From: a virus
Taxonomy: Duplodnaviria > Caudoviricetes
Strand: one strand, 5' to 3'
IMG/VR virus record: IMGVR_UViG_3300037408_000299
Location: 1-39,755 of that record
DNA length: 39,755 nucleotides
The notes under the pieces were generated by a model. It was not told the origin of the DNA. It saw only the letters and a program-made list of their open reading frames with translations, and searched no databases. The position numbers and the translations under genes are program-made. This document shows, in pieces, positions 1-39,755 of this stretch. Numbering within the stretch: position 1 is the first letter of the stretch; each line of letters starts with the position of its first letter.

Positions 1-127
1 ACATAGTCCTTCCTCGACGACCACGGGACGCTCTGGCTTGCACCAGCACGATATCAGTTCCTCGCAGACGGGTCTCAAGAACAATCGGCTCGGACGACAT
101 CGGAGCCGACTCCATGCGCGATGCTTT
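1..127. repeat. Terminal direct repeat, copy 1 (circular assembly overlap)
   Basis: Positions 1-127 are identical to 39629-39755. 127 nt is a common maximal assembler k-mer, and the repeat lies inside a gene. Confidence 0.95.
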
Positions 128-1744
128 CATGTTCGAGACGACCTCACCGCTGGAACGAGGCACGAAGATTTCCGGGCCGCGCTCGCCGACAATGACCGCT
201 CTGCCTTCGCTGACCTGTCCACCGTTGGCGAACAACTTGAACCCGCCGAGCAATCCGAGACCGGGGATGAGCGAGTTGAGCAGGCCGGAGGTGACGACGT
301 TCGCCGCCATTGACGCGATGCTCGACATGAACGTGCCGACGAAACTCCCGAGCAGACTGTTCGCCCCGCCGAACATATCGCGGAACGCCCCGCCGATGGT
401 ACCGCCGACCATGCTCGCAATGCTGTCAGCCGCACCGCTAAAGGATTGTTCGAGCGCCTGCGTCTGCGACATGATATCGGAGAATGTCACGTCAGCGGCG
501 ACCTTCACGTCCTCCATCTTCTTGACGGGGTCGCCGATGACCATGCCGCCGACCGTCTTTGACTGGCCGGGCTTGCCGACTCCGAACTGCGACGCCTTCG
601 CTCCGATGCTCGAAAATTCCGGGCGTGCTCCCGGCGCTTGCTGCTGATACTGGGTCTTGAGCGCATCGTTGAGAGCGACCTGCAATTCGAGTTGCTTCGT
701 GATGCCCGTCTCGGTCGCCAAACGTCCCTCAAGATACCGGACAAGGATTGACGCGTCGCCTTCGGCCTTCGCTTGGAGCGCTGCTCGTTTGCCTCGCTCC
801 TCTTCGGCGGCTTCGGCCTTCCGCTTCGCTTCCTCTGCCTCGCGCTCCGACTTCTCGACCGACTTCTCCTTCTCCTTGTTCTGCTTCTCAAACTCGGTCG
901 TCAGTTCCTCTTCGAGTTTCTTGCGCTGGCCTTCGAGGTCGGCAATTTGTTTCTGCCGCTCGATAGCCATAGCGGCCCGCTCTTCTGCCACTTTCGCCGG
1001 GCCGAGCAGTTGCGCCATGGTGCTCGGGCCGTCGAGCGGCTTCTGACGGAGTTCGTTGATTTGCTTCGTCAGGATGGCGACCTGCGACTCCTTCGAGATT
1101 TTGCCGGCCTTGACGTTCGTCTCGTAGAGGTCTTTGAGCGACTGGTTGAAGCGCTCCGTGATTTTGGCCGCCTCGTTCGCCGCATACATGACAGCCATGA
1201 TGGCCGCGCCAGCACCAGCAGCGGCCGGGACGATATCGAGCAAGCGAGCACCGAGCCCTGCGAACTTTCCCCCGGCGTGTTCGGCTCCGAGCCCTGCGGC
1301 CGTCGTCGCGAACTCGACTTGCTGCCAACCGGCGAAGACCGTGTTCAGAGCGCCGCCGAGTCCCGTTGCTCCGAGAGCCCCGCCGACCTGCTGCGCCGTC
1401 ATGGCGACTTCGCGCATGGTGCGGTCGCCGACGCGCTGCTCCATGTAGAACCGCCGGAGTTTCGTGCCGAGGTCGAAGTACTCGTCCTTCGCCCGAGACG
1501 CCGCTCCTTTCAGCGGTTCGAGTTCCTGCGTTCGCATGTCCTTGATGGCACGCGAAGTCGCGGCGACGCCTTCCTTGAGTTTCTCGTTCTCCTTGCCCCA
1601 TGACTTATAGACGCTGTCAAGTATCTTGATGGCTCGCGTCTGCTCGTCGATGGATGCGTTGCCGTCGCGGATTTTGTCGATGAGTTCGTTGAGTTCAGAC
1701 TCACCGGCGACCTTGACGAGGATATTGAGATTCGTTTCGCTCAC
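1..1744 (-). CDS. Tail tape measure protein, ~581 aa, continuing across the origin to TAG at 39627-39629; absent from the ORF track
   Basis: GTG at 1744 gives MSETNLNILVKVAGESELNELIDKIRDG. Ala/Gly-rich and coiled-coil segments follow, with C-terminal FANGG...VGERGPEIFVP and the end ...GTDIVLVQARASRGRRGRTM*. It lies directly after the frameshifted chaperone. Confidence 0.9.
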   Translation of the reverse strand, partial: MSETNLNILVKVAGESELNELIDKIRDGNASIDEQTRAIKILDSVYKSWGKENEKLKEGVAATSRAIKDMRTQELEPLKGAASRAKDEYFDLGTKLRRFYMEQRVGDRTMREVAMTAQQVGGALGATGLGGALNTVFAGWQQVEFATTAAGLGAEHAGGKFAGLGARLLDIVPAAAGAGAAIMAVMYAANEAAKITERFNQSLKDLYETNVKAGKISKESQVAILTKQINELRQKPLDGPSTMAQLLGPAKVAEERAAMAIERQKQIADLEGQRKKLEEELTTEFEKQNKEKEKSVEKSEREAEEAKRKAEAAEEERGKRAALQAKAEGDASILVRYLEGRLATETGITKQLELQVALNDALKTQYQQQAPGARPEFSSIGAKASQFGVGKPGQSKTVGGMVIGDPVKKMEDVKVAADVTFSDIMSQTQALEQSFSGAADSIASMVGGTIGGAFRDMFGGANSLLGSFVGTFMSSIASMAANVVTSGLLNSLIPGLGLLGGFKLFANGGQVSEGRAVIVGERGPEIFVPRSSGEVVSNMKASRMESAPMSSEPIVLETRLRGTDIVLVQARASRGRRGRTM

Positions 1745-2007
1745 GGCTTTGGCTTTTTCTTGGCGGCTTCTTTGGTGGTGAACCTATCATAAGCCCGCAG
1801 GTAGTTCCATCGCTCCGCTTCGTTTCGAGTTATGCTCCGCAGGGTTTCGCGCTTCGAGAGGTCGCCGTCGCAGAGCAAGTAAATCAGATACCGGAGCGAA
1901 TAGCCGCGAGGCAGCGGCGTCGTCCCGTCTTTCGTCAGGAAGCGACCGAAGGCGCGGCGCCAGTCGTCGAGGTCTTCCGAACCGACAGACGCCGCCCGTT
2001 GAAACCC
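1741..2007 (-). CDS. -1 frame extension of the tail assembly chaperone (gpGT-like)
   Basis: After G GGT TTC (2007-2001) the -1 frame is open: FQRAASVGSEDLDDWRRAF...LIYLLCDGDLSKRETL...KKKPKP*. Its TGA overlaps the tape measure GTG. Confidence 0.8.
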   Translation of the reverse strand, partial: GFQRAASVGSEDLDDWRRAFGRFLTKDGTTPLPRGYSLRYLIYLLCDGDLSKRETLRSITRNEAERWNYLRAYDRFTTKEAAKKKPKP

Positions 2008-2264
2008 CCGGCAATCGTGAACGCCTCCCCCATGCTGAGTGTCTTAATGTCGAGGATGTCGTCGGGCGGGTTCTCGATGGCGGCCTTGACAAAGTCCGGC
2101 CACGTCGCGGCGAACTTCTCGACCGCGGCCTTGCCGCCCTTCGCGGCCTTCGCGTAGTTCTCAAGAACGTCCTCGCCCCAGCCGGTCGCCTCGACATCGG
2201 CGCAGACGATGACGTTCGGGAAGCGATAGGTAATGGTGTGTCCGAGAATGACGACGGGTTCCAT
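1935..2264 (-). CDS. Tail assembly chaperone (lambda gpG-like role)
   Basis: 109 aa, directly upstream of the tape measure, with an X XXY YYZ slippery heptamer near its 3' end. Confidence 0.8.
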   Translation of the reverse strand: MEPVVILGHTITYRFPNVIVCADVEATGWGEDVLENYAKAAKGGKAAVEKFAATWPDFVKAAIENPPDDILDIKTLSMGEAFTIAGGFNGRRLSVRKTSTTGAAPSVAS

Positions 2265-2267
2265 TGG

Positions 2268-2780
2268 TCAGCCCTTTTTGTTGGTGCGTTGTGGAGCAGA
2301 GAAGATTGCGCCGGTTACGAGCGCATTGATGGCCTTGACGTCCTCGTCTTGGAAGAGCAGGAACGTTCGCTGCCGCATCGGAATCTTGTGCCGCTTGGTG
2401 AACCATGTGAAGACCTTGCGGCCCTTCCACATGAAGACCTGAAACTTCGACGAACCCGGATGCTGAATCGTCCCGCCGAACTGATGGATGCGAGCGTAAC
2501 GAATCTGCGAGGTCGAGAGTCCGACCGTCGCCGTGTTCGCCGTGTTCGACTTCCTGATGGCTCGGAAGATGCCGCCTTGTTTCCCACCGAGGAACGACGG
2601 GCCGCCTGTCTTGAGCGGCGGCCATGCCGTCGGACGACCGCCGACCGAGAAGTTTTGTCCGACGCTCTTATACATGAGGTCGGCAATCTTTCGCATCACC
2701 GCATCGCCCGGCCCGCTGCTGCCGCCCGCGATGTTCGCCAGCGGCGGGAGTTGTCCTTGTACTTCGTAGGCCGCTTTCAT
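2268..2780 (-). CDS. Mu gpG-like virion morphogenesis / tail completion protein
   Basis: Motifs GGRPTAWPPLK, YARIHQFGG and IPMRQRTFL. The ATG at 2780 overlaps the upstream TGA. Confidence 0.85.
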   Translation of the reverse strand: MKAAYEVQGQLPPLANIAGGSSGPGDAVMRKIADLMYKSVGQNFSVGGRPTAWPPLKTGGPSFLGGKQGGIFRAIRKSNTANTATVGLSTSQIRYARIHQFGGTIQHPGSSKFQVFMWKGRKVFTWFTKRHKIPMRQRTFLLFQDEDVKAINALVTGAIFSAPQRTNKKG

Positions 2781-3307
2781 GCGATGACGCGAACGCTCCA
2801 ATCGGATTGATAGACCACGATGCCCGGCAGACTGACGACGAGCGTCTCGTCCTCGCCGCCCGTCTCATAGAAAGGCGACATAGCGACGAACTGCTCGTCG
2901 GTGATGGCGACGCCCTGCAATTCAGTGTAGGTCGGGAGCCGCTGCGGTACGGACTTGATGACCTTGCCCGCGAGCGCATCGAACTCAGCAGCGAGAAGGT
3001 CATAACAGGAGTGCGTCGCTTCCTTCGTGTCGCGGAGCGACTGCGCCCCGGTGAAGATGCGGAACGTCAGCGTGTGCTCGTAGGTCTTGCCGGACGAATC
3101 TCGCTTGGACTTCTCACCGACGCGCCCGTTGTAAGCGACGAGAGCGAACGGGAGCAACTTGAGAAAACCCTGCATGTAGGCCGGGTCGGCGAACATCTGC
3201 GGATTGATTTGTCCGGCGAGCGTGTCCACCAGCACATGCTGAAACGCCTCGTTCGCTTTCAACGAGGCGAGTATCTGGTCTTCGATGGCAGCGAGGCGGT
3301 AGCGCAT
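2777..3307 (-). CDS. Mu gp37-like (DUF1834-type) neck / tail terminator protein
   Basis: LAAIEDQILASLK N-terminus, LPFALVAY and GAQSLR motifs; follows the gp36-like gene. Confidence 0.7.
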   Translation of the reverse strand: MRYRLAAIEDQILASLKANEAFQHVLVDTLAGQINPQMFADPAYMQGFLKLLPFALVAYNGRVGEKSKRDSSGKTYEHTLTFRIFTGAQSLRDTKEATHSCYDLLAAEFDALAGKVIKSVPQRLPTYTELQGVAITDEQFVAMSPFYETGGEDETLVVSLPGIVVYQSDWSVRVIA

Positions 3308-3309
3308 GG

Positions 3310-3807
3310 TCAGAACTCGCTCGTCGGATTGCTGCTGTCCTCGAAGTCGATATATTTGTCAGGCGCGACAATTTCGCCTTCGTTGCCCGCCGTCTCGGCG
3401 GCCCCGAGGTCAATCGTTCCTTCCGCAATCTTGTCGAGCATCTCCATCGCGTCGTCGTACATTTTCTGCCACGACGATGGCACGTCCATCTCGGAGAACC
3501 GCCGTTGCATCGCGTAATAGCAGGCGAGGTCGGTGTTGATGCGCTTGACGACGCCCGGCACCGGAGCGACGAACGGCACGACGAACGCCACGCCGAGTTT
3601 GCTGTTGATGACGTCGTAGCCATGCAGGATGAGCGACGTGACGACGGCAGGGTCGGGCGAAGCCGCCGACGTGATGTCGTTCGTCAGTTGCGTCAGGCGC
3701 TGGCGCGAGATGCGCGACTCAAGGTCGCTCTGCTCGCAGTAGCCGCCAGAGGAAACGCTCGGAGCCGTTGCTCCCGAACTTCCAATTTGTCCGTCGCCGA
3801 GTGCCAT
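3310..3807 (-). CDS. Mu gp36-like (DUF1320-type) head-tail adaptor
   Basis: YCEQSDL...LTQLTND...VPGVVKRINTDLACY...YDDAMEMLDKIAEGTIDLG pattern. Start at 3807 (TGATG overlap). Confidence 0.85.
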   Translation of the reverse strand: MALGDGQIGSSGATAPSVSSGGYCEQSDLESRISRQRLTQLTNDITSAASPDPAVVTSLILHGYDVINSKLGVAFVVPFVAPVPGVVKRINTDLACYYAMQRRFSEMDVPSSWQKMYDDAMEMLDKIAEGTIDLGAAETAGNEGEIVAPDKYIDFEDSSNPTSEF

Positions 3808-4517
3808 CAGTCCACCTGTGTCCCGAACAGAACGATATACGGATAGAGCGTCGTCGTCGTTGACTTGACGATAGTGATGGTTGAAGGCCAGTTCCCGCCC
3901 TGCGTAATCTTCCGCGAGCCGTAGCCGATGATGGGGTAGGATGCGTTCTGCACGGCGAACCAAGTATTCGCCGACGAGTTCGTCGAAAGGTCTGGCGCTC
4001 GAAACTGCTGGACGTACGTTCCGTCATTGTAGGTCGAGAAGGCGACATAGACCAGACCCGGCCCGACCGTTGCGTTCGCTCGAAAGCCAGCACGACTCGC
4101 CGTTCCGTTGCCGGGGAAGGCGGTGAAGAGCGTCGTGTCTTTCAACCGTCGCTGGTTGTCGTAAACGGCGAACGTGTAGCCACGCACCGCCGCACTACCA
4201 GACGCCGTTCCTGTTGCGACGCTCGCCGCTCCGAGTTTCATTTGGTGCGGCAGGTAGAGAGCGCAGATGGTCACGGTATCGTTGAGCGACGAACCGAAGT
4301 TCGACGTCACCAATCCGAGAGCATCGGACGGCACTTGCCTGAAATGATAGACCGCCATCGTGTCCGAGACGAGGTTGTCCGTTCGGACGGTATCGCCTTC
4401 AAGCGTCTGGACGTCAACGGTGCGCGTCGGGTCGGTCGGCGTCAGTTTGCCGTCGCGGAGTCTCCATTGCGCCGACGCGAGCATCGGCAGGAGCAAGAGA
4501 ATCAGGAGTCGTTTCAT
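3807..4517 (-). CDS. Signal-peptide-bearing beta-rich protein in the head module (putative exported virion decoration)
   Basis: MKRLLILLLLPMLASA|QW is a classic Sec/SPI signal. Thr/Ser-rich, with 4 D(S/T)-hydrophobic sequons. Confidence 0.75.
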   Translation of the reverse strand: MKRLLILLLLPMLASAQWRLRDGKLTPTDPTRTVDVQTLEGDTVRTDNLVSDTMAVYHFRQVPSDALGLVTSNFGSSLNDTVTICALYLPHQMKLGAASVATGTASGSAAVRGYTFAVYDNQRRLKDTTLFTAFPGNGTASRAGFRANATVGPGLVYVAFSTYNDGTYVQQFRAPDLSTNSSANTWFAVQNASYPIIGYGSRKITQGGNWPSTITIVKSTTTTLYPYIVLFGTQVD

Positions 4518-5158
4518 GAATAGACCTCGATGCGTACGGTGGCTGTCCAGTCGTCTTGCTCGAACGTATAGAGCGTCACAACGTCGTCGCTCGTTCGTTC
4601 GGCGTGCATGACAATCGGCTGGCCGCTAACGGAATCGCGACCGCTCGCTGTTGCGACAACGTCGCCAGAAGGGAACGCGCCTACAAGCGTCGCAGTATAG
4701 ACGCCAGCGCCGGTGCGAGCCCACACGACTGCGTCGCTCAAGGTAGAACGAACGACGGTCGGTGCCGGTGGATTTGCGCCTGCCTGCGTAAGCGTCGCAA
4801 CGTAGAGGTCCGTCGGTCCTTGTCCAAGTCCGTCGAGGAACGCCTTCGTCACTCCGAGTTCCACGTTGTATTGATGCCCGGAGTCGTCGAAGGCGACGGC
4901 CGCCGTTCCTTCCTGCGCTCGCGTGACGGTGAACTCGTCGGCGGTGCGAGCGGTGACGCGCATGACTTCGGCATGGCCCGCGTGATAGGCCTCGCTCGCC
5001 GATGCGTAATACGTATCCCAGACCACGACATTGAACGCCCCGTCGATGCTCGGGTCGGGGAAGCGAGCGCCTTGACCGCCGACGACGTCGAAGGTCAGGT
5101 CGGCGGCAACGATGCCGTCCGAGAGTTGTCCGACAGCGAAGTTCTTGGTGGCGTCCAT
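4514..5158 (-). CDS. Virion structural / fibre-like protein without signal peptide
   Basis: Contains EVMRVTAR...TVTRAQEGTAA, a motif common in phage virion proteins, and a C-terminal YVATLTQAG...WARTGAGVY beta domain. Confidence 0.65.
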   Translation of the reverse strand: MDATKNFAVGQLSDGIVAADLTFDVVGGQGARFPDPSIDGAFNVVVWDTYYASASEAYHAGHAEVMRVTARTADEFTVTRAQEGTAAVAFDDSGHQYNVELGVTKAFLDGLGQGPTDLYVATLTQAGANPPAPTVVRSTLSDAVVWARTGAGVYTATLVGAFPSGDVVATASGRDSVSGQPIVMHAERTSDDVVTLYTFEQDDWTATVRIEVYS

Positions 5159-5174
5159 TGGCGGTCAGGGGATG

Positions 5175-5202
5175 AAGGCAGGGGGCCGAAGCCCCCTGTC
5201 TT
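5175..5202 (-). terminator. Stable UUCG-loop hairpin (weak terminator or mRNA stabiliser) after the capsid genes
   Basis: AAGACAGGGGGC-UUCG-GCCCCCUGCCUU, with only a poor U-tract. Confidence 0.65.
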
Positions 5203-5219
5203 GTTCATTCGATGCGCTG

Positions 5220-5630
5220 CTACTTGTCGATGCGGACGTAAGCGTACTTGCCCGCCGACTTGAGCCCGGTCGTCTCCGGGCCTCGCCTGAATACGACCAG
5301 TTGGTTCGTCGTCGCCTGATACGCATACGTGACCGTATCGGGCGTCGCATCCCACGTCGGGCAGTATTCGGTGATGACGAACACGTCGCCGACTCCGACC
5401 CCGGTGATGGCGAGCGTGTCGCTTGCAGCCGTCGTGGCGAACGAGTCGATGCCTGCGACACGATTGCCCGTCGCCCAGATGCGAGCGGTGGACGTCAGGT
5501 GCAGGTAAGACTCGATGCCCCACGACTGGACATATGTCGCCGCTGACTGCGTGACGGCCGGGCTCGTGATGAGCCCGACCGCCAGCGTCAACGTCAGAGC
5601 GACGAGGATGATGGAAAGGTTTCGTCGCAT
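5220..5630 (-). CDS. Signal-peptide-bearing small beta protein immediately after the major capsid gene (putative exported decoration protein)
   Basis: MRRNLSIILVALTLTLAVGLITSPAVT|QS; the cleavage site is less certain than for the other four. Contains DTL, DTV and DSF. Confidence 0.7.
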   Translation of the reverse strand: MRRNLSIILVALTLTLAVGLITSPAVTQSAATYVQSWGIESYLHLTSTARIWATGNRVAGIDSFATTAASDTLAITGVGVGDVFVITEYCPTWDATPDTVTYAYQATTNQLVVFRRGPETTGLKSAGKYAYVRIDK

Positions 5631-5639
5631 GGGTTCACC

Positions 5640-6656
5640 TCACGCGATGCTGTGGATGAGGCCGCCCGCGGCGAAGTCGCCGGTCGAATCCGGCAGGCCG
5701 ACCTTGTGCGTATAGAGCCGCTGCACGTCGAAGACTTCCGACTTGTGCTCGTTGCTCCAATACGACTCGGCCTTCGGGTAGCCGTTCTTCTGAATCTTCA
5801 TGCCGAAGGTGGGTTCCAGCATGCCGTTGCCCGTGTAGGCGATGACGCAGTTGCCCGCCTGCACCGAGCCCCAGATGTCCGTGACGACTCCGGCGGCGTC
5901 CTTCGAGACCATCTCGCCGACCACGACCTTCTTGACCTCCAGAATCGAGGCCGCGATGGCGGTCGTGATGAGTTGCGCGGACGGAGCGCCCGCCGAAGCG
6001 AGATAGGCCGAGGCATACGACCTGACTTTCGCGTTCGTGCGGAACAGCCGCCACGCCTTCGGGTCGAACACGACCGTGTCGCCCTTCCTGCCGCACGCCT
6101 GACGGATGAGGTCCTGCAGCGACAGAATCTGGTCAACCGGGTCGCCCGCTCCGGCCCAGTCGTAGCCCGCGCCGTTCAGGCCACGCGCCGCCGGATAGTT
6201 CGTCGAGGTCGTCGCGAGCGTCGCGGCTTCCTTTTCCTCGATGACGTCCAGCATCGACTGTACCATGGCGGTGCGGATGGTCATGAGCGACTCACGCGTG
6301 ACGCCGAACTCTTCGAGTTCGCGGCGGTCAATCATGAAGCCCAGCGCCCGCTCGTCGAGCGAATACGACGCCGACTTGTTCAGCACGTCCGGGTGCTGCA
6401 CCTTGCCCCGGAGCGCCCGGGTGGCGTCCTGATACGCCCACGCCTCGGTGCCGAAGTACGGGTGTTTCCCGTTCTCCTTGCCGACGGGGAACGTCGGGTA
6501 GAGCATCGGCGAGACCATCTCGCCGTTCTTGTGACCGAGCACGATGCCCATGAGTTCGGGCACGACCTGCAAGGTCGTCAGGACTCCGCTGTCGGCGAAG
6601 TCGATGGTCTGCACCGGCGTCCCGCTACCGGCTTGGAACTGGATAAGTTTCTTCAT
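5640..6656 (-). CDS. Major capsid protein (HK97 fold, lambda gpE-like family)
   Basis: 338 aa from ATG 6656, preceded by an AAGGAA SD. Motifs PTFPV, DWAGAGDPVDQI, IWG and EPTFG; follows the protease and cement genes. Confidence 0.88.
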   Translation of the reverse strand: MKKLIQFQAGSGTPVQTIDFADSGVLTTLQVVPELMGIVLGHKNGEMVSPMLYPTFPVGKENGKHPYFGTEAWAYQDATRALRGKVQHPDVLNKSASYSLDERALGFMIDRRELEEFGVTRESLMTIRTAMVQSMLDVIEEKEAATLATTSTNYPAARGLNGAGYDWAGAGDPVDQILSLQDLIRQACGRKGDTVVFDPKAWRLFRTNAKVRSYASAYLASAGAPSAQLITTAIAASILEVKKVVVGEMVSKDAAGVVTDIWGSVQAGNCVIAYTGNGMLEPTFGMKIQKNGYPKAESYWSNEHKSEVFDVQRLYTHKVGLPDSTGDFAAGGLIHSIA

Positions 6657-6681
6657 GGTGATGGTTCCTTGTCGGGTGTGC

Positions 6682-7074
6682 TCAGGCGACCGTGCCGTTG
6701 AGCGTGGTGAGCAGGACTCGAATCGGGTCGCCGTCCGCCGTCGCTTCGTCCAAAGCGACGCCGCGCAGGATGCCCGCGTTGAGCGTGATGGCCTTGCCGG
6801 CCGCGTTCGACTCGACCTTCGCGAAGCGAGCGACCGCAGCGCCCGCCTGCACGGCGACGACGCCGGAGACGGCCAGCGAGACCTCTTCGTTGTCGGCGCA
6901 GACCAACTGGCCCGGCTCGGCTCCGAAGGTGACACCGGCACTCAGGTCGGCGGTCGAGGCATAGTCCGAGCCGTCCGACTTGATGAACCGACCGGACACG
7001 AGTCCGGCGTTGAGCGTGTTGGTGATTTCCACCGTGTAGCCGATGGAACTCCCAACGGTTTTCGCGTTCGCCAT
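6682..7074 (-). CDS. Capsid cement / decoration protein (DUF2190-like)
   Basis: GVVAVQAGAAV...VESNAAGKA...GVALDEATADGDPIRVLL; lies between the protease and capsid genes. Confidence 0.8.
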   Translation of the reverse strand: MANAKTVGSSIGYTVEITNTLNAGLVSGRFIKSDGSDYASTADLSAGVTFGAEPGQLVCADNEEVSLAVSGVVAVQAGAAVARFAKVESNAAGKAITLNAGILRGVALDEATADGDPIRVLLTTLNGTVA

Positions 7075-7111
7075 GTGACGAACTCCTTGTTGATGTTGAA
7101 GGGTGGATGGA

Positions 7112-8428
7112 TTACTTCAGAAGCGTCTCGTCGAGAGCAATCTCGCCGAGGTTCACTTTCGTCAGGACGACGGCCAACTTCTCCGCGTCCGTGTCGCCCG
7201 CGATGTCCTTCGCGTGCGCCTTGAGGTACGACTGCGCGAACTGCACGCGCTTCATGCCTTCGACCGGGATGAACGTGCCGGGGGAAAGCCCGAGCGCCTT
7301 CGCGGCGTCGGCCATTTCGACCGCGCCGGTGCTGAACTCCGCTTCCTTGCTCGGCTCGGTGGCGACGGGCGCGAAGAGCGTGGTCAGCGAACGGAAGACC
7401 TCGAAGGCCGGGCGCTTGTCGGTCTCGCTGAACTCGACCTGACCCGCGTCGAGCATTTGCGCGGCGAGCCGGAAGACGCCCTGCTCTTCCATCTTGTTGA
7501 CGGGCAGATTCGCCTTGACGCAATCCTCGCGGAACGCGGCGAGCACCTGCTCGTTGTGCTGCTTCTTGGCAGCCGCCTCGGCGGTCGCTTTCGCTTCCGC
7601 TTCCTGCCGCTTCTGTTCCGCGAACTGCGCCTTGTCGCGGTCGAGCGAGGCCTGCTGCTCGGCGAGCGCATCCTGCGCGGCCTTGAGCGCTTTCTCGTCC
7701 ATGGTGTCGGACTCCTTCGTGGTGTTGTGGTTGAGAAGCCGCTCGACCATTTCGGCGGCCTTGTTCTTCATCTTCTCCATGATGCTCTCGGACTTCTCCA
7801 AAAAGGCGAAGTGCAGAGCGGTCGTCGCGGCGATGTCAGCATACGCCGTCGAGAGCGACGTGTTGATACGGTCGCGGCACTTTATCTCGTCGATGTCCGG
7901 GTTCTTGAGCGCGTCCTCAATCTCCGAGAGGCAGGTCGCGAACGACTGCTGAATGCTCTCGAACGTGTCGGCGGTGTTCATCTCCGACGTGACCGCTTCG
8001 ACCTCTTCCATCTCGACGAGCGCTTCGGTGAACGCGATGGACTCCAAGCCCTTCACGGCAGGCGGCGCCGCGCCGAGGAAGGCGACGTGATGCAGATGCC
8101 ACTTGCCCGGAGTCGGGTTCGTCGGGTCGTCCGGCTTGTAGAGGCCGACGCTGACCTTCTTGTAGTGGCCCGTCTTGATGAGGTGCGCGAGTTCTTCGGT
8201 GAACTCCGCAACGACCTTCACCACGCCGCCGACCGTGAAGACCTTTTTGACCCAGCCGAACGCCGGGACTTTCGAGTCCTTATAGTCGCTCGTGTGCCCG
8301 ACCGTCAGCGGGGCCTCATGCACGTTCGCGTCGTAGGACTCGGCGAGTTCCTGCAGTTCCTTCGCCCCGAAAGAGCCCTGCGGATAGACACCGGCCTTGA
8401 AGACTTCGACGATGCGTTGGAGTTTCAT
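7112..8428 (-). CDS. Prohead protease / scaffold (Mu gpI/Z-like)
   Basis: EVFKAG, EAPLTVGH, PAFGWV, YKKVS, LHHVAFLGAAPPAVKGL. The C-terminus is a coiled-coil scaffold with a possible internal start (KESDTMDEK). Confidence 0.88.
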   Translation of the reverse strand: MKLQRIVEVFKAGVYPQGSFGAKELQELAESYDANVHEAPLTVGHTSDYKDSKVPAFGWVKKVFTVGGVVKVVAEFTEELAHLIKTGHYKKVSVGLYKPDDPTNPTPGKWHLHHVAFLGAAPPAVKGLESIAFTEALVEMEEVEAVTSEMNTADTFESIQQSFATCLSEIEDALKNPDIDEIKCRDRINTSLSTAYADIAATTALHFAFLEKSESIMEKMKNKAAEMVERLLNHNTTKESDTMDEKALKAAQDALAEQQASLDRDKAQFAEQKRQEAEAKATAEAAAKKQHNEQVLAAFREDCVKANLPVNKMEEQGVFRLAAQMLDAGQVEFSETDKRPAFEVFRSLTTLFAPVATEPSKEAEFSTGAVEMADAAKALGLSPGTFIPVEGMKRVQFAQSYLKAHAKDIAGDTDAEKLAVVLTKVNLGEIALDETLLK

Positions 8429-8436
8429 GACGGACC

Positions 8437-9630
8437 TCAGTTGGTTTGTAAGATACTTGGGGCATTGACGGGCGACAGGTCGTTACCAGTCGCAGAGCGA
8501 TTCACTCCTTGCCGACTCCAATCCACGTCCAGAACGATGGTGCCATCAGGCCACGACCGGGGCAGCCCTTCTTGTCGCCACGTCCTCGACAAGTGCGCAA
8601 TGCGCCCGTTGATGTTCCGCGGCAGCGCATTGAACCGGATGATTTGCACCGGCCCGACGAACCCTTGCCAATAAAGCCCGCTCGAATTTTCGATGCCAAT
8701 TTGTAGCCGTGTCTGGACGTTCATGGGTGGAAGTTGCTGCCGAGCGTTTGCATAGCCGACAGGCACGCCGTCAATGAAGAGCACCGTCGAGTCGGAGCGG
8801 TTCGCAACGCCCGCGAGGAAATAAGTCTTGCCGGGCTGGAAGCGCATGTTTGCTATGACGCCAACACCAGAGCTACTGTTCTCCGCGAACGAGAACACAA
8901 AGCGCCCGCTCGATGCCGTTCTGAGAGCGTAACCCGATGCCGTCGCCGAGTTCCAACGTCCGACAGAGACCCCGCTCATGGCTGCGTTCGATATCGTGGG
9001 CTTGAGCGCCGCGAGCATCACGATGTCGTACGCCTGCGTACAGGAGATGTCGTCGATATAGAGCGTGTCGCCCAGCGCCGGATTAGTGAACTGCATCCCC
9101 GCCCTGATGTTGGTTTGAGTGCCCGATGACTGCGCGGTAAAGACGATTCGCGTCCATGTGTCGCGGGGAATCGTGACGGTGGTTCCGGTGCCAAAACTTG
9201 CCCCGGTATTCGTGTAGAGCACCAAGCGGGCGTCGCTGCCGGTATTACTCGACGGCGCATATAGCCACATGACGACCGTCCACTTGTAGTTCGTCGTGTT
9301 CGCGAAGCCGGTCGTCGCCCTGAATCGTCCGTTCGTCGTCCCGTCGCTTCTGAGGGCGAACGAGCCGACGCCGGTGCGAACGCGGTCGAGGTTCGTGTTC
9401 CGCGTGAGCGTCAGTCCGAAGTCGGCCTGCCAGCCGGTCGTGTTGGCCTCCGCGCCGGGGTTCGTGATATTCTCCGAGCCCTGCACCGCGATGTTGACCG
9501 GCGATGTCTTGTTCCAGTACTGCGTCGTCCCATCGAGACTCGTCGCTTGATACGACGACGGGCCGAGTGCCGGTACGGGTTGCGCCGCGACGCAATGCAA
9601 GACGACGAGCAGCAGGGCCAGCGTCCTCAT
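8437..9630 (-). CDS. Signal-peptide protein with CBM4/9-like and LamG/ConA-like domains
   Basis: MRTLALLLVVLHCVAA|QP. CBM-like NPGAE...W...LYIDDIS region, then a LamG-like LFIDG...LQIG...WQGFVG region. Confidence 0.75.
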   Translation of the reverse strand: MRTLALLLVVLHCVAAQPVPALGPSSYQATSLDGTTQYWNKTSPVNIAVQGSENITNPGAEANTTGWQADFGLTLTRNTNLDRVRTGVGSFALRSDGTTNGRFRATTGFANTTNYKWTVVMWLYAPSSNTGSDARLVLYTNTGASFGTGTTVTIPRDTWTRIVFTAQSSGTQTNIRAGMQFTNPALGDTLYIDDISCTQAYDIVMLAALKPTISNAAMSGVSVGRWNSATASGYALRTASSGRFVFSFAENSSSGVGVIANMRFQPGKTYFLAGVANRSDSTVLFIDGVPVGYANARQQLPPMNVQTRLQIGIENSSGLYWQGFVGPVQIIRFNALPRNINGRIAHLSRTWRQEGLPRSWPDGTIVLDVDWSRQGVNRSATGNDLSPVNAPSILQTN

Positions 9631-10187
9631 TGGTAGTAACCCCCTAACTCGAAGCGGTATCGCTCGCCCGCTTTCGGCGTCCATACTGCGGCGGCCTCGA
9701 TAACGCCGTAGATGTTTCGGCTCCCGGTCGGGAGTGAGAACGGAATCCCCGCCCCGGTCGTGATGCCGTAACCAGCAGAGGCCGCTACGGAATTGTATGT
9801 ACTCACGACCAGCGAGCCGATGCGCCGGGAGAAGTTCCACGGAGACACAACGTTCGGTTCGTTGTCGCCGAGGCGTTGAATGCCGGTGCTGTCCTCGTAG
9901 AGATGAACGATGAACGAGCGAACGGCCGCCGAGTCGCTGATGGCTCGTAGCGACTGGACGAAACCAAAGGCCGCCGTCTTCGCCGGTTGACCGTTCGGTG
10001 CTTTGAGCGAGAACACGAGCACCTTTCGCGGCGAGGTCGTGCTATCGTTCACGATGTCGCCGAGCGTGTAGGTCGTCACCGTATCGGGGCGCGCGACCGA
10101 GTCAGCAGCCGAGAAGACCCACCATTGAGCGTCAGCGGTCGTCAGCACCGCCAGCATCAGCGTCGCCAGCATCGTCAATCGTTTCAT
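9627..10187 (-). CDS. Signal-peptide-bearing jelly-roll-like protein (putative exported virion protein)
   Basis: MKRLTMLATLMLAVLTTADA|QW. 5 of 7 mature Asp residues sit in D(S/T)(A/T/V) sequons. The 5' end overlaps the portal 3' end. Confidence 0.75.
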   Translation of the reverse strand: MKRLTMLATLMLAVLTTADAQWWVFSAADSVARPDTVTTYTLGDIVNDSTTSPRKVLVFSLKAPNGQPAKTAAFGFVQSLRAISDSAAVRSFIVHLYEDSTGIQRLGDNEPNVVSPWNFSRRIGSLVVSTYNSVAASAGYGITTGAGIPFSLPTGSRNIYGVIEAAAVWTPKAGERYRFELGGYYQ

Positions 10188-11562
10188 CGTCGTCATCCTT
10201 CGTAATGAGTTGTCCATTCTCGTCCACCGTCTGGCCGGGCATGAGTTGTTTCGGCATCGGTTCCTCTTCGTCGAGAGGAATCTGCATCGTCTTCTCGACG
10301 TACTCTCGCGTCGCCTTGTAGCCCGCATTCCTGAGCGTGGCGATGGCCTGCGCCGTCCGAACAATATCGACCGAGTCTTCGGTCACGAACTCGAACGACG
10401 GGTAGCGCTGCAGGTTGTAGAAATTCAGGTCGCAGAACCAGCGAAGGAGCGTATGCGAGAGCGTATCGGCGAGCGACTTCGCATCGTAGAGCACGATGTC
10501 ACCACGCACCGAGTTGTGCACCGCTCCGAGCGCTCGCGAGCCGGAACCATTCGAGCCGCTGCCTTCGGTCGTGAGCGTCTGTCCGAGCACCGCCTTCGCA
10601 ATCTGCTCGTCGGCCCACCGGATGAACTTCTCGTAGGTGTCGGCGGTCGTCGCAACGTTCTTCGACTCTGCCCAGAGGATGTCCCAGTCGGCGGGGATGT
10701 AGCCGTAAGCGCTCGAACGAATCTGCTCCGCGACGGCGAGCGCCTCGGTCTTCACCGCTTGCAAACTCTTCGCCGGAATCTTCACGAGCGGCACCGGAGC
10801 CGACGAAGACTGCGCGTGATTCATCCAGAACTTTGTCACAGTCCGCTTGAAGAGCCAGAGCCAGTAGAGTCGCTGGTCGAGCGCATCACCAAACGGGTTC
10901 TCGTAGCGCTGCGAGTTCCGGTGCACGATGAACTTCTGCGGGCCGACCGGGTCGCCGTAGAATGCGTTGTCGAGTTTCCGAACCTTGAGCCACCTTGTCG
11001 TCGCATCGAACTGGAAGCGGCGCTGCTGCCGGTTGAGGATTTCGTTCGGCACGACGTAGCCGTCTCGGTCAACGCCCCAGATGACTTCCGACACGGCGAA
11101 GCCCTTGCCGAGAGCGTCGAGCAGTTCGACGAGGTCTTGGAAGAGCCCCGGCACTTGCAACAGTTTCTCGGTTGCGACTTCGGCGACGCGCATGTCTCGC
11201 GGCTTGTCGCTCGCGGGCTTGATGCGCCACTGCAGACCGGCGACCGCGAGTTTCCTCGTCATGAGCACCGCGCTCACTTGAGGGTCGAGTTCGACTTGGT
11301 CGTAGAGGTCGTAGCCAGCGAAGTCGAGGTAGGTCTGCCGTTGGAGAATCGTGTCCGGGTTCAGATAGACGCCGGACGACGGAGCAGGATAGGGCAGCGC
11401 ATTCCCGACGTACATGCGAACGAGGTCGGTGAGGACGCTCGCTTCCTCGTTCGACAGGTATGAGCCGCGTGGCACCGGCTTCGGTCGGAAATTTAGGTTG
11501 TCTTTGAGTCGTGCTCGTGGCATAGGTTTCAAACGGAAACGGGCGAGCGACCTTTCGGCCAC
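10132..11562 (-). CDS. Portal protein, Mu gp29 / DUF935 family
   Basis: DPQVSAVLMTRKLAV, LLDALGKGFAVSEVIW, NPFG, IAKAVLGQTLTT, GSRALGAVHNSVR. The start could instead be ATG 11523. Confidence 0.93.
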   Translation of the reverse strand: MAERSLARFRLKPMPRARLKDNLNFRPKPVPRGSYLSNEEASVLTDLVRMYVGNALPYPAPSSGVYLNPDTILQRQTYLDFAGYDLYDQVELDPQVSAVLMTRKLAVAGLQWRIKPASDKPRDMRVAEVATEKLLQVPGLFQDLVELLDALGKGFAVSEVIWGVDRDGYVVPNEILNRQQRRFQFDATTRWLKVRKLDNAFYGDPVGPQKFIVHRNSQRYENPFGDALDQRLYWLWLFKRTVTKFWMNHAQSSSAPVPLVKIPAKSLQAVKTEALAVAEQIRSSAYGYIPADWDILWAESKNVATTADTYEKFIRWADEQIAKAVLGQTLTTEGSGSNGSGSRALGAVHNSVRGDIVLYDAKSLADTLSHTLLRWFCDLNFYNLQRYPSFEFVTEDSVDIVRTAQAIATLRNAGYKATREYVEKTMQIPLDEEEPMPKQLMPGQTVDENGQLITKDDDDETIDDAGDADAGGADDR

Positions 11563-11616
11563 TCGCCCGGTTGTTCCGATGCGCGGCTCCCCATTGAACT
11601 ACGCAAAGCGACTGGA

Positions 11617-11647
11617 CAAATATAGCACGCTCAGGAGTCTCTGTCAA
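11617..11647 (-). promoter_or_regulatory. Near-consensus sigma70-type late promoter for the head/tail operon
   Basis: TTGACA (11647-11642), 17 nt, then TGcTATATT (11624-11619). The -10 continues as TATATTTG, matching the Bacteroidota TAnnTTTG motif. Confidence 0.8.
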
Positions 11648-11868
11648 TAGCCCCGGGTGACTTTCTGCGCGTCGGTCTGGATGAAGCGGAGTTCCTGCGG
11701 GTCGTCGGTGAACGAGACCTCAAGGTTCACGACGGCCCCTTTTTGCATCACAACGGTCAAACGCCCATATCCACGGGCCGAAATTTCACGGAAGCGCTCC
11801 ACGAGCCGGGTCTCGATGGGCGAGAGCGGAGTGGCGACAACGGTCACGGTCAGGCGGTCAGTAGCCAT
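11644..11868 (-). CDS. Small DUF2292/YezD-like protein
   Basis: GYGRLTVVMQKGAVVNLE motif, 74 aa, between terL and portal. Confidence 0.6.
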   Translation of the reverse strand: MATDRLTVTVVATPLSPIETRLVERFREISARGYGRLTVVMQKGAVVNLEVSFTDDPQELRFIQTDAQKVTRGY

Positions 11869-13294
11869 GCGTTACCGCTTTCACTTCGCTCCGTCCAGTT
11901 CCCATGTCTTTGCTCTGCCCTTCGGTGAATGTGCCCGGCGTCCAATGGCGGTTGATGGCTTGCACGAATACATCATTAAGGTCGGACTCGAATCCGTTGC
12001 CCGCCTTCAAGATACCTTGCTTCGGGTCGTCGAGCAGAAAGTCGAGCAGATGCGCCTTGATGAAGACCTTGCCGGCCTCGACCGGCGGCGTCGCGAGTCG
12101 AGTGCGTGCTATCTTGTCGCCGCCTTGGACCTCGACCTCTTGCGCGTAGATGCCTTGACGCTTGAGCGACTGGACCGCCGACTTGCCCGATGCTTTCGCC
12201 TCGACATAGTGCGCGGCCTTCTGCGAGTGCATCCATTCGACGAGTTCGGGAAACTCAAGATAACGCACGCCGAGGTCGGTGACGAAGATGTTACCGAGCG
12301 CGTCTCGACACGACCGAATGAACGCCGAGCCGCTGTTCGCGTCGTCCTTCGTGTAGGCAAGGTCCCAATCGCAGCCGTCATCGACGCCGTCGGTGTCCGT
12401 CGTGAACGAACGGAACCACTCGCGCTTCCAGATGTTGCCCTCTTCGATGGTCGGTCGCTGCTGATAGAGAGCCGCCCAATGACGAGAGCCCGAGATGCCG
12501 CGCTGACGGTCGAGTGCGTCGAGGTCGTAGCGTTCGGGGCAGAGCGCTTCGCCCGTCGCTCGCCAGTCAGGTTCGACAGAACAGGTGACAGGAAAAACGT
12601 GGGCCGCTTCAGCGACAGCAGGCAGGCAGATAATATGCCAGCCCTGCCGCATCTCTTCGTCCGAGGAGAGCAGCCAGCCCGAGAGGTCATCGACGTGCCA
12701 TCGCGTCTGGATGATGACCTCGGCCGCGTTCGGTTCTCGACGCGTTGACCACGTCGAGCGATACCATTCCCGATGCGCAGCCCGGACGATTTCGCTCTCG
12801 GCCTCTTCTGCGTTCTTGAGTGGGTCGTCAATGACGCCAAGATGAAAGCCCTTTCCGGTGATGGGACCGCCGACGCCCGCCGCCCACATGCCGCCGCCTT
12901 CGAGCGTTCGCCATTCGCGGGCGGCAGAGACGTCTTGATTGACCGGAGCGACGCGGGTGTATCGCTCCATCGCTGCGCGACTCAGACCATGCGCAAGGTC
13001 GGCAGCATACGACGCGAGCCCGACCGTGCGCGTCGGGAACTTGTAAACGTAGTAGGGCGTGAAGAGCCGAGAGACCTCTTCGGACTTGCCGTGCCGCGGT
13101 GGCTCGAAGACCATGAGCCGCTTGAGTTCTCCACGCGCCACGCGGTCGAGCGCATCGCCGAGCGCCTCGCAATGCCGATACCAGATGAACGACGGCTCGA
13201 CCTCTTCGACGAACGCCCGGAAGTTGACCGTGATGCGTTCTCGATATTCTGCTTCAATGAGTGCACGAGCATGGGCTTCGCTGGCGTCGGCCAT
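11858..13294 (-). CDS. terL: Terminase large subunit
   Basis: Walker A PPRHGKS, GVGGPITGKG, Walker B GVIDDPLK, QTRWH, ALYQQRP, RNase H-like DWDLA and DLNDVFVQ. Confidence 0.96.
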   Translation of the reverse strand: MADASEAHARALIEAEYRERITVNFRAFVEEVEPSFIWYRHCEALGDALDRVARGELKRLMVFEPPRHGKSEEVSRLFTPYYVYKFPTRTVGLASYAADLAHGLSRAAMERYTRVAPVNQDVSAAREWRTLEGGGMWAAGVGGPITGKGFHLGVIDDPLKNAEEAESEIVRAAHREWYRSTWSTRREPNAAEVIIQTRWHVDDLSGWLLSSDEEMRQGWHIICLPAVAEAAHVFPVTCSVEPDWRATGEALCPERYDLDALDRQRGISGSRHWAALYQQRPTIEEGNIWKREWFRSFTTDTDGVDDGCDWDLAYTKDDANSGSAFIRSCRDALGNIFVTDLGVRYLEFPELVEWMHSQKAAHYVEAKASGKSAVQSLKRQGIYAQEVEVQGGDKIARTRLATPPVEAGKVFIKAHLLDFLLDDPKQGILKAGNGFESDLNDVFVQAINRHWTPGTFTEGQSKDMGTGRSEVKAVTHGY

Positions 13295-13297
13295 GTG

Positions 13298-13783
13298 CTA
13301 GTCGTCGTCCCTTTGTGTCGTCTCTGCCAGCACGGCATCGAGCGCCTCGCCGTTCCTGACCCGCCTGAGTTGCTCCGTCGTCAGTTTCTTTTCGTCGCCC
13401 GGCTGGAAGTTCTCGACCGTCATGTTGCCCTGAATGTGGCGGGTGTCCTTCATCCCGCCGTAGTTAATCATGTAGAACTTGTGGATAATGGGATTGTTCC
13501 GGGCCATGCGGAACCCTGCCTGCCGTAGCGAGACGATGCCTGCTTTTCGTAACTCCCGTGAAATGGCCGAGAAAGTTGCCCCTTCGCCATACCATTCTCT
13601 CACCCGGTTCTCGATGGTGTCGGGCGAGCACTGGAACACGGCAGCGACGTCGTCCTTCGTTGCTTGCTGCATGCAGAGTTGCTCGAAGATGGGTCGGCTG
13701 ATTTCGAGCCGGGGCCGGCCCATGACCGGTGCGTCGTCGGCCTTTTTCGGCTTTTCACTTCTGCTTTCTGCGTCGCCGCTCAT
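13298..13783 (-). CDS. terS: Terminase small subunit (HTH)
   Basis: GRPRLEI...LCMQQATKDDVAAVF..SPDTI HTH and SLRQAGF; directly upstream of terL. Start at 13783 (ATGA overlap). Confidence 0.75.
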   Translation of the reverse strand: MSGDAESRSEKPKKADDAPVMGRPRLEISRPIFEQLCMQQATKDDVAAVFQCSPDTIENRVREWYGEGATFSAISRELRKAGIVSLRQAGFRMARNNPIIHKFYMINYGGMKDTRHIQGNMTVENFQPGDEKKLTTEQLRRVRNGEALDAVLAETTQRDDD

Positions 13784-14622
13784 GGCTTTTTCTGCACCAA
13801 ACGGAGTCCGTAGTCGTCGACGCGTGGTAGGTCTTCGAGTCTGATACCGGGCTTGAGTTTGAGGGGTGTGTCGAAGCCCTTCCACTGTCCTTTGATGTGA
13901 TGCTGCGGGCGGCGAAATTTGCGCTTCGTCTCGACCACCTTCGGCCACATGCGCTCAAGCGAGCGGGCCATCTTGAGCCGTCCGTCGCCCTTGTAGAGCA
14001 CTTCCATGTTGCCGCCCTTCATCACCATCGTCGTCATCTTGTCGGCAAGAAACACATTCACCAGCACCGTGCACCAGCCAGCACTGAGCACCTGCAGGCA
14101 GAGGTCCGTGTCCTCGTTATAGCGGCCGCGCCAACGGAACGGAAGGTCGTTGCGAATCAGCAGGCATGAATAGACGTGGACGTTGTGGAAAAACGGCTTG
14201 AATTTTTTCAGGTCGGGAATCAGGATGGCATAGTCCATGCCCCCAATGGCTACGTTCTCATATCGGTCTACGAAGTCCTCGATGACACGGAACGCCACGC
14301 TCGACTCGCACTTCACTCGGACGGCCTTGTATCGGTACCAGATGCCCTTGATGTTGTCATCGAGCAGCCAGTGACGCTCGGCGCCAGCGGCCTTCGCGTG
14401 CTCCCAACAGGCATTGCGAGCGGGTACGCTTGTCCCGACATTCGAGAACGGAAGCACCAGCAGGCACTCGTGTCCGAACTCTGCTGCATAGAGGTCGGCC
14501 TCTTGTGGCTCGACGGCAAGTGTGAACGGGACGCCGTCGGCCTTGAGAAACCTTGCCGTCAGGCAGCGGTCGTAGCGGCCCTTCGAGATGATGTAAATCG
14601 GATAACGAGGCATCGGCTTCAT
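13780..14622 (-). CDS. GREB1/TET-associated-glycosyltransferase-like (TAGT-like) protein
   Basis: YPIYIISKGR, ARNACWEH, HWLLDDNI, VYSCLLI, WRGRYNEDTDL and MKGGN motifs. Confidence 0.8.
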   Translation of the reverse strand: MKPMPRYPIYIISKGRYDRCLTARFLKADGVPFTLAVEPQEADLYAAEFGHECLLVLPFSNVGTSVPARNACWEHAKAAGAERHWLLDDNIKGIWYRYKAVRVKCESSVAFRVIEDFVDRYENVAIGGMDYAILIPDLKKFKPFFHNVHVYSCLLIRNDLPFRWRGRYNEDTDLCLQVLSAGWCTVLVNVFLADKMTTMVMKGGNMEVLYKGDGRLKMARSLERMWPKVVETKRKFRRPQHHIKGQWKGFDTPLKLKPGIRLEDLPRVDDYGLRLVQKKP

Positions 14623-15281
14623 GCTGGGCTCTCATCCGTCGGCGGCGGTGTTGGCTCAAAGCGGAATCGCGTGCGGTCGTTGCGCTCTTTCAGCGGCCAC
14701 CAGAAGGCCCTCGTCTTATCAGTGACATCAACGCCAATCAGTTTGGCAAACTCGGCACGGTCTTCTACGTTTCTGAATGAGATGATGAACTGAATGCGGC
14801 GCTCGCCTGTCTCGTAGCCCGGAAGCCCGACCCAATGGGCGGCCTCGTTCATATCCTGAATCTCGTCCTCATGCCGCGTGACGAACACCAGACTTGCAAG
14901 CATCATCTCGTCGTAGCCCGTTCCCTTGAGGCCGTCCGAGTCAAGTTCCTTGATTTCCTTGAGCATGTCGGCCAGCATGCGGTCGTCGTTCTCTGACAGG
15001 TGCCAGAGTTCGTTGTCGCCAGCCAAGACCTTCAGCGCCCGGGGCGAGTTGGGCTCAAGCGGCAAGCGCAAGATAGGCGCCTCGGCAATCCCCTCGGCCT
15101 TTGCTGCCTCAACAATGCCATGCCCGGCAAGAATGGTGAGGTCGTTCGCCGTGATGACGTTGCGATAGAACCCGTGGTCGCGGAGACTCTGCCGCAGGTG
15201 CTCGAGTTGGTCCGACGGATGATGGCGGTAGTTGCGAGGGTGCGGCTTGAGGTCCGCAATGGCGACGTGTTCTATCTGCAT
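14619..15281 (-). CDS. ParB/Srx N-terminal-domain protein
   Basis: LKPHPRNYRHH, SLRDHGF, ILAGHG and AGDNE motifs; translationally coupled to the glycosyltransferase. Confidence 0.85.
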   Translation of the reverse strand: MQIEHVAIADLKPHPRNYRHHPSDQLEHLRQSLRDHGFYRNVITANDLTILAGHGIVEAAKAEGIAEAPILRLPLEPNSPRALKVLAGDNELWHLSENDDRMLADMLKEIKELDSDGLKGTGYDEMMLASLVFVTRHEDEIQDMNEAAHWVGLPGYETGERRIQFIISFRNVEDRAEFAKLIGVDVTDKTRAFWWPLKERNDRTRFRFEPTPPPTDESPA

Positions 15282-15306
15282 GGGGTTTTGTTGTTTTTGC
15301 TCTCAC

Positions 15307-15335
15307 AACATAGCAAACAGACCGGCCTACCGCAA
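15307..15335 (-). promoter_or_regulatory. Promoter for the ParB-N/glycosyltransferase/terminase operon
   Basis: TTGCGG (15335-15330), 17 nt, then TGcTATGTT (15312-15307). Same TGCTAT extended -10 as the portal promoter. Confidence 0.6.
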
Positions 15336-15845
15336 GAGCACGATGTGGCGCTCGTGCCATTCGTCGAGCCGCTTAAGAACGTCCCGATATTCCGGCGCCG
15401 TCTCTCGGTAGCCCTTCTCCGAGACCTCGAACAACAGCCGCCAGTAGGTGGCCTTGAGGTCGATGTCCACCTTGACGCCGCGCCATTTTGTGTCGGTAAC
15501 GTAGGCCCAGTCGTCCGGCCACTCTTTCAAGCAGACGACCGACCACGCCTCGACGTTGTGCGTGTAGAACTTGTGGTGCGCCACGCAGAGCGACCGCCCG
15601 TTCCGCAGGTCCCAATGAATCGACCGGACGTTCCGGGTGACGAGATGAGCGCCCTGCATCGGCGCTTTGCATTCGATAGCGTCCCGCCCATAGAGTTCGC
15701 ACCGGAACCCGACGCGAGCCCGGATAATGAACGACCACAAAAAGTCGCAATGGCCGCGCAAGTCTTTCTGAAAACGACGACGGGCCTCCGAAGGCGTTAA
15801 AGCCCTCGGAAGCCCGGTCACTACGTCGATGCTCTTTCGCTTCAT
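15327..15845 (-). CDS. NinG/HNH-like nuclease
   Basis: DFLWSFIIRAR..CELY...GAHLVTR...WDLRNGRSLCVAHH. ATG 15845 is preceded by an AAAGGA SD. Confidence 0.75.
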   Translation of the reverse strand: MKRKSIDVVTGLPRALTPSEARRRFQKDLRGHCDFLWSFIIRARVGFRCELYGRDAIECKAPMQGAHLVTRNVRSIHWDLRNGRSLCVAHHKFYTHNVEAWSVVCLKEWPDDWAYVTDTKWRGVKVDIDLKATYWRLLFEVSEKGYRETAPEYRDVLKRLDEWHERHIVLLR

Positions 15846-15858
15846 GGTTTCCTTTCGT

Positions 15859-16051
15859 GATGGCTTCGCACGTCCGACGCCATGCCTCTCAGCGTGTTTT
15901 CCAACGCCCGGTTTGCACCGACGCCGGACGTGCTGCATCGTCGCCTCTGGTGACGCGAGTGAAGCGCGGCCATTCGCATTGTGGGGCAAGATGATGGTTG
16001 GAAGCCCCAACCGCATCTCGCTTTCTGTCACCGCGACGAACGACGGCCATC
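15859..16051 (-). ncRNA. Putative ~190-nt multi-helix structured RNA of unknown family
   Basis: Nested complementary segments including a 14-bp stem (15933-15920 with 15881-15868); detailed in findings. Confidence 0.5.
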
Positions 16052-16057
16052 GCCATT

Positions 16058-16306
16058 CTATTTCATCATTTCGAGCATCTCGCCGAGCGCAGTGTGCATC
16101 GCGACGACGTCGGCTCTGCAGAGATAGACGCTTGTTGATTCTGCCGGGACAAAAGCGCCGTCCTCAACCGACGACGGGGCTATTGTCTTCAACCAGACGC
16201 CTTGGATAGAGAAACCGGTAACGGAGGTGTTAAGGTGCGGCTCAAGAGAGACGACGACACCACGAACGAGTCGCACTACCGCTTCTGGTTTCTTGAGGTC
16301 AATCAT
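16058..16306 (-). CDS. Hypothetical protein (82 aa)
   Basis: MIDLKKPEAV..., AAGGAG SD, ATGA overlap. Confidence 0.65.
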   Translation of the reverse strand: MIDLKKPEAVVRLVRGVVVSLEPHLNTSVTGFSIQGVWLKTIAPSSVEDGAFVPAESTSVYLCRADVVAMHTALGEMLEMMK

Positions 16307-16527
16307 GACGCATGACTCCTTTCTTTGATGCGCTGATACCGAATGAGTTGGATGTTGTGCCAGCGCTTGTGAACGAGTTCCGAATAGACCGAGAGCCCGT
16401 CGCGGCCTCGCGTTGCAAGGAACGGAATGCCCTGCTTTCGGCACCAACGTCGCGCTCGCATCAGCACGACACCCGTCTGCCAGAGCGCAGCGGCATATTG
16501 CGCGACCAACATGAACACGTGCGTCAT
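16303..16527 (-). CDS. Hypothetical protein (74 aa)
   Basis: MTHVFMLVAQ..., ATGA coupling at both ends. Confidence 0.55.
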   Translation of the reverse strand: MTHVFMLVAQYAAALWQTGVVLMRARRWCRKQGIPFLATRGRDGLSVYSELVHKRWHNIQLIRYQRIKERSHAS

Positions 16528-16913
16528 GACGGTTCCTGCGGAATCGGTCTGACAGCCACGAACTCGCTGAGCGGCAAGAAAATCTGCAACTCGAATCCCG
16601 CTCGCTTGAAGTTCATAACCTGTCCGTTCTTGATGATGAAGTCGGTCGTCTGATGGTAGCGGATTTGCTCTGGGCCATAGACGAGCACCGAGAGCGCCGG
16701 ACCGTTCCGAATCAGGTCGTAATTGAAACCGAAACCCTGCGCCGCATTGTGAACGTGCGCCTCGGTTCGCTTGCAATGGAACACGCCCTGATGAATCCAG
16801 CCGATGCGCCGGACCTGTCCCGATGCTTTCAACTTGAGATGCACGAAGCCATGTTTCTCGAACACGACGTTGCCGTCGTGGTCCTTCAGTTTGAGTCGTG
16901 GAGTTTTGGTCAC
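16524..16913 (-). CDS. Hypothetical phage protein (129 aa)
   Basis: Coupled ORF with GFGFNY and GFELQIFLPL motifs. Confidence 0.7.
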   Translation of the reverse strand: MTKTPRLKLKDHDGNVVFEKHGFVHLKLKASGQVRRIGWIHQGVFHCKRTEAHVHNAAQGFGFNYDLIRNGPALSVLVYGPEQIRYHQTTDFIIKNGQVMNFKRAGFELQIFLPLSEFVAVRPIPQEPS

Positions 16914-17089
16914 GTCTGCCCTCCGAGCGTCGCCGCATGAACGCGCAGCAACTTTACGCCGTGCGCGTTGATGTTCACGCCCATTGAGATAATTCCGTAT
17001 TGCTTCTCTCTGAATGCTTCTACGATGCGACCTACCAGTTGTTCACCGCCGACTTCTGCTCGTTGAGAGACCAAAGCGGCCGCCGGCAT
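16910..17089 (-). CDS. Hypothetical protein (59 aa)
   Basis: Fills the gap with overlaps at both ends. Confidence 0.5.
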   Translation of the reverse strand: MPAAALVSQRAEVGGEQLVGRIVEAFREKQYGIISMGVNINAHGVKLLRVHAATLGGQT

Positions 17090-17469
17090 CACGGAGCCGC
17101 ATGTCGCTTCTTGACGTCGTCGGCAATCGACGCCAGTTTGTTGAACTGCCTCGACGACAGCCGGGAGAAGTCCTCGTGGTAGTTCTCGATGATATCGAGC
17201 ACGAAGTCGGCTTCCCATTGCGTCAACTTGAGCAGATGCGCCTTGAGCGCCGTGATGTTCTGCCGGGCGATGCGGTCCCGAATGGATTCCATGCGGAGGT
17301 CTCTCAGATGGTCGCAGAAGAGCATGAACATGATGAGCGCTCCGGCGCCGTAAGCATACGCCGACGACGCTGAGGCGAAGAATCCTGCCCAGTCATTGCC
17401 CCATGCGTCGATTGCCACCGAGACGCAGATGACGCAGAGCGCTGCGACGAGCAGCACGCCGAACGCCAT
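17089..17469 (-). CDS. Membrane protein with two hydrophobic segments and a C-terminal LTQWEADFV...LSSRQ domain
   Basis: Hydrophobic N-terminus; the WE.DF...LS.RQ motif is typical of small phage proteins. Start uncertain. Confidence 0.55.
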   Translation of the reverse strand: MAFGVLLVAALCVICVSVAIDAWGNDWAGFFASASSAYAYGAGALIMFMLFCDHLRDLRMESIRDRIARQNITALKAHLLKLTQWEADFVLDIIENYHEDFSRLSSRQFNKLASIADDVKKRHAAP

Positions 17470-17489
17470 CGGAAAGACGCCCCGCGCAT

Positions 17490-18047
17490 TCAGCGAGACC
17501 GCCCGCGCAGGTTTGAGGAAAGCACTTCGGCGATTGAGCGCGTCTCGCCTCTCGGCAGGTTTCCGCCCATCGTTGCGGCAAGCCAGCGCTGAGCGGCCTG
17601 ATGTTCTTGACATGTGAGTTCCTTTGCGTGTCGGCCCTTGCACGTCTCGCAAACCGGGAAGCAAGACGGGCAGAGGCCATCGACGAGCGCTGCGCCGCAA
17701 TCGGTGCAGGTCGTCGCTTCTTTCAGAGGCGCAGAGGCCGAGTCGGGTCTTCGCGTCGGCGTCACTGCGATGATGAATGAGTTGTAGTTCTTGACGAATG
17801 ACCGGAACTGATGCCGGTGCTGCGCGTGGTAGGTGTTCTGGAAGTAGACCTTCGCTCGCTTGACGATTTCGTCGCGGGGCCGGCCCTTGAGTTCGACGGC
17901 CCACTTGAGGTCTGCTTTCTGGATGACATATTCTTCGCCGGTGTACTTCTCTTCCCACATGGTAGCGAAGAGGTGCGCGATTTGCCAGACCTCATTCGGC
18001 TCGCGCTTCGGCTTCGGCGGTCGTGGCCCGAACAGGTCGTCACTCAT
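17490..18047 (-). CDS. Possible replication-initiator-like protein with C-terminal Cys zinc fingers
   Basis: Helical domain (F..MWEEKY...YF...H.FRSF...NSF) plus CxxC motifs, AAGGAG SD. Function inferred. Confidence 0.45.
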   Translation of the reverse strand: MSDDLFGPRPPKPKREPNEVWQIAHLFATMWEEKYTGEEYVIQKADLKWAVELKGRPRDEIVKRAKVYFQNTYHAQHRHQFRSFVKNYNSFIIAVTPTRRPDSASAPLKEATTCTDCGAALVDGLCPSCFPVCETCKGRHAKELTCQEHQAAQRWLAATMGGNLPRGETRSIAEVLSSNLRGRSR

Positions 18048-18392
18048 TCATTCTCCTTTCAGGGCGCAGCCGGACGACATCTCTTGTTCGTAGTGAATGC
18101 GGAATAGCGCATCGTCTTCGCGTTGTCTGGTGGCCCGATACATGTCCTCAAGCCTATTCATCGTTTGCCGTGCGGGGTCTTTATGTTGCCGCCCGACGAT
18201 TCTGTCCTGTACGCAGACACATGGGTATCGACCGTGACCGCCACAGAAGACACATCCATCATCACATCCGTTGCAGAACGCACACGGTCCAAAGCACGAT
18301 CCCCCCGCCCCGCCACAGAAGTCACAATCCGGCTCGGCAAGGTCTTCGCAGTACCTCTCCGACCACTCGATAAATGTTCGTCGCGGTTTCAT
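18048..18392 (-). CDS. Cys-rich, DnaJ-zinc-finger-like protein
   Basis: CDFCGGAG, CAFC and CVFCGGHG repeats. Confidence 0.65.
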   Translation of the reverse strand: MKPRRTFIEWSERYCEDLAEPDCDFCGGAGGSCFGPCAFCNGCDDGCVFCGGHGRYPCVCVQDRIVGRQHKDPARQTMNRLEDMYRATRQREDDALFRIHYEQEMSSGCALKGE

Positions 18393-18622
18393 TTCGACAA
18401 CCTCCACAGGGACTCCCAATTGTGCAGAGCGCACATCCACGCGGCAAGAAAAATCAACAGGTCGAGTATGGCGAATACCATATGCTCGACGTAGTTATTG
18501 ACCGTATGACCGCCAAGGATAAATGCCGACCATACCCACGGCGGAATTGCTGTTAGAAACGCCATCAGTTGGAGGAGCGCAAACACCAACAAGAGCCGAA
18601 GGACGAACTCAACCCGTGTCAT
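18389..18622 (-). CDS. Small membrane protein
   Basis: Two or three hydrophobic segments; coupled at both ends. Confidence 0.6.
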   Translation of the reverse strand: MTRVEFVLRLLLVFALLQLMAFLTAIPPWVWSAFILGGHTVNNYVEHMVFAILDLLIFLAAWMCALHNWESLWRLSK

Positions 18623-18900
18623 TTGCCAGCCTCCGTTAAGGCGCGGTCGATGCGGTCTGCTACTTGAATCCGCAACCGCCTCTGTTCGCTGAAACTCTCG
18701 GATGATGGGTCAAGGGCGCGTAATGCGTCACGCAATAGTCCCGTCCACTTCTCCCTCTCCTCGGCACGGATGGCGGCTTCCATCTCGGCACGGGCGGCGG
18801 AGAGGACGGTACGGACAACATCTTCTACCATGCCCTCGTTCCAGACGGCGGTTTCGTCTATCCACACACGCCAAGTCCAAATCTGCTTTTTGTCACCCAT
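18619..18900 (-). CDS. Hypothetical protein (93 aa)
   Basis: MGDKKQIW..., AGGAG SD. Confidence 0.6.
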   Translation of the reverse strand: MGDKKQIWTWRVWIDETAVWNEGMVEDVVRTVLSAARAEMEAAIRAEEREKWTGLLRDALRALDPSSESFSEQRRLRIQVADRIDRALTEAGK

Positions 18901-18901
18901 T

Positions 18902-19201
18902 TCACTCCTCCTTGACCTTGATGGGTTTGCCACAACCGACAAATGGACAGAACACAATCCCATTGGGGAGGTCGGGACGCTTCGGAATGAGACGTGTCTT
19001 GACGCCGCAACCCGTCTCGGTTCTATGCGTCACATCGTTCCACTTCCATTCGCACACCTCCCGCTCCTTCGTGGCGGCGGCATAGCCAGCATCGAACATG
19101 AACCGAGAACGGCTGTGCGATTCGTTGAATGTGCCGTTGAACGTGCGCTCTGTCAGTTCTTTCATCGCCGCATTGAACGCGGCCTCCTTCTCACTACTCA
19201 T
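18902..19201 (-). CDS. Hypothetical zinc-binding protein
   Basis: CEW...TGCG...FCPFVGCGKPI motif. Confidence 0.65.
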   Translation of the reverse strand: MSSEKEAAFNAAMKELTERTFNGTFNESHSRSRFMFDAGYAAATKEREVCEWKWNDVTHRTETGCGVKTRLIPKRPDLPNGIVFCPFVGCGKPIKVKEE

Positions 19202-19494
19202 GGTCTTCCTCCTTCGGGGTTAGGGGGGTGGGATTGCGTGTTGGATCTCTTGGACGCGATGATTTCTACCAACTGTCGAGACGTTATCTCCATAGCACCC
19301 AACCTCACAGCCCTTTCGCGTTTGGCCTTGCAGATGTCGAAATGCTCGTTCGGCGTTCCGCGCTTTTGGATGTGCTGACGCGCAACCCCGATAGCGTCTG
19401 CCATCTGCAACAGTTCGGTTCGCGTGTCTGCAATCATGTGACACATGAGCATCCGACCGTATTTGGCAAAAGACCTGTCAACGTAAACGCTCAT
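19198..19494 (-). CDS. DUF4031 family protein
   Basis: MSVYVD...MCHMIAD..ELLQMADAIG...HFDI...R.RAV.LGA. Confidence 0.85.
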   Translation of the reverse strand: MSVYVDRSFAKYGRMLMCHMIADTRTELLQMADAIGVARQHIQKRGTPNEHFDICKAKRERAVRLGAMEITSRQLVEIIASKRSNTQSHPPNPEGGRP

Positions 19495-19703
19495 GCCTTG
19501 AACTCCACCTCCTCGCCACGACGGGCGGCTTCTCCACCGATACGGGCGGCCTCCGTTAGGGCGGCGGCGAATAGTGCGCGTGACTTCTCGTTCAGGTCGG
19601 GCGGTAGGTGAGAGCCGACGCATTTCTCAACGTCGGTCAGTTTGGCATCCGCCCACGATTTATCGAGGCATTCTCTCCATCTCGGCAGTTTGATGGTTTC
19701 CAT
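19491..19703 (-). CDS. Hypothetical protein (70 aa)
   Basis: AAGGAG SD; coupled ORF. Confidence 0.6.
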   Translation of the reverse strand: METIKLPRWRECLDKSWADAKLTDVEKCVGSHLPPDLNEKSRALFAAALTEAARIGGEAARRGEEVEFKA

Positions 19704-19704
19704 G

Positions 19705-19887
19705 TCAGGACTCCTTCGGCGGGATTAGTCCTTCCTTGTGCGCCCTCGCTATCCAGTATGCTTGTTTCGTCATCGCCGCGTCTGCTTGTGCAATACGGAT
19801 TAGCCACGTCTCACGCGGGTCATGCGGTATGATGTTCGTCATAGAACGCTCTCCCGCTAGCCATGCAATGGCCTCATCCAGTTTCAT
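19705..19887 (-). CDS. Hypothetical protein (60 aa)
   Basis: GGAGG SD; tight packing with neighbours. Confidence 0.6.
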   Translation of the reverse strand: MKLDEAIAWLAGERSMTNIIPHDPRETWLIRIAQADAAMTKQAYWIARAHKEGLIPPKES

Positions 19888-19890
19888 CGC

Positions 19891-20151
19891 TCATCCCTCC
19901 TTCGTGTTGTGTCGCTTGTTTTCCGGCTTCGGCTCCCACTGCTCGCCCTTCGGTCCGCAGGCGTCGTTCTTCGCGTAGCGACGCTTCGCGCAGATGACCG
20001 GCACGACATCGCCCTTGACCGGGTCGCGCTCCAGCGACGGATGGATGCACTCGGGACGTATCGGTCCCTCCTGCAACCATCGGCACGTTGTGCAGAATTT
20101 CCCTTGCATGATGTTCTCAGATTGGTAGGACTTCTTTCGGTGAGCGTACAT
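19891..20151 (-). CDS. Cys-rich hypothetical protein
   Basis: FCTTCRW...CIHP...C...CGPKGEQWE motif. Confidence 0.6.
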   Translation of the reverse strand: MYAHRKKSYQSENIMQGKFCTTCRWLQEGPIRPECIHPSLERDPVKGDVVPVICAKRRYAKNDACGPKGEQWEPKPENKRHNTKEG

Positions 20152-20154
20152 GAC

Positions 20155-20645
20155 GACTCTTTATCCCCGCATCTTCCGAGACTCGGTCGATACGGTCGGT
20201 CCGTACTGCCAGCCACAAGAGCCGAGTCCCCGCTTACAAACTACCACGCGCTCGGTTTCATTCGCTCCCGGTACTACCTGCAACGGTGATGCGGGTCGCC
20301 GGTTGACAGTCGTAGGTCAGAGCCGGACATCTTGAGGAGCGTACTCCGTGACTCTTTCTCGGTCTTCACTTCGTTGCGCTAGGGCGATGACGGACGCCCA
20401 CTGCCTTCCACCGATGACCGAGAGAAAAAGAAAACCCGACACGCCTGAGAACGATTGACTGTCGAGGTCGAAATCGCACACGAGCGGCGTGCCGGGTTGG
20501 GTTTGAAGCCCAAAGGCGTATGTAACTCGTGCGCGTTCCATTCGACTCTCGACACAGAAATAATACAAGGTCGGGAGCAAAAAGTAAATAGCCCCCGACC
20601 TCGCCTAGAGTCTCAATCGTTTCGTCGGTTTTCTTTTCTCTTTTT
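20155..20645 (-). promoter_or_regulatory. Structured RNA leader / attenuator with internal promoter, terminator and upstream antiterminator
   Basis: Promoter TTTACT (20588-20583), 17 nt, TATTAT (20565-20560). Alternative helices, a terminator stem with U-tract (20498-20421), and a three-block inverted repeat (20641-20596 vs 20470-20421). Confidence 0.7.
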
Positions 20646-20652
20646 TCTGTTG

Positions 20653-21210
20653 TCAGAACGGGAGGTCGTCGTCCTTGCCGGTCGGCGCAGCACCCGTCAC
20701 CGCAGGCGGCTTCGCCTTATACTCGGCGAGCAACGCCTTGAAGCGCTCCGCCATCGGTCCCCAGTCGGTCGTCTCTTTGCCGTTGACCTTGACCTTCTGC
20801 GGCATCGGCCAGTTCTCCTTGTCGGCGGGAATCGTCTCGCCGCTCTGCTTCATCCAGCAGAACGAGACCTTCTCATTGCCGCCTTCGGCCCCGCTGACGC
20901 CGATGGTGAGCGGCTTCGAGAAGTCGATGCGCTTGAAGCGCGACGCGAAGCCCTGCCCGAACCATGACATCAGCGTGAACTTGAGGCGCATCTTCTTGTC
21001 GTCGCCCGCTGCGTCCGGGTCCTCGACGTTCACGATGACGACGTCGCGATGCTGGCCCTGATACTCGTCGTCCTCGATGGCGACCGAGCGCACGAAGCCC
21101 GTGATGGCGCGGCACGACTTCCGGTGGCCTTCGCTGTCCTTCTTGCCATACCACATGAGCCCTTTGCTCACGTTGACGAACAGTTGGTCGTTGCCCTGGT
21201 TGATGCCCAT
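20653..21210 (-). CDS. ssb: Single-stranded DNA-binding protein (putative)
   Basis: Beta-rich core and acidic C-terminal DDDLPF tail; downstream of the exonuclease. Confidence 0.7.
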   Translation of the reverse strand: MGINQGNDQLFVNVSKGLMWYGKKDSEGHRKSCRAITGFVRSVAIEDDEYQGQHRDVVIVNVEDPDAAGDDKKMRLKFTLMSWFGQGFASRFKRIDFSKPLTIGVSGAEGGNEKVSFCWMKQSGETIPADKENWPMPQKVKVNGKETTDWGPMAERFKALLAEYKAKPPAVTGAAPTGKDDDLPF

Positions 21211-21228
21211 GATGGAGAGCCCCTTGTG

Positions 21229-21417
21229 TTAGAACTGCATGAAGAGAATGACGGCCGCCGCGATGGCGACGGCTCCGTTGAGCGCCATGCGCCTTCGGTC
21301 CGAGGCGCGGGTGTAGGATTCGACTCGCGGATAGCGCTCGACCGCGAGATTGACAGACAGCATCAGCGCCGACAGCAGATGCAGAATGCCGACGACGAGC
21401 GTGAAGGTTTCAGCCAT
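21229..21417 (-). CDS. Small two-TM membrane protein
   Basis: Two hydrophobic helices in 62 aa. Confidence 0.55.
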   Translation of the reverse strand: MAETFTLVVGILHLLSALMLSVNLAVERYPRVESYTRASDRRRMALNGAVAIAAAVILFMQF

Positions 21418-21661
21418 TGAACAGGTCGTTCGTGTTGCGACACCTGAGCGTCACGTTGTCGGGCAGGATGCTCGACTCCATGTGCTCGCAGACGGCGTCG
21501 TATTGTGCTTTCGTGAGTTCGGTCGTCGAGCGGACGCCGAAGTTGGCCTCGATGAGTCTCAGGACACCCGCGTGTGTCCAATGGTGCGACGTCGCGATGG
21601 TGTAGAGGCGTTTGATTTGCCCCTGTGTGATGACGCCCGACGACTCCGGGTCGATGCCCAT
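21410..21661 (-). CDS. Small helical protein resembling the C-terminal domain of phage recombinases
   Basis: ITQGQIKRLYTIA...STTELTKAQYDAVC motif. Confidence 0.6.
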   Translation of the reverse strand: MGIDPESSGVITQGQIKRLYTIATSHHWTHAGVLRLIEANFGVRSTTELTKAQYDAVCEHMESSILPDNVTLRCRNTNDLFNG

Positions 21662-21662
21662 G

Positions 21663-22496
21663 CTACATGATTCCTTGCTCGTTCGCCGTCGGGAATATAT
21701 CGGTTGACGGCTGACCGAGCACGACAATGTCGCCCACGCCTTCTGCCTTCGGAATCGAGACCGAGAGCATCGCCGGAAAGTCTCGCTGATACGGCTGTGC
21801 GTTCGCGTTCTCTTGATTCCAGAACGTGAGCGCGGCGAGAAACAGGTCGAAGCGCGGCTCGATGACGGTGAACTTGTAGCCCTTCTTGTTCCGTCCGTAG
21901 CCGACCTGCAAGATAGCGAGTTTGTCATTCAGCGCGTCGGGGAATTGCGAGTAGGCCGACAACTGAGCGACGTGAGACGGGTAGATATCCTTCGAGGTCT
22001 TGAGGTCAATCGTCCAAATTTCCTGACCGATTCGCATGCGGATGTCCCGCGTTCCGGCGAAGCCGTATTCCTCGTTGATGCCGACGACTTCGAGCCCGAG
22101 CAGTTCGACATCGCCCGCGTGCTCAGTCATGAGGTCGGAGAGCCAGAGGTGGAACGACATGACCGCCTCGTATTCCTCTGCGGTGAGTTCTTTCTCGTTG
22201 CCGTCCGAGTCTGGCAGCACGTCGTCGAGCGTGATTTGTCCGGCGAGCAGAAGCCGCTCGATGGCATTGTGAACGCGCCCGCCTTTCTCGCCCGCTTCCT
22301 TCTTGAGCCGCTCCATCTCGTCGAAGCCCCGCGTCCCAAGCGCCTGCAGGAAGCCGTAGCCCTTTGGGACGTAGTTGCAGACCCATGTGACGGACTTATA
22401 GAAGTCCATCGTGGATTGCTTCTGGTACCATCGCTCGTCAACGGTCGTAATTTGAACGAGGCCGTCTTCTTTGGTCTTGCGAATTTCACGCTTCAT
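21663..22496 (-). CDS. PD-(D/E)XK exonuclease (RecB/Cas4-like superfamily)
   Basis: SVT, G.RVH, GFAGTRD, IDLKTS and QLSAY motifs. Confidence 0.88.
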   Translation of the reverse strand: MKREIRKTKEDGLVQITTVDERWYQKQSTMDFYKSVTWVCNYVPKGYGFLQALGTRGFDEMERLKKEAGEKGGRVHNAIERLLLAGQITLDDVLPDSDGNEKELTAEEYEAVMSFHLWLSDLMTEHAGDVELLGLEVVGINEEYGFAGTRDIRMRIGQEIWTIDLKTSKDIYPSHVAQLSAYSQFPDALNDKLAILQVGYGRNKKGYKFTVIEPRFDLFLAALTFWNQENANAQPYQRDFPAMLSVSIPKAEGVGDIVVLGQPSTDIFPTANEQGIM

Positions 22497-22680
22497 AGAG
22501 CGCGTCCTTCATGCTGGTGATGACTTCTTTCACTGTTGATGTCGCGCCATCGACCTGTCCGGCAAGGTAGGCCACCCGCGCGACATTTCGCTGTTCGTCG
22601 GTCATTCCGACGACGACACACAACTTCTCGATGGCATCCGGCATCTTAGAGACCGTCTGCTTCTCCAGTTCTATTGACAT
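22486..22680 (-). CDS. Hypothetical protein (64 aa)
   Basis: MSIELEKQ...; tight packing with neighbours. Confidence 0.55.
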   Translation of the reverse strand: MSIELEKQTVSKMPDAIEKLCVVVGMTDEQRNVARVAYLAGQVDGATSTVKEVITSMKDALYEA

Positions 22681-22684
22681 GCGC

Positions 22685-22912
22685 TCACCGTCCGTTCTTT
22701 TGAATCCAGAGCACAAGCGCCTCGACGAGTGCGTCCGGCACATTCTGCTCTTTTTCTTTCGCCAGCATCCCAAAACGCTTCCAGAGTCCTTGCGGGATGC
22801 CCTTCGCGCTCACGGCACGACGCCGGAGTCGCTTGTCGCTCGCCTTCACCTTGCCGCTGACGAGCGCATCTGCCTCTTGATAGAGGAACTCGAACTGCTT
22901 TTTCTTTGCCAC
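22685..22912 (-). CDS. Probable ribbon-helix-helix DNA-binding regulator
   Basis: AVSAKGIPQGLWKRFGMLAKEKEQNVPDALVEALVLWI fits the RHH pattern. GTG start with AAGGA SD. Confidence 0.6.
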   Translation of the reverse strand: MAKKKQFEFLYQEADALVSGKVKASDKRLRRRAVSAKGIPQGLWKRFGMLAKEKEQNVPDALVEALVLWIQKNGR

Positions 22913-22916
22913 GTTT

Positions 22917-23282
22917 TCATCCTTTCGTTGTAAAGAGGTCAGCAGGAATGTAAGGGGAATCCCCCTCACTTGAAAGGTGCGCGCGGTAGATATTGGCCGA
23001 GCCATAGGAGCCGCGCGGCATGAAATTGTAAAGGAAGTATGACAGGTCCCAAAGGGCGTGCCGGTTGTGGTGGTCGGCATGGGCCGCTGCTGCGAGCAGG
23101 TTGCTCTCGAGGACTGCCTGCGTGAACGAGCCGGGCGTCTGCTTGAAGTAGAGGTAGCGTAGCATCGTTTCAATCTGCTCCGCTCGGACGCGATACGCCC
23201 CGCCTTCGATGCACTCCGAGGTCAGTCGGGCTGTCTCGTTGGCGATGAAGGCCAGCAACTTCTCTGCCTGTTCTCCGGTCAT
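22917..23282 (-). CDS. Hypothetical phage protein
   Basis: PGSFTQAVLESNL..A...AD..N...L...FLYN..P..SYGS motif. Confidence 0.7.
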   Translation of the reverse strand: MTGEQAEKLLAFIANETARLTSECIEGGAYRVRAEQIETMLRYLYFKQTPGSFTQAVLESNLLAAAAHADHHNRHALWDLSYFLYNFMPRGSYGSANIYRAHLSSEGDSPYIPADLFTTKG

Positions 23283-23461
23283 GGTTTGCACTCCTTTACG
23301 CTGAGGATGGCGATGGGCCTGTGACCCGCCTGTTGCAGTTTCCCTTTGGCCAACGCCTTCAAGTGCTCGTCTTTGAGTGTTGCGACGGGAAGCATACGCA
23401 CGACGGTCGTGCGCTGCTTTCCGTCGGCGCCTCGCCAGTCAACCACATAGTGCTCGCTCAT
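23279..23461 (-). CDS. Hypothetical protein (60 aa)
   Basis: ATGA coupling at both ends. Confidence 0.6.
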   Translation of the reverse strand: MSEHYVVDWRGADGKQRTTVVRMLPVATLKDEHLKALAKGKLQQAGHRPIAILSVKECKP

Positions 23462-24354
23462 GCTTCATCCATGTCGAAGAGACGCGCCGGCCGGTTGACC
23501 AGCATCTTGTCGAGCGTCGCCTTGACGTCCTCGAACTGCGCCGCGATGGCCTTCCGTGACTTCGGGTTCTTGCGGAGCGTCTCGCCGCTTGTGCTTCCGA
23601 TGATGGCCTTCGCCTTTTCCACAAGCCCAGCCAGCTCGTCGTCGTCCATGAGGTTCTTGGCCTCGAACGTCTCGAAGAACTCGGACAGGTTCGCGACGAG
23701 CGACTCTTTGATGATGGGCGGCTTCTTGCCCGGCTCAATCTTCAAGCGCTCGACCGCATGTTCGATGACCTGCTTGAATCCCTCGCGCAAGGCGAAAAGG
23801 ATTTCCTGCTCGGCATCGATGAACTTCTTTCGGAGCTTGTCGGCTTCCTGCTGGCGCAACTTCGCCGGGATATTCTCCGGCACGCCGAAACCTATCCACG
23901 CCCAGTCGATGTCGAAGCGACTCGTCAACAGGTTCGCCGCCGGGTAGTCGTTCTGGTCGTAAAGGTCGCCGAGTGCGTCGCTCGCCTTCGTGACCGCATC
24001 GGGATAGGCCGCGACGAATGCCGGGACAAGTTCGTCGCGCATCTTCTTCAGACTCTTCGCCAGATGTTCCTCAAACACCGGGACTTGGTCGAGTTTGACA
24101 ACGTAGATGCCCGCCTTCAAGAATGACGGCATGCAACGAGCCATGCACCACGCCTTCGTCTCGTGCAGGTGACGCCGGAGCGCGACGAGTTCGTCGGACT
24201 CGATGAGGTGCTTCGTCAGTGAGAGTTGCCGCTTGTCAGCTGAGACCTTGACGGCGCTCATGTCGGCCTTCTTGCGGTTGCCCCATTGCGAGAGCGTCAT
24301 CGTGAAGAGCGTCGCTCGCTTGAGCAGGTCGGATTCGATTAGTCGGGGAGCCAT
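23458..24354 (-). CDS. DUF3150-like helical protein
   Basis: SQWGNRKK...LTKHL...PSFLKAGIYVV...LGDLYDQNDYP..F.IDW pattern; near the DUF1257 module. Confidence 0.6.
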   Translation of the reverse strand: MAPRLIESDLLKRATLFTMTLSQWGNRKKADMSAVKVSADKRQLSLTKHLIESDELVALRRHLHETKAWCMARCMPSFLKAGIYVVKLDQVPVFEEHLAKSLKKMRDELVPAFVAAYPDAVTKASDALGDLYDQNDYPAANLLTSRFDIDWAWIGFGVPENIPAKLRQQEADKLRKKFIDAEQEILFALREGFKQVIEHAVERLKIEPGKKPPIIKESLVANLSEFFETFEAKNLMDDDELAGLVEKAKAIIGSTSGETLRKNPKSRKAIAAQFEDVKATLDKMLVNRPARLFDMDEA

Positions 24355-24355
24355 G

Positions 24356-24535
24356 TCATTCCTCTGTTGAGATGAACCGCGTCTGACGCGGTCGTGGTTT
24401 TGGTTTCGCGCTGACGTCGGCCTTGCGTCGGACCGCCTTCATCGCCTTGGAGAGCGCTCGGACGGCGCGTGTGAGTTTGGTCAACTGCCGATATTGCTCG
24501 TCGAACAATTCGTCGAGCGTCTTACGGCGTGCCAT
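24356..24535 (-). CDS. Small basic coiled-coil protein
   Basis: MARRKTLDELFDEQY...; ends in TRFISTEE. Confidence 0.5.
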   Translation of the reverse strand: MARRKTLDELFDEQYRQLTKLTRAVRALSKAMKAVRRKADVSAKPKPRPRQTRFISTEE

Positions 24536-25235
24536 AGGACTGCACCTTGACGTACTGCGGAGCCACAACAATCTCGCTCTCGTCACGTTGCTCGAAGTAG
24601 GCGATGATGTGCGCCTTCGGAACAGTCGCCGTGACGAGCACCGGCTCGCGGTGTTTCGTCTTGAAGCGGTTAGCGAACCAGCGAGCGCGATTGTGGTCGG
24701 TCGTCCACGACCAGCCGAGTTCGTTCCTTCCTTTCGTTGCTCCACGATAGATGATGACGGGGTCGGGAAGCGCTGCGAGAACCTTCTGCTCGCTCTTTGT
24801 CATGATGTGCTTCCGGTCGGTCGGTGTCGCCGTGCGCGGTCCGGCGAAGAGTCGCGGGAAGACCCCTTGATACTGCCAGACGTTCTCGCTGTCCTGCCAC
24901 ACTTCGGCGAGCAATCGGAACCAGCGACGACCATTAATGACCGCCTCGATGGCGAGCAAGTGCGTCATGGCGTCCCACCGATACGGCCGCTCATGAAAGA
25001 ACACGAAGCGCTCGAACTTGCTCGACCGCAACGCGTCCTCGGTTGCCTTCGACTTCATCCGGTACTGAGCATTGAGGAACGCGTTCAACGCCGGATGATA
25101 CGGCACCGAGAACACGAGCGGGTGTCGGAGCATCGCGAACGGCTTCGCGTGCGGCTCAAGATACGGGCGCAGCGCCGGGTCGAGCGGTTCTTTCTTTCCG
25201 ACCAATTGGTCGATGTCTTGGATGGTCATGTTCAT
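24522..25235 (-). CDS. ADP-ribosyltransferase-like protein (R-S-E type)
   Basis: IIYRG, GWSWTT and ESEIVV give the catalytic-like triad. Confidence 0.65.
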   Translation of the reverse strand: MNMTIQDIDQLVGKKEPLDPALRPYLEPHAKPFAMLRHPLVFSVPYHPALNAFLNAQYRMKSKATEDALRSSKFERFVFFHERPYRWDAMTHLLAIEAVINGRRWFRLLAEVWQDSENVWQYQGVFPRLFAGPRTATPTDRKHIMTKSEQKVLAALPDPVIIYRGATKGRNELGWSWTTDHNRARWFANRFKTKHREPVLVTATVPKAHIIAYFEQRDESEIVVAPQYVKVQSYGTP

Positions 25236-25579
25236 TCCTCGAACGAGAACCGTCGCGTCGGCTTCGCAAGTACGACCGTGACGGGCGTCGCTGGTTCTTT
25301 CTGTGTCTTCGTTTTGCTCACGGCTGGCGGTCCCTGCACCTTGAACCGAACCTCGCGCTCGTCAAGTTGTCCGGCAACCTCGGTCGTGTGCTTGCATTTC
25401 CTGACGCCATGCTTTCGGAGCGAGAATATCCAGCCCTTGCAGTTGCAGGACATCGCGCCGTCGCGGTAGACCTTCGTCACGTAGAACGAGCCCGGTGACG
25501 ACGACGACTCGAACCTGAATTCCCGTATGACCTCTTTCTTCTTGAGGTCGGTGGCGAGTGCTTTGCCGATGTTGCTCAT
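25232..25579 (-). CDS. SWIM zinc-finger protein
   Basis: SSS...Y.T......SCNCKGW...CKH. Confidence 0.8.
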   Translation of the reverse strand: MSNIGKALATDLKKKEVIREFRFESSSSPGSFYVTKVYRDGAMSCNCKGWIFSLRKHGVRKCKHTTEVAGQLDEREVRFKVQGPPAVSKTKTQKEPATPVTVVLAKPTRRFSFEE

Positions 25580-25794
25580 GCGAGATGCTCCCGCTCCCAC
25601 GCGAGGCAAACCTCGCGAGATTCATGCGCGAAGACGGGCGCACCGTCCGGCAATCGAACCTGCCAGCATTGCGATGTCTCGTCGAACTCGACCGTCGAGG
25701 CACGCTCGATGGAGAGCGTGCCGAGCGTGCGCAGGTCGATGGCTTCGTCGTAGAGGCAACGAGCCGTTCCGTCGATGGCGAAGTTGAGTGTCAT
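25576..25794 (-). CDS. Small conserved partner of the DUF1257/DUF2997 module
   Basis: DGTARCLYDEAIDL..LG.L.I.RAS.VE...W.V...R...LAWE. Confidence 0.7.
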   Translation of the reverse strand: MTLNFAIDGTARCLYDEAIDLRTLGTLSIERASTVEFDETSQCWQVRLPDGAPVFAHESREVCLAWEREHLA

Positions 25795-25979
25795 TGCGAC
25801 CTCGTCTGCTTGCGCTCTGGGCTGGCAGCGTATTCTGGTTTCCGTTTGTTCGACGCGACGACACCGAGCGACTCTTCGAGGAACTTCGTCGCCTTCTCGC
25901 ATTCTGCGCCTTTGAAGCCCTGCGAGTCGATGGTGATGCTCCCGTCAGGAGCGACCTCAACGATGATGTGCTTGTCCAT
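25791..25979 (-). CDS. DUF2997 family protein
   Basis: I.VEVAPDG.I.I...GFKG.EC..AT..LE..LG......KPEY. Confidence 0.85.
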   Translation of the reverse strand: MDKHIIVEVAPDGSITIDSQGFKGAECEKATKFLEESLGVVASNKRKPEYAASPERKQTRSQ

Positions 25980-26410
25980 TAGCGGATTCCTCCGATGCGA
26001 AGTTGGACCGTCCCGTCTTTCTTCGCGACGCGCTGAACGCTCAAGCCCTTGCGCCGCGCTTCTTGCGTGGCCTTGTGGACGCCATACATCTGCACGAGGC
26101 GCGTGCAATCCTTCCCGAACGCCTTGAGCAATCCCTGTCCCGGCCCCCAAAAATCATAGGCGAGCACGTAGCCGTTGCCGCGCTTGACGATGCCAACCTC
26201 ATACTGAACGCCCGGCACTCTGATGACGTGGTCGCATTTGCCGAGGTCGCTCGCCTTCATGCCCTTCGGCAGAGGATAATCGCCGACCGAACGACCGTAC
26301 CACTTGTACGTCCTGACGTTCTCGACGAATTCTGCGCCGAGTTCTTTCACCGCGGCCTTGAGCGCGGCGAGGTCCTTGACCTCAACGTTGACCGTTGCGA
26401 CGTGTGACAT
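25979..26410 (-). CDS. DUF1257 (Ycf35-like) protein
   Basis: MSHVATV...DLAALKAA..LG...YEVG...Y.L..D.W...L.Q.Y...A...G. Confidence 0.8.
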   Translation of the reverse strand: MSHVATVNVEVKDLAALKAAVKELGAEFVENVRTYKWYGRSVGDYPLPKGMKASDLGKCDHVIRVPGVQYEVGIVKRGNGYVLAYDFWGPGQGLLKAFGKDCTRLVQMYGVHKATQEARRKGLSVQRVAKKDGTVQLRIGGIR

Positions 26411-26448
26411 AGGATGGCTCCTTGGTGGTGGTGGTGATGGTCTTCTCT

Positions 26449-27933
26449 TTATGATTCCATGCGCCGTGCGGTCGCTTGAAACGTCGGCTCGCTCTCGTGC
26501 TTGTAAAGACCGGGAGCGGCCGCATTGATGAACTTCTGCGACGCCTCACGAGAGAGGCGCTCAATCTGTTCCTTCGCGCTGACGCTGACCGGGACGATGT
26601 AGGTCGCCGCCTCGTTCAACTTGACGCGAAGCCGATGCGCGATGGTGCAGCAGTTCCGAATCTCAGCACCCGTCCAACCTTCGTCATTCGGCATCTCGGT
26701 CGCTGTTGGCTTGAGGCCGAACCTCTTGAAGTAGATGCGCCAGATGTTCTTGCGGTCGTCGGCACTCGGCAACGGAAAGAAGAACGTGCCGAACGAGAAC
26801 CGTCGCCGCAATTCCGGCGGTAGGATGCTGATGCTGTTACAGGTCGCGATGAAGAGCGTCTGCCCTTGCGAGACGGCATCGACGACTTGGAGCGCAGTGC
26901 GAAGCCGCTGCTCCGATTCGCCGACGAGCGAGCCCTTCATCCCGCCGAGGTCGAGCGCGATGGTCGGTATGCCGGCCTCGTTGCCCGTTGCTTTCGCGAT
27001 GGCTGACTTGCCGGAACCGGGAGGGCCAATGAGAATGACGCCCGATGCCTCTTTGTCTTGCATGAACGTCAGCAGCGTTCGCAGATAGTCTTGCGAGACG
27101 CCCGACGAATCGGTCCCGCTCGCGGCCATGCTCTTCTCGATTTCGTCGATGAAGACGATAGCACGCGGCGGTTGCTCGCCATTGCAGACGGCCTTGAGGA
27201 ACTTCTTTGCGTTCGAGTAGCCGCCGACATCCTCGAACGTCTCGCCGCCACGCCAGACCGACAGGCCCGGCGTCTGCTCAATCATGCGGCGCTTCCGTTC
27301 CCACAATCCGTCGTGGTCGAGCCCCTCTTTCGAGACGGACATTGCGAGCACTTGCTCCGCGCCGAACGCCGACAGACCGAGCAACGTGTCGTGGACCTTC
27401 TTGCGGTCGCCGATGGCCTTCGACGTCAGCCCCGCATCCTTCGTGATGCTCTCGATGATGCCGTCCACTTCTTCGGACGTCGGGAGCGTATCGGTCAGCG
27501 TCACGACGTCATTCTTGAGCACCGCCGGAGCATTGACGCCGACTGGAACCAATGCGAGCAGCGTCGAGCCGGTCGTCTTGAAGAGGTCGCGCAGATTCCA
27601 GATGGCCTGCACGACGGGCTCCATGTTCCAGAACAGGTGCAGATTGTGGCAGAAGATGACCGCCCGCTCCGGCCACTTCTTCCCGTAGAACGACGTGAGG
27701 AAGTCGGTCGCGTTCAGCGTGTCGAGCGAAGAATCAAAAAGCGCCTCGATGGTCTGCTTGCCGACCTCGTTCACGCCCTGAGCGCCGCGTGCGACGTCCC
27801 ATTGCACGAGCGCGAACTTCTCCGCGCCGCCGTTCATGTCCTTGATGACGTTCTGGATGGTCTGCGTTGCGTCGCTCGTCTCAACGATGACGAGCGGGAC
27901 GCCTGCGCGACGTACTGGTCGAATACTAATCAT
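26449..27933 (-). CDS. Ycf46-like AAA+ ATPase with Walker B segment preceding Walker A
   Basis: Order in the protein is DVGG, IVFIDEIEK (Walker B), GPPGSGKS (Walker A), SLVGESE, IATCN, LPPELRRRF, GWTGAEI. Confidence 0.9.
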   Translation of the reverse strand: MISIRPVRRAGVPLVIVETSDATQTIQNVIKDMNGGAEKFALVQWDVARGAQGVNEVGKQTIEALFDSSLDTLNATDFLTSFYGKKWPERAVIFCHNLHLFWNMEPVVQAIWNLRDLFKTTGSTLLALVPVGVNAPAVLKNDVVTLTDTLPTSEEVDGIIESITKDAGLTSKAIGDRKKVHDTLLGLSAFGAEQVLAMSVSKEGLDHDGLWERKRRMIEQTPGLSVWRGGETFEDVGGYSNAKKFLKAVCNGEQPPRAIVFIDEIEKSMAASGTDSSGVSQDYLRTLLTFMQDKEASGVILIGPPGSGKSAIAKATGNEAGIPTIALDLGGMKGSLVGESEQRLRTALQVVDAVSQGQTLFIATCNSISILPPELRRRFSFGTFFFPLPSADDRKNIWRIYFKRFGLKPTATEMPNDEGWTGAEIRNCCTIAHRLRVKLNEAATYIVPVSVSAKEQIERLSREASQKFINAAAPGLYKHESEPTFQATARRMES

Positions 27934-28403
27934 GACGATTGCCCTTTCTCGAATGGTCTGTTCTGAGAGTAGCCGATGGAATCCTCGCTGACGAATCGCT
28001 CTTTCCATCCTATCGGGAACCGGTAGCGCGGATTCACGACGGCCCACAGATGGAACTGATTCGCCGAGTCAACAAGACGACTCTCGGCTGGATAGAGTTC
28101 GACGGCCTCGCATTCCGGGCCGACGAGTTCGCTCTTGATGCGCTGCAGGTCTCGCCAGTCGTGAATCGGTTGACGGTCGAGCCGCTTGATGGACAGGTGC
28201 AGCATATCGTCGCGGTCCGGTCCTGCTTTTTCGAGCCGCCGGACGACGACGTGGTAAACGTCGTTGCAATAATGCGCGACGTTCTCCGTCTCGCGTGCAA
28301 CGAGCCGCTGCGCTTCGTCCATCGAAAGCCCGCGCTTGATGAGCGCGGCGATGGCCGCCTTGAGCGACGCAGGCGTGACCTCTGCTGGTCTGAGCGGCGT
28401 CAC
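27930..28403 (-). CDS. Conserved phage protein (DUF7694-like)
   Basis: HLSIKR.D..PIHDWRDLQRIK.ELVGPECEAVELYPAESRLVD.ANQ.HLW; GTG start at 28403. Confidence 0.75.
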   Translation of the reverse strand: MTPLRPAEVTPASLKAAIAALIKRGLSMDEAQRLVARETENVAHYCNDVYHVVVRRLEKAGPDRDDMLHLSIKRLDRQPIHDWRDLQRIKSELVGPECEAVELYPAESRLVDSANQFHLWAVVNPRYRFPIGWKERFVSEDSIGYSQNRPFEKGQSS

Positions 28404-28720
28404 GAGCCCACCTCCATCAGTTGCGTCAGATACGGATGCGCCGCTCGGAACGTCGCGAGCGCCCGCTCGCGCACGAACGGCAGGAGCCGCTTCGCACTCT
28501 TCGCCAGCGAGCGCATCGCGTGGGCTTTCGTCGGGAAGTCGGCATACAGCACGCCGGGGATTTCGACGTGCTGCCGCTTCGTGTCCGGGTCGTAGAACGT
28601 GAAGCCCGCCTTGACCTTGCCGAGCAGGATGTTGTCGCCGTCCATCTCGAAGATACCGGGCCGCTCGAAGAGCGATGTCGGAAGGACGTCGGAGAGGTGA
28701 ACGAATTGATTGCGTGACAT
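28400..28720 (-). CDS. Hypothetical protein (106 aa)
   Basis: GAGG SD; coupled to the downstream gene. Confidence 0.65.
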   Translation of the reverse strand: MSRNQFVHLSDVLPTSLFERPGIFEMDGDNILLGKVKAGFTFYDPDTKRQHVEIPGVLYADFPTKAHAMRSLAKSAKRLLPFVRERALATFRAAHPYLTQLMEVGS

Positions 28721-28750
28721 GGGGAACCTCGTAGAGTAAGTGGTGGATGG

Positions 28751-28987
28751 TTAAAAGATGGGAAGCAGCCAACCGGGCGCGAGAGCGTCGCCGTGCAATG
28801 TCCCGCAATCGAGGCACGACCCGGCGTGTTCGTCCTTCATCTCAATCGGACCGCCGCAAAGACCGCAGACAGGCAGCCCGTCCGTCTCGCAAGTATTGAA
28901 CGCGTCATACATGCGGACGGCGTTCAACACCGTCGGCTCAAGTGCCATGCCGCTGGCTTCCATACGGACGTCGTGGAGAGTGGTCAT
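28751..28987 (-). CDS. Zinc-ribbon protein
   Basis: CGLCG...CLDCG; ATGA overlap. Confidence 0.6.
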   Translation of the reverse strand: MTTLHDVRMEASGMALEPTVLNAVRMYDAFNTCETDGLPVCGLCGGPIEMKDEHAGSCLDCGTLHGDALAPGWLLPIF

Positions 28988-29406
28988 TGTCCGGCCTCCA
29001 TCCAGAACACTTCCAGCCGCTTGTTTATCCACTCCGCCATTTCCCGCACCTTTCCGTAGCCCGTGGAGTGCGATACGTCGTACTTGTTCTTGTATATCTC
29101 CCCGAATTGCGCGGTGTCGATTGTCGGGGCGTTGATGGTCGTTTGCTCCCATTCGACGGCGCAGATGTTGTCCGAATTGCGATGCTCGAAGAATGCGATA
29201 TTGAGTTGCCTGTTTCCGCCTTTCGAGCGCAGGGATAGCACGTAGCCCTGTTCCCTGCAATTCTCCCATCGGGCAATCGTAATATCTGCAAGGCATCGTT
29301 TCTGAGCGTCATCCCAACTGCAATCCATCTCTGGCTCAATGAAACAAAGAACTGCGCGGGCCTGTTGGTTGGCTCCGTCGTTGTGGTAGTGTCTGAGTTG
29401 TGTCAT
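28984..29406 (-). CDS. Conserved hypothetical phage protein
   Basis: RWENCREQGY...IAFFEHRNSD motif, AAAGGA SD, lower GC than neighbours. Confidence 0.7.
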   Translation of the reverse strand: MTQLRHYHNDGANQQARAVLCFIEPEMDCSWDDAQKRCLADITIARWENCREQGYVLSLRSKGGNRQLNIAFFEHRNSDNICAVEWEQTTINAPTIDTAQFGEIYKNKYDVSHSTGYGKVREMAEWINKRLEVFWMEAGQ

Positions 29407-29429
29407 CGTGTGTCCTTTCGTGTGAGAGG

Positions 29430-29735
29430 TTAGAGATAGCGCCGCTTGGCAACCGCGCCGTCTTCGCAACTCCGGCAATGTTCGTAGTCGCGCTCGGCTT
29501 GGTTCTCTCCGCAGCACGTTCTTCCGACAACCGTGCCGAAGCACGAATCCTTCTCGAACGGGATGACATCGTAGCCCGTCGGGATGTCGTTGCCGCAGTA
29601 GGGACACAGCCACGGCGTGAAGATGACCAGCGTGCCGTTGCACTTCGGACAATCTTCATACTCTGGCGGCTCCGGTGTTCGGTCGCGCATCGCCTCGTTG
29701 AGACGTTGGTTGTGATGATGGGTGTGGTCGCTCAT
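29430..29735 (-). CDS. Cys-rich zinc-finger protein, first early gene
   Basis: CPKC, CPYC, CC and CRSC motifs. Confidence 0.6.
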   Translation of the reverse strand: MSDHTHHHNQRLNEAMRDRTPEPPEYEDCPKCNGTLVIFTPWLCPYCGNDIPTGYDVIPFEKDSCFGTVVGRTCCGENQAERDYEHCRSCEDGAVAKRRYL

Positions 29736-29865
29736 GGGGAAGCCTTTCAGAAGATGAAGCGTGAGTGAATGTGAAGCAGTGGGTTGGTAGTGCGTTGTGA
29801 CCGGAAGAGTCTTTAGAACTTGTCCGGCCTTCCAAGCAGTGGCCTTCTCGCAACGAGCCGTTTGT

Positions 29866-30142
29866 CCTAACGTCTAATATCCAGAATCATTTAACTCAAG
29901 GGCAGGTGCTTCTCCGGTCGGACAGGACCGCCGGACCGCCTGCTGACTCCTTCATGCGTCAGGGGACGACTCGCATCGCTCGACGGGTTTTATCATGCCC
30001 GCATGATGAGCGATTGCGCGTTTGTCGTGTCTGCTTGGCGACGCTGCGTTCGGTTCGGGGTCGGGACTGATTCGATTCTCAGGCGCTCGCTGCGCTCGGG
30101 GAGAACCCGTTGCCCTTCTGGCCTACTTGCAGACGTCTCAGG
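29866..30142 (-). ncRNA. Putative ~280-nt structured RNA in the early leader
   Basis: No ORF of 60 aa or more in the track. Nested long-range helices: 30142-30130 with 29876-29866, 30121-30116 with 29886-29881, and 30117-30111 with 29904-29898, plus internal hairpins. Confidence 0.6.
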
Positions 30143-30154
30143 TTGTCAAAGAAC
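30143..30154 (-). promoter_or_regulatory. boxA-like antitermination element
   Basis: GTTCTTTGACAA resembles rrn/lambda boxA (GCTCTTTAACA) and lies ~20 nt downstream of a putative -10. Confidence 0.55.
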
Positions 30155-30173
30155 CGCTTGATTGCTTGGGTAT

Positions 30174-30207
30174 AAGATAGAAGAGAGGGATGAGAAAAGA
30201 AAGTAAA
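30174..30207 (-). promoter_or_regulatory. Putative early promoter in AT-rich region
   Basis: -10-like TATCTT at 30179-30174 in a markedly AT-rich stretch; the -35 is poor. Confidence 0.45.
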
Positions 30208-30279
30208 ATCGGAAAAAATAACAGTCAGAAAGCCCAATGGTTATTAGGCGTTCTGGCCTTTCTTTACTTTCTATCTCGG

Positions 30280-30356
30280 AAAAGGGCGGCGTCCGGCTCT
30301 AGGGCGAGACCGGTGGACCGGACCGGGAGCGACGGAGAGCCGCTCGCCGGACGCCG
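30280..30356 (-). terminator. Branched hairpin plus short U-tract ending the late operon
   Basis: GGCGTCCGGC (30355-30346) pairs with GCCGGACGCC (30297-30288), encloses smaller hairpins and is followed by GCCCTTTT. Confidence 0.5.
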
Positions 30357-30361
30357 AGGAA

Positions 30362-31318
30362 TCAGAGCGTCGAGCCGATACCGATGCGGAGACCGCTCGA
30401 TGGCCCGAAGGCGTAGTGCGCCGAGAGGTAGGCGTCGCGCACGAACGGAATGACGTGGGAGAGATTCGCCCGCACGCCGACGACGACGTGCAGACATTCG
30501 AGGTCGGCAGCGATACCGACCGATGGGAAGCGAGCGACGATATTCTGCAGAGCCGGGCCGCCCGTTGAATACGAGAACGGCGTCAGGACGAGCGCCGCCT
30601 CGCGGCTGTCGCCGAGGAACAACTTGTCGAGCGAGACGGCCCAGTCGTTCCAGAGCCAGCGGCGGCGGTCCTCTTCAGGAGCGATGACCGCGACGCGCTC
30701 CTTGCGATAGTCAGGCAACGACATGGTCTTCGATGCGTCACGCAGCGAGCGCAATCGGACCTGATAGACGTCGAAGAGTTTGCCGTCCTTGTCGAGCAGC
30801 GTCGTCGTGATATCCTCGACGCCCATCTTCATCTCGTAGGACAGATTGTAGATGCGGAACACGGTGTCGGGTTCGACGATGGCCGTGAGCCATTCATCCT
30901 CATACCATCCGTCGATGTTCGTCTCGCCTTCGTCTGCGATGACGACCGTGCCTTTGCCGGAGATGACCGAGACGACGCGAGCATGGCGCTCGGTCAGCGA
31001 GTCGATAACGCGCCAATAAGCGGCGTCGCGCTCGGCGTCGGCACGTTTCACCGAATCGACGAAGCGAGCAAAGTCGGTTGCCTCGGCAAGATAGAGCGCC
31101 TGCATTTGATTGATGCCGTCATGCAGTTGCCGGAACTCTCGCGAGTAGTCGCGTTCGCGAAGCGCGGGACGATACTCGGCCGGCGTCACGAACCACGCCA
31201 CGCCGAGCGTCGCAAGAACGGCGATGACCTTCGGAACGATGCCGATGCGAAAGACCTCTGCGACGACACGTGCGAGAATACCGAACAGCCACACGCCGAA
31301 CTTCTTAAGCGTCTTCAT
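30362..31318 (-). CDS. Putative spanin-like protein (N-terminal TM, coiled coil, C-terminal amphipathic beta strands)
   Basis: Last gene after the endolysin. TM VIAVLATLGVAWFV; C-terminus YLSAHYAF...GLRIGIGSTL; no lipobox seen. Confidence 0.5.
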   Translation of the reverse strand: MKTLKKFGVWLFGILARVVAEVFRIGIVPKVIAVLATLGVAWFVTPAEYRPALRERDYSREFRQLHDGINQMQALYLAEATDFARFVDSVKRADAERDAAYWRVIDSLTERHARVVSVISGKGTVVIADEGETNIDGWYEDEWLTAIVEPDTVFRIYNLSYEMKMGVEDITTTLLDKDGKLFDVYQVRLRSLRDASKTMSLPDYRKERVAVIAPEEDRRRWLWNDWAVSLDKLFLGDSREAALVLTPFSYSTGGPALQNIVARFPSVGIAADLECLHVVVGVRANLSHVIPFVRDAYLSAHYAFGPSSGLRIGIGSTL

Positions 31319-31881
31319 GTCGTCGCCTTGCAGTCGATGTGGATGCAGTTATTCTTTCGCTCGACGAGGAAGCCGACCATGCCCGGCGGCTTCGCAATAT
31401 CCACGACGGCATTGATGACCGCGAGTTCATTCGAGACGTCGTGGTCGGGACCGCCGCCGATGTCGAAGCACGTGCCGTTGAAATGCGCCGACGGCGGGAT
31501 GATGCGGCCCTTCTTGTTGACACCGTCCTTCCAGTAATCGAACAGCACTTCTGCGCGGAGCGGCGGGTTGATGATAACGCCGCGATTCAGGAGCGCCGAC
31601 CAGACGGGCTGCCACGCATAGACCTGACGACCTTGGAAGTCGATGGCTGCCTCGACGTCCGGCTTCATCATGTCGGGATAGTCTCTCGCCAGTCCGAACC
31701 GAACGGCATAGTGCCGAATGATGCTGAGTTGCTGCTCGGCCGTTCTGAGCCCCGACGTGACGACGGCCGGATTCGACTCGAACCATGTGTCGAGCGCGTG
31801 GATGACCGGGTCGATAACGTCCGTCAGAACGACGCCCGCATTGACGGTCAAGAAGCGGTTGCTATCGGAGAGCCACGTCAT
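31315..31881 (-). CDS. Endolysin, peptidase M15-like
   Basis: VTSGLRT, SAHFNGTCFDI (SxHxxGxxxD) and CIHID Zn-ligand motifs; ATG 31881. Confidence 0.8.
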   Translation of the reverse strand: MTWLSDSNRFLTVNAGVVLTDVIDPVIHALDTWFESNPAVVTSGLRTAEQQLSIIRHYAVRFGLARDYPDMMKPDVEAAIDFQGRQVYAWQPVWSALLNRGVIINPPLRAEVLFDYWKDGVNKKGRIIPPSAHFNGTCFDIGGGPDHDVSNELAVINAVVDIAKPPGMVGFLVERKNNCIHIDCKATT

Positions 31882-31883
31882 GA

Positions 31884-32285
31884 CTAGACTCCCGCGTCGG
31901 CCTTCGCCTTCGCCGCTAGTTTCGCGGTCGCGACGAATCGGTCGAACACCCACGCTGCACCCATTGACTGAGCGGCCGAGGTTCCTATCCAATCAATCCA
32001 GCCCGAAGGTCCGGCGTGCATTCGACTCCCGCCCTCGATGACGGACGAAATGAGGCCGTAGTCCCACGCCCAACATGCGAACAGACCGACGAGGAACGAG
32101 ATGAATCGGATGGTCGGGCCGTCGAGCGCCTGTCCTTTGAAGAGCGAGAAGAGCAGGTTGCGCACGAGCGTCGTGATACCGACGAACGAGAAGTCTTTGT
32201 AGACCTCGACGATGGCCGAGATGAAGATGATGAATACGCCGAACTTGACGAGCGCGGCGAAGAGTGGACCCATAATGCCTTCCAT
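31884..32285 (-). CDS. Putative holin (multi-TM)
   Basis: About three hydrophobic segments and a basic C-terminus; adjacent to the endolysin. Confidence 0.6.
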   Translation of the reverse strand: MEGIMGPLFAALVKFGVFIIFISAIVEVYKDFSFVGITTLVRNLLFSLFKGQALDGPTIRFISFLVGLFACWAWDYGLISSVIEGGSRMHAGPSGWIDWIGTSAAQSMGAAWVFDRFVATAKLAAKAKADAGV

Positions 32286-32293
32286 GACGGCTC

Positions 32294-32662
32294 CTATCGT
32301 TTGCGACGACGACGCGGCGGGATGTGAATGTCCCGTCCTGATACGCGAATGTCGTCGCGGGTGATTTGACGCTCCATCGCGAGCGAGAGATTGTGGCTGA
32401 CCTTCTCGAGCCGCTCCCGGCTCTCGCGGAATCCCTCGATGTTCGTATTCTTGATTTCGACGAGGTGCTCGTTCATCTGCCGCGTCTGTTCGGCGATGAC
32501 GGCCAGCGACGCCGCGATGCCCTTCGCCGAGCCGTTCAGGTCTGACGGTCGCACCGGAACGACGCGCTCGATGATGCGGAGCGTCAGATAGAGAATGCCG
32601 CCCGTCGGGATGCTGGCAGCCATGATTTGCACCCACAACGGGGCATCGGTGAGGAACTCCAT
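32294..32662 (-). CDS. Single-TM coiled-coil lysis-region protein
   Basis: N-terminal hydrophobic segment, coiled coil and RRRRKR tail. Confidence 0.55.
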   Translation of the reverse strand: MEFLTDAPLWVQIMAASIPTGGILYLTLRIIERVVPVRPSDLNGSAKGIAASLAVIAEQTRQMNEHLVEIKNTNIEGFRESRERLEKVSHNLSLAMERQITRDDIRVSGRDIHIPPRRRRKR

Positions 32663-32666
32663 CGCG

Positions 32667-33065
32667 TCACCTGAACAGTTTCTGAATGAACGCCAGCAAC
32701 CATGCGTTGAGTTGCTTCCACTCTTCCCATTGCGCCCGCAGTTCAACGAGCGGGCGCTTCATGACCAAAAAGTGATACGTGACGGCCTTCGTCGGCAATG
32801 CGACGGCAAAGAACCAGACGAGCGACCAATCGAGAGCCCCGCGTCCGGCGACGTAAGCAGACGCCATGACGACGAGGTCCGCATTGTGCCAGAAGTCGAG
32901 CGGGAACGGGCCGAGATATTTCTCCGTGTCGCTCCATGCCCGGTAGAACCGATTGCGCTCATACCACAACTCGACGCCGTCCTCTTGCGAGAGAGCGCCC
33001 CACAGGTCGCGGTCGCGAAGCGCCTTGAACATTCCGGCGAGAAACGAAAAGAGGACGACCGTCAT
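32667..33065 (-). CDS. Membrane protein
   Basis: Hydrophobic segments and a DFWH motif; in the lysis region. Confidence 0.6.
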   Translation of the reverse strand: MTVVLFSFLAGMFKALRDRDLWGALSQEDGVELWYERNRFYRAWSDTEKYLGPFPLDFWHNADLVVMASAYVAGRGALDWSLVWFFAVALPTKAVTYHFLVMKRPLVELRAQWEEWKQLNAWLLAFIQKLFR

Positions 33066-33415
33066 GGTCGCACCTCGCGGGGTTCGCTGGAACTTGCCTG
33101 ATGCTGGAGCATGAACGAGTAAACCTCGCTTGCTTTCGTCACGGCGTCACGGATGAACCAGCCGCCGAGCAGCGACAGGATGACAAGGCCGCCGACGATG
33201 GAGCCGCGCCAGACTTCCAGACGGCGCACGCGCCCATTCTGCTCGTTCAAACGGTTCACGACGTTCTCGACCGCGGTGCGCGTCGCCGCGATGTTCGTGT
33301 TCATGAGTTCCAGCGTCGGCGGTTGCGCCGCCGTAAAGCCCCGGACTTCCAGCGCCAGAGCGTTTACTTGTCTGGTGAGTTCGTCGAATTGCGTCTTGGC
33401 GGTTTCTCGCATCAC
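33062..33415 (-). CDS. Coiled-coil protein with C-terminal TM (lysis region)
   Basis: QNGRVRRLE.W followed by TM GSIVGGLVILSLLGGWFI. Confidence 0.65.
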   Translation of the reverse strand: MMRETAKTQFDELTRQVNALALEVRGFTAAQPPTLELMNTNIAATRTAVENVVNRLNEQNGRVRRLEVWRGSIVGGLVILSLLGGWFIRDAVTKASEVYSFMLQHQASSSEPREVRP

Positions 33416-35223
33416 TGCCTCGTCGTGGTATAGCCCTGCAGGAGCCGGACGTAGTTCGCCCCGGCGTCGCTAATCTGAACCGTGACGGTGAGGTCGTTCG
33501 TCGTCGTCGTATTGATGGCGACGTTGCTCGCGTAGGCGTCAATGGAGCCGGACTCTGTATCGAACTCCGAGAATATCTCCATTTGCCCGGATGTCCCGAT
33601 GTTTCGGAAGGTCAGCACCGTTTCAGAGTGCCACGGACGGAGCGCTGTCCCGCTGCTTGTGATGACATTCGTAAGCAGGGTCGTCGCTCCTTTCTTGATG
33701 CGGAACGTGAGCGTCTTGGACGCTCCGGCAGCGATGGAATAGTCGCCGTGGAGCATGATGGTCACGACCTTGCCGACCGACGGATAGTTCGCTCCCATGT
33801 TCGCCGTGTAGAGCGTCGTCTCGGCGGTCGAGTTCGTATCGACCACGTTCGCCATCACGACGTTGTGCGTCATGTCGAAGTAGCGATTGACAATATACTG
33901 CCAGCCGCCGAACGCTCGCTGCGTCGAGTCCCAATATATGGTACCGGGCTGGATGTCCGTCTCCTTTACGCCCTTGAGCCGAATCTGCTGGACGAGCATG
34001 GAGTCGATGTTAACGTAAGGCCGCTGCTCCCACCGTTGCGTCGTCGCGTTCCATGCGAGAGGCCCGCCGTTGGTGGACGGCTGAGTCGTATCGACATTCG
34101 CAATCTGCTCAAGGTCGAGATGCCTGTCAGGATGAACAAACAGGATGCCGTTGCTCGCGTTCTGATAGACGACCGTCGCTACGAAGTTCTGATGGTGCGG
34201 AGCGTTCGGCACCGTATCGGTCAATGCGCCCGGCGTCCACTTCGAGGCATAGAGTTTTGTTCCCTCTGTCCATGCGTTCGTATTCAGGCCGCGCACGTGG
34301 CCCCATGTCGTCACGAAGCCGGTCGCGTTGTCGTCGATGTCTTCCGTCGTGACGCCGATGACGCTCGCCGTCGCCTCTGCGTTTCCTCGGGTGAGAGCAA
34401 TCGTCGGTCGCTGTCCCTGCGCCCCGTTGACATAGACGACGCTTCCTTCGGGAATGTCCGAGCCCGTCTTGTTCGTGCTTCGCAAATATTCCTCTTGCCC
34501 GACTTGGAGCGTGACCGCTGTGCCGGATGGGACAAGGTCAACGGTCTTGTCGGTATTGTTGAATGTCAGCGTTGCCGTGTTCTCGGTCGGCGTGTTGCCG
34601 TCACCGATGACAACGCGGCCCGGAACGGCTGGCGTGCCGACGCGCATCGAGTCCCGAACGAGCAGAGCGCCGAGAATTCTCATGTAGCCATAGACGTCGG
34701 CAGAGTCGAGGATGACGAACGCCCCGGCTCGGTTCGAGGCGGTGTCGCCATAGAAGCGACCCTCGACGTCCATGTCCTGCTTAAAGAAGTTGTGGACGTT
34801 CAGCGTTGCAATCGTATCGGTTCCGCTCAGGATGGGAATGATGAGCGTGCGGCTCGCGGGCCACGCTGTCGTCGGCGGTCGCATGTCGTACGTTTCCGTC
34901 GAGGCACTTTGGTACCAACGGACAAGCCCGTTGCCGACGCCGGGGTCGCCGACGCGCACCTGCTGACCGAACTGTCCGGAGCCGTCTATGTCAAGCAGAG
35001 AACCGTCGCCGAATCCGACCCAGCCGATAGTCGAAGACACTTTGACCACTTGGAAGAGACCGTTCGCCGCGACGAGATAGCGAACGAACGCCGAGTCGAA
35101 GCGCCGGTTGTACGTTCCGAGTTTCCGGGTGAAGTCGCCGTCCGGGATGAGCGAGCCACGAACCGGGATGTCCTGCGCCACCAGAGGCGCGAAGAGCAGA
35201 AGTAGAGCGAGAAGTTTCTTCAT
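33412..35223 (-). CDS. Signal-peptide-bearing tail-fibre / receptor-binding-like protein (603 aa)
   Basis: MKKLLALLLLFAPLVA|QD. Beta-repeat stalk and a cement-like domain (NKTGSDIPEGSVVY...GFVTTWG.V...TEG..LY); last tail gene; 9 D(S/T)-hydrophobic sequons. Confidence 0.75.
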   Translation of the reverse strand: MKKLLALLLLFAPLVAQDIPVRGSLIPDGDFTRKLGTYNRRFDSAFVRYLVAANGLFQVVKVSSTIGWVGFGDGSLLDIDGSGQFGQQVRVGDPGVGNGLVRWYQSASTETYDMRPPTTAWPASRTLIIPILSGTDTIATLNVHNFFKQDMDVEGRFYGDTASNRAGAFVILDSADVYGYMRILGALLVRDSMRVGTPAVPGRVVIGDGNTPTENTATLTFNNTDKTVDLVPSGTAVTLQVGQEEYLRSTNKTGSDIPEGSVVYVNGAQGQRPTIALTRGNAEATASVIGVTTEDIDDNATGFVTTWGHVRGLNTNAWTEGTKLYASKWTPGALTDTVPNAPHHQNFVATVVYQNASNGILFVHPDRHLDLEQIANVDTTQPSTNGGPLAWNATTQRWEQRPYVNIDSMLVQQIRLKGVKETDIQPGTIYWDSTQRAFGGWQYIVNRYFDMTHNVVMANVVDTNSTAETTLYTANMGANYPSVGKVVTIMLHGDYSIAAGASKTLTFRIKKGATTLLTNVITSSGTALRPWHSETVLTFRNIGTSGQMEIFSEFDTESGSIDAYASNVAINTTTTNDLTVTVQISDAGANYVRLLQGYTTTRQ

Positions 35224-35948
35224 GGCGTCTTGTCCTGAAGTGCGATGCCGAGCGTGACGTAGAACTTCCCGTCAGCATAGGCCGCGCCGGTTCGTTGTGC
35301 GGCGAGTTGAAAGGTGATGTCGGTTCCGCTCTGAGCAATCTCGCCAATCTGCACGATGGCCGCTTCTTGGTGCGATTGAAGAACGAGCACCGGAGAGTAG
35401 TCGGTGAGCAGCATGGCAGGATAGGGCAGCCCGGAGTCGTCCGTTGCCAGAACGCCAGAGTTCGTCGTGAAGGGCTGCGGAGCGTCGGGCGTCCCGGTGA
35501 CTTCAATGAAGGTCTTGTTATACATGTTGTCCTCGGTGATGACGCCGGACGGCGGCCAGCGAGTGTAAATGTTCGTGTCCTTGAGCCGGAGCCGGTAGGA
35601 CGGATTGAGTTCGGTGTCGAAGAGCCACTGCGCCTCGAAGCCAGACGGGTCGGCCAACACGACCGAAACGTCGCCAGCGTCGGGATGATAGACCCACTTC
35701 GTGCTCGCCTTGAGGAAGCGCATGACGAACAGGCGGTCGTCCCGGTCGAACAGCACTCCAAGGTAGAGCGAGATGATGCGCCGGAAGCCCTTGAAGTAGG
35801 TGCGGATGTGCCCGTCGTTCATGACGAACGAGAGCGGTGGGAACAATTCGACCGCGTCGGGATGCGTCAGGCCGCGCTCTGTGACCAGAGGCAGGACACG
35901 CGTCATGGTCACACCGCCGTCGTCGTAGTTGAGTTGAATCGTCGCCAT
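35220..35948 (-). CDS. Distal-tail-like protein, paralog B
   Basis: N-terminal ~130 aa align with the C-terminal half of 35951..36760. Confidence 0.55.
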   Translation of the reverse strand: MATIQLNYDDGGVTMTRVLPLVTERGLTHPDAVELFPPLSFVMNDGHIRTYFKGFRRIISLYLGVLFDRDDRLFVMRFLKASTKWVYHPDAGDVSVVLADPSGFEAQWLFDTELNPSYRLRLKDTNIYTRWPPSGVITEDNMYNKTFIEVTGTPDAPQPFTTNSGVLATDDSGLPYPAMLLTDYSPVLVLQSHQEAAIVQIGEIAQSGTDITFQLAAQRTGAAYADGKFYVTLGIALQDKTP

Positions 35949-35950
35949 GC

Positions 35951-36760
35951 TCAGGTCGGAAAGTCGTCACGAATCTCTGGCTCCACGAGCCGGAACTGAT
36001 ACGCTCGCATGAGCGAGCAATCGAACAGCCACTCATTCTCGAAGCCGGTGACATCCTCAAGCGAGAACGGAAGGTCGTTCTCGGTGAGCCAGTCGATGCT
36101 GCGATTGTTGTCGATGAGCCAGTAGATGATGCGCTTCTGGTCTTCGGCATCATGCACCGAGCCGACGTCGAACCATGCCCGCCGACGAATGCCGGTGATT
36201 TGGTCTTCCATGCGCCCGTCGAGATAGGAGCGTTGCAGCGGCTTCCAGAACTGGAAGAGTTGCGGGTCGCTGACGCCTTTCTCCGCGAGCACGTCGAACT
36301 CGATGCACTCGCAAGGCAGGCCAATGTCGTCGAGGTAGAAGAACTCGTCGTCGGCGCACCAGACGTCGAGCGAGGTCGTCGCTGTGAGCGCGATGAAAAC
36401 GAAGGACACCAGAGTCCATGTACCGTCAGGAATCAGGAACGCCGCCGAGGTGACGCCGCCCGTCCTGAAATAGACCGAGCGCGTGTCGCCGCTCGACTGA
36501 TAGACCCAGAACGGATAGAGGTAGCGCCGACCGACGACGAATGTCGGGTTGTGAGGCGACGCCAACGTGACGTAGTTCGCTGACCCGTCGCTCGCTCCGG
36601 TTCCGCACTTGAAGGAGTAGGAACCACCGTGGGCATAGGTCGCCGATTGCACGACGGTTGCCGTGCCGACTCCCGCCCAGTTCCCCACGCCGCTTTCCGC
36701 ATTCCGGTTGGCGGCGGTGGGGAGCGTGAGCGCTCCGTATCGGAGTCGAAGCGTTCTCAC
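35951..36760 (-). CDS. Distal-tail-like protein with inserted CBM-like domain, paralog A
   Basis: CBM-like N.NAE...W...FYLDDI insert after the first strand; core homologous to the next gene. Confidence 0.55.
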   Translation of the reverse strand: MRTLRLRYGALTLPTAANRNAESGVGNWAGVGTATVVQSATYAHGGSYSFKCGTGASDGSANYVTLASPHNPTFVVGRRYLYPFWVYQSSGDTRSVYFRTGGVTSAAFLIPDGTWTLVSFVFIALTATTSLDVWCADDEFFYLDDIGLPCECIEFDVLAEKGVSDPQLFQFWKPLQRSYLDGRMEDQITGIRRRAWFDVGSVHDAEDQKRIIYWLIDNNRSIDWLTENDLPFSLEDVTGFENEWLFDCSLMRAYQFRLVEPEIRDDFPT

Positions 36761-37722
36761 GACACGACGGAATCGAAGGCGCTGTTGAGCATCTTGCCGA
36801 GCATCGTGAAGCGAACGACCCGGTTCTTCTCGCCGTCACTCGCCGACTCGAAGTTCACTTTGAGCCCGGTCTTTCCATCGAGCGTCAGCACCAGCCCGTC
36901 GATGAACGTGATGATGGCTTTCGGCGAGAGCGCCAGCATCTCGTCGAGCAGGAGCAGGTCGGCGTTGTCCGTCGCCTTCCAGTCGAGTTCGATGTTGACC
37001 GAGAGCGACGCCGGCAGAAAGCGCCGGATGCTGTCCTCGTCGGCGAGCCCTTCGACCGTGCACTTGACGTCGCTGATAGGTGACATGGTCTGAGGCGAAG
37101 CGCCGCCTTCGATGTCGAGCGTCAGCGAAGCGACGCCGCACGAGCGGATGTGCGTCAGGTCGGGCGAGCCACCATCCGTCGCCGCCGTATAGACGCCGAT
37201 GGCATGGAAGGTTCCGGCATCGCCGGTCGCCTCGAAGTTCGCCGCAGCGAGCGTCGGCTTCAGGAGCGCCAGCGTGTTCGCGGTCGAGGCGTAGATGCTG
37301 CCCTGAAACTCAAGCAGGATGTGCCGGTCGTCTTCGGGCGTCCCATCAGCCACGAGACGGCCCTTGACACCGACCTGAGCGGCCGTGACATGTACCCATC
37401 CTTCCGATGCGGCCCCGGCTGGCGTGACGGCGTCGGACAGCTTGAAGAGGAACGAGTTGAGCCCGTTCTGGATGGTGTCGAGCAGTTCGAGTTCGGTGAG
37501 CGACGTCTGCTTCATCTTGCACGACGCGGTGAAGTTCCAGACGCCCTGCGAGCGGTTCTTGCCCATGCTGTTCGGCTTGTCGAACGACTCGATGTTCATG
37601 ATGCCTTCGGCAAGGTCGCCAAGGGTCTGCCACTTCTCGCCGACCCCGGCGATGTAAAGACCGATGAATGTGGCGAGCCGCATATTGGCGGGACTCGCGG
37701 TGGTGACGACGGGGAAAGGCAT
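36757..37722 (-). CDS. Probable major tail tube protein with internal duplication
   Basis: Strong AAGGAG SD and two similar halves; no other tube candidate in the genome. Confidence 0.55.
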   Translation of the reverse strand: MPFPVVTTASPANMRLATFIGLYIAGVGEKWQTLGDLAEGIMNIESFDKPNSMGKNRSQGVWNFTASCKMKQTSLTELELLDTIQNGLNSFLFKLSDAVTPAGAASEGWVHVTAAQVGVKGRLVADGTPEDDRHILLEFQGSIYASTANTLALLKPTLAAANFEATGDAGTFHAIGVYTAATDGGSPDLTHIRSCGVASLTLDIEGGASPQTMSPISDVKCTVEGLADEDSIRRFLPASLSVNIELDWKATDNADLLLLDEMLALSPKAIITFIDGLVLTLDGKTGLKVNFESASDGEKNRVVRFTMLGKMLNSAFDSVVS

Positions 37723-37743
37723 GGTTGAATCTCCTTGTGGTGT

Positions 37744-39627
37744 TTACTCTTCTTGCAGCCAGAGCACTTGTGATGAGTTCGACTCAAAGTCCTTTGTGAC
37801 TTCTGTCGCGTAGTAAATGTCCGTCGTGATGAGGTCGCTGATGCTGGTGCGCTTCATGGGTTTCAACGAGCGATGCGACGTTACCGCCCCGTCCGTGAAC
37901 TTCATGGAGCCGTAGCCGCGCTCGAATGCTTTTTGTCCCGGCCCAAAACGGCGTGAGTAGTAGAGCATGAGCGCCGCTTGGATGCTGTCCCAGTTCGCGG
38001 CCCAGTCGCCCGCCTGCCAATCGTAGAACTGCGCGAAGAGGCAGGTCTTCATCGTGCCGCCGTCATTGTAGAAGAGCGACCGGTACTGATAGATGGAGAA
38101 CCCCGGAGCGGCCGGAACGAAGTCAATTTGAAACTCCGTCAGGAAGTCGATGTCGAACTCAGCACCGGGCGGCGGGTCTGGAATGGACATGTCGGCGGTC
38201 GGAACGAGGATGCGAATGCCGAATAGATAGTACCAGACTTCTTTGCTGCCCGTCCGGTAGGCGTATTGCATCGAACGGTCGATGACCGATAAGCCGACGT
38301 CGGGGATGGTCGCCGGGAGCACATCGCCAACCTTGACCGTCGCCTGCTTCTTCTCCGTCGCTGAATAGAGCAGCGACTCTTCGATGCCCTTCTCTGGCGT
38401 GATAGTGTTCGCGTACGAATTGCCCCGCGTCAGAAATTCGAGGCGGTGCTTGTCCGTCGCGTCGCCAGCGAACGAGCCGTCTGCTTGTCCGTAGAAGTGG
38501 CGGCACGTCCAGCCGAAGTTGAGGCAGAGCACGCGAAGTAACTCGAACACGTTGGCGTATCGGGTCTCCCAGTGATAGGGATTGTCGTCCGATGCCGGGC
38601 AGTCGAAGTAGCCGCGCGGAATGCCTGCGGCCGGGTCATGAGCGCCCCGGATATAAGTGTCCATCGCTTCGACGACCGTGAGCCCGTCGTCTTTCGTGAA
38701 CCGGATGTCGGTCGAGCGCACGATGACGTTCGTCGTCGCGTAGGTCTGCTGGAAGCCGACCGCGACGATGGACGCGAGCACGCTCTCAAGCGTCCAGAAT
38801 CCGGCGACCGCGCTCTCATGCGCCAGCAATTCGGTGATGAGTGTCGAGATGCTCGTCGCTTGGATGGCCCTCGTCAGCGAGACGACCGAAACCCTGACCG
38901 TCCTGACGACCGCGCTGTCGTCCGCTGCGACATAGTGCTCCGGCCATTGAATCTCGTCGCGATAGACTTCGCCCCAGAAAAAGAACGTATCGACTCCGTC
39001 CTCTTCGAGGATGAACCGGAACTGCACGCGCCGCGTCGGGTCTTCCATGAGCACGTGATACCAGAACCCTTCCGGGTAGGTGCTGTAGTCTTCTGCAAGT
39101 TCGAGTTCCAAGTTCTCGACATCGACGAGGCCGGGCTCGACGTCGATGCGCTCGACGAGCGGCCCGATGCTCATGATATGATTGCCAAACGGCAGCGTCG
39201 GAGCAGCGACCGACGAAGGCAGGACGAGACTGACTTTCATCACGCCGCCCGCGTTGTTCTCGACATCAGCCAGAGCGTAGAGCGTCCACGGTACGGCGCA
39301 CTCGCCAGTCACCGGAATCAGTATCGGGCTGGCAGGATTCGGAGCGTCGTGCGCCACGCTTAGGGTGAAGTCATAGCCGCCGTAGGAGCCGGGCGAGAAC
39401 GTCAGTTCAACGTCGCGTGAGTCGCCATTGTTGTCGAGATTGAAAGCGGAGTCGCCCGCGCCGAGCACGAAGCCGGTCGGCACCGGGTTAATGGTGACCG
39501 CTATCGCAATCGACGGGGTGGTCGTATTCGTGAAGCGGATGACCGCCGAACCCGACTGCCCAATATCGACTACGCCGAAGTCGAGACTGCCAGCGACGAC
39601 GTCGTATGCGAGCGCTTGATACGCCAC
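37744..39627 (-). CDS. Tail tip / hub-like protein with N-terminal Ig-like (ASH/choice-of-anchor-D-like) domain
   Basis: SLDFGVVDIGQS...FTN...F.P...G..D..L.V.HD...IPVTG Ig-like pattern. Its GTG overlaps the tape measure stop. Confidence 0.6.
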   Translation of the reverse strand: MAYQALAYDVVAGSLDFGVVDIGQSGSAVIRFTNTTTPSIAIAVTINPVPTGFVLGAGDSAFNLDNNGDSRDVELTFSPGSYGGYDFTLSVAHDAPNPASPILIPVTGECAVPWTLYALADVENNAGGVMKVSLVLPSSVAAPTLPFGNHIMSIGPLVERIDVEPGLVDVENLELELAEDYSTYPEGFWYHVLMEDPTRRVQFRFILEEDGVDTFFFWGEVYRDEIQWPEHYVAADDSAVVRTVRVSVVSLTRAIQATSISTLITELLAHESAVAGFWTLESVLASIVAVGFQQTYATTNVIVRSTDIRFTKDDGLTVVEAMDTYIRGAHDPAAGIPRGYFDCPASDDNPYHWETRYANVFELLRVLCLNFGWTCRHFYGQADGSFAGDATDKHRLEFLTRGNSYANTITPEKGIEESLLYSATEKKQATVKVGDVLPATIPDVGLSVIDRSMQYAYRTGSKEVWYYLFGIRILVPTADMSIPDPPPGAEFDIDFLTEFQIDFVPAAPGFSIYQYRSLFYNDGGTMKTCLFAQFYDWQAGDWAANWDSIQAALMLYYSRRFGPGQKAFERGYGSMKFTDGAVTSHRSLKPMKRTSISDLITTDIYYATEVTKDFESNSSQVLWLQEE

Positions 39628-39628
39628 T

Positions 39629-39755
39629 ACATAGTCCTTCCTCGACGACCACGGGACGCTCTGGCTTGCACCAGCACGATATCAGTTCCTCGCAGACGGG
39701 TCTCAAGAACAATCGGCTCGGACGACATCGGAGCCGACTCCATGCGCGATGCTTT
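39629..39755. repeat. Terminal direct repeat, copy 2 (circular assembly overlap)
   Basis: Identical to 1-127. It encodes the C-terminus of the tape measure protein, whose stop TAG is at 39627-39629. Confidence 0.95.

Follow-up and report, generated by a model that had tools for sequence, protein, structure and literature searches.

Probably exported, Gln-led proteins in the virion modules of a wetland tailed phage as candidate decorations and tail fibre

Tailed virions are held to assemble wholly in the cytoplasm. In a wetland tailed phage (39.6-kb record; the window is the whole stretch of 39,755 nucleotides that was analysed), five genes in head, neck and tail slots, all on the minus strand, encode proteins with an N-terminal leader followed by Gln. 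The reading that we favour, with a probability of roughly 0.6, is that the five are decorations and fibre which leave the cytoplasm, receive a pyroglutamate cap and a host glycan, and would dock on particles at lysis. They would belong to the outside of the virion, as proteins that cement or decorate the capsid, an appendage of the neck or collar, and the tail fibre. The five also hold more O-glycosylation sequons than expected, an observation that is new in this analysis and is the strongest clue to why such parts are exported. When the initial annotation proposed that the phage exports its decorations and fibre, it anticipated both the export, well supported by the leader features, and the virion role, which gains independent support from slots retained across four head types, homologs in phage structural modules, a cement-like fold and MS/MS-based annotations in Cellulophaga phage phi18:3; docking at lysis we infer.

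Gene layout and leader peptides

The five ORFs were recovered as initially described, with the quoted N-termini and on the minus strand, which had been left unstated. Their structural-operon slots were borne out by PHROG and Pfam assignments. The features are:

3310..3807, minus: Mu gp36-like head-tail adaptor
3807..4517, minus: pre-gp36 protein; 236 aa, leader 1-16, Gln17, 4 sequons
4514..5158, minus: tail-fibre N-terminal-like protein, leaderless
5181..5197, minus: GC hairpin 3' of 5220-5630, possible capsid transcript end
5220..5630, minus: post-capsid protein; 136 aa, leader 1-27, Gln28, 2 sequons, no family match
5640..6656, minus: major capsid protein (Mu-like)
6682..7074, minus: cement protein (Phage_cement_2), leaderless
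7112..8428, minus: head maturation protease/scaffold
8437..9630, minus: LamG-domain protein; 397 aa, leader 1-16, Gln17, 2 sequons
9627..10187, minus: post-portal protein; 186 aa, leader 1-20, Gln21, 5 sequons, predicted single jelly roll
10132..11475, minus: Mu-type portal
30362..33412, minus: likely lysis region with small membrane proteins, likely endolysin and spanin-like protein (labelled by position; no family match)
33412..35223, minus: tail-fibre-slot protein; 603 aa, leader 1-16, Gln17, 9 sequons
35220..39627, minus: leaderless tail genes that define the lineage, putatively a hub with Ig domain, tail tube, and CBM-bearing and plain Dit-like genes

The genes are co-oriented and mostly coupled, as had been claimed, with four of the five overlapping the upstream gene (three by ATGA and 9627-10187 by 56 nt) and 5220-5630 starting 9 nt after the capsid gene. 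The fibre-slot gene sits between the tail-tip and lysis genes. RNA contigs from 4/4 runs, themselves found with this stretch, cover the capsid gene and also 5220-5630, a weak hint of expression; at the junction of these two genes the contigs extend <31 bases into it and thus do not bridge it, and none of the contigs listed fell on 3807-4517. Runs with a small share were left out of the habitat reading.

Leaders were called by a rule of our own that is blind to Gln and asks for K/R within residues 2-7, residues 3-14 free of D/E and a Kyte-Doolittle 8-mer ≥2.3. Of the 59 genes in the curated set it passed seven, namely the five and two of the other 54: the spanin-like 30362-31318 and an AAA ATPase, the last rejected as a false positive. 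The spanin-like protein has an N-terminal hydrophobic segment and three sequons. The reported basic n-region and hydrophobic h-region are present in 5/5 on this rule, as is Gln at +1, with small residues at -3/-1 in the set; 5220-5630 has the weakest leader, which spans 27 residues and has Thr at -1. The pattern small-x-small-Gln at positions 14-33 occurs in 11.5% of random 40-mers from other genes, for a chance of ~2e-5 that all five carry it. From these sequence features, Sec export with SPI cleavage before the Gln is very probable. Isoforms that would begin at internal starts and lack the leader were rejected: within the first 45 codons of each gene, codon 1 is the only start codon with an SD-like motif.

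The mature chains of the five contain no further transmembrane stretch or lipobox Cys, and no T9SS C-terminal sorting domain was matched in Pfam/NCBIfam at E 0.01, though divergent domains could escape this search. Disulfide formation is an unlikely reason for export because each mature chain has either no Cys or a single one. The Q-rule, initially taken as typical of the FCB group, is not FCB-wide.

Sequons, relatives and homologs

The sequon considered was that of Bacteroidota O-glycosylation (D-[S/T]-[AILVMT]), first spotted by eye with the statistical test afterwards. The five hold 22 sequons compared to 6.6 expected (reached by 0/20,000 shuffles), and the other genes of the record hold 27 compared to about 29.2; control motifs in the five number 5 (reversed motif) and 3 (E-version). 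The excess holds for the set; taken singly, neither 8437-9630 (p 0.38) nor 5220-5630 (p 0.11) is significantly enriched. It was replicated in the related phage L002 (leader proteins, 17 vs 5.15 expected; others, 14 vs 14.4). Some leaderless proteins also have an excess, including the Pseudomonas phage Rollin fibre (11 vs 5.9), Caulobacter phage Quill gp047 (4 vs 0.8) and L015:11745-13898 (7 vs 2.0). The excess suggests that the five probably carry a host glycan on these sites. Because host O-glycosylation tags any periplasmic protein, sequons argue for export and not for virion attachment. Export also need not always bring glycosylation, since phi18:3 gp085-087 are sequon-poor and four distant leader-bearing fibre homologs show no excess (22 vs 20.1 expected).

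Seven related phages contain 23 leader proteins, with Gln at +1 in 23/23 and 168 sequons compared to 53.4 expected, against 85 compared to 83.6 for their 68 leaderless virion-module proteins. These pooled counts exclude duplicates (L004, L006, L009, L010, L012, L013, L016), fragments (L017-L020), L003 (unrelated, no leaders), and lysis-region and opposite-strand leader matches; the leader of L014, missed by the rule, was assigned by eye. One pooled protein, L008:18221, extends a few codons beyond its stop, and its 13 sequons agree with a separate count. The relatives possess four head types (Mu-like, HK97-like, SU10-like and Phage_capsid_4-like) and differ in head-slot gene content, and across all four the fibre-slot gene bears a leader in 7/7 relatives that reach it. 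There is no leader protein directly 3' of the capsid gene in L011 and L015, and leaderless proteins occupy the post-capsid slot of L011 and G003. An unrelated podovirus-like contig (L039) shows the same design. Scans of IMG/VR with the capsid and 3807 alignment matched nothing beyond L002 and a second copy of the present genome, the P0059 scan had no matches, portal and hub-alignment scans of GTDB found no prophage, and the homolog lists held no host names for the lineage.

The post-portal protein belongs to a family of 2038 cluster representatives, of which the best 150 members were compared. Forty-eight of these are leader-like, with Gln in 45/48 by the rule blind to Gln; the 45 with both hold 152 sequons (33.9 expected) and the 102 leaderless members 159 (112.2 expected). 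Amongst these 150, sequons distinguish leader from leaderless forms at column 79 (36/43 vs 3/72), at column 65 (26/43 vs 5/72) and adjoining an invariant RP (0/43 vs 29/72). The search profile itself contained leaders and two of these sequon columns, outside of which the counts are 0.60 (leader) and 0.38 (leaderless) sequons per sequence. On a quick tree the leader forms cluster (9 changes, 3 forced).

The modelled jelly roll of 9627-10187 (pLDDT 95.8) has phage proteins as its best BFVD fold matches (TM 0.69-0.78) and matches cement chains at Z 5.7-6.8, with all fold matches at Z <8. Both in this phage and amongst homologs, its gene belongs to the head module. In 30/47 cases the upstream neighbor of a viral homolog has a packaging, head, connector or tail function (10 major capsid), and in other phages homologs without a leader adjoin capsid, portal and tail genes. 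The model suggests a cement- or decoration-like protein that may bind the capsid. The fold check suggested at the outset for decoration and fibre proteins gave a cement-like jelly roll for this protein, the only one to fold usefully; the fibre-slot protein reached pLDDT 30 from its single sequence.

Of the virion-type domains first reported, LamG was found (8437-9630), and the CBM and cement-like assignments are corrected: Pfam CBM_4_9 matches the leaderless 35951-36760, outside the five, and the cement-like match in the fibre scores 20.9 bits, below the Pfam cut-off of 24. A CBM-like domain in 8437-9630 is supported through relatives only, and this protein is likely a glycan-binding head appendage. 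Two relatives of the 3807 protein start with a weak Mtd_N-like fibre N-terminus directly after the leader (matches below cut-off), and the L005 homolog had no match amongst cultured phages. The 5220-5630 protein did not align with the L005 post-capsid protein (E 0.18). The counterpart of 4514-5158 also adjoins the 3807 homolog in L011, and 4514-5158 is a candidate cytoplasmic docking adaptor.

The fibre-slot protein shares its central domain (about residues 210-400) with annotated tail fibres of cultured phages, of which 0/4 checked have a leader. A short motif after the Gln is common to 5/8 aligned fibre-slot proteins (14-28% identity). PDB sequence searches with the fibre core and alignments A2 and A7 gave nothing useful. 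The initial expectation that the leader would persist in phages of this host group does not hold in general: in two Flavobacterium phages, 0/13 proteins checked near the fibre genes have one.

Proposed route to the virion and its alternatives

In the proposed route, the five would be expressed late with the head and tail genes, for which the gene order is evident and expression is hinted, and would be exported and cleaved as above. Host glutaminyl cyclase would then cyclise the Gln to pyroglutamate, as the Q-rule literature implies, and the host general system would probably O-glycosylate D-[S/T]-hydrophobic sites in the periplasm. Lacking a lipobox, a transmembrane helix and any matched T9SS domain, the proteins would remain soluble there. 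Breaching of the inner membrane by the holin would then bring them into contact with DNA-filled particles, to which they would bind in the manner of late-adding cement and fibres, a step that we consider likely. The purpose is likely a host-made glycan coat on the exposed particle surface, with camouflage, protease resistance or altered adsorption as possible effects.

Leaders, Gln and sequons are evidence of export only, and the five could instead be late envelope effectors, exported, glycosylated and cell-bound, that derive from fibre and cement domains and act in receptor block, superinfection exclusion, lysis help or as released decoys. This is the strongest of the alternatives, if an unlikely one; a cement protein and a fibre-like protein, both without leaders, are already present in this phage, L011 and L015 have no leader protein directly after the capsid gene, and Q-rule proteins of Porphyromonas phages have been read as possible outer-membrane modifiers (PMC10367356). 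It is harder to reconcile with a window that has no other long fibre gene and relatives whose fibre slot always bears a leader, with genes that retain structural slots through head swaps, with mature chains that have no match to a feature that would hold them on the envelope, and with phi18:3 counterparts annotated as structural from MS/MS.

A mixed outcome, in which the fibre is an exported virion part and the four proteins from head and neck slots include dispensable extras, or consist wholly of them, that are secreted without ever binding the capsid, is less probable still. Variable head-slot content, a 5220-5630 protein with the weakest leader and no family, and a useful fold for the 9627 protein only would all suit it. 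Against this, the 9627 family is cement-like and adjoins capsid genes in leaderless phages, the post-capsid slot of L011 and G003 holds leaderless proteins, and the RNA contigs covering the capsid gene and 5220-5630 in every run weigh weakly on the same side. That the N-termini are hydrophobic assembly peptides or membrane anchors of particles assembled as usual in the cytoplasm is very improbable: the leader rule does have false positives such as the AAA ATPase, but under that Gln-blind rule Gln follows nearly all leader-like homologs, and gain or loss of the leader is linked to that of a sequon used only outside the cytoplasm.

For exported decorations and fibre, a broader form can be given even odds: a widespread second assembly compartment, in which Sec-routed, pyroglutamate-capped cement and fibres with an O-glycan coat from the host are added during lysis, so that each virion bears its last host's glycan. 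The leader would then act as a switch, acquired or dropped repeatedly within one cement family, with sequons redistributed to match. If the periplasm is where fibres and decorations mature, particle completion would be tied to lysis, and the last host's glycan could affect both host range and stability. Host genes for glutaminyl cyclase and O-glycosylation would then count as phage-resistance loci, and pipelines that treat a signal peptide as excluding a structural role would err for such phages.

Comparison with known systems

Sec-dependent phage proteins include SAR and secreted endolysins, spanins, Lom/Bor and the coats of filamentous phages; these have lysis or envelope roles or belong to membrane-assembled non-tailed phages and are not parts of tailed particles. 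Mycobacteriophage capsid and tail-tube subunits are reportedly glycosylated by phage-encoded cytoplasmic enzymes. Glycosylation of mycobacteriophage virions (Freeman 2023 via PMC12619734) and the methylation of a tail protein through a host enzyme on which the infectivity of progeny depends (PMC13445384) resemble the present proposal in that virion surface proteins are modified post-translation, but no export step is described in the available portions of these sources. A literature search, with most subscription papers and supplements outside its scope, returned no paper on exported tailed-virion parts.

The general O-glycosylation system and Q-rule of Bacteroidota involve the same sequon and a +1 Gln on non-cytoplasmic proteins (PMC12871550, PMC5837995); both are known for host proteins, and 'phage' is absent from the main text of the review. 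Porphyromonas gingivalis phages carry genes with SPI leaders that obey the Q-rule (PMC10367356; cited in PMC10653852), but these are described as proteins without an assigned function and not as virion parts, and 'glycosylation' is absent from both main texts.

For 9627-10187, the Ralstonia phage GP4 gp1 cement (PDB 8H89; Z 6.8), the small capsid chain of cyanophage Pam1 (7EEL; Z 6.6) and the KHP40 cement (7DOU; Z 5.7) are alike in beta-sandwich fold and size, at Z <8, and plant-virus capsids score equally well. In GP4 the chain is traced from Ala2 and so has no cleaved leader.

A close likeness is to phi18:3 (NC_021794, Pachyviridae), in which gp085-gp087, three proteins with leader and Gln that adjoin the lysis genes, are annotated as structural or tail from MS/MS, while none of the nine other MS/MS proteins examined has leader and Gln. 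It differs in being a podovirus with one gene block instead of head, neck and tail slots, in the scarcity of sequons in gp085-087 (3 vs 9.5 expected), and in a record annotation that does not mention export. Grown on Cellulophaga baltica, phi18:3 provides a cultured system in which the idea is directly testable.

Leaders and sequons in five virion-module proteins

The initial annotation had described five virion-module proteins with a Sec-type signal-like N-terminus (leader) followed by Gln, and the ORFs and their N-termini were recovered as described:

9627-10187, minus strand: post-portal protein (9627)
8437-9630, minus strand: LamG protein (8437)
5220-5630, minus strand: post-capsid protein (5220)
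3807-4517, minus strand: pre-gp36 protein (3807)
33412-35223, minus strand: protein in the fibre slot (fibre)

Four of the five overlap the upstream gene, in line with the coupling described. Of the virion-type domains claimed for them, LamG was present in 8437-9630, but the CBM match sits in a leaderless tail gene outside the five; a CBM-like half of 8437-9630 was supported through relatives. A leader rule blind to Gln selected seven of the 59 genes: besides the five, these are one that is spanin-like and a false positive. The predicted export of the five is nearly certain.

Many D-S/T motifs were noticed on reading the proteins, so that the excess of the Bacteroidota O-glycosylation motif D-[S/T]-[AILVMT] (sequon) in the five (22 versus 6.6 expected; 0 of 20,000 shuffles reach it) was seen before it was tested, and replicates were therefore sought in relatives. 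The other 54 window proteins hold 27 sequons (29.2 expected), while control motifs in the five number 5 (reversed) and 3 (Glu version). Singly, the excess is significant for the fibre, 9627, and 3807, but not for 5220 and 8437. In the accessible text of PMC12871550, D-[S/T]-[A/L/V/I/M/T] is used on non-cytoplasmic proteins only and Glu rarely substitutes. Glycosylation of the five is likely.

Relatives and the 9627 family

The sole homolog of 8437-9630 led to another phage locus, L002, and further phages came from searches with the hub, a leaderless tail gene near the window end. L002 has a different head from the window and encodes leader-plus-Gln homologs of 9627, 8437, and 3807; an extra leader protein follows its capsid gene, and its fibre-slot gene has a leader too. 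Its leader proteins carry 17 sequons (5.15 expected) and its others 14 (14.4 expected). Across seven distinct relatives, all 23 virion-module leader proteins have Gln and together hold 168 sequons (53.4 expected), compared to 85 (83.6 expected) in 68 leaderless virion-module proteins. The fibre-slot gene has a leader in all seven, and a leader protein lies at most three genes from the capsid gene in four of the six whose post-capsid region is visible, the exceptions having a leaderless protein (L011) or nothing (L015) there. Between them the relatives have four capsid types, so the design is retained when heads are exchanged. The fibre-slot protein of L014 (L014:5973-7781, 603 residues) repeats the sequon 33 times (4 expected), and its repetitive stalk is probably helical. 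Two 3807 homologs match Mtd_N, a domain found at the N-terminus of a known phage fibre, directly after the leader, below the cut-off. In an unrelated podovirus-like contig (L039), the virion module has four genes for leader-plus-Gln proteins, one of them immediately after the capsid gene.

Several other arrangements were observed among these phages. Relatives sharing the window's tail have HK97-, SU10-, or Phage_capsid_4-like heads. L008:1794-3671, directly 3' of the capsid gene, encodes a LamG homolog with a leader and, by fusion, a polysaccharide deacetylase domain. L015 has a second fibre (L015:11745-13898) with no apparent leader and 7 sequons (2.0 expected), and an opposite-strand gene lies between its two fibres. 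Genome G003 (L007/L023) apparently carries its tail-tube and neck genes in two sets, the fibres preceding the second, and genome G002 has a leader-plus-Gln gene upstream of the terminase, outside the virion module (L021:5124-5573, minus strand).

The 9627 family (2038 cluster representatives) exists in both states. Leader-like forms make up 48 of the best 150 members, with Gln in 45; among these 150, the 45 leader-plus-Gln members hold 152 sequons (33.9 expected) and 102 leaderless members 159 (112.2 expected). Columns were compared in an alignment of 115 of the 150, longer fusions left out (43 leader, 72 leaderless), from a search profile that itself contained leaders and two of the sequon columns: sequons occur at column 65 in 26/43 leader versus 5/72 leaderless forms, at column 79 in 36/43 versus 3/72, and at column 99 in 9/43 versus 0/72, while D-T-x adjoining the invariant RP occurs in 0/43 versus 29/72. 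Leader forms cluster on a quick tree, with 9 changes, 3 of them forced. Among 113 distinct IMG/VR homologs (in 147 of 160 loci), only two are clear leader forms. Of 68 upstream neighbours listed, 47 were scanned, some near-copies: packaging, head, connector, or tail genes account for 30 (10 of which are major capsid genes), an endolysin gene for 1, and unknown genes for 2, and the other 14 had no match. None of four GenBank homologs in non-Bacteroidota viruses has a leader. An archaeal virus (L035; BK063675, vir556) has a 9627-family gene two genes after its double-jelly-roll capsid gene.

The predicted structure of 9627 is a single jelly roll (pLDDT 95.8). Foldseek matches in the PDB were under TM 0.5, and the best named BFVD matches were phage proteins (TM about 0.7). 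VIA-align returned small phage-capsid chains at Z 6.8 (8H89), 6.6 (7EEL), and 5.7 (7DOU), which tie with plant-virus capsids, no match reaching Z 8. According to the accessible part of PMC9698820, the 155-residue chain of 8H89 is the cement protein gp1.

Genome, transcription, and host

The window, an entire IMG/VR virus record, has direct terminal repeats of 127 bases and a CheckV completeness of 38%; its genes are coded on the minus strand. PHROG/Pfam assigned the terminase, Mu-type portal, protease, a leaderless cement protein, capsid, gp36, gp37, neck, and tape measure, a gene set that points to a long-tailed phage. Despite the Mu-like head genes, no transposase or integrase was matched among 46 window proteins scanned. 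Three DNA runs, all wetland metagenomes, covered at least half of the head region. Features elsewhere in the window are:

2-1783 / 39627, minus strand: tape measure gene spanning the terminal repeat, its stop overlapping the hub start
25232-27933, minus strand: block of AAA ATPase, DUF1257, DUF2997, and two small genes, kept in genome G004 at 32-63% identity
13780-15281, minus strand: ParB-like gene and TET-associated glycosyltransferase ahead of the terminase, likely for DNA modification, not protein glycosylation
11647-11540, minus strand: sigma-70 promoter TTGACA-17-TATATT (11/12 consensus, extended -10) with a 13-pair terminator hairpin ~50 nt downstream, just upstream of the portal

RNA contigs covered the capsid gene and 5220-5630 in four of four runs and 9627, 8437, and the fibre in two. 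Three stop close to a hairpin (z -2.6), at 5210-5216, which hints weakly that the capsid transcript ends with 5220-5630. The promoter-terminator pair resembles the lambda pR'-tR' late antitermination switch. The SD motifs and the promoter are unlike those of Bacteroidia, which suggests an Ignavibacteria-type host; GTDB scans with the portal and the hub alignment found no host. Gln at +1 after SPI cleavage (Q-rule) had been regarded as an FCB trait, but the accessible text of PMC5837995 has it holding in Bacteroidetes and Ignavibacterium album (77%) and not in most Chlorobi.

Proposed docking of exported parts on the virion

The reading preferred here, with a probability of about 0.62, is that the five are exported, glycosylated, and dock on virions around lysis; their attachment to the virion is likely. 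In two stretches read of the cultured Cellulophaga phage phi18:3 (NC_021794), 12 proteins are annotated from MS/MS, of which gp085-087 have a leader and Gln and the other nine have none; gp085-087 are poor in sequons. The expectation that FCB phages keep the leader did not hold in two Flavobacterium phages (0 of 13 proteins checked). Virion-protein export is thus backed by experiment in one phage, is not phylum-wide, and does not require a glycan. The fibre's middle domain is common to 37 proteins, four of which look leader-bearing, with no sequon excess, and occurs in 15 phage records, mostly annotated as tail or fibre proteins; none of four phage homologs checked has a leader, the leaderless fibre of Pseudomonas phage Rollin has 11 sequons (5.9 expected), and in Acinetobacter phage phiAC-1 the domain lies after the capsid gene.

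That the five are instead envelope effectors is unlikely, though Q-rule phage proteins appear in the accessible text of PMC10367356 and PMC10653852 only as possible membrane modifiers; the mature chains of the five have no later transmembrane helix or lipobox, and domain searches matched no T9SS domain. At most one Cys occurs in each mature chain. Less probable again is a mixed case, in which the fibre is a virion part and some or all of the head- and neck-slot proteins are not. The fibre's middle domain is common to 37 proteins, four of which look leader-bearing, with no sequon excess, and occurs in 15 phage records, mostly annotated as tail or fibre proteins; none of four phage homologs checked has a leader, the leaderless fibre of Pseudomonas phage Rollin has 11 sequons (5.9 expected), and in Acinetobacter phage phiAC-1 the domain lies after the capsid gene. 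That the N-termini are not signal peptides at all is very improbable. All five have small-x-small then Gln (chance about 2e-5), and none has SD-backed internal starts.

A literature search found no description of an export route for tailed-virion parts. Here, one phage has leaders in head, neck, and tail slots, in a design kept through changes of head, and a cement-like family (9627) exists with and without a leader. Under export and docking, cement proteins and fibres would join finished particles once the holin opens the inner membrane, which is plausible since T4 Soc and Hoc, lambda gpD, and the P22 tailspike are likewise last-added parts on finished particles.
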